Shown here in pieces: positions 1-41,794 of a DNA stretch of 41,794 nt; the first letter of the stretch is position 1; the number at the start of each line of letters is the position of its first letter. Below the pieces are notes generated by a model that was not told the origin of the DNA, did not search any database, and was given only the letters and a program-made list of their open reading frames with translations. Source of the stretch: a virus; the IMG/VR virus record IMGVR_UViG_3300005253_000069, positions 1-41,794 of that record, one strand, 5' to 3'. The translations under genes were made by a program, and so were the position numbers.

Positions 1-74
1 CATTCGAGGATGGGGATAGCATCTTCATGAAGTTTATAAAAGGATTTGCCGCACTCATAAGGCTTCTCCTTAAC
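1..74. repeat. Terminal direct repeat, copy 1 (exact duplicate of 41721-41794)
   Basis: Bases 1-74 (cattcgaggatgggg...ggcttctccttaac) are identical to the last 74 bases of the window. Identity stops at base 75. Confidence 0.95.
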
Positions 75-302
75 TAGAAATACCTTTCCTTCAAGAAGAT
101 AGAACTCCCCCACCTGTGGAGTCCAGGAGTAGTGGACTTTGCCTTTAGTACAATCTCTGCAAATTATTTGGTCAGGTTCTTCTTTGCAAAATTGGATATA
201 TCCCTTACCCTTGCAAATTTGACACGCAACTTTCAACCTCTCCAGCACCTTTATAACTGGTGCTGCTAATTCCTTTATGCTATTTGCTTGTTTGTCGTTC
301 AT
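1..302 (-). CDS. Hypothetical protein, N-terminal part of an ORF split by linearisation (CxxCxGxG zinc-finger motif)
   Basis: Minus-strand ATG at 302-300 (a second ATG at 305-303), G-rich SD GGGGGAGG at 313-306. Reads MNDKQANSIKELAAPVIKVLERLKVACQICKGKGYIQFCKEEPDQIICRDCTKGK... and runs off base 1. The frame continues into 41720 (TGG codon split 2+1). CQICKGKG matches the DnaJ-type CxxCxGxG motif. Confidence 0.6.
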   Translation of the reverse strand, partial: MNDKQANSIKELAAPVIKVLERLKVACQICKGKGYIQFCKEEPDQIICRDCTKGKVHYSWTPQVGEFYLLEGKVFLVKEKPYECGKSFYKLHEDAIPILE

Positions 303-653
303 CATCCTCCCCCTTAATTCATCGGATTAACAATAAAAGTATGCAGCACCTTCGGTAGGAGTAACCTCCTCCTAACATCAACCCACTGCATCTTTAGCTC
401 AACAACAAGGTAGTCGAACATTAGATACTTATACTTGTCACAATTCTCATGTGTAATCATTGCATCATCCTTCTAGCCTGCTCTGGCAGGATTCCCCACC
501 ACTGCTCCTCCAGTGATATATAACTGGTCACACTGGGTAGAACTCTCCTCTTTCGAGGTCATCTTTTCCCCTGGTCAAAGCCTTATACCCTTACCTGACG
601 CCAGAACGCCACAGAGCAGGCTATCGTTAATCAATCTTGTCTATAATTACTGC

Positions 654-790
654 TGGAGAGGGAGGGATTCGAACCCTCGAAGTCTTAGTAGCGACAGTAC
701 CCCGCTCTCATAGAGAGCCTCACATGCCTCCGTCTCTGTTTCAAGACGCAGTAAGAGCACCTCCCTTTGACCACTTGGGAGTACCTCTCC
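654..790 (-). tRNA. tRNA-like gene with greatly expanded anticodon/variable region (anticodon not assignable)
   Basis: The reverse complement reads GGAGAGG-TA-CTCC-CAAGTGGTCAAAG-GGAG...(82 nt)...GAGGG-TTCGAAT-CCCTC-CCTCTCC-A. It has a perfect 7-bp acceptor stem, a D arm, a canonical T stem-loop and discriminator A. The D arm and the GACTTCGAGGGTTCGAATCC segment resemble bacterial type-II tRNA-Tyr. A normal tRNA has 23-39 nt between the D and T arms. No CCA is encoded. Confidence 0.55.
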
Positions 791-799
791 AAACTAACC

Positions 800-1171
800 T
801 CACGCACCCAGATAATCTGTCACCTCGTTACTGACCTTCCCTTCATACTCCCTCTGTCCCACTACGGCTGTGAACTCAGCACCAATAGCATCTTCGGTGT
901 TAAAGCTACCATCTTTATTGATAACAACCTTCGCTACCTCCAACAGCTTCTTCACATTCCACAGCGCCTTCGGCTGCAGACTCGTGTTGAAGAACAGATG
1001 CTTGGGCTTAAACTCCCCCTCTATAATCTCCACCTCCCAATGGATGTACTCCTTTCCACTCTCACTCCCTGTAGCCTTTTCAGCCTTCAATATCCTCGAC
1101 AGATACTGCCCTGCTGGTATAGGCTTGGATACATCTTCCACACTGTTTAGGTTTACGCTAATCTTTGGCAT
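800..1171 (-). CDS. DUF669-like phage protein (putative ssDNA-binding partner of Sak4-type ATPase)
   Basis: 123 aa with a strong SD (GGGAGGTGAGTAAGACATG). The pattern PAGQYLSRI..GKEYIHWEVEIIEGEF..HLFFNTSLQPKALWNVKKLL resembles the DUF669 family, which usually sits next to Sak4/AAA_24 genes, as it does here. Confidence 0.6.
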   Translation of the reverse strand: MPKISVNLNSVEDVSKPIPAGQYLSRILKAEKATGSESGKEYIHWEVEIIEGEFKPKHLFFNTSLQPKALWNVKKLLEVAKVVINKDGSFNTEDAIGAEFTAVVGQREYEGKVSNEVTDYLGA

Positions 1172-1198
1172 GTCTTACTCACCTCCCTTATTGTTGTT

Positions 1199-1393
1199 TT
1201 ACAATCCTGCTTCATCAAATTCCTCCCTGAGAGTCTCTTCCATTCCCTTTACCACACCCAAGTTAAAAGTGAAGTACGTCTTATCTCTCATAACCTCTCT
1301 TAGAGCCCAGTAAAAAGCAGCTAGCTCATCCCCTGTTTGCAGTGTAACAATCCTCTCAACGTAACCTAAACTACTTCCTTTACTTACTTTCAT
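1199..1393 (-). CDS. Hypothetical protein
   Basis: 64-aa ORF packed in the operon. Its start overlaps the stop of the upstream gene (1380-1393). Confidence 0.55.
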   Translation of the reverse strand: MKVSKGSSLGYVERIVTLQTGDELAAFYWALREVMRDKTYFTFNLGVVKGMEETLREEFDEAGL

Positions 1394-2096
1394 CTCCCTC
1401 CTCCTTTATCTTCTTCATCAACACCTTGTAGTCAGGGGTTTCAAGTTCACTGAAGCACCCCAGCCTACTCTTTGCCATATACCTCCTAGTAGCTGCTGTG
1501 AGTATCTTATACTGCCTCTTCCTATCCTTGTCAATCACTATCTGAGTACGGTAAACTTCTCCAAACCACAACGGAATCATTCCAGGAAGCTTCTTTCCAT
1601 ACACCAGTGGTCTGTTAGTTATCTCACCTGATATAGGGTCTTCTGTTACTATCTCATGTGCAGTAACAACCAAATGTACTGGTGTACTGATGAGCTTATA
1701 AAACAACCTCTCAATCCTTCCAATAACAATCCCCCACTCTTCCTGAGATAAGTTCTTGCCTACATGCTTTATATTCAAGAACTGTACTTGGTTCATCATC
1801 GCCCTCTGGAGTGTTGTAAAACTATCAATCCCGATGGTTGCATACGGACAGTCCTTAAAGAACTCATCAAGCTTCTTCTCGAACTTCTTGTATGCCGTGG
1901 GATGAGTTATATCCTCGTCATAGTATATGTCATACTCAACATCCTTCCCCCTAATACTTAGTACTCCAACATCAAAGTCGAAGATATATAGGTTTGGAAA
2001 CGTAGACAAGAAGGTAGTCTTCCCTGTTCCACTGTCACCATAAACCATCATCCTAAACTTCAAGTTCTTGGTTGTTATGTCTTTTGTGTTAGCCAT
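1380..2096 (-). CDS. Sak4-like / AAA_24 RecA-fold recombination ATPase
   Basis: 238 aa with Walker A GDSGTGKTT near the N-terminus and a Walker-B-like HLVVTAHE. Size and layout are typical of phage AAA_24 (Sak4) proteins. It is flanked by a DUF669-like gene and a nuclease. Confidence 0.8.
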   Translation of the reverse strand: MANTKDITTKNLKFRMMVYGDSGTGKTTFLSTFPNLYIFDFDVGVLSIRGKDVEYDIYYDEDITHPTAYKKFEKKLDEFFKDCPYATIGIDSFTTLQRAMMNQVQFLNIKHVGKNLSQEEWGIVIGRIERLFYKLISTPVHLVVTAHEIVTEDPISGEITNRPLVYGKKLPGMIPLWFGEVYRTQIVIDKDRKRQYKILTAATRRYMAKSRLGCFSELETPDYKVLMKKIKEEGDESK

Positions 2097-2322
2097 CTTT
2101 TACCTTCACCTCCTCCTTCTTAGCTTTTAGTATATCTTTCTCCAACCCCTCTAGCGCTTCTACAAACTGCCTCAGCCCATCAGCATCGAAGTGGAATGAT
2201 ACATCTCCTGAAGAGTGTCCTTCTATTCTAAGCCAGGGGTCATCTTTTATAAAACTACTTTGAAGCATTAACTTTTCTCCGTTTCTTTCACCCTCTATCC
2301 AAACCGACATTGTTTTATACAT
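2089..2322 (-). CDS. Hypothetical protein
   Basis: 77-aa ORF overlapping both neighbours by 8 nt. SD is GGAGGTGAGTAAGGATG. Confidence 0.6.
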   Translation of the reverse strand: MYKTMSVWIEGERNGEKLMLQSSFIKDDPWLRIEGHSSGDVSFHFDADGLRQFVEALEGLEKDILKAKKEEVKVKDG

Positions 2323-3130
2323 CCTTACTCACCTCCTTACCCTTTGCAGCGTCCCATACACTCTTCCTGTACCTTCCTTCAATAATTCTCTTATCATCAT
2401 GATATAGACATGCATCTCGATAAGGGCATTCACCATAGTACTCGCACATCGACTTGTTCTTAGGATAGCTTCCTGTCTCATTAGCGTAGTAGATGTTAGC
2501 TGCAATATCCAGCAGCTCAAGCTCAAACACTTTCATATCATCCTCTGTCCTAGTAGCTACATCCCTCATAGCATTAAACTTAGTCTTAGCAATCAACACT
2601 GCATCAATCAACACCCCTGCACACTCACCCATCTTATCCTTACACAACCAGATGTATCCATCAATTTGATGATTGAGGGCAAACTGGTTGAAGAAGGTGA
2701 ACCCTAGTTGAGAGGTAGTCTTATGCTCCATCACATAAATACCACCCTCCCACCTGATAATCTTATCCATCCTTCCACAATAAGTAACACCATCTGTCAC
2801 CTTACTATGACTAACTTCACTCTCAAGCACCTCAAATATCTTACCCTCATACCTCTTAGTGTAATCAGCCAACACCTTTACACCACGCTCAAGTGTTCTC
2901 TTATCACCCTCAGCAACTTCTACATCCTTGTACCCCCTAATAAATACAGCCTCTGCATCACCCTTACCTGTCCAGAGGGCATGCATGCTCTCATGCCATG
3001 TTCCACCAAACGTCAACGCAGTTGACACCACCTTTTGCACAAGATTCTGTCTATGCCTCCAGTAGTAACGCTTGCGACATGTAAGGAAGTCAGAAATTGT
3101 TGTATAATCAAGCACCATATTACCCATCAC
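2315..3130 (-). CDS. PD-(D/E)XK Cas4/RecB-family exonuclease with Cys cluster
   Basis: 271 aa with a GTG start. Motifs: GRMDKII...VMEHKT (D..ExK), QIDGY (QxxxY), an N-terminal Cys (FLTCRKRYYW) and a C-terminal CEYYGECPYRDAC. This is the four-Cys arrangement of Cas4-like nucleases. Confidence 0.85.
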   Translation of the reverse strand: MMGNMVLDYTTISDFLTCRKRYYWRHRQNLVQKVVSTALTFGGTWHESMHALWTGKGDAEAVFIRGYKDVEVAEGDKRTLERGVKVLADYTKRYEGKIFEVLESEVSHSKVTDGVTYCGRMDKIIRWEGGIYVMEHKTTSQLGFTFFNQFALNHQIDGYIWLCKDKMGECAGVLIDAVLIAKTKFNAMRDVATRTEDDMKVFELELLDIAANIYYANETGSYPKNKSMCEYYGECPYRDACLYHDDKRIIEGRYRKSVWDAAKGKEVSKDV

Positions 3131-3219
3131 CTACCCCCTCCCTTCCTTCTATTAGCTCCAAGCATCAGACCCATAAGCATGCCAACTGCCATCCCTATTA
3201 TAAACCCTACAGCTATCAT
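3127..3219 (-). CDS. Micro-ORF, single-pass membrane peptide (30 aa)
   Basis: MIAVGFIIGMAVGMLMGLMLGANRRKGGGR. The ATG overlaps the upstream stop (ATGA) and its TGA overlaps the GTG start of the nuclease gene. It is below the ORF-track length cut-off. Confidence 0.3.
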   Translation of the reverse strand: MIAVGFIIGMAVGMLMGLMLGANRRKGGGR

Positions 3220-3305
3220 CTTCCCCTCCTCCAAACAACCAGCCCATTAACTATACTAGCTACACACCCTCCTACAACCACCATCCAGAATCCATACACT
3301 AACAT
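3216..3305 (-). CDS. Micro-ORF, single-pass membrane peptide (29 aa)
   Basis: MLVYGFWMVVVGGCVASIVNGLVVWRRGR. It is translationally coupled (ATGA) to the next micro-ORF and has the same architecture: TM helix plus a basic tail. Confidence 0.3.
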   Translation of the reverse strand: MLVYGFWMVVVGGCVASIVNGLVVWRRGR

Positions 3306-3306
3306 G

Positions 3307-3540
3307 TCAACTAGGAGCATTTGTTCTCCTATTCACTTCTTCTAGGATGGCCTGACCTTCAGAGTCAGAACACATATACTCATCTCCTCCTTTGAACCTT
3401 TGTGCCCACTCAGCTGCATATCCTGTCCGACATTGAATTTCTTCTCTCTCTTTCCACCTCTTCAGCATGTACTCAACATAGCGTTCCAGGATTTTGCCTT
3501 CTAACCCTTCCTTAGCACCTACATCTATAAATGTTTTCAT
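3307..3540 (-). CDS. Hypothetical protein
   Basis: 77-aa ORF, purine-rich coding strand, operon-packed. Confidence 0.6.
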   Translation of the reverse strand: MKTFIDVGAKEGLEGKILERYVEYMLKRWKEREEIQCRTGYAAEWAQRFKGGDEYMCSDSEGQAILEEVNRRTNAPS

Positions 3541-3541
3541 C

Positions 3542-3919
3542 TCACCCTCCCTTCATAATCTCCCTAACCTTCTCAGCCCCATGCTTCTGGATGAGCAACG
3601 CCAGCTGGTGCATCTCACTAGGCTCTTTCTTCGTGCGTATTCTTCTAACCGTTGGTCGAGCCAACCTCTCACTCCTATCCTTCCTCAGCTTATCAATTTC
3701 CTCACGAAGCTCAGCCACACTCATCTTAGCAAGGAGGTCGTTCTCCTCCTTAGCATTTCCAACAACTTCAAGGTCATCAATATCATATTCCTTACTACCA
3801 CCTGCATACAACTTAGGTGAGTTATACACCACCCCAACCTTCCTCTCAACATTATCAACCCATGATGCAGTACCTAACCAATCCTCACCCTTCTTAGTTA
3901 CTTTATCTCCTTGTCGCAT
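3542..3919 (-). CDS. Hypothetical protein (charged, coiled-coil-like C-terminal half)
   Basis: 125-aa ORF lying 1 nt from the next gene. No motif recognised. Confidence 0.6.
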   Translation of the reverse strand: MRQGDKVTKKGEDWLGTASWVDNVERKVGVVYNSPKLYAGGSKEYDIDDLEVVGNAKEENDLLAKMSVAELREEIDKLRKDRSERLARPTVRRIRTKKEPSEMHQLALLIQKHGAEKVREIMKGG

Positions 3920-4101
3920 GATTGCTCCTCCTTGAGGCTGGTGAGTGTGCTAGCGATGTTATTCAACCTGCCTGCTATAACTCTCAAGCCATCCCTCTTA
4001 TCAACCTCAATCTCTAGCCTAAGTGCTCTGTAGACACCCTCTCTAACCTCTGGAGAAGATGGCTTCCAGTACTCCTTAAGTATGTCAGACTTGTTCTTCA
4101 T
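3898..4101 (-). CDS. Hypothetical protein
   Basis: 67-aa ORF whose start overlaps the upstream stop (ATGA-type coupling at 4098-4101). Confidence 0.55.
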   Translation of the reverse strand: MKNKSDILKEYWKPSSPEVREGVYRALRLEIEVDKRDGLRVIAGRLNNIASTLTSLKEEQSCDKEIK

Positions 4102-4286
4102 CGTAGTTTAACCTCCTTAACCCATGCTTTTTCTATCTCATCTTGTACCTTGTGGTATTCCTTTAATATACCCTTCCATCTCTTCACCTTTCTCCTGTCA
4201 ACAGATAATTTCATACCACCGTAGTCTCTTCCCTCTTCAATAACGTAGACAGGGTAATCTTCGGCTATATCTATTCTAACTTTCAT
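4098..4286 (-). CDS. Hypothetical protein (first gene after palindrome copy 1)
   Basis: The ORF track begins at GTG 4304. ATG 4286 is preceded by AGGAGGTTGG at an ideal distance, giving 62 aa (MKVRIDIAEDYPVYV...). The 25-bp palindrome ends 17 nt upstream. Confidence 0.6.
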   Translation of the reverse strand: MKVRIDIAEDYPVYVIEEGRDYGGMKLSVDRRKVKRWKGILKEYHKVQDEIEKAWVKEVKLR

Positions 4287-4303
4287 CTCACCAACCTCCT
4301 GCA

Positions 4304-4328
4304 CGTATTTTCAATAATTGAAATTATG
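4304..4328. repeat. 25-bp near-palindromic motif, copy 1 (CGTATTTTCAATAATTGAAATTATG)
   Basis: One of five copies of CACATTTTCAATWWTTGAAATTATG. It lies 17 nt upstream of ATG 4286 (minus strand). Confidence 0.85.
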
Positions 4329-4331
4329 GCA

Positions 4332-4398
4332 AGCCTGTTCTGCGTAGTGTGTGCTTTGCTGCCATGTTAGCACGCTTGGCATCACACTCCAGAACAGG
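4332..4398. other. Long imperfect hairpin / candidate structured RNA element
   Basis: GCCTGTTCTG (4332-4341) pairs perfectly with CAGAACAGGC (4389-4398). Inner pairs are AGTGTG/CACACT, TGC/GCA and TGCT/AGCA. It lies in a 370-bp ORF-free island, directly beside palindrome copy 1. Confidence 0.5.
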
Positions 4399-4646
4399 CA
4401 AAAGATTACATTAGCCTCACTCTCCAGATTATTCCTTGTCTGTTAGGACTGGAGCATGTCATGATTTAGGGACAGTTCACCATTTAAGGTGTATAAAACT
4501 GTGCCCTCAGAGCACTTGCTAGTTCAATAATAAGCAGTCTGCTCCTTAATTTCCTTTAGGGTGAGAAGACATCCCTAAATGTCTCAGACGCATTGATGCT
4601 TATAGGGAAGCACAGTGAGACTTTAATCAATGAACGATTACCTTAG

Positions 4647-4688
4647 CCCACCCTGCCTTCAACACATACTTCATCTACTAGCAGGGTG
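4647..4688. other. 9-bp stem hairpin immediately downstream of the 4699-5004 gene
   Basis: CCACCCTGC (4647-4655) and GCAGGGTGG (4680-4688) with a 24-nt loop. There is no U-tract on either strand, so it is not a classical intrinsic terminator. Confidence 0.4.
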
Positions 4689-4698
4689 GACTGTGTAG

Positions 4699-5004
4699 TC
4701 AATATATCTTACATTCAAAGGACTTGTCATCTCTAAAGAACTCAAACTTTTTCTCTGTTATATGGAAGCTTCCTATCTTATACCCTCTAGTCCATATTTC
4801 TACATGAGTATGTTCATTACTATAGTAGGGGTCATGCTTAAACTTAATAACTATATCTCCCCCGCCAAACCCTGCTATTCTAACTTCTTGGTCTTTACAT
4901 ACCATCTCTTGTGAGCTCTTCCAATCCTCAACAATCTCATAAACCTCCTCATTATGCCTTCTTAACACCCCTAACAGCTTCTCACTACGTTGCTTGTCAT
5001 TCAT
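4699..5004 (-). CDS. Hypothetical protein
   Basis: 101-aa ORF whose start overlaps the upstream gene's stop region. Confidence 0.6.
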   Translation of the reverse strand: MNDKQRSEKLLGVLRRHNEEVYEIVEDWKSSQEMVCKDQEVRIAGFGGGDIVIKFKHDPYYSNEHTHVEIWTRGYKIGSFHITEKKFEFFRDDKSFECKIY

Positions 5005-5176
5005 TTCTTACCTCCTGTGGATGATTGACAAAAGTTTCTCTTGCTTCATCGTCTCCATCAGCTTTGCCCTCATACATTATTATTCCACCACCACACTCAG
5101 GGCATCTGTCTGCAACACCCTTACCATCATATATAAAGAACTCATCACATTTAGCACACCAGTATCTAGTCTTCAT
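4997..5176 (-). CDS. Small zinc-ribbon protein
   Basis: The track ORF starts at 5239, but ATG 5176 follows GAAGGAG and overlaps the upstream stop (ATGA). This gives 59 aa, MKTRYWCAKCDEFF...CPECGG, with two CxxC pairs. Confidence 0.6.
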   Translation of the reverse strand: MKTRYWCAKCDEFFIYDGKGVADRCPECGGGIIMYEGKADGDDEARETFVNHPQEVRNE

Positions 5177-5391
5177 CTTATTCTCCTTCGTTCCTTGTCC
5201 TTCTGCACAGCTTCTTCTCCACAAGCAGGACAAATGCACTTACAAAGCCCAGTGCTATATTGAACTGATGCACCAGTTATTTCATGTCCTCCAAACTTCC
5301 TCTTGCATATTGGACAAGGTAGCCAGAAGTAACCAAGTAGGTGAGCATACCACCTGTGAATCCAGCGAGGTAGTAAACTAATCCTTCTCAT
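5173..5391 (-). CDS. Cys-rich small protein (CPIC...CPAC)
   Basis: 72-aa ORF with CPICKRK and CICPACGEE motifs and a hydrophobic, W-rich N-terminus. Confidence 0.55.
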   Translation of the reverse strand: MRRISLLPRWIHRWYAHLLGYFWLPCPICKRKFGGHEITGASVQYSTGLCKCICPACGEEAVQKDKERRRIR

Positions 5392-5663
5392 CTCACCCCT
5401 CCATACTCCTTCAACACCTTCTTACACCTCTGAGCTTCTTCTCCTCGCCAATAGCGGAGGTTCATTAGGACGTAGGGTATTTGCATTAGTAGGTCGTCAC
5501 CACTCATCCTTATTGCTGTATGTGCAAAGTGCTGTGCCCACCACATGTCTGTCTTATTGTCGTTCTGCTTCATAATAACCTTCAAGACATTCTTAACCCT
5601 CTGCTCCTTCTTATCAACGTTGTTTACTACTGCCATCATTGTGAGTCTCCTTAGCGTTTTCAT
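5388..5663 (-). CDS. Hypothetical protein
   Basis: 91-aa ORF. An internal start at 5639 (MMAVVNN...) has a better SD (AAGGAG, 8-nt spacer). Confidence 0.55.
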   Translation of the reverse strand: MKTLRRLTMMAVVNNVDKKEQRVKNVLKVIMKQNDNKTDMWWAQHFAHTAIRMSGDDLLMQIPYVLMNLRYWRGEEAQRCKKVLKEYGGVR

Positions 5664-5768
5664 TGAGCTTATCTTCTGCCTCTTTTAGTGCTTGTTCTTC
5701 CATTGCATCATCGATCCCACCATATTCACTACCACACTCATCACCCATAACATTATCCTCCTCAGCTC

Positions 5769-5966
5769 TCATTTACTTAGCCACACATGACACCTTATGC
5801 ATGCACCTATCTTATTAGCCAAGTCAAGCCAGTCTTTTTCATCCGTTGTGTACTCCTCAGCAAAACCGTTGCACTCCTTCTCAAGGAAAGCACAAATCTC
5901 ATGGACACCATCAATACCCTCTTTAATTAAGAAGTCATCAATGATTTCTCTCAGCTCTTCATTCAT
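5769..5966 (-). CDS. Hypothetical acidic protein
   Basis: 65-aa ORF with SD GGGAGGAAGTAAAATG. Confidence 0.55.
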   Translation of the reverse strand: MNEELREIIDDFLIKEGIDGVHEICAFLEKECNGFAEEYTTDEKDWLDLANKIGACIRCHVWLSK

Positions 5967-6037
5967 TTTACTTCCTCCCTCGCCTCCTTCGCCCTCTTCA
6001 CTGCCCGAAGTCTGAGTTGGTTGGCAGTAAGTTTTGG

Positions 6038-6229
6038 TTAAGTATATCTTTCCTTACCACTAACCTTATTCCAAAACCGCCTCAGTTTTCTATTAGGATT
6101 CTTACGTAGTTTCTGCTCCTCCTCAACCTTAGCTCTTCTAAGCGTTTGACTTGCCAACAATTCAACGTGCTTCTCTCTATTCCTCCTCCTTATCTTCTGA
6201 GCCTTAGCTACTACACGCTTCTTGGTCAT
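6038..6229 (-). CDS. Highly basic (Arg/Lys-rich) small protein
   Basis: The track ORF starts at 6289, but ATG 6229 follows AAGGAG. This gives 63 aa: MTKKRVVAKAQKIRRRNREKH...RKLRRFWNK. Confidence 0.5.
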   Translation of the reverse strand: MTKKRVVAKAQKIRRRNREKHVELLASQTLRRAKVEEEQKLRKNPNRKLRRFWNKVSGKERYT

Positions 6230-6470
6230 CTTGCATACTCCTTGATTGAATCTCAGCTTCCATAAAAGTACCCATGTGACTGTTGGCAATATAGGACATC
6301 ATGCATGCTCTTACAGCTTCCAGCACATATAATATCTCCTCAGTGTGAAACCCATCATCAACCAGTAGAAGGCTGACTTTCTTTGCCTCTTGTCTTATTT
6401 CATCTGTTGTCTTCACAGCCCCACCTCCTCCAACACTGCAATAGTTATACATACTACCAACGCTAACCAT
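6204..6470 (-). CDS. Hypothetical protein
   Basis: 88-aa ORF overlapping the next gene's start by 26 nt. No motif recognised. Confidence 0.45.
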   Translation of the reverse strand: MVSVGSMYNYCSVGGGGAVKTTDEIRQEAKKVSLLLVDDGFHTEEILYVLEAVRACMMSYIANSHMGTFMEAEIQSRSMQDDQEACSS

Positions 6471-6491
6471 CCAAGTAGTGCTATCATCATC

Positions 6492-6695
6492 TTACCTCCT
6501 ATTAACTTGCTTCTCCAGCATCCAGTCCGAGAAGCCCCTGTTTACAGCAATACCTGCACTAAGGTGTGCCATGTGTATAATAGCACACACAGTTGCTGGA
6601 TTGTAGCCCATGCTATCGAGTTCCTTGCATATTCTTCCGCCCTGATGATTTAACTCCTCCATTGAAATCTCAGACGTCTTTTTGTAGTCACTCAT
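6492..6695 (-). CDS. Hypothetical protein (first gene after palindrome copy 2)
   Basis: The track ORF starts at 6722 inside the palindrome. ATG 6695 is preceded by GGAGGTGAGTAGA, the same SD context as the gene at 6894. This gives 67 aa (MSDYKKTSEIS...). Confidence 0.55.
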   Translation of the reverse strand: MSDYKKTSEISMEELNHQGGRICKELDSMGYNPATVCAIIHMAHLSAGIAVNRGFSDWMLEKQVNRR

Positions 6696-6711
6696 TCTAC
6701 TCACCTCCATC

Positions 6712-6736
6712 CTTATTTTCAATTATTGAATTTGTG
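6712..6736. repeat. 25-bp near-palindromic motif, copy 2 (CTTATTTTCAATTATTGAATTTGTG)
   Basis: The most diverged of the five copies. It lies 16 nt upstream of ATG 6695 (minus strand). Confidence 0.75.
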
Positions 6737-6744
6737 GACAGCAT

Positions 6745-6894
6745 CTACAACTGCACACACTTATATACATTAGCCACCTCACTACAGACTGACCCAAGTG
6801 GACACTCCACACACACCTCAGCTCCATAGCCTTTATCTTCCTTCTCATTATGACAGTCATCAACCATGTCTGCTAATAGTTCTAATGTAATCAT
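6745..6894 (-). CDS. Cys-rich micro-protein (49 aa)
   Basis: MITLELLADMVDDCHNEKEDKGYGAEVCVECPLGSVCSEVANVYKCVQL, with SD GGAGGTGAGTAGAATG. It is below the ORF-track cut-off. Confidence 0.4.
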   Translation of the reverse strand: MITLELLADMVDDCHNEKEDKGYGAEVCVECPLGSVCSEVANVYKCVQL

Positions 6895-6919
6895 TCTACT
6901 CACCTCCTCAACAACATTA

Positions 6920-7120
6920 TTACTTTGTCAACTCTTCAAACTGCTTATCTACTGCAACCTTCTGCCACGCCTTCCCAGCCCTAAAGCCTAAGTAGAATAA
7001 CTCCATTGGCTTTTCTAGTAGAGCCTCCTTCTTTTTTGTTGCATAGTATTTTGCTTCTTCTATTGTCATTTTGTTATGCCTCTTTTGTGTTACTAAACCA
7101 AAACCAAGCCCACCATCCAC
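6920..7120 (-). CDS. Hypothetical protein (first leftward gene)
   Basis: 66-aa ORF. An alternative start is M18 (MTIEEAKYY) at 7069. It is the first ORF downstream of the leftward promoter. Confidence 0.5.
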   Translation of the reverse strand: MDGGLGFGLVTQKRHNKMTIEEAKYYATKKKEALLEKPMELFYLGFRAGKAWQKVAVDKQFEELTK

Positions 7121-7247
7121 CCGATGGTATAGACTTTAGTGTTCATTTAATAGTATCTTATTAACAATGTTATACTTAAACCTCTACTTCAACAACCGTT
7201 TGTCAATGAGCCTGTAGATAGTGCTACCGAATTCTGTATTTTCAATC

Positions 7248-7275
7248 ATTATACAACAACTGACAGGAAAGTCAA
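7248..7275 (-). promoter_or_regulatory. Leftward sigma70-type promoter (TTGACT-16-TATAAT)
   Basis: The reverse complement of 7241-7280 reads acatcTTGACTttcctgtcagttgttgTATAATgattgaa. A half-site of the 25-bp palindrome (GTATTTTCAAT, 7236-7246) abuts the -10 and transcription-start region. Confidence 0.6.
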
Positions 7276-7353
7276 GATGTCGGAAATTGGACAGTTCAAC
7301 CCTTGAAAATGCCAAAGAGGGGTAAACTCAGGAAACTCCAACTGAACACTTTG

Positions 7354-7378
7354 AACCCTATCCTAAAGCCAATCTAAC
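7354..7378 (+). repeat. 25-bp direct repeat, copy 1 (AACCCTATCCTAAAGCCAATCTAAC)
   Basis: Exact copy at 7724-7748. Each copy is preceded by a GAACACT iteron, and together they bracket the iteron and AT-rich core. Confidence 0.9.
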
Positions 7379-7570
7379 AAAACAGCCAAAACAAATACCT
7401 CATTACAGCGGTTTTGAAAGAGGTTGTAACTGACAACTATAACACAGACTAGGATAGTGTTTAAGCCTCGTTGACAACCAAAACCTGAACACTTTGAACA
7501 CTATAACCCACTATAGGCTAAGGTTATAGTGTTCAGGCGCAAATATCCTTTATCCTTTCCCCACTCTTTC

Positions 7571-7598
7571 TTATTATATATATAATTTGTATGAATAT
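7571..7598. other. AT-rich block (candidate DNA-unwinding element) followed by two G6 runs
   Basis: ttattatatatataatttgtatgaatat contains only 3 G and no C in 28 nt and sits in the centre of the iteron array. GGGGGGAGGGGGG follows at 7612-7624. Confidence 0.45.
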
Positions 7599-7723
7599 GA
7601 GGAGAAAAAGAGGGGGGAGGGGGGTCACCTGAACACCTGAACACTTTACGTTTTTCAATACAGTCGTGGGTTATAGTGTTCAGAAAGCCAAAAATGAACA
7701 CTACGGAACACTTGGAACACTAT

Positions 7724-7748
7724 AACCCTATCCTAAAGCCAATCTAAC
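7724..7748 (+). repeat. 25-bp direct repeat, copy 2
   Basis: Identical to 7354-7378. Confidence 0.9.
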
Positions 7749-7811
7749 TTTTTTGGGGTTCGGAAAAGTTGGATTGCCTGTTAATTTGACACTGTGAATG
7801 ACAGGGGGGAC

Positions 7812-7839
7812 TTGACAAAAGTTTTATTTGTGATATAAT
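7812..7839 (+). promoter_or_regulatory. Rightward sigma70-type promoter with extended -10 (TTGACA-16-TGaTATAAT)
   Basis: TTGACA at 7812-7817, a 16-nt spacer ending TGa, TATAAT at 7834-7839. The SD GAGGGGGTGA and ATG 7881 lie about 40 nt downstream. Confidence 0.75.
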
Positions 7840-7880
7840 AAGGGTAGTTATTTGATAATTAGACAAAGAGGGGGTGAACA

Positions 7881-8081
7881 ATGAGTATTGCAAGGGATAT
7901 ACTAAGAGCAAATAACAATTTCTATCAGAACTACGGAGCAGTTACAGGTTGGCACAACGGAAGGCTAGTTATGAAAGAGGGGGTTGTAATAGATAGTAAG
8001 TGGTATATAGACAAAGTGGGTTGTTTCCTGATTGACCTACTACAGAAACGAAAGAAGAGAGGAGGTGTTAACGAATGGTAG
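7881..8081 (+). CDS. Hypothetical early protein
   Basis: 66-aa ORF, the first gene after the rightward promoter, with a strong SD. Confidence 0.6.
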   Translation: MSIARDILRANNNFYQNYGAVTGWHNGRLVMKEGVVIDSKWYIDKVGCFLIDLLQKRKKRGGVNEW

Positions 8082-8263
8082 TAAACTTAAAAGACTACGA
8101 AATTAGAATACTTAAAGCTTTATTATGGGAAGGGGTTGACAACTTAAGGGGGACAAAAGACATTGGTAGTTTGTTAGAAGAGAAGAAAAAGTTGTTAATG
8201 AAGAATATGGAAGTGGTGCATAAGAAACTAGAAGAAAGTGAGGTGATACAAGATGAAGGATAA
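8075..8263 (+). CDS. Hypothetical early protein
   Basis: 62-aa ORF whose start overlaps the upstream stop. Confidence 0.55.
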   Translation: MVVNLKDYEIRILKALLWEGVDNLRGTKDIGSLLEEKKKLLMKNMEVVHKKLEESEVIQDEG

Positions 8264-8543
8264 AGTTGTAGTAGTGAGAACAGTAACTAAAGAGGGTGAA
8301 GCTAAGGAGTCACAGGTTACACTATCAATGCCAGAGGATTTGACAGAGGCATCAAGGGAGTGGAGCAAGGATAGTGTGTTCAAGCTAGCCTGTAGAATGT
8401 TCGTGTTGGATAAAACCAATGCGGAGAGAGTGGCACTTAGAGGGGGAGAGGCTAAGCTTGCACGCAAAGAGGCTAGTGACCTGGCCAAACAACTATTGGC
8501 TGATCCAGAACTATTGGCTAAGATTAAGAAACAACTGAGCTAG
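8253..8543 (+). CDS. Hypothetical early protein
   Basis: 96-aa ORF overlapping the upstream gene. It is charged and probably helical. Confidence 0.6.
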   Translation: MKDKVVVVRTVTKEGEAKESQVTLSMPEDLTEASREWSKDSVFKLACRMFVLDKTNAERVALRGGEAKLARKEASDLAKQLLADPELLAKIKKQLS

Positions 8544-8572
8544 GTAGCTAATAGGGAGTAGTAGGTGATGTG

Positions 8573-8616
8573 AGAGGGGGTAGGGTATAACAACCTTGCT
8601 CCCTCTTTTCTGTTTG
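8573..8616 (+). terminator. Candidate intrinsic terminator of the small rightward operon
   Basis: AGAGGG (8573-8578) pairs with CCCTCT (8601-8606). An inner AGGGT/ACCTT stem is present, followed by TTTTCTGTTT. It lies 30 nt after the 8543 stop. Confidence 0.4.
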
Positions 8617-8714
8617 GGTAACATAAACAGCGTTTTTGAGAATGAGGGAAATATGGCGTATTTGGGTTGACCCTGTGTCAAAATAGGCAAAATGGAGAGC
8701 TATCCCATAAAATA

Positions 8715-8854
8715 GATCATATAGGGTTGATAGTGGGGATCAACATTGTTAGATCTAAGGAGATTGTGGGGGGTGATCCCAGTTTTTGTGAAGATAGATA
8801 GATCTAAGGATCTGAGATTGTAGGATCTGATAATCTTAGGATCAGGATCACCCC
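8715..8854. repeat. GATC / AGGATC repeat cluster bounded by a 10-bp inverted repeat
   Basis: Nine GATC sites start at 8715, 8738, 8752, 8775, 8801, 8809, 8824, 8840 and 8846. AGATCTAAGGA occurs twice (8751, 8800) and (A/T)AGGATC four times. GGGGTGATCC (8770-8779) is inverted as GGATCACCCC (8845-8854). Confidence 0.85.
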
Positions 8855-9267
8855 CTCTGTCTCTGTCTGCTTTTTCACTCTCTTGAATTAGCCTGGTTGT
8901 TAACATCACTTCAAATGTTGTCAAAATCTCCTAAAAATACATAGGTTTATGGGGGGTAGCGTGGATAGTTTTACATACCCCTGTATGTTTCATCATTAGT
9001 AATATTACCCCTGTAGAAGAGGCTAAGATTGCGTCATTTTGTATAGACGTGGGCGTGTAGCGAGTTATAGGAACGTGAGATATATGGGAAAGCGTGAAAC
9101 CCCCCACCGCCCTATTATATATATAGGGCTTCCCCTCATTTTCTGCACCAAAAAAATTGGGTTCGGGTGTAATCCACTATCCATCAGTGTTTCAGAGATT
9201 TCCACAATTTCAACCACAAAAATTCCGAAATTTCCAAAACCCGCTATCCATCACCATCTACACCCCC

Positions 9268-9296
9268 TTGACATCAGGAGGGGTTTGTACTATAAT
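9268..9296 (+). promoter_or_regulatory. Perfect-consensus sigma70 promoter (TTGACA-17-TATAAT) for the packaging/virion arm
   Basis: TTGACA at 9268-9273, a 17-nt spacer, TATAAT at 9291-9296. An A/T-rich phased upstream region (9190-9240) precedes it, and AAGGAG plus ATG 9332 lie downstream. Confidence 0.75.
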
Positions 9297-9331
9297 ATAG
9301 CTAGAATACCGTTACATCAAAGGAGTATGTT

Positions 9332-9805
9332 ATGCAACTACCTAGTACAATTGCTGGTGTACCTAGAGGCTTACCTCCAGCTCGACCCACTGGTGCACCC
9401 CAGGTTGGAGCTCCCACTAGAGGGATTGGACAGGGGGGTGGGCAGCAAGAGAGGGTACTTATGACCCTGTTGACAATGCTCTCACAGATGCCAGAGGCAC
9501 AGGTTATGTTACCTATGGGTCAGCTGACTGACCTTGTTGAAGGTGGGGGGATGGGAAGTTTGAATCCATCAATGGTTGGTGGAGGGGGTGCAGGTGGTGT
9601 TGGTAGGGGAGCACCAGCTCCTGGCTTGAGTCAACCGAGGCCTCGTCAGCCTGGTGTGCCTCAAGGTGGTGGTAGGCCTTTACCCCAAAGGGGGGCAGTT
9701 GCGGGTGGAATGCAAAGGACAGGTGTACCTCCGAGGCAAGGACTTGGTGGGGCACAGCCGAGGGGGAATGCACAAGCACTTATGAGATTACTGGGAGGAA
9801 GATAG
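9332..9805 (+). CDS. Gly/Pro/Arg/Gln-rich low-complexity protein
   Basis: 157 aa, AAGGAG 8 nt before the ATG, stop overlapping the GTG of the next gene. The sequence is dominated by G, P, R and Q (GAPQVGAPTRGIGQGGGQQ...GGGGAGGVGRGAPAPGLSQPRPRQPGVPQGGGRP) with a short hydrophobic core (VLMTLLTMLSQMPEAQVML). Confidence 0.6.
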   Translation: MQLPSTIAGVPRGLPPARPTGAPQVGAPTRGIGQGGGQQERVLMTLLTMLSQMPEAQVMLPMGQLTDLVEGGGMGSLNPSMVGGGGAGGVGRGAPAPGLSQPRPRQPGVPQGGGRPLPQRGAVAGGMQRTGVPPRQGLGGAQPRGNAQALMRLLGGR

Positions 9806-10293
9806 TGAGTGGGGTTGATGAGACTAGAGAAGCTATATCAAAGGCGCTGGATAAGAAACACATGTCTCCAGGTAAGGTCAGGCCTATAGATAAGAATATC
9901 CTCTGGATGTCGATGGTTGGGGCATCTGATGAGGAAATTGCTAAGGAGATAGGGGTTACTAGGTATGTTATTACTAACAAGCTGAGGAATCCTATTATCC
10001 AGAGGGAGATGGAGAGGCTGAGTAAGGTTGTTGATAAGGAGATTGTTGGCTTGACTATCGCCTCTAAGAAGAGGATGAACGAGGCATCCCTTACAGCTGC
10101 TGATGCATTGGTTAGTATGATTGAAACTGCTCCTAACTTCAATGACAAGTTGAAAGCAATAATCAAGGTTCTTGAGTATACTCATGGTAAGCCTCGGCAG
10201 AGTGTTGCTATTTCTGTGGATGATGGTAAGCCTCTTTCTGAGGATGATGAGAAGATAATTGATGTTATGATTGATAGTGATAAGGATGGTTAA
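9805..10293 (+). CDS. HTH DNA-binding protein, candidate small terminase subunit
   Basis: 162 aa with a GTG start after GGGAGGA. A helix-turn-helix-like segment (SDEEIAKEIGVTRYVITNKLRNP) is present, and the position just upstream of TerL fits TerS. No diagnostic motif, so the call is positional. Confidence 0.45.
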   Translation: MSGVDETREAISKALDKKHMSPGKVRPIDKNILWMSMVGASDEEIAKEIGVTRYVITNKLRNPIIQREMERLSKVVDKEIVGLTIASKKRMNEASLTAADALVSMIETAPNFNDKLKAIIKVLEYTHGKPRQSVAISVDDGKPLSEDDEKIIDVMIDSDKDG

Positions 10294-10452
10294 ATGAGAA
10301 CGGATAACAGCTATCAACCCTCTAGCACAGATGTATGGCTCGGTGCTGAAAACTATTTTATACAGGTTGCTATAGAGGAAGCTGCCAGGGAAGTGGGAAA
10401 GTTCAGGATGATAAAAAATAAAGGAGGCGAGAATTATGGTAAAAGTAGGTAA
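10294..10452 (+). CDS. Possible small ORF (52 aa)
   Basis: TAAATG coupling to the upstream stop. Reads MRTDNSYQPSSTDVWLGAENYFIQVAIEEAAREVGKF.... Below the track cut-off, overlaps the next start by 17 nt, no clear SD. Confidence 0.3.
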   Translation: MRTDNSYQPSSTDVWLGAENYFIQVAIEEAAREVGKFRMIKNKGGENYGKSR

Positions 10453-10714
10453 AAGCTCAACTAAGCAAGAGTTACTAAATGATATTTATGGACTCAGGCA
10501 AAGGATTCTTGATTTGGAGATGAAGATAATAAGGCTGAAACAACAAGTACATGTGAATCCAAACATTCCGTATGTTGTTCCAGCTCCTTATCAGCCCCCA
10601 ATTTTTCGAGATCCATGTATCTATCCATTTATACCCTCTGATGCTGATGCTGATGATGGTGGTACTGGAGATCCGTTGCCAGTGATGCCCCATACTGTTT
10701 GTAGTATGGTATAG
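10436..10714 (+). CDS. Hypothetical protein (N-terminal coiled coil, Pro-rich C-terminus)
   Basis: 92 aa, SD AAAGGAGG 7 nt upstream. Confidence 0.55.
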   Translation: MVKVGKSSTKQELLNDIYGLRQRILDLEMKIIRLKQQVHVNPNIPYVVPAPYQPPIFRDPCIYPFIPSDADADDGGTGDPLPVMPHTVCSMV

Positions 10715-10724
10715 GAGGAAGTAG

Positions 10725-10811
10725 ATGTTTACCATATTTGGCTGGTTGTTGGTTGCTGCTGTAGGTTATCTAACTTATCTTGAGATAAAAGAGGGTGTTG
10801 AATGGAGTTAA
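10725..10811 (+). CDS. Micro-ORF, single-pass membrane peptide (28 aa)
   Basis: MFTIFGWLLVAAVGYLTYLEIKEGVEWS, with SD AGGAGGA 5 nt upstream. The stop overlaps the TerL start region. Confidence 0.4.
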   Translation: MFTIFGWLLVAAVGYLTYLEIKEGVEWS

Positions 10812-12340
10812 GTAAGAGGCACCAGAAGGCTAGGGAGAAGGCTAAAAGCAGCCTCTTCCACACTGCTAAATACATCCTAGGTTATGATGACCTGACTGAA
10901 GACTTTCATAAGCCATATTGTGACTTCCTTCAAGATTTGGATGTACATAGGAAACAGGTTGAGATGCCTCGAGGTTTTTTGAAAACAACAGTAGCATCAA
11001 TCAGCTTCCCCATTTGGGTTACACTCAAATTTCCTAATGTCAGGATACTCCTAGCCAACATGGTGTATGATAACGCTGCTAAGTGTATTCATATCATCAG
11101 AGGCCACTGGCAACATAATGCGAGGCTTAGGGCACTCTTTCCAGAGTTGGTGTATCCAAGCTACAACAAAACCAGATGGAGTGACTCATGTGCAGAGGTT
11201 AAGCGAAGTGCAAATTGGGGTGAGGGTACTTATGAGTCTATAGGGGTGGCTGGTAGTAAGATAGGGATGCATTATGATATGGTTATTGAGGATGACTTAG
11301 TTGCTGCTAAGAAGGATAAACTGACTGGACAAGAGATACTTCCTAACCAAGAGGATATACAGAAGGCCATTGGGTGGCACGGGTTGGCACTTAACCTGCT
11401 TATCTCTCCTAGAAAAGGTTACATCTACAACATAGGTACTAGGTGGGGGCAGTATGACCTAATTCGTCACATCGTTGACAATCAGACTTATTATAAACGA
11501 TTTGTGCGTAGGGCAGTAGAGTTTGATGAGGGTGGGAAGGCGCTGTTGGATGATGATGGTAATTACATCCCCACATGGTCAGGTAGGTTTGATGGTGAGG
11601 CACTGAAAGAGGTTCAAGAAGAGCAGGGTGATTATCTATTTTCTATGATGTATCTAGGCAAGCCTTATAATGTTGAGGACATGATTTTTAGGGATGAGTG
11701 GATTAAGGACAAGGCAGAAAGTTCAATAGGGAATGTTTATGGAGGTATAGACTCTGCACTCACCAAGAAAAGCTACTCAGACTTCACAGTCATCGGTGCA
11801 GTTGTTGTTACTAAAGAGAAGGACTTCTGTGTTGAACATATTGTAAGGGGGAAGTTTAACCCCACAGAGATTATAAACAAGTTGTTTGAGGTGCAAGATG
11901 CATTCCACCCTAAATGGTTTGCGATGGAGAAGGCACTACATGAGATTGTCCTCGCTCATTACATCAGAGAGAGGAATAAGGAAAGGCTGGATAGTGACCT
12001 CGAGCCAGTAGTTATCAAACCTGTTAAGCGTCCAAAAGGTGAGAGTAAAGGGATGCATGTAAGAGCTATGCAGCCGATGTGCATGGCAGGAAGGTTTTAT
12101 ATTAGACCGTGGATGAGGATAGTGAGGATGGAGATGCTTGAGTTTACAGGTAAGGGGACTGATAAGCATGATGATATTCCTGACATGCTTGCTGATATAT
12201 TTGCGAGTATTAGATACCCCCAAGCTGATGTGCCTCAAGAGGTTAGAGATCCATTCTCAGTTGATGCAGTTATAGAAGAGTTGTTGGGTAAAGAAGATGA
12301 GAGAACGAGGCGCAGACACTACTGGCCTATGTATGCATGA
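10802..12340 (+). CDS. terL: Terminase large subunit
   Basis: 512 aa. The N-terminal ATPase has a Walker-A-like PRGFLKTT and Walker-B YDMVIEDDL. The C-terminal RNase-H-like nuclease has acidic motifs GIDSALTK and KHDDIPDMLAD. Size and position are typical. Confidence 0.85.
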   Translation: MELSKRHQKAREKAKSSLFHTAKYILGYDDLTEDFHKPYCDFLQDLDVHRKQVEMPRGFLKTTVASISFPIWVTLKFPNVRILLANMVYDNAAKCIHIIRGHWQHNARLRALFPELVYPSYNKTRWSDSCAEVKRSANWGEGTYESIGVAGSKIGMHYDMVIEDDLVAAKKDKLTGQEILPNQEDIQKAIGWHGLALNLLISPRKGYIYNIGTRWGQYDLIRHIVDNQTYYKRFVRRAVEFDEGGKALLDDDGNYIPTWSGRFDGEALKEVQEEQGDYLFSMMYLGKPYNVEDMIFRDEWIKDKAESSIGNVYGGIDSALTKKSYSDFTVIGAVVVTKEKDFCVEHIVRGKFNPTEIINKLFEVQDAFHPKWFAMEKALHEIVLAHYIRERNKERLDSDLEPVVIKPVKRPKGESKGMHVRAMQPMCMAGRFYIRPWMRIVRMEMLEFTGKGTDKHDDIPDMLADIFASIRYPQADVPQEVRDPFSVDAVIEELLGKEDERTRRRHYWPMYA

Positions 12341-12344
12341 GGTT

Positions 12345-12369
12345 CACATTTTCAATTATTGAAATTATG
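12345..12369. repeat. 25-bp near-palindromic motif, copy 3 (CACATTTTCAATTATTGAAATTATG)
   Basis: Starts 5 nt after the TerL stop and ends 17 nt upstream of ATG 12387 (plus strand). Confidence 0.9.
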
Positions 12370-12386
12370 AACTCAGGTAGGTTAAG

Positions 12387-12566
12387 ATGGCATTTCTTAA
12401 TGTGATTCCTAGACCCCTTTATGCTGGTAACCATGATGTTTATTGTGGAGATGCCAGGTTTTATGCAGGTTATAGAGGAGTAGGTGTTACATGGTCAGAT
12501 GTTAGTGCAGCGTCAACATCTTGGAATGATGTTGCTGCACCCTCAACAAGCTGGACAGATGTATAG
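12387..12566 (+). CDS. Small protein with STSW-DV tandem repeats (59 aa)
   Basis: MAFLNVIPRPLYAGNHDVYCGDARFYAGYRGVGVTWSDVSAASTSWNDVAAPSTSWTDV. Three tandem xW(S/N/T)DV units at the C-terminus. One codon below the track cut-off. Confidence 0.4.
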   Translation: MAFLNVIPRPLYAGNHDVYCGDARFYAGYRGVGVTWSDVSAASTSWNDVAAPSTSWTDV

Positions 12567-12575
12567 GAGAATGAG

Positions 12576-13433
12576 ATGGCTATAGCAGTAGTAGATAATA
12601 GTAGTCCTACATCGGGGAATTTGAATGATGTGGCCTGGGATGCATATAATGCTACAGTAGCAGCATTACTGACAGAACACGATTCCGCTGGTGCTCATAA
12701 CCTGACAGCCTATGTTACAAAGGCATTGTTTGATGCAAATACTATCCTTTATACTACTACTGATGATACACCAGTGGCATTGACTGTGGCAGCTTCTAGG
12801 ATAATAGGAAGAGCTTCCTCGGGGGCTATTGCTGCTTTAACTGCTGCTCAAGTTCTCACCTTGATAGGGGTGGAGAGTGGAGCTACTGCTGACCAAACTG
12901 AGGCTGATATACTAACCCTCTTGGGATTGACATCAGGTGAGGTTGACCAAGTAGGAAACTTAGGAGCTACTACCGTCAGCGCAACACAATGGGGTTACGT
13001 AGGGGCGATGACCAAAGACCCTATTGGTGGAGATGCAACAGCTGGAAGAATAGTAAGGACATCTTATATTACCATCGCTAATGGGTCAAATGCGTCAACT
13101 TTGAAGTGTACCCTTGTAAGTAGGTGGAACGGTGATGCCATCGCCGAAACCGATAATGTAGCAAAGGGTGCTACAACAGGTAGCTTTACGCTTGATGCAG
13201 CAGGAACGCATCTTAGGGTGGAAGCTGCTGGTCTTACTGGCAATGTTTTATACACACTAGCCAACATAATTCATAATGCTTCAAATACAAGCATATCAAC
13301 GTGGACAGAAGCTGATGCTAACGATATCGAAATCCAACTAAAGCTTATAACTACAGGAACAGCTCAAGACATGACTGTTTTAGTAGATACAGGAATTATA
13401 TTACTTGATATTCTTTATATAACAGATGCTTAG
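12576..13433 (+). CDS. Tail-fibre-like / receptor-binding candidate
   Basis: 285 aa, Ala/Thr/Gly-rich. The LIGVESGATADQTEADIL segment resembles the K-L-x-G-I-E-x-G-A motif common in phage fibre proteins. The C-terminal half looks beta-rich. Confidence 0.45.
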   Translation: MAIAVVDNSSPTSGNLNDVAWDAYNATVAALLTEHDSAGAHNLTAYVTKALFDANTILYTTTDDTPVALTVAASRIIGRASSGAIAALTAAQVLTLIGVESGATADQTEADILTLLGLTSGEVDQVGNLGATTVSATQWGYVGAMTKDPIGGDATAGRIVRTSYITIANGSNASTLKCTLVSRWNGDAIAETDNVAKGATTGSFTLDAAGTHLRVEAAGLTGNVLYTLANIIHNASNTSISTWTEADANDIEIQLKLITTGTAQDMTVLVDTGIILLDILYITDA

Positions 13434-13442
13434 GAGAGGTAA

Positions 13443-13616
13443 TTGGTTGATAAGGGTAAAGAAAAGAAGTTGACATTAAAAGAACAGCTCCAAAAAGACA
13501 TACTAGGCTACAACCAGCAAATTGTCAACCTCGCTGCGCAGACAAATCAGGTTATTGGTCAGATTAAGGAGGCTAGAGGCATCTTGGAGTTTATAAAGAA
13601 GGAAGAAGATGGCTGA
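13443..13616 (+). CDS. Possible coiled-coil small protein (57 aa, TTG start)
   Basis: TTG 13443 after AGGAGAGG. Reads VDKGKEKKLTLKEQLQKDILGYNQQIVNLAAQTNQVIGQIKEARGILEFIKKEEDG. The stop overlaps ATG 13609. Confidence 0.35.
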   Translation: MVDKGKEKKLTLKEQLQKDILGYNQQIVNLAAQTNQVIGQIKEARGILEFIKKEEDG

Positions 13617-14460
13617 GTTGTATAAACCTATATCAATAAGTGAGAGCGGGGGTGACAAGAACTTCAAAAGGGTTGTTGATGATAACTTCATCAACCTTGC
13701 GAGGCATCTTAATGATATCAGGCAATGGATTGATATACAGAAGCTAGATATTGACTTGGATGATATTGATGATGGTTCAAGTCATGTGAAGATGACGACT
13801 GCTGAGGATAGTAAGCTAGGAGGGATAGAGTCATTAGCTGATGTAACTGGAGACCACGAAGCAGCTACAATAGCTTCTCAAGGAAGCTTAGCTACTATGA
13901 GTGCAATTACTTCTGGTATTGATGTTGCTGCTCTCCAGGGTAGGTTGGTTTATGATAACACCCTTGCAGCCAATGCTACTTCTGTTACTCTATCTGGTCT
14001 AAGTGGAGATACTGACAAGGAGTATTTTATTGTAGCAAAATGGGTGAGGAATGGTGCTCTTAATGGTGGAGGGGGTAATTTTGGTGTTCAGTGTAATGGT
14101 GATACTGGGGTAAGTAACTATGGGTGGGAAACTATTTATAATGCTACAGGTGGTGGCAACAATGCTACAGGATGGAACGACCACACATGGTTTATGCTTT
14201 GGATGGGTAGGGCAGATACAGATGGGTATTTATCTATGGGTTATGGACATCTTTTAGCAGAGAGTGGATATGAAAGGATGCTTATAGGACAAATGCTTAG
14301 ACAGATTGACCCAACTGGTCACACTACACATAGCCTCTATTCCATGGGATGTACTTGGTGGAACTCGGTAGATGAAATAACCAACCTTCAATTTCTTGGA
14401 GAAGATGCAACATCAATGAAGATTGGGACACATCTTTTATTATATAAGAGGACAGCATAA
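13609..14460 (+). CDS. Tail-fibre-like / receptor-binding candidate
   Basis: 283 aa. HVKMTTAEDSKLGGIESLADVT matches the fibre-type x-E-x-x-K-L-x-G-I-E motif. The C-terminal domain is Gly/Asn/Trp-rich. Confidence 0.45.
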   Translation: MAELYKPISISESGGDKNFKRVVDDNFINLARHLNDIRQWIDIQKLDIDLDDIDDGSSHVKMTTAEDSKLGGIESLADVTGDHEAATIASQGSLATMSAITSGIDVAALQGRLVYDNTLAANATSVTLSGLSGDTDKEYFIVAKWVRNGALNGGGGNFGVQCNGDTGVSNYGWETIYNATGGGNNATGWNDHTWFMLWMGRADTDGYLSMGYGHLLAESGYERMLIGQMLRQIDPTGHTTHSLYSMGCTWWNSVDEITNLQFLGEDATSMKIGTHLLLYKRTA

Positions 14461-14705
14461 TGGATGTCGTTGAAGAAAGAGAATTTGAAGATACTGATGG
14501 TACGAAGGTTTATAGAAAGATTGGGGTTGGTAAGGACAAGTTTTTGGAGGAAGTAACTCATCTAGTACCAAGCCAGGCATTTATAGACAATGTTATCAAG
14601 CCGAGGAACTTGGTGTCTAAGCGATATAGAGATAAGGAAGAAAAGGCTGCGAAGATGCAGAAGAAGTATAAAGAATGGTATGAAAAGAAGTTTGGAGGTA
14701 ATTAA
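14460..14705 (+). CDS. Hypothetical protein
   Basis: 81-aa charged ORF, coupled to the upstream gene (TAATG). Confidence 0.55.
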   Translation: MDVVEEREFEDTDGTKVYRKIGVGKDKFLEEVTHLVPSQAFIDNVIKPRNLVSKRYRDKEEKAAKMQKKYKEWYEKKFGGN

Positions 14706-14864
14706 ATGTTCTGCCCGCAGCAGAGGTGTAAGCACTGGAGTGAAGCAACAAAGTATAACCGTAAGTGTTATTATGAAGTTCAATGCTGGAGAGGAATGAT
14801 TGATGAGTTTCTTGGACTCTTTGATTTAATAAGGAGAAGAGATGCCATACAAGAGGAAAAATAA
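14706..14864 (+). CDS. Possible 4-Cys micro-protein (52 aa)
   Basis: TAAATG coupling. Reads MFCPQQRCKHWSEATKYNRKCYYEVQCWRGMIDEF.... Below the track cut-off. Confidence 0.3.
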   Translation: MFCPQQRCKHWSEATKYNRKCYYEVQCWRGMIDEFLGLFDLIRRRDAIQEEK

Positions 14865-15060
14865 AACTGTTTACAAGAAGGTTGATGGGTTGAAGAAGAA
14901 AGGCAAGTCTAAGAGTGTTAAGAAGGCTAAGAGTTATATGAGAGTGTTGCAGGGTGTAGAGCATGGATGGAAGCCTACAGGCGTATCAACTAAGAAGAGT
15001 GCTTGGAAGGGTGGCAGTAGACAAGGTGTTAAGAAGGTGAAGAATGCCAAAAAGCGTTGA
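14842..15060 (+). CDS. Very basic Lys-rich protein
   Basis: 72 aa, roughly one third Lys/Arg (MPYKRKNKTVYKKVDGLKKKGKSKSVKKAKS...KKVKNAKKR), with SD AAGGAGAAGAGATG. Lies immediately upstream of the portal gene. Confidence 0.5.
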   Translation: MPYKRKNKTVYKKVDGLKKKGKSKSVKKAKSYMRVLQGVEHGWKPTGVSTKKSAWKGGSRQGVKKVKNAKKR

Positions 15061-16720
15061 GCTGTTAGAACAATGGAAGTCTGAGATAAGGAAGGCCATC
15101 AAGTATAGAGAGGACTTTGCTCTATCCAAGAGTTGGAAGAGATACTATGCCTACTATCGAGGACAGAAGAGGTCGGGGATATACTCCGTTAACAAGTATT
15201 TTAGTATGTTGAGGAGTGGTATACCTCGTATATACTTCCGCAATCCTAAGATTGTTGCAGCACCTACTCGACCTGGGTTTGAGGCATCAGCAGCAGTCGT
15301 TCAATCGGTTGATAATCATATCCTCAGGGAGATAAACATCAAGCAGACGATGAAGGCTGTGGTGCAAGATGCATTCTTCTGTAACAAGGGGTTTGTTAAA
15401 GTTGGGTATTCTAGAGAGTTTGGGGCATTACCACAGGTGGGAACAAAGACGCTTCCAGCAGATGAGGATATTGAGTATAATGTTTCGGTGAAGGAAGGGA
15501 TGCCGTGGGCATTGAGGACTAGCCCCGAGAGCTTCCTTGTGAAGTGGGGGACATCAACCTTGAATGATGTACAATGGGTTGCACATAAGGTGGTTAGACT
15601 ACTCGATGATGTTAAGAAAGATCCTATGTATGTTAATACATCCAAGCTTCAGGGTGGTTATGTTAGAGAGCTTAGGGGAAAGAAAGAGGGTGAGATGCTG
15701 GTATCCGAGCAAACGAAGTCGAGCCAGCAGGTGCAACTTTCTAGCAAGGGTGAAGAGGGAGAACAGTGGGTTGAGATATATGAGATTAGAGATGCGAAGA
15801 GGGGGGAGATACTTGCTATCAACCTCGACCATGATAAATTCCTGAGGAGTCCATCAAAGGATGAGTTGCAGATAGAGGGTGTTCCTTACGTCGACCTCTG
15901 TTTTAATCCTGATAATGATGTATTTTGGGGGCCGAGTGATGCAACGCTGTTAGAGTCGCATCAGAAGGAGATAAATGATGTCAAGTCTCAGATAAGTATG
16001 CACAGAAGGATTAACCTCATTAAGTTTTTGTATGATAGTGATTTGCTGACAAAGGAGAAGTTTGAGGCATTGATGTCGGGACAAATAGGTGGAGGGTTGG
16101 GCATCCCAGGGGTTACGAAGAATGCAATTATTGCTCTTCAGCCTGGTGAACCCTTGATACTTAAGCAAGATGCTATTGAGATTGAGCGTGACATTAACGA
16201 AACCCTTGGATTCCCTAGAACGGAGGCAGGGGAGTATGCTGGACCGCCTCGCAGAACTGCTAAAGAAGTTGAACAAGTATCCCAAGCTCATTGGATAAGG
16301 ATGGATGAACGAAGAGACTTGCTTGCTGACTTCCTTGTTAATGTTGTGAGGAAGATAAATCAGATTATCTTTACTAACTGGACAACGGAGCATGTAGCTC
16401 CAGTAGTTGGGCCAGACAAAGCCATTTATTGGGTTAAGTATACAGGGGCGCAGATTATGGGTGAGTATGACTTTACTGTTAATATAGACACTGGTAAGCC
16501 CATCACCATGGATACCAGGAGGGCAGAGGCAGAGAGGATTCTTGACAAGGTGAAGGGTGATCCTAATGCAGCGCAGTTTGTGAATGTTCAGGAGTTGTGG
16601 AAAAATGCCCTCAGTCTATATGACTGGATTGATGTTGATAAGATAATGAAAACATCTCAGACAGGGGCGCAGGTTACTGACATGGCAGGGCTTCAACAGA
16701 TGTTTGGGAGGGGAGCATGA
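15044..16720 (+). CDS. Portal protein (candidate)
   Basis: 558 aa. This is the only portal-sized ORF between terminase and the scaffold/capsid genes. The call rests on size and position, not a diagnostic motif. Confidence 0.65.
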   Translation: MPKSVELLEQWKSEIRKAIKYREDFALSKSWKRYYAYYRGQKRSGIYSVNKYFSMLRSGIPRIYFRNPKIVAAPTRPGFEASAAVVQSVDNHILREINIKQTMKAVVQDAFFCNKGFVKVGYSREFGALPQVGTKTLPADEDIEYNVSVKEGMPWALRTSPESFLVKWGTSTLNDVQWVAHKVVRLLDDVKKDPMYVNTSKLQGGYVRELRGKKEGEMLVSEQTKSSQQVQLSSKGEEGEQWVEIYEIRDAKRGEILAINLDHDKFLRSPSKDELQIEGVPYVDLCFNPDNDVFWGPSDATLLESHQKEINDVKSQISMHRRINLIKFLYDSDLLTKEKFEALMSGQIGGGLGIPGVTKNAIIALQPGEPLILKQDAIEIERDINETLGFPRTEAGEYAGPPRRTAKEVEQVSQAHWIRMDERRDLLADFLVNVVRKINQIIFTNWTTEHVAPVVGPDKAIYWVKYTGAQIMGEYDFTVNIDTGKPITMDTRRAEAERILDKVKGDPNAAQFVNVQELWKNALSLYDWIDVDKIMKTSQTGAQVTDMAGLQQMFGRGA

Positions 16721-16938
16721 GGAAGATAGTAGGGATTATTAGGGATGGTAAATACAACCCCCTTGAACAACCTATAGACAAGCCAGGCGTGGGTATGGGA
16801 CTGTCTGAGTCAAGACCCTTCAAGCCAACGAAGTTTGAGACATTGGAGGGTGAACCTGTAATAACATCAAAGAGACAACTTAAAGATATATGTGACAAAG
16901 CGGGATTAAGAAGTGGACTTATTGAGAATTCATGTTAG
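16717..16938 (+). CDS. Hypothetical protein
   Basis: 73-aa ORF coupled to the portal stop (ATGA). Confidence 0.5.
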   Translation: MRKIVGIIRDGKYNPLEQPIDKPGVGMGLSESRPFKPTKFETLEGEPVITSKRQLKDICDKAGLRSGLIENSC

Positions 16939-16947
16939 GAGGCGAAC

Positions 16948-17157
16948 ATGTTCATAGCTCGTAAGGGCACTCCGATACCGAAGAATAGAGTGCTGAAGAG
17001 TGGTGAAAAGAGGTTTACACTTATACTCAAGCCAGGTGGTTATGAGTACAAGTTTGAACCCAAGAATTGGAATGGGAAGGATGTCCAACTCATTCGAAGG
17101 TTAGCAAGGCGAGTGTACTTGTTACACAAATATGATTTGAGAAAAAGGAGTAAGTGA
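16948..17157 (+). CDS. Hypothetical basic protein
   Basis: 69-aa ORF, SD AGGAGG 6 nt upstream. Confidence 0.5.
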   Translation: MFIARKGTPIPKNRVLKSGEKRFTLILKPGGYEYKFEPKNWNGKDVQLIRRLARRVYLLHKYDLRKRSK

Positions 17158-17798
17158 TGGCTGAAGGCGATGCAGAAGGAAAACAAAATGCAGCCCCATC
17201 AGCAAGTGATGGGGATAAAGATGAGGCTAAATTACTTCGCACGGAGAATGAGGGGTTGAAAGCATCTGTTGCTTCACAGAGGGCAGAAATAGATGACATC
17301 AAAGCCACTCTTCTAGCTGCTCGTAGTCAACCACCAGCAGCAACTCAACCAGCCGAAGGTGGGTTCAAGATGCCTTCGAGGGATGAGTTGGATGTAATGA
17401 CACAGACGGAGCTGGTGAAAACACTCGGGTCGATGATGGATGAAAAAATCCAAAAGGGTGTAGCTCCCAGAATCCAAGAGATTGACCAGCGGGTGATAGA
17501 AGAGAGGATGGCAAGAGGTATTGCAGATGCAGCAGGGAAGTATAAGGACTTTGGTAGTCACCAGAGGCAGATGAGGATTATCTTGGCTAAGATTGCTAGA
17601 GATGGTGTGAGTCCAACCGATTTGTATAAACTAGCTTCATGGAAAGCGACTGAGAAGGCAACACCAACAACAAAGCCAACGACAGGTGAGAAGCCCACAG
17701 GTGGTACTACAGCACCAACTTCAACTGAGAACTTAACTCCTCAACAAATAGCGAGTAAGAAGTTTGATGACCTCATGGAGAAACAAGGGAAGAAGTAA
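17154..17798 (+). CDS. Scaffolding protein (candidate)
   Basis: 214 aa, Ala/Glu/Lys-rich, predicted helical or coiled. It lies directly between portal and major capsid and is coupled to both neighbours. Confidence 0.55.
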   Translation: MMAEGDAEGKQNAAPSASDGDKDEAKLLRTENEGLKASVASQRAEIDDIKATLLAARSQPPAATQPAEGGFKMPSRDELDVMTQTELVKTLGSMMDEKIQKGVAPRIQEIDQRVIEERMARGIADAAGKYKDFGSHQRQMRIILAKIARDGVSPTDLYKLASWKATEKATPTTKPTTGEKPTGGTTAPTSTENLTPQQIASKKFDDLMEKQGKK

Positions 17799-18781
17799 TG
17801 GCTACATTTACAGAGACTTTGGATGATTTGTATATAACCACCTTCCAGGAGATGAGGAAGGAGATCGTAGATAATATATTTGCAGCTACTCCATTCTACT
17901 TCTGGTTGATGAAGAAGGGTGGGGTTAAGGAAGATAGTTCAGGTGGCAAGTGGTTAGGTGTACCTCTACTCATAGCTAAGAATGACACTGTTGGTCCATA
18001 TCAGAAGGGTGGAACGTTTAGTGTTACTAGGACTGACAAGTTGGACTTGGCTAGGTATGATTGGAAGTACATGGGAGGTTCGCTCATCAGGTATAAGACT
18101 GAGGAGCTGACTAATAGAGGAAAGGCTAAGATTATAGATAGGATGTTGCATGAGATTGACACCTTGAAGCTCAGTCTTATTGACTATATTGAGACTACGT
18201 TGTTTAGTGATGGTTCAGGCAACTCTGGGCTTGACTTCAACGGACTGGATATCATCTGTGATGAAGACCCGACGAGTGCAGTTACATCTCCACAGGTTGA
18301 AGTGGGTGGAATTGCACAGGCAAGTAACTCCTTCTGGAGAAATGCATATAGACAAATGGATAGTGATGGGACTGTTATTGAGCTGCATATGATGAAGAGC
18401 TGGAAGTATGTTCAGAGAGCATGCACAAACGGAAACGATAAGCCCGACATCATGGTAACAACCGATGAGATTCTCGACTTCTATGAGGATGAGTGTCTTG
18501 AGATGAAGGTTATTGAGAACAAGGACTTGGGAGATGCAGGGTTTAGAAACCTGACTTGGAGAGGAACACCTATCATCGACTCACCAAGCTGCAAGAGTGG
18601 AAGTACCTACTTCCTCAACACCAGATACTTGAACTGGATTGCACAAGCTGGAGCTAACTTCGAGATGACTGAGTGGAAGACTGCGCCTGATACACTGGAT
18701 AGATATGCACAGGTGTTTGTGTCTGGAAACTTGGTGACATCGAATCGAGCGAGACAGGGTATTGTGTTTGACATAGACTAG
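17798..18781 (+). CDS. Major capsid protein (HK97-fold candidate)
   Basis: 327 aa following the scaffold (TAATG coupling). The N-terminal FYFWLMKKGG...GGKWLGVPL and central RYDWKYMGGSL...NRGKAKIIDRM segments resemble podovirus-type major capsid families as recalled from memory. Confidence 0.65.
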   Translation: MATFTETLDDLYITTFQEMRKEIVDNIFAATPFYFWLMKKGGVKEDSSGGKWLGVPLLIAKNDTVGPYQKGGTFSVTRTDKLDLARYDWKYMGGSLIRYKTEELTNRGKAKIIDRMLHEIDTLKLSLIDYIETTLFSDGSGNSGLDFNGLDIICDEDPTSAVTSPQVEVGGIAQASNSFWRNAYRQMDSDGTVIELHMMKSWKYVQRACTNGNDKPDIMVTTDEILDFYEDECLEMKVIENKDLGDAGFRNLTWRGTPIIDSPSCKSGSTYFLNTRYLNWIAQAGANFEMTEWKTAPDTLDRYAQVFVSGNLVTSNRARQGIVFDID

Positions 18782-18853
18782 TAGAACTACCCTCCACAGT
18801 CTGAAGCCAATCGGGCTGATGAGGTAGCCAAAAAACCAAATGGAGGTTTTACA

Positions 18854-19681
18854 ATGACTATACCTGCAAGAACAGAGGATGTAAGAACGAACCTGCCTGG
18901 TGGAAGAGGGCAGACTTTTGGAGTGCGTGCTGTAGCACAGGGGATTTACCAAGCATCTGCGACTCCTCAAACACATGTTGGAGATAGGTTGCAGCTCTGG
19001 GGTGATAGGGTGTTTCGTTATGGTCACTTTGTCGCTGACTATACTACCCAGTATGTTGGTGGGTACTTAGTTGCTCCAGATACAAGTGCGAATGACTTGG
19101 CGTTGTTGGATGACTTGGTACTAAGTGCTGGAAACTATCCATCGACTGCAGGGATGACGAAGATTGAGATTACAGCATCTAGCATCACAAAGGATAGGTT
19201 TAAGAACGGTACGTTGCACATTGTAGATGGCGCAGGTGAGGGTTATACCTACTTCATCAAGCGTAACAGTGCTACTGGGTCGAAGCTGGACACTAATGAC
19301 CTAGACCTTGCTGCAGCCACCTCCTTTGTGCTGGAACTCTATGATGGAGTAATCATAGCCTTGGTTGTATCTGACACAGACATTGCGATTGTGGGTAATA
19401 TATACGAGAACCTGATACCAGCTACCACTACAGACTTGTGTGCAGTTGGTGTCTCGATGCTCGCAATAGATTACTCAGAAGAGCCCTACGCTTGGGTACA
19501 GACTTGGGGACCTGCTACTGTCTTGAACAATGGAGGTCTTAGCAAGGGAGAGTTGATGGCTTTGAATGATGCAGGAAGTGCTGATTTAGAAAGTGCATAC
19601 ACTACACCACGAGTTGGATATTGTTTAGCGACTGCTGTTACTGCTGAACAGGCTCCAGTGTATCTAAAAATGGCGCCTTAG
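18854..19681 (+). CDS. Virion structural protein (possible capsid decoration/cement protein)
   Basis: 275-aa ORF immediately after the capsid gene, SD TGGAGG. The function is positional inference only. Confidence 0.4.
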   Translation: MTIPARTEDVRTNLPGGRGQTFGVRAVAQGIYQASATPQTHVGDRLQLWGDRVFRYGHFVADYTTQYVGGYLVAPDTSANDLALLDDLVLSAGNYPSTAGMTKIEITASSITKDRFKNGTLHIVDGAGEGYTYFIKRNSATGSKLDTNDLDLAAATSFVLELYDGVIIALVVSDTDIAIVGNIYENLIPATTTDLCAVGVSMLAIDYSEEPYAWVQTWGPATVLNNGGLSKGELMALNDAGSADLESAYTTPRVGYCLATAVTAEQAPVYLKMAP

Positions 19682-19773
19682 GATTAGATTGTAAACTAGG
19701 GGGAGGTGTAAAAGCCTCCTCCACAAAAAAGCCAGAGATGGCGCAACGCCTTAGATGGCGTAGGAGGATTTAG

Positions 19774-20700
19774 ATGAGTACAACTTCTCTACTGAACAGG
19801 AAGTTAAGAAAACAGATTCTGTATGAACAATGGATGAGGCGATTTCCACAGCCTCAGGAGATGTTCTATGGAGAGACATACTTTGTAGATGGTGTAAATG
19901 GAAGTAGCAGCTACGATGGGCTTACCATGGAACATGCAGTTGATACTGTAACTGATGGTATTGCACTGAATAACGCTGATATAGCACTTAATGCTCAACA
20001 CAACAATAAAATCTACATCATGGGAGGTACTTATGCAGAGGATATAACTGGAGCAAGCCAATGCGACTTAATTGGATTGGATATAAGCAGGTCAGGCTGG
20101 AGTCCTCGAATTGCAGGCACAGTGATTTGTAACAACATAAAGGGCATGCGCCTCTTTAACTTGCAGATTTTGACGGATGGTTCTGAGCCAACGGTTAAGA
20201 CTTCAGGAGGTATAAGTCCACACAACTTCGAGATGCACAACTGCGAAATCAGAATGTCTGCTAGTGAGACCTATGGCTTCCACATGTATGGAAATGCCTA
20301 CTATGTGAAAATCGTAAATTGTAGGTTTACTGATGATCACGATTATGGTATTTACATAGAGGGTAACTGTAAAGGACTTCAAATTATAGGTAACTATATA
20401 AGTGCTAAGACTTGTGGAGTCTACTTCAAGCAAGGTATTACTACTGACCATGATAGCATGATTAGAGGTAATATGATACTCCGTGGGCAGGGTGCAACTG
20501 CTCTTGTAACAGGAATTGACTTTGCTATGACTAATAGGACTCCTAATGTTAAGGTCATACACAACTGGATAGCTGCTGCAGATGCAATTCACTACGGTAG
20601 TACTTCCGACCCTACTTTCGTTGAGGAACTGAGTTGTATTGATAATCACGTTGTTAGTTCAGCTGCAGGTACTGGTGTGATTGAGACTGCAGAATCGTAA
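19774..20700 (+). CDS. Right-handed beta-helix (pectate-lyase-fold) protein, tailspike/depolymerase candidate
   Basis: 308 aa with repeated about 22-aa coils: NCEIRMS.., IVNCRFTDDHDYGIYIEGNCKGLQIIGNYISAKTCGVYF, IRGNMILRG.. These are typical of parallel beta-helix repeats. Confidence 0.5.
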   Translation: MSTTSLLNRKLRKQILYEQWMRRFPQPQEMFYGETYFVDGVNGSSSYDGLTMEHAVDTVTDGIALNNADIALNAQHNNKIYIMGGTYAEDITGASQCDLIGLDISRSGWSPRIAGTVICNNIKGMRLFNLQILTDGSEPTVKTSGGISPHNFEMHNCEIRMSASETYGFHMYGNAYYVKIVNCRFTDDHDYGIYIEGNCKGLQIIGNYISAKTCGVYFKQGITTDHDSMIRGNMILRGQGATALVTGIDFAMTNRTPNVKVIHNWIAAADAIHYGSTSDPTFVEELSCIDNHVVSSAAGTGVIETAES

Positions 20701-20753
20701 TGAGTAAAAAGGCTTGGGGGCAGCCTTCAATGCCCCCACAGGGAGGTAAGTAA

Positions 20754-21062
20754 ATGCCATTAAACATAAAGCAAATAGGTTGGAGTTTCTCTGCTGAGTT
20801 GGGTGTTGCTACAAATGTTGTAACAACGTCTCCAGGAACTTTACATGGTTTTTTGATTGAGACTGATGGTACAAACTACGTTACTGTGCAGTGTTATAAC
20901 CATGCTAGTGCTGCTACTAATCCAATGACACCCTCAATTGTAGTGCCTGGCACTGATAGATATGGAGGTGTTGTAGGTTTAGGTGCTGCATTCCTCAATG
21001 GATGTGTGTGTGTTGTTAGTGGAACTGGTGCAGTGGTTACTGTTTATTATAGGTTGAGGTAG
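20754..21062 (+). CDS. Hypothetical structural protein
   Basis: 102-aa beta-rich ORF, SD GGGAGG. Confidence 0.5.
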   Translation: MPLNIKQIGWSFSAELGVATNVVTTSPGTLHGFLIETDGTNYVTVQCYNHASAATNPMTPSIVVPGTDRYGGVVGLGAAFLNGCVCVVSGTGAVVTVYYRLR

Positions 21063-21077
21063 GAAGGAGGCTAAATT

Positions 21078-21674
21078 ATGGGAATAATTAGAGGAATAGG
21101 TCCACGTTGCAGAAAGCAAGTAACAGGGCAAATTGTGCAATATGATAGTATGGATGATGATGGTCAACTTCAGGAGGGCTATGCTAGAAAATATGTAGCT
21201 CTTAGTACAGGAGATTATGCTGGTACGACTGACATTATTGTAAATGGCAAAACAATAGCTATGGAAAATGCCTGTGTTATTGACCAAAACAGTGGCCTTA
21301 TGTGGCTGAAAAATACGCCAGATTCGGACATTGGGGTAGGGAATGACGGACAGCTCTATTGGATTGATGCTGTAAATAATGAGGATATATTTACCTTTTG
21401 TGATGCAGCGAATACACAGACTCTAGCAGGCCATTCTGACTGGCGAGTGCCAAATGTGTTTGAGCTTTTCTCGCTGGTTGTTGAGGATGCTGGGATTGGT
21501 GCTCCTTACATAGATACCACTTATTTTCAGTGCATATCTGCTTATTACTGGCCTTCTACTACGTATCCCACAGGTGCAGCGGGTGCCCTGCTCGTGGCTT
21601 TCGATCTCGGTCGTGTGTACGGCGGTACTAAGACTACAGGCCTGTACTATGTGCGCTTAGTCAGGGGAGGCTAA
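21078..21674 (+). CDS. DUF1566 (Lcl C-terminal domain)-like protein
   Basis: 198 aa. SGLMWLKN, DWRVPNVFELFSL and YYWPSTTY match the DUF1566 signature (W-x-K, WRLP..EL, YWSST). Confidence 0.6.
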   Translation: MGIIRGIGPRCRKQVTGQIVQYDSMDDDGQLQEGYARKYVALSTGDYAGTTDIIVNGKTIAMENACVIDQNSGLMWLKNTPDSDIGVGNDGQLYWIDAVNNEDIFTFCDAANTQTLAGHSDWRVPNVFELFSLVVEDAGIGAPYIDTTYFQCISAYYWPSTTYPTGAAGALLVAFDLGRVYGGTKTTGLYYVRLVRGG

Positions 21675-21675
21675 T

Positions 21676-21936
21676 ATGATTGATTTAGAAAGAGAAACTC
21701 AAGAAACTACACAAGTAACAAAGGGAAAAAATGGAAGAACTTTTCAAACATACGAGACAAAGTATGTGGATACAGGAGAGCTAGTTGGAAAGAGGGAAGA
21801 AACAACCACCTATTATGCTACTGGTGAGTTGAAAAAAATAAAGCAGAAACGTTTTGATGCTAATGGAAATTTATTGAAAGAAAGGAACATTAAGTATTTT
21901 AAGGATGGAAGACAGCCAGAGATTGAGATGGAGTAA
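21676..21936 (+). CDS. Hypothetical protein
   Basis: 86-aa Lys/Glu/Thr-rich ORF. Its start lies one base after the stop of the upstream gene (stop 21672-21674, ATG 21676). Confidence 0.55.
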   Translation: MIDLERETQETTQVTKGKNGRTFQTYETKYVDTGELVGKREETTTYYATGELKKIKQKRFDANGNLLKERNIKYFKDGRQPEIEME

Positions 21937-21973
21937 CTGAAGCCGTTAAAAAGGCACAATATGGAGTAATGCT

Positions 21974-22669
21974 ATGGCTATGACCCGTGCTACAATGGTA
22001 ACTCAGGTTGGGGAGATGACAGGGAGGTCAGATAAGGATACTGAGATTGCAGTCTACCTCAACTGGGGACAGGTAATTATTGCTAGAGCTCATACTTTTT
22101 CATACATGGTGAAAAACAAGTATATGAGTACTGTGGATGGAACTGAGAACTATGCCTTTCCATCAACGATGAAGTCCTTCTACAGCTTGAGAGTGCAAAC
22201 CTCTGGGTATAAGAGGAAGTTGATTAACAGAACAACGAGGGCTAAGGATATTCGTGTACCCTTTCCAGGGGGTGAGTCTGAGGGATGTCCCATCTACTAT
22301 AATCCATGGGGCAGGAGCTTTGAACTATCTCCTATTCCAGATGCAGTTTATACTGTCTACCTAAGGTGTGAAGTATGGCCTAGTGATATGGCAACAGGAG
22401 ACACCTCAGACTTGTTGTATTTGGATGATGCACTGTGTGAGTATGGAGCTTGGCAACTTGCTAAGTCCCTCAACCTAGATAAGGAAACAACGAGGTTTAG
22501 GGGTGAGTTTGGAAGCAGTTTGGCGAAGGTTATAAAGGTCGACACCAGAGACATTGGAGGCGAGGAACAGCTTATAGCACAGCCTTTTGCAGATGGTAGT
22601 TTGATGTTAGCACCTGGAGAAGCTACTGACTACTGGAAAAGAGCAGACTTTTTGAGGAGCCCAATGTGA
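21974..22669 (+). CDS. Virion protein (head-tail adaptor / tail tubular candidate)
   Basis: 231-aa ORF in the structural block. The assignment is positional only. Confidence 0.4.
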   Translation: MAMTRATMVTQVGEMTGRSDKDTEIAVYLNWGQVIIARAHTFSYMVKNKYMSTVDGTENYAFPSTMKSFYSLRVQTSGYKRKLINRTTRAKDIRVPFPGGESEGCPIYYNPWGRSFELSPIPDAVYTVYLRCEVWPSDMATGDTSDLLYLDDALCEYGAWQLAKSLNLDKETTRFRGEFGSSLAKVIKVDTRDIGGEEQLIAQPFADGSLMLAPGEATDYWKRADFLRSPM

Positions 22670-22704
22670 ATAGAGAACCTAAACCAGAGTGTGATTTTGG
22701 CGTG

Positions 22705-22827
22705 ATGGTTAATACTAAATTGGAGTATATAACCAAACAGCTTGAGAAAATAAATGGTAGGATGTGGCGGTTGATATGGATTGTGGTGGCTATTGCTGCT
22801 GCAGCAACTATAAAGGACTTTTTTTAG
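22705..22827 (+). CDS. Micro-ORF with C-terminal TM helix (40 aa)
   Basis: MVNTKLEYITKQLEKINGRMWRLIWIVVAIAAAATIKDFF. An in-frame GTG at 22666 could extend it. Below the track cut-off. Confidence 0.3.
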   Translation: MVNTKLEYITKQLEKINGRMWRLIWIVVAIAAAATIKDFF

Positions 22828-22836
22828 GAGAGTTGG

Positions 22837-24348
22837 ATGCCTAGAGAAGAAGATAAACAGGGTGAGGTTGCTATACCAGTAATATCACCTGTTAAGATGT
22901 TGGATGTGCGTATGCCAGCGATGGCTCTTGACCCTCGTAATTGTAGTGCATCTAGTAATGTGACTGTTGAACAGGGGGTTATAAGGAAGAGGACAGGGTA
23001 TGCAGCGTTTAGTATTGACATCAATGGTGATGGTGATTTTACAGCTCGCATACAGGGGTTGGCTCAGTCACCCTTTGGGTGGACAGATGATATTGTTGTG
23101 TTGTATCAGAATGGTACATCTACGTTGTACTATCTTTACTCTACTAGTGGTGATGATTGGGTGATTGGGGAGACTGTTGCCCAGACAGCCTATAGTCAAC
23201 TATCAAGCTGTCCAGCAGTTACATCTGCTGGTGTTGAGGTTGTTATTCTAAGTGATGCTAAGGCTCGACTACAGGTGTGGGATGATAGCAAGACTGGTGC
23301 AGCTAATAAGATTGCTGCATTGGGGACAACAGCAGAGTTAAGAGCTAAGGTTGTAAGGTATGTTAAAGACCACCTCGTGCTGTTTGGTGTAGATGAGAAG
23401 AATGGAAGCTGGGTTAACTCCCCTCGTAAGGTTCAGTGGATGAACACCGCTGACATTACTGATGACACTGGTGGTGATTCGGGGAGCAACTTGCTTCTAG
23501 GCAGGGGTGGAGGTATTGTTGTAGGAGCAGAGATGCTTGGGCATGATTGTGTTATCTACTGCGAGAAGCAAATTACTAAGATGGTTTACATCGGAGGTAC
23601 TACTTACTTTAGGTTTGATGATGTTATACATGATATGGGATTGGCTGCACAGAATGCAATAGCAAATTTGGATAATAGACACCTCTTCCTTGCTAACGAC
23701 CTCTCGGTGTGGGAGTATTCAGGAGGTACATTTGCTAGACCTATTGGGGATAAGATCAACGCTGACATTTGGGATAACATTAACAAGACATACTATGCAA
23801 ACAGCTTCTTTGTGGTGCTGAAGGGTGTTCAAGAAGCATGGTTGTTTATACCAACAACCACAGCAACTCCTGATTTGGTGTATGTATTCAAGTATGGTGG
23901 GGTTGTTGAGCCCGAGGTGTGGTACAAGTATAGCCTTACTGGCTTCTGTGGTGTGGAGTATGACATCTTTTATGCTTTGACTGGGGGTACTGCACTTATT
24001 AACAACTTTAACCTCAGTGCAGCGAATGATGGTGCTACAGCCATTGATGCATATTGGGACTCGATAGACTTTGTGCTGCCTAATCCTGATCAGGGAGCGA
24101 GGAGTTTACAACTGAGCTTCTGTGCAAAGGGTTCGCAGGTTGACACATACTACTCCACTGATGAAGGCACCACATGGACAACAATTACTGCAGGTCAAGC
24201 CTTGACCAGTGCTTGGACAGTGTTCGACCAAGACTTTGATGCAGGAAATGCTAAGACAATAAGATTTAGATTTAGGGATGATGATGTAAGTAAGACATTT
24301 TACATACGATGGTTTCAGCCAGTGTTGTATCCAACTGGTGAGAGATAA
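22837..24348 (+). CDS. Large virion protein (tail/nozzle candidate)
   Basis: 503-aa beta-rich ORF, SD AGGAGAG. The assignment is positional. Confidence 0.45.
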   Translation: MPREEDKQGEVAIPVISPVKMLDVRMPAMALDPRNCSASSNVTVEQGVIRKRTGYAAFSIDINGDGDFTARIQGLAQSPFGWTDDIVVLYQNGTSTLYYLYSTSGDDWVIGETVAQTAYSQLSSCPAVTSAGVEVVILSDAKARLQVWDDSKTGAANKIAALGTTAELRAKVVRYVKDHLVLFGVDEKNGSWVNSPRKVQWMNTADITDDTGGDSGSNLLLGRGGGIVVGAEMLGHDCVIYCEKQITKMVYIGGTTYFRFDDVIHDMGLAAQNAIANLDNRHLFLANDLSVWEYSGGTFARPIGDKINADIWDNINKTYYANSFFVVLKGVQEAWLFIPTTTATPDLVYVFKYGGVVEPEVWYKYSLTGFCGVEYDIFYALTGGTALINNFNLSAANDGATAIDAYWDSIDFVLPNPDQGARSLQLSFCAKGSQVDTYYSTDEGTTWTTITAGQALTSAWTVFDQDFDAGNAKTIRFRFRDDDVSKTFYIRWFQPVLYPTGER

Positions 24349-24363
24349 TGGAGGTGAGATGAA

Positions 24364-26085
24364 GTGGATCCTATTACAGTAGCAGCAGTAGCAAGCTCAA
24401 TACTTAGTGGATTAGGCTCACTGTTTGGAGAGGGAGGCATCTGGGGTCCAGGTGATGATATGACTCCAGAGGGTATAGCATTCCAGCGCTTGGCTTATGA
24501 GGCAGGGATGCAGGAACTTCTACAACAGATGCTAGGACTTCCTCCTAAGTTTGGGTATGTGTCTACACAGACACCCGAACAACAGGCACTTATGACTCAG
24601 CTTACTCAGGAGCTGATTGGAGTTGCAGATATAGATAGGCGAGCTGAGGCTAAGCAAATGTGGGCTGATTGGTCTACGCCTCAGTGGAAAACAGCGGGGA
24701 GGAGTGATGAGTGGATAGCAAGTAATATTGAGAGTGAGTGGATTACTAACCAAGCTGATATTATTCGTAGGTATGAGGGTGGAGAGTTTGGAACTCCCTC
24801 TGTACCCGCAGAAGGCGTGGGACTAGGATTTGAAGTAGTCGAACGGCCTACATTTGCGGAGATACCTCTGACTGGTGCAGAGACTAGAATAGAAACGTTG
24901 GAGAGGATGATGGGAATATCTCCAGGGGAGGAAGCAGCAGCTATTGAAGCACTGTCAGCTCCTGCACTTCGTAGATTCCAAGATGAAATACTACCGATGA
25001 TTAGAGGTCCGCATGCTATGGAGGGAACGGTGTGGTCTACTATGAGAGCAGGGGAAGAAGCAGCGGCAGGTGGTGTCCTTGCTGAAAACTTGGCTGCGCT
25101 GGGTGAAGAGTATAGGATGAAACGTAGAGAACAAGCACTTAGTGCTGCAGGTGCTGGACTTACTGAGGCGTTAGGAGGAATTACTACAGGGTTGGAGTTA
25201 TATGGGATGGACTTAGCCTCCTTTATGCAAGCTCAGGGTTTGGGTTCTGAAGCTATGCAGACCAGGCAAGCCCTTATGGCTGATTTGCTTGGGATGTCTC
25301 TTCAAGATTATTATACAATGGGAGCAGGTTCACCTGCGCAAGTGGCGGCAGAACAGGCTCAAGCAATAATGGCTGCACTTGGAATAGTACCTGAGAGTGA
25401 GATGGAAAGTGCAGCGTTGGAAGCATGGATAATGTGGTCAATGCCTCGGTGGGAGAATGCGGGGTATGATATGTACATGCTAGGGGCAGATGTAATGGAT
25501 ATTATTAGGAGTGAGTTCCTGTCTGACAGGGAGAATATTATAGCAAGGTATGAAGCTGGGGCTTTCTATGAACCATGGCCAGCTACTACAACTGTAACTG
25601 TTCCTCCTAGACCTACTGGTGGGGAAGTACCAGGTTATATACCTCCTACTGGTGATGGTGGTGTTCCACCTCCTCCACCTCCACCCCCACCACCTCCTCC
25701 GCCCCCACCTGACTACTCTGCAGCAAAAGCTCCGTGGGCTTGGTGGTCAACTCCACATTGGCAAAGAGCAGGAAGAAGCGCAGGATGGATAGCTAGTAAC
25801 ATCGAAGCTGAATGGGCTTCTTCAGCAGCTGATATCTATCGTAGATGGAGTGGTGGAGAGTTTGAGACAAGAACTGTATGGCCAGATGAGCCTGAGGAAC
25901 CTGATGAACCTGATGAACCTCAACCCGATCCTACTCAGGCAGCATATGAAGCTTGGAAGGCATACTCAGTTCCACTCTGGGGAGCAGCTGGTTGGACTGG
26001 TACACAGGTGTTGAATCAACTACAGTCTGAATGGGCATCGGGCTCTCAGGACATTATGCGTAGGTATCTAGCAGGGGATTTTTGA
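24364..26085 (+). CDS. Virion protein with four W-rich about 45-aa repeats and a 15-Pro tract
   Basis: 573 aa, GTG start after GGAGGTGA. The repeat pattern is WxxWSxPxWxxAG..W....I..EW......I.RRY.GGEF, at nt 24661-24798, 25426-25575, 25735-25872 and 25952-26082. Fifteen consecutive Pro codons occupy 25666-25710, followed by a PDEPEEPDEPDEPQPDP acidic linker. Confidence 0.65.
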   Translation: MDPITVAAVASSILSGLGSLFGEGGIWGPGDDMTPEGIAFQRLAYEAGMQELLQQMLGLPPKFGYVSTQTPEQQALMTQLTQELIGVADIDRRAEAKQMWADWSTPQWKTAGRSDEWIASNIESEWITNQADIIRRYEGGEFGTPSVPAEGVGLGFEVVERPTFAEIPLTGAETRIETLERMMGISPGEEAAAIEALSAPALRRFQDEILPMIRGPHAMEGTVWSTMRAGEEAAAGGVLAENLAALGEEYRMKRREQALSAAGAGLTEALGGITTGLELYGMDLASFMQAQGLGSEAMQTRQALMADLLGMSLQDYYTMGAGSPAQVAAEQAQAIMAALGIVPESEMESAALEAWIMWSMPRWENAGYDMYMLGADVMDIIRSEFLSDRENIIARYEAGAFYEPWPATTTVTVPPRPTGGEVPGYIPPTGDGGVPPPPPPPPPPPPPPPDYSAAKAPWAWWSTPHWQRAGRSAGWIASNIEAEWASSAADIYRRWSGGEFETRTVWPDEPEEPDEPDEPQPDPTQAAYEAWKAYSVPLWGAAGWTGTQVLNQLQSEWASGSQDIMRRYLAGDF

Positions 26086-26093
26086 TAACAGGT

Positions 26094-26118
26094 CACATTT
26101 TCAATAATTGAAATTATG
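26094..26118. repeat. 25-bp near-palindromic motif, copy 4 (CACATTTTCAATAATTGAAATTATG)
   Basis: Starts 9 nt after the 26085 stop and ends 18 nt upstream of ATG 26137 (plus strand). Confidence 0.9.
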
Positions 26119-26136
26119 AGATGAGGTGAATACACA

Positions 26137-28485
26137 ATGGCTTTTATAGGTGATCCAAGAAGAACAACGAGTGTTTTACCACTGGCTACATCCCTAGCTC
26201 AGACTCAGATGCAGCTGAAGCAAAGACAGCCTCATTGGATGGAGGTGCTAGGGAGGGTTATGGGGCAGGTTACAGGTGCATTGGTGTCTGAGAGGACTAG
26301 GAAGGAAGAGAGGGTTGCAGCAGAAGTAGCGATGGAGCTAGAGAAGAGGAAGGTGGCAGCGACGGAGGTTACTGCGAATGCTAAGTGGTTTGAGGCACTC
26401 AATGAGCAAACGAAGCTGTTGCAGCCTAGGGTTTTCAGTATGAGCATTGGTGAGAACCAAGGAACAATTGTTACAATAGACTCTTCTGGGAATCTCAGCA
26501 CAATGGACGAAGCGCTTATAAGTAGAGCAGCTGGGTTGGTGAATGCAGGAGACAGATGGGCTATTGTCGATGCACTAAACAAGACAGAGATTGGAAGCAT
26601 TCCAATTGGTCTTGCTCCCGAAGGCTCAGAGTGGCTTATGCATGAGGCTTCTGGAACACTGATGTATAAAACTCCAGAGGGTGAGATTAGGGATGCATCC
26701 CCAGCCTCTTTAATCAAGTGGAGAGAGAGCCAAGCCTGGTATCAGGAAGAGAAGCTGAAACTAGCAACGAGGGAAGTGGCTGTAAGGGAAGAGAGACTGG
26801 TGCTCGACAACAGAGTAGAAGATAACTTTGTTGCTTATAAGGAGTCTGAAGCACGAAGAGATGATATGTGGAGGGGAGTAACTACTGGACTTGAGAGGGA
26901 GAAGTTTGATCAACTTGTTAGTTACCAGGCACACTTAGTGAAGATGGATGGGCTGAGAGAGGAAAGGCATAGGTTAAAGGACTTGGCTGATATAGAGGTT
27001 GCTACATCTGGGATGAGCAGGGAGAATATGCTTGCGAGGTTGGAAGTTATTACTACTAATGCTGAGATGGATCTTGCCCAGAGGAAGCTTGACCTTGAGA
27101 TAGAAAATGAACGCTTTGATCAGGTTCAAACCCTTTATGAGAATGCTAGTGAGGAAGAGAAGGAGAGGTGGAAGGTGCTTGTAGACAAGCATGCTATGCT
27201 TATAAAGGATATAGAGACAGATATTGCGATAACAGGGATGGAGGTTGAACAGAGTAGGTTGGAGATTGAAGAGCTTAATGCCTGGGATCCTGAGAAGATG
27301 GCATGGCATGATGCTTGGGTTAAGTTGCAGAATGAGGAGCCTCTAAATCCTGGTGAGATGGAGATACTGGGGATTAGAGAGCCAGTAGCGTTTGTGCCTA
27401 CAACCATGGAAGAGGTGCTCGAGCTTCATGGGAAGAAGATTGCGTTGAATGCAAAACTAGGTGTTGGTGGTGCTATGACTATGGAGCATAGGAAGGAGCT
27501 CTTGGACTACGAGAGAGGGATACAAGCATACATGGCTACACTAACGTTCGAGCAGAAGAAGGAGCTTCAAGGAATTCTACAGGGCTACAAGCTGGAGTTT
27601 TTGGCAGAAGAGGCTGATGTTGGATGGGAAGTTACTCGAAAGGAGCTAATACTCAAAGCTGACTTAAAAGGCCAGGAGAGTTTCAAAGCAGATGATGGTA
27701 CTTGGTGGCAGTATAATGATGAGGGGAAGCTGGAAGTGCTTCTTGCTGGTGCACCAGAGAAGCCTCAGGTTGTTAACGTAAGGCTTGATGATGGTAGGGT
27801 GGCTGTAGGAATTATATATCCTGGTGATAAGGAAGTATCATGGACAGATACCTTTGCTGGGGATACTCAGGCAAAGCAAATTGAGATGATTAACCAAGCG
27901 TGGGTAACTGCAGAGCGGCAGGTTAGGAGACAGATGGGAGCTTTTGCGATGCTTGATGAGACTCTAATACCTCAGTATAGGAGAGAAATGACTGCTGCGT
28001 TTGTGAGGACGCTTGAGAGTTATGGTGTTCCAAGGGAGAGAGCACTGGCGTTAGCAGACCCTAATTGGCTGTTGCAGGCTGAGTTGGGTGGAGCAGTGTT
28101 TGAGGGTGGAGCTCAGATAGGTGGTGTGAGTACAAGGGATTATATAACAGGTGCAGCTATTGAGGGTGAGGGGATTACGTTTGAGACTCCTGGAGGTGAA
28201 CCCAGGGAGTTGGAGGTAGTAGAGACTCCGAAGGTTGAGCCTGGAGGTCCAAGATTAACAACTAAGGAGATAGCAAACAAGGTTGCTGTGATAGTATCAG
28301 ATTTTTCTAGGTTGAATGACCCCAAAGCTACGAGGAAGCTTCAACAAGCACTTAAAGATGAGGGAGTATATAAGGGTAAAGTAGATGGTGTATGGAGCAA
28401 AGCGGTTGAGACAGCATTAGAGATAGCCATACGTACTAACAAGAACATAGCAGACAGCTTAATAATAATTAGGGAGAGAAAATAA
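26137..28485 (+). CDS. Large coiled-coil virion protein with C-terminal peptidoglycan-binding-like domain (internal/ejection protein candidate)
   Basis: 782 aa with long Glu/Lys/Arg-rich helical stretches. The C-terminal TRKLQQALKDEGVYKGKVDGVWSKAVETALEIA (about nt 28330-28430) fits the PG_binding_1 pattern (LQ..L...G.Y.G..DG.W...T..AL). Confidence 0.55.
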   Translation: MAFIGDPRRTTSVLPLATSLAQTQMQLKQRQPHWMEVLGRVMGQVTGALVSERTRKEERVAAEVAMELEKRKVAATEVTANAKWFEALNEQTKLLQPRVFSMSIGENQGTIVTIDSSGNLSTMDEALISRAAGLVNAGDRWAIVDALNKTEIGSIPIGLAPEGSEWLMHEASGTLMYKTPEGEIRDASPASLIKWRESQAWYQEEKLKLATREVAVREERLVLDNRVEDNFVAYKESEARRDDMWRGVTTGLEREKFDQLVSYQAHLVKMDGLREERHRLKDLADIEVATSGMSRENMLARLEVITTNAEMDLAQRKLDLEIENERFDQVQTLYENASEEEKERWKVLVDKHAMLIKDIETDIAITGMEVEQSRLEIEELNAWDPEKMAWHDAWVKLQNEEPLNPGEMEILGIREPVAFVPTTMEEVLELHGKKIALNAKLGVGGAMTMEHRKELLDYERGIQAYMATLTFEQKKELQGILQGYKLEFLAEEADVGWEVTRKELILKADLKGQESFKADDGTWWQYNDEGKLEVLLAGAPEKPQVVNVRLDDGRVAVGIIYPGDKEVSWTDTFAGDTQAKQIEMINQAWVTAERQVRRQMGAFAMLDETLIPQYRREMTAAFVRTLESYGVPRERALALADPNWLLQAELGGAVFEGGAQIGGVSTRDYITGAAIEGEGITFETPGGEPRELEVVETPKVEPGGPRLTTKEIANKVAVIVSDFSRLNDPKATRKLQQALKDEGVYKGKVDGVWSKAVETALEIAIRTNKNIADSLIIIRERK

Positions 28486-31400
28486 TGCCTCAGATAGTAG
28501 AAATAGTTACTCAACCTGATGGGACATACACCCTAGAGCTGGTAGAAGAAGAGGTGTCCTTTAAGGCTCCTCCACCCATCACCGAAACTCGGATTGTAGA
28601 AGAACCTACTAAGAGAATTGCAGGGGTACACTACCAAGCATTCTTTGCTCCTGTTGATCCAGCTAGACATGTTGAGCTAGACCCACCTTCGGGTAACTTC
28701 CTGTGGACGCTGTTGACTGATTGGCTTCAGAGGTTTGAGTTTGCACAATCACAGGTTTGGAGAACGGAGCTTGAGAAGAAAGATGAGATACTTGCAGGGA
28801 TAGATGAAAAAAAGAAGTTGATACTTAATGAGCATCCTAATATGGATCCTAGGATTGCAGGGGCTCAAGCATGGACAGAGCAGGGGTCATTACTAGAGTT
28901 AGGGACGTGGGCTATTGGTAATCTTGTTGTGCCTCCTCTTGTTGCAGGTTTTATAGATTTAATCCTCAAGAAGGATACTGAAGCAGCTGCTGATGTATGG
29001 ACAGGGCTGAGTGGAACTGATAAGTCAAACTTTATGGATCTGGCATTTGAAAGAGAATGGGGAGTTCCTAAGGAAAGGTGGGGTGAGGATGTTGTAGGAC
29101 TACATGGCTACTTGCAGCTAAATATTGTACCTATAGTCCTGGGACTAGCTGCAGGTATGGGAAGTGACCCTATTAACTATATCCCTTGGATAAAAGCAGC
29201 AAAGTTGGTTGGTAGAGGAGGTAAGGCATTAGCCAAGACAGCTGTAATATCAGGAATAACTAAGAAGCTTAATGATGTCAGCTTCATTGACTTCTTAGGG
29301 CGTGCGTTCAAGCCTGGATACAAACTACCTCCAGCATTTCATGAGTACTCAGTGTGGGCTCGGAGGGCAGCTAAGTATGAAGAGTCTCAGCTCTACAATA
29401 AGGGGATTGCATTCTCTAAGAGGATACAAGGTAATGACGCAGAGATTGCTAAGTTAATGACGTATGTAAGGCAGCACCCCGATGAACTAGGTAAGCTGTC
29501 TCCTCATAATCAACAGGTGCTAAAGGAGATTGGTGAGGAGTGGATAAAGACAGGACAGGCAGCTGTTGACCATAACCTTATTACTCAGAAGGCGTTTAAT
29601 AAGTTGAAGGAGACCTATGTTTGGGGATATTATCCTAAGTACACAAAGATACTGGGGAGCAAGATACCTGGTTCTAAATTCCAGAGGCTGGCTACACACT
29701 CATTTGCTCAGCCTAAGTTCTTCAAAACTATTGAAGATAGTAAAGACTTCGCTAAGAGCTTGAGTGTGTTTGATGATGTTGATACAGCAGCAGAGATGAG
29801 AAGGGTTGCTAAGACATTTAGGACTGTTGCTGATGAACCTTCCTTCCTAGAAGGTGCATTCAAGTACCTCGACAATGTTGATGAGATGAAAACCTATGTC
29901 AAGGCAGTACAGGCAAGCTATACACCAGAAGAGGACATTCTTAAACTCCTTGTTGGATATGAGATACAAGTTCATAGAGCTATTGTAGCTGATGAGTTCA
30001 TCGATGGAACACTTAAGCAATTTGGAAAGCCAGTGTCTGCTAGATTCTTCAAAGGAAAAGTACCTACAGGGCAGTCTTTGTTCATGCCTACAGGTAACCT
30101 GAGGTTCTATCCAGGAGGTAAGAAGGCACAGAAGGTTGTGGATGAGCTGGTGTTTATGGCAGGGGGGGAAGGTAACATCCTTGAGTTGAATGATGATGTA
30201 GCTAAGTTAGTTGGTCAACTAGAGGACTTGTCATTCAAGCACGTGGGTGTCACTAAGAAAGTACCTGCATTCTTACTAGATACTAATATAGCCAAAAGCC
30301 TTAATAGAACAAACACCTTGTTCTTTGGAGACCCTGATGCTAACAAGTATTTGAGGTGGTTGGACAGATGGTATGGTGCATGGAAAACGATGGCTACATC
30401 AGCTAGGTTACCGTTTCATTCAAGGAACATGTACTCAAGTGGGATGATGAATTACTTTGATGGTATGGAGTTACATGAGATAATTCCCTACTATTATCGT
30501 TCAACCAAGCTCCTGATGGGTGAGGGTGGTGACCTTGTTATACCAGCAAGAAAGGGTGTTGCTGCACATATAGTATCTGCTGATACAGTAAGGGAGATGG
30601 CAGGAAGGTTAGGAGTCATTGATGCTGGATGGATTGGACATGCTAGGAAACCCATCTGGCAGCAGTTGGATAATATGCAGAGGACAGGTAGAGTAAAAGC
30701 TGCTATCAACCCTCTAGAGTGGGGAAGGAAGCTCGGTACTGCTATTGAGAATCAAGCTAGGATGGCTAAGTTCATCGAGAGGATAGAGAAGGGTGATGAC
30801 TTTAAGACAGCAGCAAATCGTGTGTTTGCTACACATTATGATTATTCACCGACTGGATTGACTCGCATTGAGCAGACATACTTCAAGCGTGCAGTGCCTT
30901 TCTACACCTGGACAAGGAAGAACACACCTCGGATGGCTGAGATACTAGCTACTAGACCTAACAGGGTTGCTAATGTAGGCAAGGTTACTAGAGCCCTTTA
31001 CAACCTAAACCCTGAAACAACCGAAGAGAGGTTGTTCCATCCTGAGTATTTTGACGAGCAGCTGTGGTTCAAAGCCCCCGATACTCTTGTTAAGAAGCTT
31101 GGTGGTGAAACAGTTTACATGCACTTTGACACTCCCCTTAATGACTTGGTGGGGGTTGGAGAGGTGGCTCTTAATCTGAATGTTAAGCCTCTTCAGCAAC
31201 AAGCTCTTAGCCTGTTTAATCCTCTAGCACTTAAGGGGTTTGCCGAGGCACTTATATCAACAGGAGGAGTTAAAACCTTCCCTGAGGTTGGCCCAATCCA
31301 AGCCTTCCCAGGCAAGAAGGTACCTGCACCGTGGTTTGTAGTCATGTTTCCAGAGTGGCTGCAGGAGAAGGCAGGAGTTGGAATATACAGGGATACTATG

Positions 31401-31748
31401 ACTGGCAAGGAAATTGTAGGTATGCCAGCTAAGGCATATCATATGCTAGTATCTACTATCCCCCTAGCTCGTGAGATTGAGAGGCTACATCCGAATCCAA
31501 TAGATGTTGAACGAGGCCTTACACCCTGGCGCAAGATTACCTTCGTTACTGGTGTAGGTTTCACCCCTGTCAACTTGGCTGAACAAAAGTTTTGGAAGAG
31601 TATGGATGTCAGGGGAGTCATTGACACCTTCCTTCCTTTCTTTATGCAGGAACAAAGACCTCCAACGAGGAAGGAGAAGGAGAAGATACTTGAGGAGGTA
31701 GGGTACTCCAAATCACAAATTGAGGCGATGCTCAAAGGACAAAAATGA
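28485..31748 (+). CDS. Very large virion protein (internal core / DNA-ejection candidate)
   Basis: 1087 aa, the largest ORF, coupled to the upstream gene (TAATG). No catalytic motif recognised. Size and position parallel the large internal proteins of short-tailed phages. Confidence 0.5.
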   Translation: MPQIVEIVTQPDGTYTLELVEEEVSFKAPPPITETRIVEEPTKRIAGVHYQAFFAPVDPARHVELDPPSGNFLWTLLTDWLQRFEFAQSQVWRTELEKKDEILAGIDEKKKLILNEHPNMDPRIAGAQAWTEQGSLLELGTWAIGNLVVPPLVAGFIDLILKKDTEAAADVWTGLSGTDKSNFMDLAFEREWGVPKERWGEDVVGLHGYLQLNIVPIVLGLAAGMGSDPINYIPWIKAAKLVGRGGKALAKTAVISGITKKLNDVSFIDFLGRAFKPGYKLPPAFHEYSVWARRAAKYEESQLYNKGIAFSKRIQGNDAEIAKLMTYVRQHPDELGKLSPHNQQVLKEIGEEWIKTGQAAVDHNLITQKAFNKLKETYVWGYYPKYTKILGSKIPGSKFQRLATHSFAQPKFFKTIEDSKDFAKSLSVFDDVDTAAEMRRVAKTFRTVADEPSFLEGAFKYLDNVDEMKTYVKAVQASYTPEEDILKLLVGYEIQVHRAIVADEFIDGTLKQFGKPVSARFFKGKVPTGQSLFMPTGNLRFYPGGKKAQKVVDELVFMAGGEGNILELNDDVAKLVGQLEDLSFKHVGVTKKVPAFLLDTNIAKSLNRTNTLFFGDPDANKYLRWLDRWYGAWKTMATSARLPFHSRNMYSSGMMNYFDGMELHEIIPYYYRSTKLLMGEGGDLVIPARKGVAAHIVSADTVREMAGRLGVIDAGWIGHARKPIWQQLDNMQRTGRVKAAINPLEWGRKLGTAIENQARMAKFIERIEKGDDFKTAANRVFATHYDYSPTGLTRIEQTYFKRAVPFYTWTRKNTPRMAEILATRPNRVANVGKVTRALYNLNPETTEERLFHPEYFDEQLWFKAPDTLVKKLGGETVYMHFDTPLNDLVGVGEVALNLNVKPLQQQALSLFNPLALKGFAEALISTGGVKTFPEVGPIQAFPGKKVPAPWFVVMFPEWLQEKAGVGIYRDTMTGKEIVGMPAKAYHMLVSTIPLAREIERLHPNPIDVERGLTPWRKITFVTGVGFTPVNLAEQKFWKSMDVRGVIDTFLPFFMQEQRPPTRKEKEKILEEVGYSKSQIEAMLKGQK

Positions 31749-32791
31749 AGTATATAATCTACGACAACATAGGTTACTTGAAGGGTTTACAAGGAAGGAT
31801 TGAGGAAGAGGGGTTTGCGGCTTCATACAACAACAGGGATGTTGACACCTCCAACACTATTGTTATATCAACTGAGGTTAGGAATGGAGCTTCGTACATA
31901 GGCATCACGGATATGCTAAACAGAATCATCAGCAATAGGATGCACATGTACGCAGTCCTTAAGGTGATGGGTATAACAGTTCCCAGGTTTTACACACCTA
32001 AGGGTGGCAGCATCGATGTAAAGAACATCAAGAAGGGTAAGACCTACATACTAGAGTCCTCCTCCTTTCCCCCTTATATAAATAAAGAGACAGAGGATGC
32101 GCTGTACATGCTAAAGCTATACTGCAAAACTACAACCATCCTAAGGGAAGTTCCATATGAGGTGTCCCTGGATGTAGAGGGATGGTTTAATGGTATACAG
32201 CTAGTTTCTCCCTCTTACATTACCTTCGACAGTATGATTATGCATCCTCTGTCTCGAACCTCCAGGTTGTTTAAGCAGTCGCTGGGTAAGTTGGAGGAGA
32301 TGCTGAAGAAAGCTGACTACAAGGGTCCGCTTACTGTACAAGTAGGCCTCACTAAGGACAAGTTGTATGGACTCTACATCGACGTATCAATGAAACCCAT
32401 GGCCTTCGAGGCTATGAAGGGTGTAGCCAAGAACCTTAATGTGGTATCTAGTGCCTCTAAAAACTCCATCAACATGTACAACCTCTGGACAATGCAAGCT
32501 CCTGTTTTCATAACAACGGTTGTGAAGGGACTTCCCATCTTTGGTTATAATGAGAAGAATGCTAAGCATCTGTGGCTTACACATGTTGAGAAGGATGGAA
32601 ACATTCATCGTTATAATGGAAGTAGTTGCCTGGTAGGGTATATAACTGCTAGGGGTGAAACTCCCAGGGAGTGCATCCGCCGCATCAAGAGAACGAAGGA
32701 GCAGCTGTACATCCCCTTCTCCCCCAACCTCATCTTCCCTCAGATGATACTAGAAAGGTGGAAGAGGCTGGAGGAGTGGGGGTGGGTTTAG
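31745..32791 (+). CDS. ATP-grasp-like protein (weak, PurD-like pattern)
   Basis: 348 aa. NRMHMYAVLKVMGITVPRF, EGWFNG, YKGPLTVQVGLTKDKLYGLYIDVSMKP and CLVGYITARGETPRECIRRIK line up loosely with ATP-grasp ligase segments. The usual E-x-N metal site is not clearly present. Confidence 0.3.
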   Translation: MKYIIYDNIGYLKGLQGRIEEEGFAASYNNRDVDTSNTIVISTEVRNGASYIGITDMLNRIISNRMHMYAVLKVMGITVPRFYTPKGGSIDVKNIKKGKTYILESSSFPPYINKETEDALYMLKLYCKTTTILREVPYEVSLDVEGWFNGIQLVSPSYITFDSMIMHPLSRTSRLFKQSLGKLEEMLKKADYKGPLTVQVGLTKDKLYGLYIDVSMKPMAFEAMKGVAKNLNVVSSASKNSINMYNLWTMQAPVFITTVVKGLPIFGYNEKNAKHLWLTHVEKDGNIHRYNGSSCLVGYITARGETPRECIRRIKRTKEQLYIPFSPNLIFPQMILERWKRLEEWGWV

Positions 32792-32794
32792 ACG

Positions 32795-32986
32795 CTACTT
32801 GTACCTGCTAATGATTCTTTGCAGCTCCTGACGAAGGCTACTCGTTCCATCACTAGGCATCGTTATATGGTTTAAGTAATAACTGTCTACAATCCTCTCC
32901 ATCATTTCCACATCCTCAAGATGTTCCATCTCTATAACATGAGGGTAGAAGATATGCTTAGGCTTTAATTCTTTTACCTTCAACAT
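32795..32986 (-). CDS. Hypothetical protein (last leftward gene)
   Basis: 63-aa ORF. Its stop lies 3 nt from the stop of the convergent plus-strand gene. Confidence 0.5.
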   Translation of the reverse strand: MLKVKELKPKHIFYPHVIEMEHLEDVEMMERIVDSYYLNHITMPSDGTSSLRQELQRIISRYK

Positions 32987-32988
32987 CC

Positions 32989-34203
32989 TTAATCACCCCC
33001 TTTCTCATCCATCCCTGAAAATATACTATACATCAACCTACTCTTCGACCCCCTCTTTCCACTACCTGTTGCTTCAACTTCCATCACATCAATCATATCA
33101 GCCTTTATCAACGTATCCAACAGCTCATCTAAATCCGCTGCACTATGTTTGTATGACAACTTCTTTATCAACACCGCCCTCGGTATCTCTACAGCCTCTT
33201 TAATAACAGAATATAGCAGCTCCAGGTTACTCCCCTTAGCACTCTTCTCAATGGCTTTGACAGCCATCTCCATATCAACTTCAACATCATCTAATATCCC
33301 CAATGATTGTATTAGATGCTCCTTCCCTAACACAAGAGCATCCTTCTCACACACCGACAGTATCATGGCTATCTTGATTAGATTAACTGACTTCCTTAGG
33401 TTGTATCCTAGTAGTACCCTAGACTCCTTTCTAACATCCAAGTTCTTATACCAGTCCTCATACCACCCTCTTCCCTCCTTCGACCACTTGAACTTCCCCC
33501 TCAGGCTGCTAATAACATTCAGGTCTTGAATCAACTTAGCCCTACACCCATAATCAATCTTAGGAAATGGATTCCTATCCCTCGGAGTCTCGGAGTATAC
33601 AAACACCATCCTCGATGTGAACCCACCACCTGCTGACTCAGGAGGGAAGCCACTCTTAAGCCAGGTTGGTGTGGTTGCTCCTAGTAGGTGTATCCAAGTA
33701 TTCTTCAGCACCACCGTTCCCTGGGTCTTGGTTTCATACTTCCAGTTGTCATCACAGTCATAGAGCTCAATGAGCACACCCACCAACCCCTTGTTGTAGG
33801 CATCACTACCGAGGAATACACCCAGCTCAGATGCAAATATCATACACGCTGAATTATGAACAACCCTCTTTCCGTCCATCTTCATTGTACTACCTAGTCT
33901 GGATATCAATGCCTCGGTTGTTATCTTCTGAGCAAAGATGTTTATGGGGTCGTCCATCCTATTCAACACATTCCGAGCTAGCTTCATCGCTGTACTCTTC
34001 TTGCAGAGGGCGGGGTCGGACACAAGGATTATGAACAGGTTACTCCTTACTTCATAAGCTCCCATGTCAACGACAACATGCCTCTCAAGCGCAGCTCCGA
34101 CTGTGCTGATACCGCACCATTTGTGGAAGATGTCAGGAGACTCCTGATTCTGAGTATAACGCATATACTCATCAAGCCACGAGCCTTTGATTACTCTTGG
34201 CAT
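32989..34203 (-). CDS. P-loop-like replication protein candidate (helicase/primase-associated, DUF3987-like)
   Basis: 404 aa with a deviant Walker-A-like SDPALCKKST and Walker-B-like RMVFVYSE. It sits downstream of the polymerase. The function is tentative. Confidence 0.35.
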   Translation of the reverse strand: MPRVIKGSWLDEYMRYTQNQESPDIFHKWCGISTVGAALERHVVVDMGAYEVRSNLFIILVSDPALCKKSTAMKLARNVLNRMDDPINIFAQKITTEALISRLGSTMKMDGKRVVHNSACMIFASELGVFLGSDAYNKGLVGVLIELYDCDDNWKYETKTQGTVVLKNTWIHLLGATTPTWLKSGFPPESAGGGFTSRMVFVYSETPRDRNPFPKIDYGCRAKLIQDLNVISSLRGKFKWSKEGRGWYEDWYKNLDVRKESRVLLGYNLRKSVNLIKIAMILSVCEKDALVLGKEHLIQSLGILDDVEVDMEMAVKAIEKSAKGSNLELLYSVIKEAVEIPRAVLIKKLSYKHSAADLDELLDTLIKADMIDVMEVEATGSGKRGSKSRLMYSIFSGMDEKGGD

Positions 34204-34625
34204 TAGTTAGCCTTCTTCCATGTACCGTCCTTCCAAGTCTTGTTGAACACTTCCTTCATAACTACTGCTAACCAAAGTTGCTCCATTGAGTAAGTTCCAG
34301 GCTTATCAAATGGAGGTAAATGTTTCTCAATCCATGCACCAACATGATATAACAATGTCATTATATCTCTTGGATGCAATTTCCATCCCTGTTCTTTAAT
34401 AATCATCTCCTGCAACTGGGCTTGCCTCCACACTATAAAAATGTAAGTACGCTTAGACTTTTCTCGTGATTGCCAATCTTCTATGAAGTGAAAGAAGTAA
34501 CGTACTCCACTCCTTTCATATCCATCAAAGACATATCTGTAAGCCACAACGTCATTCATTTCTGGCTCTCGATGTTGCAAATCTTTCTGTGCTTCCTTAC
34601 ACATCCTTACATATGTTTCCATCAT
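34203..34625 (-). CDS. Hypothetical protein
   Basis: 140-aa Trp-rich ORF coupled to the downstream gene (its TAA stop and the next gene's ATG share base 34203). Confidence 0.55.
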   Translation of the reverse strand: MMETYVRMCKEAQKDLQHREPEMNDVVAYRYVFDGYERSGVRYFFHFIEDWQSREKSKRTYIFIVWRQAQLQEMIIKEQGWKLHPRDIMTLLYHVGAWIEKHLPPFDKPGTYSMEQLWLAVVMKEVFNKTWKDGTWKKAN

Positions 34626-34633
34626 CCCCTCCT

Positions 34634-34792
34634 TTAGTTCCTTAATACTACTTCCCCTTTTCGATTAAAGCTCTCTCCACAGTAGCTACAGAACTGCACC
34701 TCCCCAAGTTCTGTAGCAGACTTATCAACCCAGTAATCCTTATCCTTATCACAAAAGGGGCATACAATAACAATCTTCTTTCGTCGTGCCAT
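34634..34792 (-). CDS. Zinc-ribbon micro-protein (52 aa)
   Basis: MARRKKIVIVCPFCDKDKDYWVDKSATELGEVQFCSYCGESFNRKGEVVLRN, with CPFC...CSYC and SD AAGGAGG. Below the track cut-off. Confidence 0.45.
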   Translation of the reverse strand: MARRKKIVIVCPFCDKDKDYWVDKSATELGEVQFCSYCGESFNRKGEVVLRN

Positions 34793-34803
34793 CTTAACCT
34801 CCT

Positions 34804-37065
34804 TTACGATACTTCATCCCAAGTCATTCCTTCTTTGATGTCCGCAGGTATCTTAACCTTCCTTCCCTCTACCTCTATCTCAACCTCAACAGCTCGTTTA
34901 ATCATAGCATACAACTCCTCTCTATGTTTGTTTAAGTAGTCCTCATTGATGTTAATAACTATTGCATCGTGTATCTGTAACACAATCCTCGCTTCCCTCG
35001 GCAGACAAAAGTGAAGCCTCGTTAGTCCTATGTTAGTGTAGTCACCCACCGTTGACTGAGGCACGAATGCATATGCCTTCCTAAACATATCAGCCCCCCA
35101 TCTGTCAAAGAACGCCCTCCGTCTACCCAGCGGAGTTGCTAACATCTTAGTTCTCCTCAGCATATTCTCAACCTTCAAGTGCCATATCTTGAGTTTGGGG
35201 TAGGTAGCATAGTAGGTGTTAAGTGCCTTCTTGGAGTCACCATAGCTTAGGCCCGTCAACTTAGAGAACTTCCCATGACCAATAGCATAATTACCTGCAT
35301 GCACCAGCGTCTTCCCCAATCTACGCTGTTCGGATGTTACATCCTTCTCACCTACCCCAAAGATGTTCGAGGCATTCTTCCTGTGAACATCACCACCCTC
35401 TTCAAATATCTTCATGAAGTGGATGTCCTCGCTGAGGTAAGCTACAACTCTAGCCTCAGCCTGACTAAGGTCAACGCCTATAAACTTACACTCCTCGTCA
35501 GGAAGGAAGAAGCTTCGGGCATCACCCTTAGGTACGTTCTGGAGGTTAACATCCTTACTGGCCAACCTCCCAGTGTCGGTGCCTGAGATGATGTAATGTG
35601 TCCTCATCCTCCCATCAGCACAAGGCTTGGCATCAAGGAAGGTTGATTTTAGTGTTCTTATCTCCCTTATCTTAAGAATGAGTCCAAGCACTTTCAGGTT
35701 AAACTTAGCATTCAACTCCTTAAGCGCATCCTTGTTTGTAGTTATCTTTCCCTTCTTATACTTAGGTGGAAGATTGAGCTCCTCATATAGAAACTTAGCC
35801 ACCTGTGGCTTGGAACATACATTCAACGGATGTCCAACAGCTTCCTCCAGCTTGCTCTCCATGTTCTCAATCTTAACTCCTGCATCATCAGATAGCTCTT
35901 GTTTTCGTTTTGCATCTATCCCCACCCCATATCCTTGTATCATCCTTAGAGGTTTAATCAACGGATGCAACACCTGCCTGTAAAATCTATCAACCTTCAG
36001 CTCCTTCATCTCAGCCTCTAGGGCTAATGCCACCTCGAGGGTGACTGCAGCATCTAGGTTACAATACCTCCAGAGGTCGGTTGAACTCATCCATTTGTAG
36101 TATGGTTCGTCAGTATAAATTGATGTCTGAAAATCAAGAGCCTTAGGTAGCTCAGGGTAGCATAGATGGTGAGCATTCATAGTGTCCATCCACAAATCCT
36201 CAACGTGGACACCATGCCTCTCAAGGTGAGCTATGTCAAAGTTAGCGTTTTGGGCAACCTTAGGTATGTCACTCCCCAGGATTTTAGAGATACACCTCCA
36301 AACCTCCATCTCATCAGTGGTTGTTTTCCAATAATCACGCTTCTTATCCCTCGTCAACAGAGGGAAACACCATGACCTCCATGGAGTTATAGCAAATGCG
36401 ATACAAGCTATGTCAGCATCATCCTCAAGTCCACGAGTTTCTATGTCAAAACTAATATACTTAGCACCCTTGAGGATGGTTTCTGTCCACCGCTGGATAG
36501 TATTAACCAGCCTGGGGTCGTCAAACAGTGCTCTAAATGGAGGCTCAAACTCTTGAACGAAGGATTGCTTCTTAGCCTTAGCTAAATCACACACACCTAT
36601 CTGCCTCCACAACCAATTACGCATAATTCCTGCTGGGTGGTAGGTGGGGATTACCTTTACACCACCCAGCTTGGAGGGATAGATAATACTCCCCCTCCAT
36701 TTACCAACACCTACATGTTCTGTAAGTGCCTTCAATGCTTCGTTGCCGAGAGCAACTACAACATTTGGGTTGATTAGCATCAGGTCTTTCACCAACCTAG
36801 CCCTTCCTTCTATCAGTGGAGGCAGAGGTCTAGTCCTCTTCTTATCCTCATAAAAGACTCCGAAGTTATTGCCTGATGGGCGTACTTGCATAACGTTGTC
36901 TACATAACAATCTTCTCTATCAATGCCAGCTTCTACTAGCATCCTATCTAGGAGTTGGCCTGATGTACCTACGAAGGATACACCTTCCCTGTCTTCGTCA
37001 CGGCCTGGTGCTTCACCTATGAGGGCTATGCTAGCATCACGAGGGCCGAAGCCTTTTACTATCAT
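34804..37065 (-). CDS. Family-A DNA polymerase with 3'-5' exonuclease and N-terminal UDG-family-4-like domain
   Basis: 753 aa. UDG-like motifs: LIGEAPGRDEDREGVSFVGTSGQLL and IPTYHPAG. Exo motifs: FDIETRG (I), NANFDIAHL (II), YCNLDAAVT (III). Pol motifs: DLSQAEARVVAY (A), RRLGKTLVHAGNYAIG (B), LQIHDAIV (C). Confidence 0.9.
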   Translation of the reverse strand: MIVKGFGPRDASIALIGEAPGRDEDREGVSFVGTSGQLLDRMLVEAGIDREDCYVDNVMQVRPSGNNFGVFYEDKKRTRPLPPLIEGRARLVKDLMLINPNVVVALGNEALKALTEHVGVGKWRGSIIYPSKLGGVKVIPTYHPAGIMRNWLWRQIGVCDLAKAKKQSFVQEFEPPFRALFDDPRLVNTIQRWTETILKGAKYISFDIETRGLEDDADIACIAFAITPWRSWCFPLLTRDKKRDYWKTTTDEMEVWRCISKILGSDIPKVAQNANFDIAHLERHGVHVEDLWMDTMNAHHLCYPELPKALDFQTSIYTDEPYYKWMSSTDLWRYCNLDAAVTLEVALALEAEMKELKVDRFYRQVLHPLIKPLRMIQGYGVGIDAKRKQELSDDAGVKIENMESKLEEAVGHPLNVCSKPQVAKFLYEELNLPPKYKKGKITTNKDALKELNAKFNLKVLGLILKIREIRTLKSTFLDAKPCADGRMRTHYIISGTDTGRLASKDVNLQNVPKGDARSFFLPDEECKFIGVDLSQAEARVVAYLSEDIHFMKIFEEGGDVHRKNASNIFGVGEKDVTSEQRRLGKTLVHAGNYAIGHGKFSKLTGLSYGDSKKALNTYYATYPKLKIWHLKVENMLRRTKMLATPLGRRRAFFDRWGADMFRKAYAFVPQSTVGDYTNIGLTRLHFCLPREARIVLQIHDAIVININEDYLNKHREELYAMIKRAVEVEIEVEGRKVKIPADIKEGMTWDEVS

Positions 37066-37231
37066 ATTTTATCCCTCCTTCCCCGCCTTTTCCTAGCAAT
37101 CTACAATTCAATATGAGTGCTTCTATCCCCTCTATTATAAGAGACCCTTCTATCTTGAGGTTGATTGCTACCTCCCTCTTACCTGCAATCTTTCTCAACA
37201 ACCACCATCTAAGTTTAATTATCCACATCAT
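37037..37231 (-). CDS. Hypothetical small protein (W-rich hydrophobic N-terminus)
   Basis: 64 aa, SD AGGAGGG 8 nt upstream. Overlaps the polymerase start by 29 nt. Confidence 0.4.
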   Translation of the reverse strand: MMWIIKLRWWLLRKIAGKREVAINLKIEGSLIIEGIEALILNCRLLGKGGEGGIKYDSKRLRPS

Positions 37232-37243
37232 TTATAAGCCCTC

Positions 37244-37471
37244 CTAATGTGCCACAATTATCTTCTTCCTCGGTGGAGCAACAACCTGCATCTCCGACAC
37301 CTGCCCCCTGGCATCTCTAACCTTCAACACAATATCATCCCCACTCCACCCACATTCCATAGTTACCATCGAGTCCTTAAAGGCGAGACTCATCCTTCGA
37401 TGCTGTTTATCAAGTGCTACACTAACTATGATGTGTGCGGAGGCTTTAGCCAGTTCTTGGATTGGTATCAT
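37244..37471 (-). CDS. Hypothetical protein
   Basis: 75-aa ORF coupled to the methyltransferase stop (ATGA). Confidence 0.5.
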   Translation of the reverse strand: MIPIQELAKASAHIIVSVALDKQHRRMSLAFKDSMVTMECGWSGDDIVLKVRDARGQVSEMQVVAPPRKKIIVAH

Positions 37472-38724
37472 TTTTCTACTCCTAACCGTCTCATACGCTC
37501 ACATATCCCATTATAACTATCCTTATCCTTCTCAACAAGGATACAATCTCTCTTAGCCCTCAGTGCAGCCTCACCAACACACCCACTTCCAGCAAAGGGG
37601 TCGAGTACAAGCTCACCAGGAAGTGTAGATGTCTCTATCAACACCTGCATCAACGCCACTGGCTTCTCGGTTGGATGTATCCTTAGTCTAGAGGGTACAA
37701 TCTTATAGCTCAGGACATCCAGTGGATTCCTATTCAGCGGTCTACTCCCCTTCATACAATGCAGGATACCCTCATAAGACCTACTCCAATCCTCAGGATT
37801 AGCTGCAGAACTTGAAGTACCCTTACTCCATATAAGGAGTATGTCATCAACATCAAAACCAGCCTCCTTAAGAAGCTTAGTAATGTCTTTCTTCCTTGCG
37901 CTAGCGATAAAGACATACGCATGCCTATCATCCTTGAGGTTGTTATACATAGCTTTGAATGCTCCCCTCAACATATCATCAGTCTCATACTCTCTATCCT
38001 CAAAGATTTCATCTCGCTTAAACTTCTTGTAGGCTTTACCGCTTGTAGGTAGGTCAACCCCATATGGAGGATCAGTAAGCACAAGGTCAGCCTTCACCTT
38101 CAACTTTGGGACAATTACCCTGCAATCCCCCAGATGAACATCATCAACAGGCTCAGCATTAGCTAGTCTTTTCTGTATCTCAGTCTGAATGGCCTGTTCC
38201 TTAAGCCTCTTCATCTTCTTGAACGCAGCGGTTTTAGTCTTCTCATCCTTGAGCTGAGGATACATCCCTAGCCCCTTAGCCAGCTGTATATCCATACTAA
38301 CCTGCCCCATGCTCTCACCCAGGGATGTCGCAGTATCCTTCACGCCCCACCCATCACTCTTATGCCCCTTAGTGGCTGTGCCATAGATGGACTTCTTGAT
38401 GCTGTCAAGGAGTAGCTTAGCCTGTACCTCCTCCTGCCACGTAAACGCCTTCCTCTTAATATTCTCCTCAAGCTCAATCTCAGCACGTTCCATCTCACTA
38501 AGGTTCTTCAGCTCATTGACCTCAATCTCCTCAAGGCCTAAATACAGATGTGCCTTGAACCTCCTCTCCCCCGCAACCAGCTCCCACTCACCTCCATTGT
38601 CTTTGTTAACAACGATGGGGTGGAGTAAGCCATACTTCTGGATTGATTGAGCTAGCCCAGTGATGTCACCATACTCCTCTCTTACTCTCTTACCTACTTT
38701 GATGTCAGCTAGTTTTAGTTTCAT
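37468..38724 (-). CDS. ParB-like nuclease domain fused to beta-class N6A/N4C DNA methyltransferase
   Basis: 418 aa. The N-terminal ParB/Srx-type segment is LAQSIQKYGLLHPIVV...LVAGERRFKA. The methyltransferase has motif IV LVLTDPPYG before motif I LDPFAGSGCVGEAA, which is the beta-class order. Confidence 0.9.
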   Translation of the reverse strand: MKLKLADIKVGKRVREEYGDITGLAQSIQKYGLLHPIVVNKDNGGEWELVAGERRFKAHLYLGLEEIEVNELKNLSEMERAEIELEENIKRKAFTWQEEVQAKLLLDSIKKSIYGTATKGHKSDGWGVKDTATSLGESMGQVSMDIQLAKGLGMYPQLKDEKTKTAAFKKMKRLKEQAIQTEIQKRLANAEPVDDVHLGDCRVIVPKLKVKADLVLTDPPYGVDLPTSGKAYKKFKRDEIFEDREYETDDMLRGAFKAMYNNLKDDRHAYVFIASARKKDITKLLKEAGFDVDDILLIWSKGTSSSAANPEDWSRSYEGILHCMKGSRPLNRNPLDVLSYKIVPSRLRIHPTEKPVALMQVLIETSTLPGELVLDPFAGSGCVGEAALRAKRDCILVEKDKDSYNGICERMRRLGVEK

Positions 38725-38954
38725 TTAGCCTCCTTTAGCTTCTTGCCACAAACAGGACAGTAGTATATGATAAGTCCAAGCTCTTTTCCATCAGCATTTG
38801 TATCATATGAACCACATCCTTCCGTGTCTATAGCAAAAAAGAACCTCTTGTCTTGATGCCAATTTATCCTTCCAAAAGGGAAACTTTCATTCTTGATGTT
38901 TATACATCCCTTACATTCACTCATCTCTTCCTCCTCCACTTCCAAATTCCCCAC
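38721..38954 (-). CDS. Zinc-ribbon small protein
   Basis: 77 aa with CKGC near the N-terminus and CPVCGKK at the C-terminus. Confidence 0.55.
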   Translation of the reverse strand: MGNLEVEEEEMSECKGCINIKNESFPFGRINWHQDKRFFFAIDTEGCGSYDTNADGKELGLIIYYCPVCGKKLKEAK

Positions 38955-39130
38955 AATGCCAGTACAAAATACACTGCCATCAACACCCCCTGAGCAGGTA
39001 TCTCTTCCTTAAAATCAATAATCATCCACGCAAAATTAGTACCTGCCCAGATTACAAAACACAGCCTTTTTTTATAGATGTTGAGCACCACACCCACGAG
39101 GGATAGTGCTGCTATTATCCAATAGGTCAT
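38921..39130 (-). CDS. Three-TM mini membrane protein, PnuC-repeat-like
   Basis: 69 aa. LVGVVLNIYKKRLCFVIWAGTNFAWMIIDF...VYFVLALWGIWKW resembles the N..KK..W..W and Y....GW..W signatures of PnuC-type transporters. Three predicted TM helices. Confidence 0.4.
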   Translation of the reverse strand: MTYWIIAALSLVGVVLNIYKKRLCFVIWAGTNFAWMIIDFKEEIPAQGVLMAVYFVLALWGIWKWRRKR

Positions 39131-39324
39131 ATTTTGAGAACCTTTTTTACTACATCCTTAAACCCACTATCTAAGCCTTGAATGAACTCAATAATCTCAT
39201 TTTGGTTTGAGACTAGCTGTACTAGGAGCTTGTACGCCTCAGGTTTACCTTCTAAATCAGCTAAATCGCCTGAAGGCATGTTTATCTTTTCCATTTTATT
39301 CCCCCACCGTACCATCATTCCCAA
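39127..39324 (-). CDS. Hypothetical protein
   Basis: 65-aa ORF. The more likely start is the internal MEKINMPSG at 39294. Confidence 0.4.
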   Translation of the reverse strand: MGMMVRWGNKMEKINMPSGDLADLEGKPEAYKLLVQLVSNQNEIIEFIQGLDSGFKDVVKKVLKI

Positions 39325-39556
39325 CCCTATGCCCCAAAACCTTAGATGGTCTCAACCTCCTGCCCACATTTTCAATTTTTGAAATTACGGTAGGCTTCCT
39401 CTTCCACCCCTGCTTCTTAAGAAAAGTCTTCGTTCTAACATAAACACCCTCTGCATCAAATGATGTACTATACTCAGTGCGTGAATGGATAAAATTATCT
39501 TTAAGCTCCAGTGTCCTCTCTGCCCTGCCTTTGATTAACACTACCTTTGCGTTCAT
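39296..39556 (-). CDS. Hypothetical basic protein (contains palindrome copy 5 in its 3' third)
   Basis: 86 aa with an excellent SD (AAGGAGG, 6 nt). The C-terminal 30 codons run through the 25-bp motif and an SD-like GCAGGAGGTTG. Confidence 0.45.
   Translation of the reverse strand: MNAKVVLIKGRAERTLELKDNFIHSRTEYSTSFDAEGVYVRTKTFLKKQGWKRKPTVISKIENVGRRLRPSKVLGHRVGNDGTVGE
39365..39389. repeat. 25-bp near-palindromic motif, copy 5 (CACATTTTCAATTTTTGAAATTACG)
   Basis: On the minus strand it is followed by GGCAGGAGGTTGAGACC, then ATC TAA where copies 1-4 have ATG. This is the same GCAGGAGGTTG context as copy 1. Confidence 0.8.
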
Positions 39557-39673
39557 ATTATGCCTCCTTACACCTACCCTGGTGAGGATAACCCCAACCT
39601 CACTCCACTAACACTCTCGTGTGCTATTGCAATCACATTACCAGGTGCTCTCGCACCTCAGGGTGGATTCTAT

Positions 39674-39877
39674 TTACTCCTGAGGGTGAGTCTCTCCAGC
39701 CCTCACACCAAAGTAGAACACCCATGCTATCATAGCCCACTTCCCCATTTCCTTAACAGTCTCCGAGTCTATCTTTACAAACACAGCAGATACTGCAGCC
39801 ACAGTTAGCCCGATTGCTATGAGTGCCCTTACACTACCACTTGGCATCCACAGTGCATGCTTCCCTTCGTTGTTCAT
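39674..39877 (-). CDS. Two-TM membrane protein, holin candidate
   Basis: 67 aa with TM segments ALIAIGLTVAAVSAVFV and WAMIAWVFYFGV and a charged C-terminus. Lies in the cluster with the lysin. Confidence 0.45.
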   Translation of the reverse strand: MNNEGKHALWMPSGSVRALIAIGLTVAAVSAVFVKIDSETVKEMGKWAMIAWVFYFGVRAGETHPQE

Positions 39878-40092
39878 CTTGCTCTCCTTACTCTCTTATT
39901 GTTAGCATAAATTGCCAGACACACAGCACCAACATCCTTAATGTTTACTTGATTGCCAGCCTTCAGTCGTTGTTCTAGAATTTTTCTTACAGTCGGCACG
40001 TTAGCAACCCCATCAAAGTCTAGTGTCACTGCTATAGAGTCAGCATCATACTGTTGCTCATCTATCACAAACACCTTTATCTCCTTAGCCAC
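39874..40092 (-). CDS. Hypothetical protein
   Basis: 72-aa ORF coupled (ATGA) to the holin candidate. Confidence 0.5.
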   Translation of the reverse strand: MAKEIKVFVIDEQQYDADSIAVTLDFDGVANVPTVRKILEQRLKAGNQVNIKDVGAVCLAIYANNKRVRRAR

Positions 40093-40106
40093 CCTTCATC
40101 ACCCCC

Positions 40107-41078
40107 TTATAACTTCTTCATAAGCTCCTTACACTGAGCCTTAATTGTTTCTTCATCCATAACACTAGGAAACCCTTGTCCATATCCATGTGGATAAACT
40201 GCAAAGCTATTCAGCCCCATCTCCCTGTTGTATATCTCCCACTCCTGCTGAACATTAGGATACACATTATTACCCACATAGAATCCCTGCTGTATACAAA
40301 TAACAGGCATGTCAGCTGGTAACACCCTCTTCATCATCTCAAACTTCTTATACATCACAGGAGCAAATGTCCACCAGGGAAGAGTATGGTCACTATTCTG
40401 AGCCGCTGGACTATCGGGGAATGGTACAGAGCCGTCCTTAATAGAGTAAGGGTATGAATCAGTCATAATAAGGTCAAACGCCTCAAAGTTTACCCTCTCC
40501 TTCCACAACCCCCAGTTTAAGCAACCCCAGACAGGCAACTTCACCTTATTTGCCAACTCATATATCCTCATCTGCTCATCTTTGCTAGTACGTCCTTCCT
40601 TAGCATCAGGTTCTTCTACCGAGGAGAGGATAGCATTTCCGTGCTGTGACATCCCAGCGATAAAGTTCTCTATATGAGCATGGGGTAGCTGAAAACAACC
40701 ATACATACCTCTTCTTGCTAACTCATCAAGCCAATCATCAAGTGCTTCTTCCCAAGGATGTTTGTCTGTGGTGTATGTATGTACTACATTAAATCCCACC
40801 TCCTGAACCTCATTAAGCCAACTAGTATCACCAGCATCTGGACATACGTAGAGCATTTTGTACAATCTGTCTGTTTTATGATTCTCTTCTGGCTCCACCT
40901 CAGGCCACTCACTTATCTCCTTCCCCAAGTTGTTGAATACATCCTGGTCATCAACATACTCTCTCACTTCCTTCTCCCAACCAACACCCATTACCTTCTC
41001 AGCAACCTCGGGAGTTGTTAGCCATCTGAACTTGCCATCCATTTTTATGTACAGCCTACTACTTTGGTATAGTTTCAC
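40107..41078 (-). CDS. Hypothetical protein, possibly TIM-barrel glycoside-hydrolase-like
   Basis: 323 aa with alternating beta/alpha character and conserved acidic or aromatic strand ends (VHTYT, SSVEEPD, IMTDSYPY, ICIQQGF). It lies next to the lysin. The functional call is weak. Confidence 0.3.
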   Translation of the reverse strand: MKLYQSSRLYIKMDGKFRWLTTPEVAEKVMGVGWEKEVREYVDDQDVFNNLGKEISEWPEVEPEENHKTDRLYKMLYVCPDAGDTSWLNEVQEVGFNVVHTYTTDKHPWEEALDDWLDELARRGMYGCFQLPHAHIENFIAGMSQHGNAILSSVEEPDAKEGRTSKDEQMRIYELANKVKLPVWGCLNWGLWKERVNFEAFDLIMTDSYPYSIKDGSVPFPDSPAAQNSDHTLPWWTFAPVMYKKFEMMKRVLPADMPVICIQQGFYVGNNVYPNVQQEWEIYNREMGLNSFAVYPHGYGQGFPSVMDEETIKAQCKELMKKL

Positions 41079-41087
41079 GTTGCCTCC

Positions 41088-41534
41088 TTACTCGTCTTTG
41101 TATTTATAAAATACATGATTTCCTATCTCCACCGTCTTTATCATCTTCCTTGACCAGCTTGGATTCAACCCCTTCACAAAGTAATGTGTAGCTCCACCTG
41201 TGGGATCAACCCCCATCCCAAAATACACATTAAATGCTACAACAAAATGCACCTTCATTGATGGCCAAGAGCCTATCGTAAACACTAGGTTTTCAAGCTT
41301 CTCCCTGTTAACATCACTATCATTGAAACAACTGAAGGCATTCTTCCTCAGCAGCACCTTTTCCCACGTCTTACCATAATTCCTCCGTGCATACACCCTA
41401 TTCCTAGCCACCCAAGCCACTGCATACTTACCCTCTTCTGGCTCACCCCTTGCTTCACCCCACCCCATCAGAGCCAAGAGCATTATAGGTAGCATCATGG
41501 AATAGAAGTTCTGTACCTCTGGATGTGTGTTCAT
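41088..41534 (-). CDS. SleB-type cell-wall hydrolase (Hydrolase_2), endolysin with N-terminal hydrophobic segment
   Basis: 148 aa. MGWGEARGEPEEGKYAVAWVARNRV, NAFSCFND and GGATHYF...PSW match the SleB/CwlJ family signature. MMLPIMLLALMGW could be a signal or anchor segment. Confidence 0.8.
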   Translation of the reverse strand: MNTHPEVQNFYSMMLPIMLLALMGWGEARGEPEEGKYAVAWVARNRVYARRNYGKTWEKVLLRKNAFSCFNDSDVNREKLENLVFTIGSWPSMKVHFVVAFNVYFGMGVDPTGGATHYFVKGLNPSWSRKMIKTVEIGNHVFYKYKDE

Positions 41535-41794
41535 TTCATCTCCTTCCTCAACTTATCAACAGCGTCATAAACTGCCGCGATGCGGGATTTGCCCTCAGCC
41601 TTAATTTTGTGACTATATCCAGATATTCGACAAGTCACTTTACCTATCAATTCACCCCAATTCCTTCTACTTACTTCTATCCAATACCCCGCCTTTTCCA
41701 ATATCTCCTCGATTACCTCCCATTCGAGGATGGGGATAGCATCTTCATGAAGTTTATAAAAGGATTTGCCGCACTCATAAGGCTTCTCCTTAAC
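41531..41794 (-). CDS. C-terminal part of the junction-spanning ORF (continues from 1-302)
   Basis: Reads ...ILEWEVIEEILEKAGYWIEVSRRNWGELIGKVTCRISGYSHKIKAEGKSRIAAVYDAVDKLRKEMK*. The TGA (41531-41533) overlaps the ATG of the lysin gene. The total circular ORF is 163-164 aa. Confidence 0.6.
   Translation of the reverse strand, partial: VKEKPYECGKSFYKLHEDAIPILEWEVIEEILEKAGYWIEVSRRNWGELIGKVTCRISGYSHKIKAEGKSRIAAVYDAVDKLRKEMK
41721..41794. repeat. Terminal direct repeat, copy 2
   Basis: Identical to bases 1-74. Confidence 0.95.

Follow-up and report, generated by a model that had tools for sequence, protein, structure and literature searches.

Phage tRNAs have recently been linked to conflicts with tRNA-cutting bacterial defences, some of which are specific for tRNA-Tyr. 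Septu and retron-Eco7 cut the variable arm of tRNA-Tyr, and the tRNA-Tyr that T5-like phages and phage T6 possess against retron-Eco7 or Septu PtuAB, a setting where the variable loop of the phage-encoded tRNA is important, has been discussed as a supplement or as a decoy (PMC13096335, PMC11555353). These phage tRNAs are decoding tRNAs, and in a T5-like system rescue from retron-Eco7 needed an intact anticodon (PMC11555353).

The tRNA architecture is also found in RNAs with a different domain at the place of the anticodon arm. tmRNA retains the acceptor stem and T arm, with a functional domain at this position. Stable tRNA-like RNAs are known from phages as well, and their function is still unassigned. 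An example is T4 species 1 RNA (rnaC), a stable phage-encoded RNA of 139 nt from inside the T4 tRNA cluster, which has an acceptor-like stem on a canonical T arm (CCGGG-UUCGAAU-CCCGG) and long hairpins that replace the decoding part; its annotation names no function. Engineered tRNA scaffolds carry a structured RNA grafted on the anticodon stem of an intact tRNA body, which gives correct processing and nuclease resistance. To our knowledge, no natural phage counterpart of such a scaffold has been described. The engineered scaffolds are represented here by a paper from that line of work (PMC3753655). YrlA and other bacterial Y RNAs, which also occur in phages, are tRNA mimics bound by Ro60/Rsr, non-coding RNAs with a tRNA-like domain that is a substrate of tRNA enzymes (PMC4201824). 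The YrlA genes adjoin a gene for Ro60 (TROVE), and the Ro60-binding site lies on a long stem.

The RNA described in this paper is encoded on the minus strand at positions 654–790 of the window, by which we mean the whole stretch of 41,794 nucleotides that was analysed. It belongs to a marine-sediment phage, and the sequence and coordinates given for it were confirmed as exact. Nucleotide n of the RNA lies at window position 791−n, and all parts of the RNA given below lie on the minus strand. With 137 nt the element is close to rnaC in size, and it likewise has an acceptor stem on a canonical T arm and a replaced decoding part, but the two have no sequence relationship (rnaC scores 18 bits with R1, the covariance model built on the element), rnaC has no recognisable Tyr-type D or variable arm, and the element is solitary, being the sole tRNA-like gene of a complete genome of ~41.7 kb. 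The element is known in three sequence variants, that of the window and those of L011 and L012, with lengths of 137, 140 and 139 nt, and in these related phage contigs it always sits just downstream of a gene for a DUF669 SSB-like protein. Since a conserved tRNA-Tyr body is combined with a branched, partly invariant insert instead of an anticodon loop, the element is most likely a tRNA mimic and not a working tRNA. We assign a probability of about 0.55 to the reading that it is a non-decoding, tRNA-Tyr-derived RNA that would be processed like a tRNA and act as a mimic or scaffold.

The body of the RNA agrees with what a preliminary description, made from the sequence, had claimed: a fully paired acceptor stem, a D arm, a T arm and a discriminator A are all present, and sequence, fold and R1, at 164 bits, define the whole. 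The acceptor stem is formed by GGAGAGG (nt 1–7, 784–790) and CCTCTCC (nt 130–136), with 7 of 7 pairs invariant, and is followed by the discriminator A (nt 137; 3' strand and discriminator together at 654–661), while CCA is not encoded. In the D arm, CTCCC-AAGTGGTCAAA-GGGAG (nt 10–30, 761–781; from fold and alignment), A14, G15 and G18-G19 are retained. The T arm, GAGGG-TTCGAAT-CCCTC (nt 113–129, 662–678), has a canonical T loop on a stem that changes to GGAGG/CCTCC among the variants, giving two compensatory pairs. Between the anticodon-stem equivalent and the T arm lies a long variable arm (nt 95–112, 679–696), of which the stem GTC/GAC shows a compensatory change from U-A to C-G and the loop, GCTACTAA, is enlarged to 8 nt and nearly invariant. 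The nucleotides for the tertiary pairs of a tRNA (U8, A14, G15-C48, G53-C61) are present, next to the canonical 7-bp acceptor stem, G18-G19 and T loop.

The likeness to bacterial type-II tRNA-Tyr that had been noticed before is borne out by database matches. With the insert deleted, the sole near-full-length blastn matches of the element are annotated tRNA-Tyr genes, and the best R1 matches outside the family, at 53–55 bits, are normal tRNA-Tyr genes too. The acceptor stem of the element recurs in the normal genes L060 and L065, which align end to end with R1, their 7-nt anticodon loop facing 54 nt of the element. Like bacterial type-II tRNA-Tyr (GUA), the element has this type of acceptor stem with G1-C72, A73, a Tyr-type D loop and the T arm, and in both a long variable arm with a GxC/GxC stem is followed by UUCG. 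In contrast to normal tRNA-Tyr, its D stem is 2 bp longer (normal genes have 2–3 fewer nucleotides in the D arm), its variable loop has 8 nt instead of 3 nt (5 fewer in normal genes), it has no anticodon, with 54 nt replacing the 7-nt loop, and it is missed by tRNA finders. ARAGORN calls no gene at the element. The comparison with Rfam, proposed earlier as a check, gave no covariance model that reaches its gathering score; at E≤10 only the 3' part, comprising T arm and acceptor strand, was matched, with one match running into downstream sequence.

Between the D and T arms there are 82 nt, as had been stated. The anticodon-stem equivalent consists of GTGCTCT (nt 31–37, 754–760) and GGGGTAC (nt 88–94, 697–703), and is based on alignment and covariation. 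Originally proposed as a helix of 31–35 with 90–94, it grows to 7 bp, with one compensatory change from C-G to G-C and three conserved G-U pairs. A conserved 5-bp stem closing a 7-nt loop with U33 was found in none of the three variants; in all of them the stem closes a branched insert of 54 nt, and the earlier statement that no anticodon can be read holds. The anticodon GUA (G34, U35) is absent from any loop context of the element: the GGUAC of the window is the 3' strand of the stem, and it becomes GCUAC in L011 and L012 with a compensating change opposite.

The insert itself is a three-way junction, in which an invariant hairpin with its flanks is combined with a covarying hairpin. The invariant core TCTTACTGCGTCTTGAAACAGAGACGGAGGCAT (33 nt, nt 35–67, 724–756) is the same in the three variants at 33 of 33 positions and comprises CUUACUG at the anticodon-loop position, hairpin 1 and GGAGGCAU. 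Hairpin 1, CGTCT(T)-GAAACA-(G)AGACG (nt 43–60, 731–748), is lengthened by the pairs C40-G63 and U41-A62, so that the module presents a hairpin of 18–24 nt with a GAAACA-type loop after single-stranded CUUACUG. Because hairpin 1 never varies, covariation neither supports nor opposes its pairing; the helix 43–47/56–60 proposed earlier is seen in the folds of all three variants but draws no support from covariation. The other proposed hairpin, 73–78/82–87, fares better: in hairpin 2, GCTCTC-TAT-GAGAGC (nt 73–87, 704–718), the sequence is replaced in each variant (GCTTC/GAAGC in L011, TGCTC/GAGCA in L012) and the hairpin is kept, stacking directly on the 3' strand of the anticodon-stem equivalent. 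A helix between CTTAC and GTGAG (36–40/68–72) finds no support, as the partner strand is ACAAG in L011 and TTGTT in L012. The minimum-free-energy fold is cloverleaf-like at −57 kcal/mol, with z = −2.8 relative to dinucleotide shuffles and z = −3.45 and −2.8 for the two homologues. An alternative pairing of CUUA (nt 36–39) with UAAG of the variable loop turned up in a search for BHB motifs; since it conflicts with two covarying helices, it represents an alternative fold at most. A separate observation is that CUUAC and GG, which flank the insert on its 5' and 3' side, could make a canonical-looking loop CUUACGG upon precise excision.

The alignment of homologous phages, which had been suggested as a check, shows both conservation and compensatory changes. 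Across the variants 38 pairs are maintained, with 99.1% of the cells paired, and five pairs are compensatory, spread over four helices, against 0–1 when the partners are slid, although with n = 3 variants the statistics of this covariation are thin. The conserved G-U pairs are valid on the minus-strand RNA only, which indicates that the RNA is read from this strand, and the lengths of the three variants speak against a preserved reading frame. In the neighbouring gene, identity at third codon positions amounts to 45–57%, compared with 33 of 33 identical positions in the core. The element is under purifying selection as a minus-strand RNA. A degenerate tRNA pseudogene, as had been suggested, or an element acting at the DNA level, for instance an attP made of part of a tRNA gene, a site bound by a protein, or an origin, would agree with the silence of the tRNA finders and with the behaviour of the element as an insertion/deletion cassette among relatives. 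Either reading is nevertheless very improbable: strong conservation coincides with near-saturation of neutral sites, the best-conserved stretch of the gene falls within the insert, four helices show compensatory changes, and the G-U pairs fit the minus-strand RNA only. For an attP fragment, moreover, both tRNA halves would not be expected to be present and pairing, and no integrase was found among the scanned genes of the complete genome.

The earlier suggestion of an intron-containing tRNA deserves more attention. Host or other enzymes would cut out an insert of 47–54 nt and join the halves, to give a type-II tRNA of ~90 nt with a loop CUUAC(G/U)G, i.e. an anticodon UAC on a Tyr-type body; codon usage did not discriminate a role in Val(UAC) or Tyr supply. 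The insert lies exactly at the anticodon-loop position, in each of the three variants the 5-bp stem is followed by C and U, as by C32-U33 in a canonical tRNA, and the 3' strand is preceded by GG, and ARAGORN at default settings accepts the window sequence as a tRNA when the insert is deleted. Type-II tRNA genes with short inserts do occur in other viral contigs, as in L161, whose intron lies at the canonical 37/38 position and shows a BHB-like motif. Against this, position 37 would be a U if the intron were a canonical 37/38 one, and a script search that recovered the control L161 found for the element only BHB-like arrangements whose removal would take away the anticodon stem's 3' strand, and no conserved motif compatible with a sound tRNA product. 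The intron search with ARAGORN that had been recommended (option -i) was empty at default for every variant, and with relaxed settings it gave mutually inconsistent calls, Ser(act) for the window, Leu(aag) for L011 and Leu(gag) for L012. The D stem is longer than normal. The bodies of L011 and L012 escape tRNA detection even with a perfect Tyr loop grafted in. The 33 nt at the 5' side of the insert surpass the "exons" in conservation, and such invariance is the opposite of what is expected for a passively removed intron.

The enzymology of excision also poses difficulties. The host appears to be bacterial, since the phage encodes a SleB-type cell-wall hydrolase, and neither an RNA ligase nor a splicing endonuclease was found among the scanned phage proteins. 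We know of no protein-based tRNA-splicing pathway in bacteria. The catalytic core of a group I intron (P3–P9) normally requires at least ~200 nt, whereas the insert has 54 nt and matches Rfam Intron_gpI not even at E≤10. Self-cleaving ribozymes (hammerhead, twister, pistol, hatchet, HDV-like) gave no Rfam match at E≤10 either; for a hammerhead the junction strands of 2, 9 and 0 nt misfit the core, and the 9-nt strand is not conserved. Splicing of this RNA is thus considered unlikely.

The genomic setting suggests how the RNA may be made. The upstream DUF669 gene (800–1171, minus strand) has its stop codon 9 nt before the RNA, and no promoter- or terminator-like site was found in between, which fits co-transcription. 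The RNA gene, together with a few leader and ~17 trailer nucleotides, constitutes a cassette of ~159 nt (638–796, minus strand; defined by alignment) that is missing from the otherwise collinear site of the close relatives L006 and L046; closer as well as more distant relatives have an empty site. The element is dispensable, as there are close relatives without it. It had been placed in an ORF-free island at 306–799, of which the size was overstated: the stretch 461–799 is indeed free of ORFs, but the part 306–460 holds a 48-aa ORF (314–460) that is kept in all related phages. A second conserved RNA structure was observed at 474–623.

With this arrangement, a purely cis-acting role as tRNA "punctuation" can be envisaged, in which the fold recruits RNase P and RNase Z in order to separate the operon mRNA from the downstream message or to protect the upstream 3' end, the excised RNA being functionless. 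The short distance to the DUF669 stop, the location in L011 and L012, where the next gene's ribosome-binding site follows ~15–20 nt later, the lack of a promoter- or terminator-like site nearby and the conserved U at −1 would all be in line with this. However, a minihelix of acceptor and T arm would suffice for such a purpose, leaving the core, the enlarged variable loop and the full Tyr body unexplained, and the same gene order exists in close relatives that lack the element. We consider punctuation as the sole role rather unlikely.

The family appears to be small. R1 found no match over L006–L010 and L043–L047, the element is absent from the more distant DUF669 relatives L173–L179, and blastn of the region against annotated phages gave no homologue. 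Pattern scans of IMG/VR revealed no copy: the gapped core pattern had no match, and the hairpin 16-mer gave only unrelated ones, 28 in total, which is about the chance number by our estimate. Inspection of L014 identified the largest recurring group of these 16-mer matches as HEARO RNA, which belongs to HNH-endonuclease elements. Exact core 21-mers were absent from one genome for each of 185,579 species (GTDB representatives), and in the metagenome set they occurred only in two further copies of the L012 variant. A further genome scan yielded nothing but ordinary genes for tRNA-Ser and tRNA-Tyr that have an upstream motif by chance; these genes served as comparators. A literature search for the core sequence gave no match. 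In the available flanks no protein gene co-occurs with the element, and the search for an antisense target in the phage genome gave no outlier but the element's own complement.

Several other functions were considered and rejected. A mini-ORF or tmRNA-like tag after GGAGG would be AUG-UGA in the window and five codons plus a stop in L011 and L012, with peptides that are not conserved and a spacing to GGAGG of 1 nt. No motif supports an internal promoter or a function at the DNA level, and the G-U pairs and covariation favour RNA. An RNA anti-CRISPR was dismissed after the core matched no CRISPR repeat (exact matches; 185,579 species genomes, IMG/VR and metagenomes).

Comparison with tmRNA raises the question whether the RNA is charged and directed to the ribosome. 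In such a scheme, TyrRS would aminoacylate the RNA, and the charged RNA would go on to the ribosome or attach to the 30S subunit via GGAGG, or donate its tyrosine to a non-ribosomal acceptor. The Tyr identity outside the anticodon is kept (A73, G1-C72, long variable arm), a Shine-Dalgarno-like GGAGG lies within the invariant core, and the Rfam tmRNA model joins the ends of L012 across a large internal deletion, at 17 bits. Yet the tmRNA scores are 17–18 bits against a gathering score of 47, ARAGORN in tmRNA mode (-m) is empty, and the GGAGG offers only 5 nt complementary to the anti-Shine-Dalgarno. Unlike tmRNA, the element has A3-U70 and not G3-U70 in its acceptor stem, no conserved tag reading frame, no pseudoknots and a length of only 137 nt, and an aminoacyl-transferase-like gene was not found among the scanned genes. 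This makes a charged, ribosome-directed RNA improbable. The element also differs from YrlA, as its ends form the acceptor stem, it matches no Rfam family and the scanned genes include no TROVE/Ro60 gene.

Of the three explanations that had been offered earlier, an intron-containing tRNA, a degenerate tRNA and a tRNA-derived regulatory or decoy RNA, the last fits best. For a non-decoding tRNA-Tyr mimic, the following course of events can be proposed. The RNA would be transcribed with the recombination operon, 9 nt past the DUF669 stop, and excised by the host enzymes for tRNA processing. RNase P would cut before G1, after the U that is found at −1 in all four of four differing 5' leaders, and the 3' end would be trimmed past A73, followed by addition of CCA. 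An RNA that is stable and L-shaped but unable to read codons may thereby accumulate. Its tRNA-Tyr body would allow it to be processed, to be stable and to be recognised by a host factor acting on tRNA-Tyr, and the invariant module and the enlarged variable loop would form the surface that binds or blocks this factor, in an arrangement that resembles the engineered scaffolds, with a structured RNA on the anticodon stem of an intact tRNA body.

The role of the RNA is most likely molecular mimicry. Our leading guess for the target is an anti-phage nuclease directed at tRNA-Tyr, like Septu/PtuAB or retron-Eco7, for which the RNA would be a decoy; the tRNA-Tyr genes of T5-like phages and T6 share its type of body. 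TyrRS or some other factor that binds tRNA-Tyr would fit the present evidence equally well. In view of the requirement for an anticodon in the T5-like rescue, a non-decoding RNA could serve only as a sponge or inhibitor, and not as a supplement. As a tentative proposal, which we consider possible rather than probable, the element would be the first known case of a class of phage non-decoding tRNA-Tyr mimics, in which an invariant effector module replaces the anticodon loop and the variable loop is enlarged. Such mimics would serve to inhibit, or to act as a decoy for, an immune nuclease of the host directed at tRNA-Tyr, or some other factor specific for this tRNA.

With its unmistakable tRNA-Tyr body and an absolutely conserved module instead of the decoding loop, the element is an unusually clean case among tRNA-like phage RNAs, and since it is present or absent as a single cassette in a small genome, it is directly testable. 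If it is spliced after all, it would point to an unknown route of tRNA splicing in a bacterial virus. If it is a mimic, it would represent an RNA-based, tRNA-scaffolded counter-defence strategy of phages, and a natural counterpart of the engineered tRNA scaffolds.

The minus strand at window positions 654-790 encodes a predicted tRNA-like RNA of 137 nt, in which the acceptor stem (GGAGAGG/CCTCTCC), the D arm (CTCC(C)-...-(G)GGAG), the T arm (GAGGG-TTCGAAT-CCCTC), the discriminator A and the 82-nt D-to-T spacing are exactly those listed in the preliminary description. Its minimum-free-energy fold is cloverleaf-like (-57 kcal/mol, z = -2.8 against dinucleotide shuffles), and the anticodon-stem equivalent (nt 31-37/88-94, RNA numbering) opens into two hairpins. 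The tRNA elbow and core nucleotides are all kept (U8, A14, G15 with C48, G18-G19, G53-C61 and the T loop). ARAGORN called no tRNA or tmRNA across the whole window, no Rfam family matched the element at gathering scores, and the Rfam matches at E<=10 were confined to the T-arm/acceptor 3' part, one of them running into downstream sequence.

The resemblance to a bacterial type-II tRNA-Tyr that had been noticed earlier is borne out by two comparisons. When the 54-nt insert that stands in place of the 7-nt anticodon loop is deleted, blastn against the phage collection matches nothing but annotated tRNA-Tyr genes at near full length. Furthermore, a covariance model (R1) was built from the three known sequence variants of the element, i.e. 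the window's own and those of contigs L011 and L012. The family scored 164-168 bits with R1, and the top matches outside it (53-55 bits) were L060 and L065, two normal tRNA-Tyr(GUA) genes that were chance finds of a genome scan; other tRNAs reached at most 36 bits among the searched loci, which were hand-chosen. These two genes have the acceptor stem and discriminator of the element and the T arm of the L011 and L012 variants. They align end to end with R1, the 7-nt anticodon loop lying opposite 54 model positions, with a variable loop that is 5 nt shorter and a D arm that is 2-3 nt shorter. The body of the element is thus of tRNA-Tyr type and, as judged from the alignments, is altered in three ways: the anticodon loop is turned into a predicted three-way junction, the D stem is extended by two pairs, and the variable loop is enlarged and nearly invariant (GCUACURA). 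Four different leaders all have U immediately before G1, the -1 base that bacterial RNase P prefers.

Third-codon-position identity in the gene adjoining the element is just 45-57% between the three lineages. Within the element, 3-5 of the 36 positions of the 5' body and 2-9 of the 50 of the 3' body differ, and the 33-nt core TCTTACTGCGTCTTGAAACAGAGACGGAGGCAT (nt 35-67) has zero differences across the three variants. In the three-sequence alignment the 38 predicted pairs are 99.1% paired, and five of them have changed on both sides yet still pair. Two of these belong to the T arm, and the anticodon-stem equivalent (C-G to G-C), the variable arm (U-A to C-G) and hairpin 2 (nt 73-87) contribute one each. 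Sliding the partners by 1-3 columns as a control left 0-1 compensatory pairs and 51-63% pairing. Hairpin 2 is rewritten in each variant and always kept as a hairpin (GCUCUC/GAGAGC, GCUUC/GAAGC, UGCUC/GAGCA), and four conserved G-U pairs are valid solely in the minus-strand RNA. With lengths of 137, 140 and 139 nt, the variants cannot share a conserved reading frame. Hairpin 1 (nt 43-60) is without covariation support because its sequence never varies, and the helix CTTAC/GTGAG proposed earlier is not conserved among the variants. The conservation and covariation in related genomes for which the preliminary description had suggested looking are therefore present (33/33 core positions, five compensatory pairs), and they contradict its suggestion of a degenerate tRNA. 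A pseudogene, an attP site or another DNA-level element was rejected on the same grounds, and also because the G-U pairs are strand-specific, both tRNA halves are present and the phage proteins scanned include no integrase. Although the statistics from three sequences are modest, the variants show the signature of a functional RNA under the strongest constraint inside the insert.

An intron-containing phage tRNA, which had also been proposed, would fit the position of the insert at the anticodon loop. A C-U follows the stem as C32-U33 would, all variants have GG ahead of the 3' strand, and precise excision could yield the loop CUUACGG (anticodon UAC); the insert-deleted window sequence is accepted as a tRNA by ARAGORN. 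Short-insert type-II tRNA genes also exist in other viral contigs; the intron of one of them, in L161, is canonical and has a BHB-like motif. However, neither a consistent intron call nor a usable BHB motif was found for the element. ARAGORN in intron mode gave nothing in any variant at default settings and calls that disagree between variants at relaxed ones, whereas a BHB search that recovered the L161 control gave only arrangements removing the 3' strand of the anticodon stem. At 54 nt the insert is far below group I intron size, group I and self-cleaving ribozyme models are unmatched, and the junction strand lengths are unfit for a hammerhead. No RNA ligase or endonuclease was found among the phage proteins scanned, and the host appears to be bacterial. 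Moreover, grafting a perfect Tyr loop into the L011 and L012 bodies does not make them acceptable as tRNA, and conservation is higher in the first 33 nt of the insert (5' side) than in the presumed exons. We consider an intron improbable.

The L161 gene (4603-4719, minus), on an AT-rich IMG/VR contig, is 117 nt long with a Tyr-like D loop, and ARAGORN in intron mode reads it as tRNA-Leu(UAA) whose canonically placed intron measures 36 nt; the gene may come from an archaeal virus and its intron may be of the archaeal type. The IMG/VR phage contig L152 (150 kb) has a 130-nt tRNA-like gene of type II (1067-1198, minus; R1 36 bits) at a locus with 17 tRNA genes, a normal tRNA-Tyr among them. In it, an insert of about 46 nt separates a U33-like base from GUAAA, immediately ahead of the anticodon stem's 3' strand; ARAGORN missed this gene even in intron mode, and a BHB motif is absent. 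A third gene, of 118 nt, on the GC-rich 187-kb IMG/VR contig L001 (3421-3538, minus), has an anticodon-type stem around 22 nt, a very long variable arm and inconsistent ARAGORN calls. It sits among tRNA genes, of which one, labelled tRNA-Pyl (anticodon cta) by ARAGORN, may be an amber suppressor.

The window carries a 74-nt exact terminal direct repeat (1-74 = 41721-41794), and is thus a phage genome of about 41.7 kb that is complete and assembled as a circle, with a 163-aa ORF spanning the junction. Its gene content is that of a tailed phage, including DNA polymerase A with an N-terminal uracil-DNA-glycosylase (UDG) domain and a 3'-5' exonuclease domain, a primase/helicase, a SleB-type cell-wall hydrolase, and a recombination module of a PD-(D/E)XK nuclease, an AAA_24 ATPase and a DUF669 SSB-like protein. 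The UDG-DNA polymerase A fusion (34804-37065, minus) and a ParB-N plus N6/N4 DNA methylase fusion (37468-38724, minus) also occur as a gene pair in the distant relative L173.

The element begins 9 nt past the DUF669 stop codon, on the same strand, and no promoter-like or terminator-like sites were seen near it. The ORF-free island, earlier placed at 306-799, in fact extends over 461-799, since a 48-aa ORF at 314-460 is conserved in all relatives. Between this ORF and the element lies a second conserved RNA structure (474-623, minus) that matches no Rfam family. Its 11-bp closing helix, TAGCCTGCTCT/AGAGCAGGCTA, shows one compensatory and one G-C to G-U change; a conserved hairpin stands at either end (596-611 and 485-500), and the 50-140-nt interior is wholly replaced in the relatives L006 and L046. 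Some relatives have a further conserved long hairpin just past the DUF669 stop (L011 2880-2945, L043 1790-1890, L047 505-573), of the form CCTACCC(T)TTTGTAAGTGTG ... CACAAAGGGGAGTAGAGAGGGTAG with a variable interior. The interval from DUF669 to the 48-aa gene looks like a hot spot of structured RNAs and small ORFs.

No similar sequence occurs in annotated phage genomes, and pattern scans gave no copy of the element in IMG/VR. Contigs with DUF669 homologues came from public marine sediment and seawater metagenome assemblies: the window's own variant comprises L002, L003 and L005, with a partial copy in L004, and the L012 variant was found identical in L041 and L042 by metagenome scan. In every carrier the element directly follows the DUF669 gene. 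By sequence reading and covariance model it is absent from L006 and L007, though their DUF669 is 99% identical and third codon positions are 85% identical, as well as from L008-L010, L043-L047 and the more distant relatives L173-L179. Compared with L006 and L046, the window differs by a clean cassette of about 159 nt (638-796). Together with the presence/absence pattern, this indicates an optional cassette limited to one small phage group. A pure processing or punctuation signal is possible and compatible with the position of the element, but it leaves the invariant module and the retained Tyr-type body unexplained, and close relatives manage without the element.

Known systems offer partial parallels. 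In tmRNA, as in engineered tRNA scaffolds, the architecture is similar, with a functional insert replacing the anticodon arm of tmRNA, and T4 species 1 RNA (rnaC), which is stable, 139 nt long and equipped with both an acceptor stem and a T arm, occurs in a similar setting. The element belongs to none of these families, each comparison failing on a defining feature. A tmRNA-like identity was rejected in view of A3-U70, the absence of a conserved tag frame, scores of 17-18 bits where the gathering score is 47, and a negative ARAGORN tmRNA search. The core is repeat-like in length and shape, but a CRISPR-repeat mimic was discarded since exact matches to the core were absent from the sampled genomes and, apart from the element itself, from the metagenome contigs. 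For an antisense regulator of phage mRNA no target stands out. A YrlA/Y RNA was likewise rejected, as no Ro60 gene was found in the proteins scanned, the topology differs and an Rfam match is absent (PMC4201824). The hairpin 1 16-mer GTCTTGAAACAGAGAC recurs in IMG/VR contigs where it accompanies a HEARO RNA (Rfam RF02033; L014 9459-9680, 93 bits; by sequence similarity also L015, L018, L022, L023, L030, L034 and L036-L038). HEARO RNA is associated with HNH-endonuclease (IscB-type) elements; the match is judged to be chance because the shared hairpin falls in a sequence-variable part of that family.

The anatomy of the element and the source of its body are shown, as are RNA-level selection, the lack of an anticodon loop and a cassette-like presence and absence, and the element is best explained as a non-decoding tRNA-like RNA derived from tRNA-Tyr, to which we assign a probability of slightly over one half (about 0.55). 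It would be co-transcribed with the recombination operon, excised by RNase P, and subjected to 3' processing and CCA addition, and it would accumulate as a stable L-shaped RNA. Such an RNA might work by mimicry, the tRNA-Tyr body providing recognition and stability and the invariant module with the enlarged variable loop forming the active surface. The most concrete candidate target, a guess by analogy, would be a tRNA-Tyr-cleaving defence of the Septu PtuAB or retron-Eco7 kind, which stop phages via cleavage of the tRNA-Tyr variable arm (PMC13096335, PMC11555353). Since an intact anticodon is needed for rescue in a T5-like system (PMC11555353), the element could act only as a sponge or inhibitor. 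The Tyr codon UAC lies within the seven nucleotides found where the anticodon loop would be (CUUACUG), and these are complementary to 5/7 positions of a tRNA-Tyr anticodon loop; this was noticed post hoc, and the complementarity is suggestive and not relied on. The literature search, Rfam families and annotated phage records yielded no counterpart of the element. We place it among the tRNA-like non-coding RNAs of phages, as a narrowly distributed one with three variants, of interest to specialists in tRNA and phage defence.

Follow-up and report, generated by a model that had tools for sequence, protein, structure and literature searches.

The 17-bp repeats of Cluster O mycobacteriophages, TGTTCGG-NNN-CCGAACA, are suspected to be the sites of a DNA-binding regulator (PMC4351075). 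In Cluster A mycobacteriophages (L5 and Bxb1, for instance), an immunity repressor binds as a monomer to stoperators, which are asymmetric sites of 13 bp (PMC9283540, PMC6550527). The start-associated sequences (SAS) and extended SAS (ESAS) of Cluster K mycobacteriophages may involve a host or a phage factor, acting on DNA or RNA (PMC3203893). Here we analyse an uncultured marine-sediment phage in which five 25-bp near-palindromes are wedged between genes. Like the Cluster O repeats, this motif consists of short 7-bp inverted repeats with a 3-bp separation and a T- or A-rich centre, is dispersed over the genome, mostly between ORFs or at gene 5' ends, and has a centre whose orientation is independent of transcription (PMC4351075). 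The window, which is the whole stretch of DNA analysed (IMG/VR record IMGVR_UViG_3300005253_000069, 41,794 nucleotides), contains the following full sites, to which no strand is assigned:

4304-4328, copy 1, CGTATTTTCAATAATTGAAATTATG, 37.4 bits
6712-6736, copy 2, CTTATTTTCAATTATTGAATTTGTG, 32.9 bits
12345-12369, copy 3, within the 33-41 bits of the position weight matrix (PWM) scan
26094-26118, copy 4, 40.0 bits
39365-39389, copy 5, 39.1 bits

All five had been reported at these positions by the first-pass annotation, and all are present. Those at 4304, 12345, 26094 and 39365 fit its consensus with 0-2 mismatches, a match reached by 0 of 100 shuffles, and copy 2 departs from it at 4 positions with its core kept save for 1 mismatch. 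The PWM scan that the annotation had proposed returned exactly five sites in the window, at 33-41 bits, and the range of 12-30 bits was empty except for reverse reads of the same five; an origin by chance was not borne out, as the maximum among shuffles was 11.7 bits. The architecture is a 7-1-7 inverted repeat, TTTCAAT-N-ATTGAAA, with half-sites about 10 bp apart from centre to centre, and its minimal core, TTCAA-N3-TTGAA, occurs six times in the window against 0.04 expected, the sixth being at 7295-7307 in the control region. Non-coding DNA makes up about 10% of the genome, yet it holds four of the five copies. Copy 1 has an ORF-free stretch of 370 nt on one side and, on the other, the Shine-Dalgarno sequence and ATG (4286) of a leftward 62-aa gene, and copy 2 is found 8 nt past the stop codon of a 49-aa gene (6745-6894) and 16 nt ahead of the ATG at 6695. 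Copy 3 begins 4 nt past the stop codon of TerL (12338-12340), with 17 nt between its end and the ATG at 12387, and copy 4, in the tail region, separates a 573-aa gene ending at 26085 from a 782-aa gene with its ATG at 26137. Copy 5 sits within an 86-aa ORF (39296-39556) that reads through it; as had been described, it has GCAGGAGGTTG downstream in common with copy 1, and then ATC TAA. The shared Shine-Dalgarno block and missing start codon agree with its earlier description as a decayed module, and it is probably a decayed gene junction.

Equivalent sites were also found in related phages (denoted here by L numbers), as the annotation had anticipated for a genuine element, chiefly at the position behind TerL that copy 3 represents in the window. 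Post-TerL copies are present in L121 and L122 (TerL 95-96% identical), L090 and L204 (72%) and L193 (33%), and additionally in L208, L211, L212, L217 and L219; in all nine motif-bearing relatives that encode a homologue of a 96-aa early protein considered below, the nearest core lies between -12 and +10 nt from the TerL stop. L194 (TerL 23%) has four full copies and a degenerate fifth, and of these a core variant comes closest to TerL, about 120 nt beyond its stop codon. Together with the statistics for the window, these results support the motif as a real, non-random and conserved cis element.

Sequences related to the motif are also present around the divergent control region of the window, which contains or adjoins the following features:

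7236-7246, minus strand, half-site ATTGAAAATAC, 1 nt past the -10 of the leftward promoter
7248-7275, minus strand, leftward early promoter, TTGACT-16-TATAAT
7290-7312, no strand assigned, sixth palindrome, degenerate, AGTTCAAcccTTGAAAATG, with the -35 of the leftward promoter about 20-25 bp downstream
7649-7660, no strand assigned, half-site TTTTTCAATAC in an ORF-free, iteron-rich, AT-rich (origin-like) stretch
8253-8543, plus strand, gene of the 96-aa early protein (family A2/A3), candidate cognate binder by co-occurrence and position only
9205-9214, no strand assigned, half-site AATTTCAAC, standing alone, with the consensus promoter of the packaging/structural operon about 55-60 bp downstream of it

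The half-sites at 7236-7246 and 7649-7660 had been noted before and were both located, the first in a position relative to the leftward promoter that is operator-like. It has a counterpart in L090, and the degenerate palindrome at 7290-7312 has one at the same place in L090 and L204. Half-sites of the form WTTTCAA concentrate in divergent control and origin-like regions: the window control region has 3 in 760 nt versus about 0.3 expected (an estimate from the genome-wide rate), the corresponding region of L090 has five, and L193 has 8 within 7086-7659 and 7 within 8018-8958. Half-sites also follow closely on the promoters of the A3 gene in L193 and L217.

The 96-aa gene belongs to the early operon and adjoins the control region, and its family comprises at least 229 small proteins of no recognised fold. 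Its product is homologous to the protein of the first early gene in L193 (hhalign probability 90%, E 1.5e-6), and the two are reciprocal best HMM hits. In a comparison of few, phylogenetically related lineages, 9 of 10 loci encoding the family carried 2-6 cores versus at most 0.09 expected for each; L218 encodes a family protein and has no strict core. L118 and L119, though closer to the window in TerL (58-61%) and though they include the divergent control region, have neither the family nor the motif, and L120 likewise has neither. The motif-bearing L194 stood outside this comparison, its contig having no early region. The 96-aa protein had no match in Pfam or PHROG, nor in the PDB by sequence, and Foldseek searches of its model (pLDDT 79, pTM only 0.49) against the PDB and BFVD gave none at E <= 0.001; none of these searches gave it a DNA-binding fold or family.

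A dimeric sequence-specific binder, as put forward in the first-pass annotation, is the reading that best fits the 7-1-7 symmetry and the half-site spacing of about 10 bp, and it is further backed by the half-sites found singly or in tandem in promoter regions and by the co-occurrence with a small early protein. A double-stranded DNA site also fits the deep conservation of sequence over pairing, the mixed orientation and the in-place inversion of the post-TerL copy detailed below. We therefore favour, tentatively and with somewhat less than even confidence, the view that the 25-mers are putative double-stranded DNA sites of a dimeric protein with operator and roadblock action. The binder is probably phage-encoded, and the 96-aa early protein is its most likely identity because related phages keep the motif together with that protein. 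From these positions, half-site clusters and co-occurrences we infer binding, its agent and an effect on transcription. The leftward promoter would have a classical operator in the control region, made up of the half-site at its +1 and the degenerate palindrome just upstream of its -35; the full sites of the two long operons, which follow a stop codon and precede the nearest Shine-Dalgarno sequence, would serve as protein roadblocks or attenuators. Such roadblocks, one of them directly behind TerL, would split the operons into expression blocks, which may lift as replicating genomes dilute or titrate the regulator. One feature is left unexplained by a simple homodimer model: in the lineages of the window, L193 and L194, 16 of 16 copies combine one ATTTTCAA arm with one AATTTCAA arm.

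An element acting at the RNA level, either folded into a small A-U hairpin or recognised as single-stranded sequence on the mRNA directly 5' of the Shine-Dalgarno sequence, is unlikely on balance; here a protein, possibly the same early protein, would repress translation of the next gene, or the element would be a processing or stability signal. The full sites all abut a Shine-Dalgarno sequence, and the earlier reading of 17, 16, 17 and 18 nt from motif to start codon, with the Shine-Dalgarno sequence between, stands for the window. The claim that this spacing is fixed does not, since the 25-mer ends 7-18 nt from the start codon in relatives; the 16-18 nt in the window arise because the element fills the gap between the upstream stop codon and the next Shine-Dalgarno sequence. 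The hairpin of a palindrome is identical whichever strand is transcribed and would account for the use of the motif in both operons; the T/T (or A/A) kept at +/-8 would form an invariant 1x1 internal loop, and several half-sites lie in transcribed leaders. One copy in L217 (10382-10414) forms the stem of a 15-pair terminator-like hairpin followed by a T-run, so motif-containing RNA structures can exist, and the joint change of both arms from T-A to G-C in L217 and L208 would also be predicted by a hairpin. Against this, the hairpin has only 6 A-U-rich pairs and a 3-nt loop, and its folds are weak and shuffle-like (z from -1.5 to +1.2). Comparison of the copies revealed six departures within the core stem, of which all disrupt pairing and none is compensated, and outer pairs at shuffle level; what the motif conserves is sequence, not pairing. 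Rfam contains no matching family. Some half-sites repeat directly in tandem every 9-10 bp, an arrangement in which no hairpin is possible, and sites upstream of promoters could not act as hairpins either.

Less probable again is a DNA site whose binder the phages have recruited from the host, for instance a global regulator or a nucleoid, replication or segregation factor. The motif is almost identical where TerL is only 23-33% identical, its patchy distribution in relatives could follow host range, and the phage candidate has no recognisable DNA-binding fold. TTTTCAATAC recurs in the equivalent origin-like regions of L090 and L193 beside flanking iterons that differ there and are phage-specific, which can be likened to the DnaA or IHF sites that adjoin iterons in plasmid origins, and the 7-1-7 layout is reminiscent of Fur-family boxes. 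The presence of the motif, however, tracks a phage protein family, and its arm variants follow phage lineages (ATTTTCAA/AATTTCAA in the window, AAGTTCAA in both arms in L217, TAGTTTCAA/TAGCTTCAA in L212), a pattern that co-evolution with a phage-encoded binder would give. A scan of 185,579 species genomes with the exact pattern, which is strict and was applied to a collection that may not include the host, yielded 43 scattered single matches in unrelated taxa and no multi-copy genome.

It is improbable that the motif is a selfish or structural palindrome that spreads between gene junctions by recombination or insertion, or a homology patch, without a regulatory protein. T4-type promoter-early stem-loop (PeSL) cassettes provide the model for a palindrome as a module-exchange homology patch, and resemble the motif in their junction repeats, presence/absence polymorphism and mosaic gene content; unlike the motif, they carry an early sigma-70 promoter that functions and a stem-loop containing GC. 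Mobility would account for the clean absence of the motif at the same junction in L123 (TerL 74%), where the TerL stop codon overlaps the Shine-Dalgarno sequence of the same downstream gene, and for a copy that L204 has at 11626, at the portal-distal junction, which in the window is a gap of 9 nt. It would likewise fit the in-place inversion of the post-TerL copy between the window and L090/L204, with the upstream TGAGGT context retained, the differing genes downstream of that copy in the window and L204, and the Shine-Dalgarno block common to copies 1 and 5, as if copied as a unit. On the other hand, the core is strongly conserved at deep divergence and the post-TerL position is kept in nine lineages, the promoter half-site clusters need a reader, no mosaic breakpoint between the window and L121/L122 lies at the motif, L118 and L119 share the TerL-portal block of L204 without the motif, and the scanned ORFs include no transposase or HUH gene.

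A promoter, the alternative raised earlier, would here be an extended -10 (TGaAATTAT, or CATAAT on the other strand) at which host RNA polymerase, possibly with a phage factor, starts transcripts within operons. It is very unlikely: one arm does read CATAAT/AATTAT, with TG before it in plus-strand copies, and the leftward promoter reads TATAAT-g-ATTGAAAATAC, similar to half of the motif, but 0 of 16 copies have a conserved -35-like sequence at the proper distance, AATTAT as a -10 would place the transcript start inside the Shine-Dalgarno sequence, about two thirds of copies have the -10-like arm facing away from the gene and only about a third have it facing the gene, a consensus scan ranks the sites no higher than background matches, and this phage's genuine promoters match the sigma-70 consensus nearly perfectly.

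Read as the sites of a dimeric DNA-binding protein, the motif would be a further example of dispersed operator repeats, as known from the stoperators and the Cluster O 17-bp repeats. The Cluster O repeats are unrelated to it in sequence, number more than 30 per genome versus 5-6 here, and are found in phages of actinobacteria, whereas the present phage comes from marine sediment and has a bacterial host; unlike here, neither a conserved post-TerL position nor a co-occurring protein family is reported for them (PMC4351075). SAS sequences resemble the motif in being conserved repeats directly upstream of the start codons of some genes, ESAS share its imperfect inverted symmetry, and both are kept across subclusters before unrelated genes; the SAS, however, is an asymmetric 13-mer of fixed orientation that includes the Shine-Dalgarno sequence, which the motif precedes as a separate element, and the ESAS has 17-bp arms with a variable spacer of 4-13 bp in place of a compact 7-1-7 palindrome (PMC3203893). 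Stoperator orientation follows transcription, whereas the motif is palindromic and of mixed orientation relative to the downstream gene (10 versus 5), and stoperator phages are temperate, whereas no integrase or known repressor was found among the ORFs scanned here (PMC9283540, PMC6550527). What the stoperators share with the motif is an early-promoter operator sequence that recurs at short intergenic sites within operons, where the bound protein is proposed to block elongation, the same action that the motif may have in this phage (PMC9283540, PMC6550527).

The first-pass annotation had reported five 25-bp near-palindromes, and all of them were recovered at its positions (copies 1 to 5, at 4304-4328, 6712-6736, 12345-12369, 26094-26118 and 39365-39389). 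Its consensus also held: four copies match it with zero to two mismatches and none of 100 shuffles does as well, while copy 2 carries four mismatches and keeps the core, TTCAA-N3-TTGAA. A weight matrix built from 17 copies identified exactly five sites in the window, with scores of 33-41 bits against a best shuffle score of 11.7 bits, and otherwise only their reverse reads exceeded 12 bits. Six cores are present in the window versus 0.04 expected, the sixth, at 7295, being a degenerate palindrome in the control region. With all copies turned the same way, the alignment reads yryATTTTCAAT-N-(A/T)TTGAAATTAyr, positions 4-11 and 15-22 being almost invariant; the motif is a 7-1-7 inverted repeat with half-site centres ~10 bp apart and a core centre of TWA, TTT or AAA. 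In the lineages of the window and of the related phages L193 and L194, each copy combines one ATTTTCAA arm with one AATTTCAA arm, an asymmetry that is lineage-specific, since a further relative, L217, has AAGTTCAA on both arms.

The window represents the entire genome, circularly permuted and 41,794 bp long, of an uncultured tailed phage, its two ends being joined by a JGI contig, and originates from the marine sediment metagenome LCGC14 (project PRJNA259156). Megablast and tblastn searches of isolated phages returned no near match and one remote portal match that came without a host, and therefore gave no host clue. The genome has two gene arms, with an iteron-rich stretch lacking ORFs, AT-rich in part, between them:

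~7120 leftward across position 1 to 32795, minus strand: leftward gene arm (small early genes, PD-(D/E)XK nuclease, AAA_24, DUF669, Hydrolase_2 lysin, ParB_N-methyltransferase, UDG-PolA, DUF3987)
7881-32791, plus strand: rightward gene arm (three early genes, then TerS-like, TerL, portal, major capsid protein and tail genes)
7275-7248, minus strand: near-perfect sigma-70 promoter (the leftward promoter)
7812-7839, plus strand: near-perfect sigma-70 promoter
9268-9296, plus strand: perfect TTGACA-17-TATAAT promoter before the packaging/structural operon
10802-12340, plus strand: TerL
15044-16720, plus strand: portal
17798-18781, plus strand: major capsid protein

After the three rightward early genes, 790 nt without ORFs (8544-9331) start with a strong terminator-like hairpin (8572-8607) and end with the promoter at 9268-9296. 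The leftward arm encodes a 753-aa family A DNA polymerase (34804-37065, minus strand), a single protein with a 3'-5' exonuclease domain and an N-terminal domain of the uracil-DNA-glycosylase superfamily. On the same strand, an ORF-poor gap after the DUF669 gene (~520-690) holds a tRNA-like 3' half, with a GGGTTCGAATCCCTC T-arm and a matching acceptor-like GGAGAGG...CCTCTCCA; ARAGORN called no tRNA there and Rfam gave sub-threshold T-arm matches only, and the element may be a tRNA that is interrupted or has degenerated. The block between TerL and portal differs completely between the window (12341-15043; 59, 285, 57, 283, 81 and 52 aa) and the relative L204 (5711-9700; 214, 165, 163, 261 and 437 aa, with Laminin_G_3), whose version is common to the motif-free relatives L118 and L119, and is a replaceable accessory module.

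Four of the five copies are intergenic, which is not chance given that ~90% of the genome is coding. Full sites sit between an upstream stop codon, 0-8 nt away and at times formed by the TAA of an arm, and the next Shine-Dalgarno, with the exception of copy 1, which comes after 370 nt free of ORFs. This stretch (4329-4698, minus strand, between the gene at 4699-5004 and copy 1) folds far above shuffles (z = -4.9), with several long hairpins and no Rfam match, and may be a structured non-coding RNA, a leader or a second origin-like element. Distances of 16-18 nt from the motif to the ATGs at 4286, 6695, 12387 and 26137 are as originally described. The same holds for three further details: copies 1 and 5 have GCAGGAGGTTG in common, and copy 5 is both followed by ATC TAA and overlapped by an ORF. 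A mini-ORF starting at an ATG near the motif end was rejected as inconsistent from copy to copy.

Related phages retain the motif over a wide range of divergence. It is present in the close relatives L121 and L122 (TerL 95-96%), in L090 and L204 (TerL 72%), in L193 (TerL 33%; five copies), in L194 (TerL 23%; four copies and one degenerate), and also in L208, L211, L212, L217 and L219. Nine lineages have a core close to the end of TerL (-12 to +10 nt from its stop codon), while the other occupied junctions vary from phage to phage; L204, for example, has a copy at junction 11626, where the window has a 9-nt gap only. The same post-TerL gene is present without the motif in L123 (TerL 74%), in which the TerL stop overlaps the Shine-Dalgarno, and L118-L120 (TerL 58-61%) have zero copies. 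Spacing to the start codon, which the earlier reading took to be fixed, proved variable, with the 25-mer ending 7-18 nt before the start in relatives; the 16-18 nt of the window is thus unconserved and reflects packing of the element against the Shine-Dalgarno. The copies have no uniform orientation towards the gene that follows (10 vs 5), and the post-TerL copy (copy 3) stands in opposite orientations in the window and in L090/L204, at the same place and behind the same TGAGGT. An orientation fixed to the genome strand, as for nick sites or packaging/replication polarity, was rejected (5/5 in the window, 4/5 in L193 and 3/5 in L194; not significant), as was a role as recombination breakpoint, the mosaic junctions between the window, L121 and L122 falling elsewhere. 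Marine viral contigs with TACATTTTCAATAATTGAAATAATA were chance matches in a conserved coding region of unrelated phages. A host search by exact-pattern scan of genome contigs gave 43 scattered single matches and no relatives, and a literature search with exact 15-mers gave no match. The L193-type relatives differ from the window phage in gene content: their early operon carries several radical SAM genes, some with SPASM (L193 10752-11840 and 13427-14044; L208, L211), and an E1 dehydrogenase/TPP-like gene, none of which the window phage has.

Single arms of the palindrome, WTTTCAA, are not enriched genome-wide (18 observed vs 15.9 +/- 3.8 expected) and cluster in control regions. Three lie within 760 nt in the window control region, where one overlaps the start region (+1) of the leftward promoter (TATAAT-g-ATTGAAAATAC), with a degenerate palindrome directly upstream of the -35 of that promoter. 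The control region of L090 has five half-sites, and in L193 they number eight in 7086-7659 and seven in 8018-8958, among them tandem direct repeats at 9-10 bp spacing and some that immediately follow two early promoters. L217 carries a full site in the TerS operon leader, ~30-55 nt downstream of the expected start as estimated from the position of the -10, and a half-site after the promoter of the early gene. The window, L090 and L193 all carry TTTTCAATAC in their origin-like stretches, with differing neighbouring iterons. In the window this ORF-free stretch (7300-7780) looks origin-like, with repeated GAACACTTTGAAC / TATAGTGTTCAG units, an AT-rich run (~7560-7600) and G-runs; L090 has the same layout with other iterons (CTAAACATTATACATTA), and L193 has a second such region (8040-8890) with GAATTACAC repeats.

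Plain sequence searches found no small protein common to the window and L193. Profile comparison showed the 96-aa product of an early gene (8253-8543, plus strand), the best-conserved protein between the window phage and L090/L204 (89% identity), to be homologous to the protein that L193 encodes in its first early gene (hhalign probability 90%, E 1.5e-6, 80 columns), each family's HMM ranking the other as its best non-self matches. A profile search placed at least 229 members in the family. Nine of the ten family-encoding loci have 2-6 cores (at most 0.09 expected in each) and a post-TerL copy, the tenth, L218, having diverged sequence at that junction; L118 and L119 lack both the family protein and the motif, although their sequences include the divergent control region. 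Protein and motif are associated with a Fisher p of ~0.005, calculated without phylogenetic correction and with L118, L119, L120 and L215 counted as lacking both. Arm variants differ between lineages, as would be expected if site and protein co-evolve. The model of the 96-aa protein is a beta-hairpin plus four helices (pLDDT 79, pTM 0.49), with R48, D53, N56 and R59 invariant in both subfamilies. Foldseek returned nothing in PDB or BFVD at E <= 0.001, and there was no PDB sequence match, no Pfam match and no consistent PHROG family; a PHROG 'HTH DNA binding protein' match of one member was not reproduced across 37 members and is taken as noise.

Other candidate factors were rejected. A TerS-like 162-aa protein with a weak HTH_ParB match is not the cognate factor, because motif-free relatives have it too. 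A second early family is common to the window phage, in which it is a 125-aa protein (3542-3919, minus strand), and the L193-type phages, in which it comprises 170-193-aa proteins, the 193-aa protein of L193 among them (HMM E ~2e-6 to 8e-6); it has no regulatory position and was set aside as regulator. The parS site is a 16-bp palindrome, TGTTNCACGTGAAACA, with abutting arms; against this consensus, only TTTCA/TGAAA is shared and the arms of the motif are 3-5 bp further apart, and a ParB/parS site was rejected. The ParB_N domain of the phage is fused to a methyltransferase, with no HTH domain reported for that protein, and neither an integrase nor a known repressor domain was found among the ORFs scanned.

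The proposal of a dimeric binder made in the first-pass annotation is supported by our analysis. We suggest that the early 96-aa protein would bind the 7-1-7 sites as a dimer, that the +1 half-site and the upstream palindrome could form an operator at the leftward promoter, and that full sites within operons may act as roadblock or attenuator sites cutting the two long operons into blocks, one block boundary always being retained behind TerL. In its fullest form, the proposal is that this unrecognised early-protein family (229 or more members, modelled as a beta-hairpin with helices and matching no solved or predicted viral fold) is a new class of sequence-specific nucleic-acid binder, reading TTTCAAT-N-ATTGAAA between stop codons and Shine-Dalgarno sequences and timing expression in the long operons of virulent-type phages, with a universal checkpoint behind the terminase gene, as a replication-titrated DNA roadblock or a combined DNA and RNA factor; we regard this as tentative, and on balance improbable.

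The strongest rival is an RNA-level operator adjoining the Shine-Dalgarno. In its favour, the element is always found next to a Shine-Dalgarno, the two arms vary jointly from lineage to lineage (T-A to G-C, in L217 and L208), and in L217 one copy supplies the stem of a terminator-like hairpin. That copy (L217 10382-10414) lies immediately behind the small early protein gene and has its palindrome lengthened to 15 pairs, after which comes a T-run, so that the motif has apparently become part of this gene's terminator. It is the exception to our rejection of an intrinsic terminator or stable RNA hairpin: a terminator scan listed none of the five window sites, and Rfam 15 gave no match at gathering score in the whole window and none at E <= 1 around copy 1. 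As RNA, the motif would fold into a hairpin of six A-U-rich pairs closed by a 3-nt loop, but fold energies in 56-61-nt contexts do not differ from shuffles (z -1.5 to +1.2), and the 17-copy alignment contains no compensatory changes, six of six departures in the core stem breaking a pair and outer pairs being at shuffle level. Direct-repeat half-sites and sites upstream of promoters, moreover, cannot work as hairpins. Taken together, these half-sites and upstream sites, the weak folds and the lack of compensation favour recognition of double-stranded DNA. Second among the rivals, the binder could be a host factor, and third, the motif could be a spreading palindrome without a reader. The suggestion of a promoter or extended -10, judged by the sigma-70 layout of -35 and -10 hexamers 16-18 bp apart with a start upstream of the Shine-Dalgarno, fares worst, as no conserved -35 lies near the motif copies, the transcript would begin inside the Shine-Dalgarno, the -10-like arm mostly faces away from the gene, and the promoter matches overlapping the motif (6722-6694, 12359-12388) would put the -10 on the start codon.

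The usual assumption is that long phage operons are regulated only through their promoters and terminators, yet some phages, as their dispersed operator-like repeats show, regulate expression at single gene junctions as well. The known examples are stoperators, Cluster O repeats and SAS/ESAS, with an established binder and mechanism for stoperators only. To these our analysis adds a clade of uncultured sediment phages with a short, clean element that is of an ordinary kind in itself, that keeps its post-TerL position while TerL falls to 33% identity, and that co-occurs with one small protein family. Its conserved position and its co-occurring family, to which no known fold could be assigned, recommend it for experiments. 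Lineages with ATTTTCAA, AAGTTCAA and TAGTTTCAA are natural specificity variants of the candidate protein-site pair, through which recognition could be mapped, and the pair would be a portable regulatory part if binding is true.

In architecture, the closest known element is the repeat of Cluster O mycobacteriophages, which has 7-bp arms around a 3-bp A/T-rich centre and is dispersed, orientation-free and intergenic or at gene 5' ends (PMC4351075). The present motif likewise consists of inverted repeats around a 3-bp A/T-rich centre, TTTCAA(T)-N-(A)TTGAAA, at gene junctions, but differs in sequence and has 5-6 copies per genome, versus TGTTCGGNNNCCGAACA and >30 copies per genome in Cluster O (PMC4351075). 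In proposed action it comes closest to the stoperators of Cluster A mycobacteriophages, which occupy one short site at the early promoter and many short intergenic positions inside operons (PMC9283540), comparable to the five junction sites, the +1 half-site of the leftward promoter and the degenerate palindrome upstream of it. Stoperators, however, are asymmetric, oriented with transcription and bound by the immunity repressor of a temperate phage, which blocks elongation (PMC9283540), whereas the 7-1-7 palindrome has an arm asymmetry pointing either way relative to the gene (10 vs 5). In position, the closest are the SAS/ESAS of Cluster K; the SAS is a 13-mer of a single orientation, asymmetric and with the Shine-Dalgarno inside it, at a distance of 3-8 nt from the start codon (PMC3203893), while our motif is a palindrome separate from and upstream of the Shine-Dalgarno, 7-18 nt from the start. 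As it shares neither the asymmetry and orientation of stoperators nor the asymmetric, Shine-Dalgarno-containing form of SAS/ESAS, the motif is placed in no named family, and we would file it among the dispersed operator-like repeats of phage genomes.
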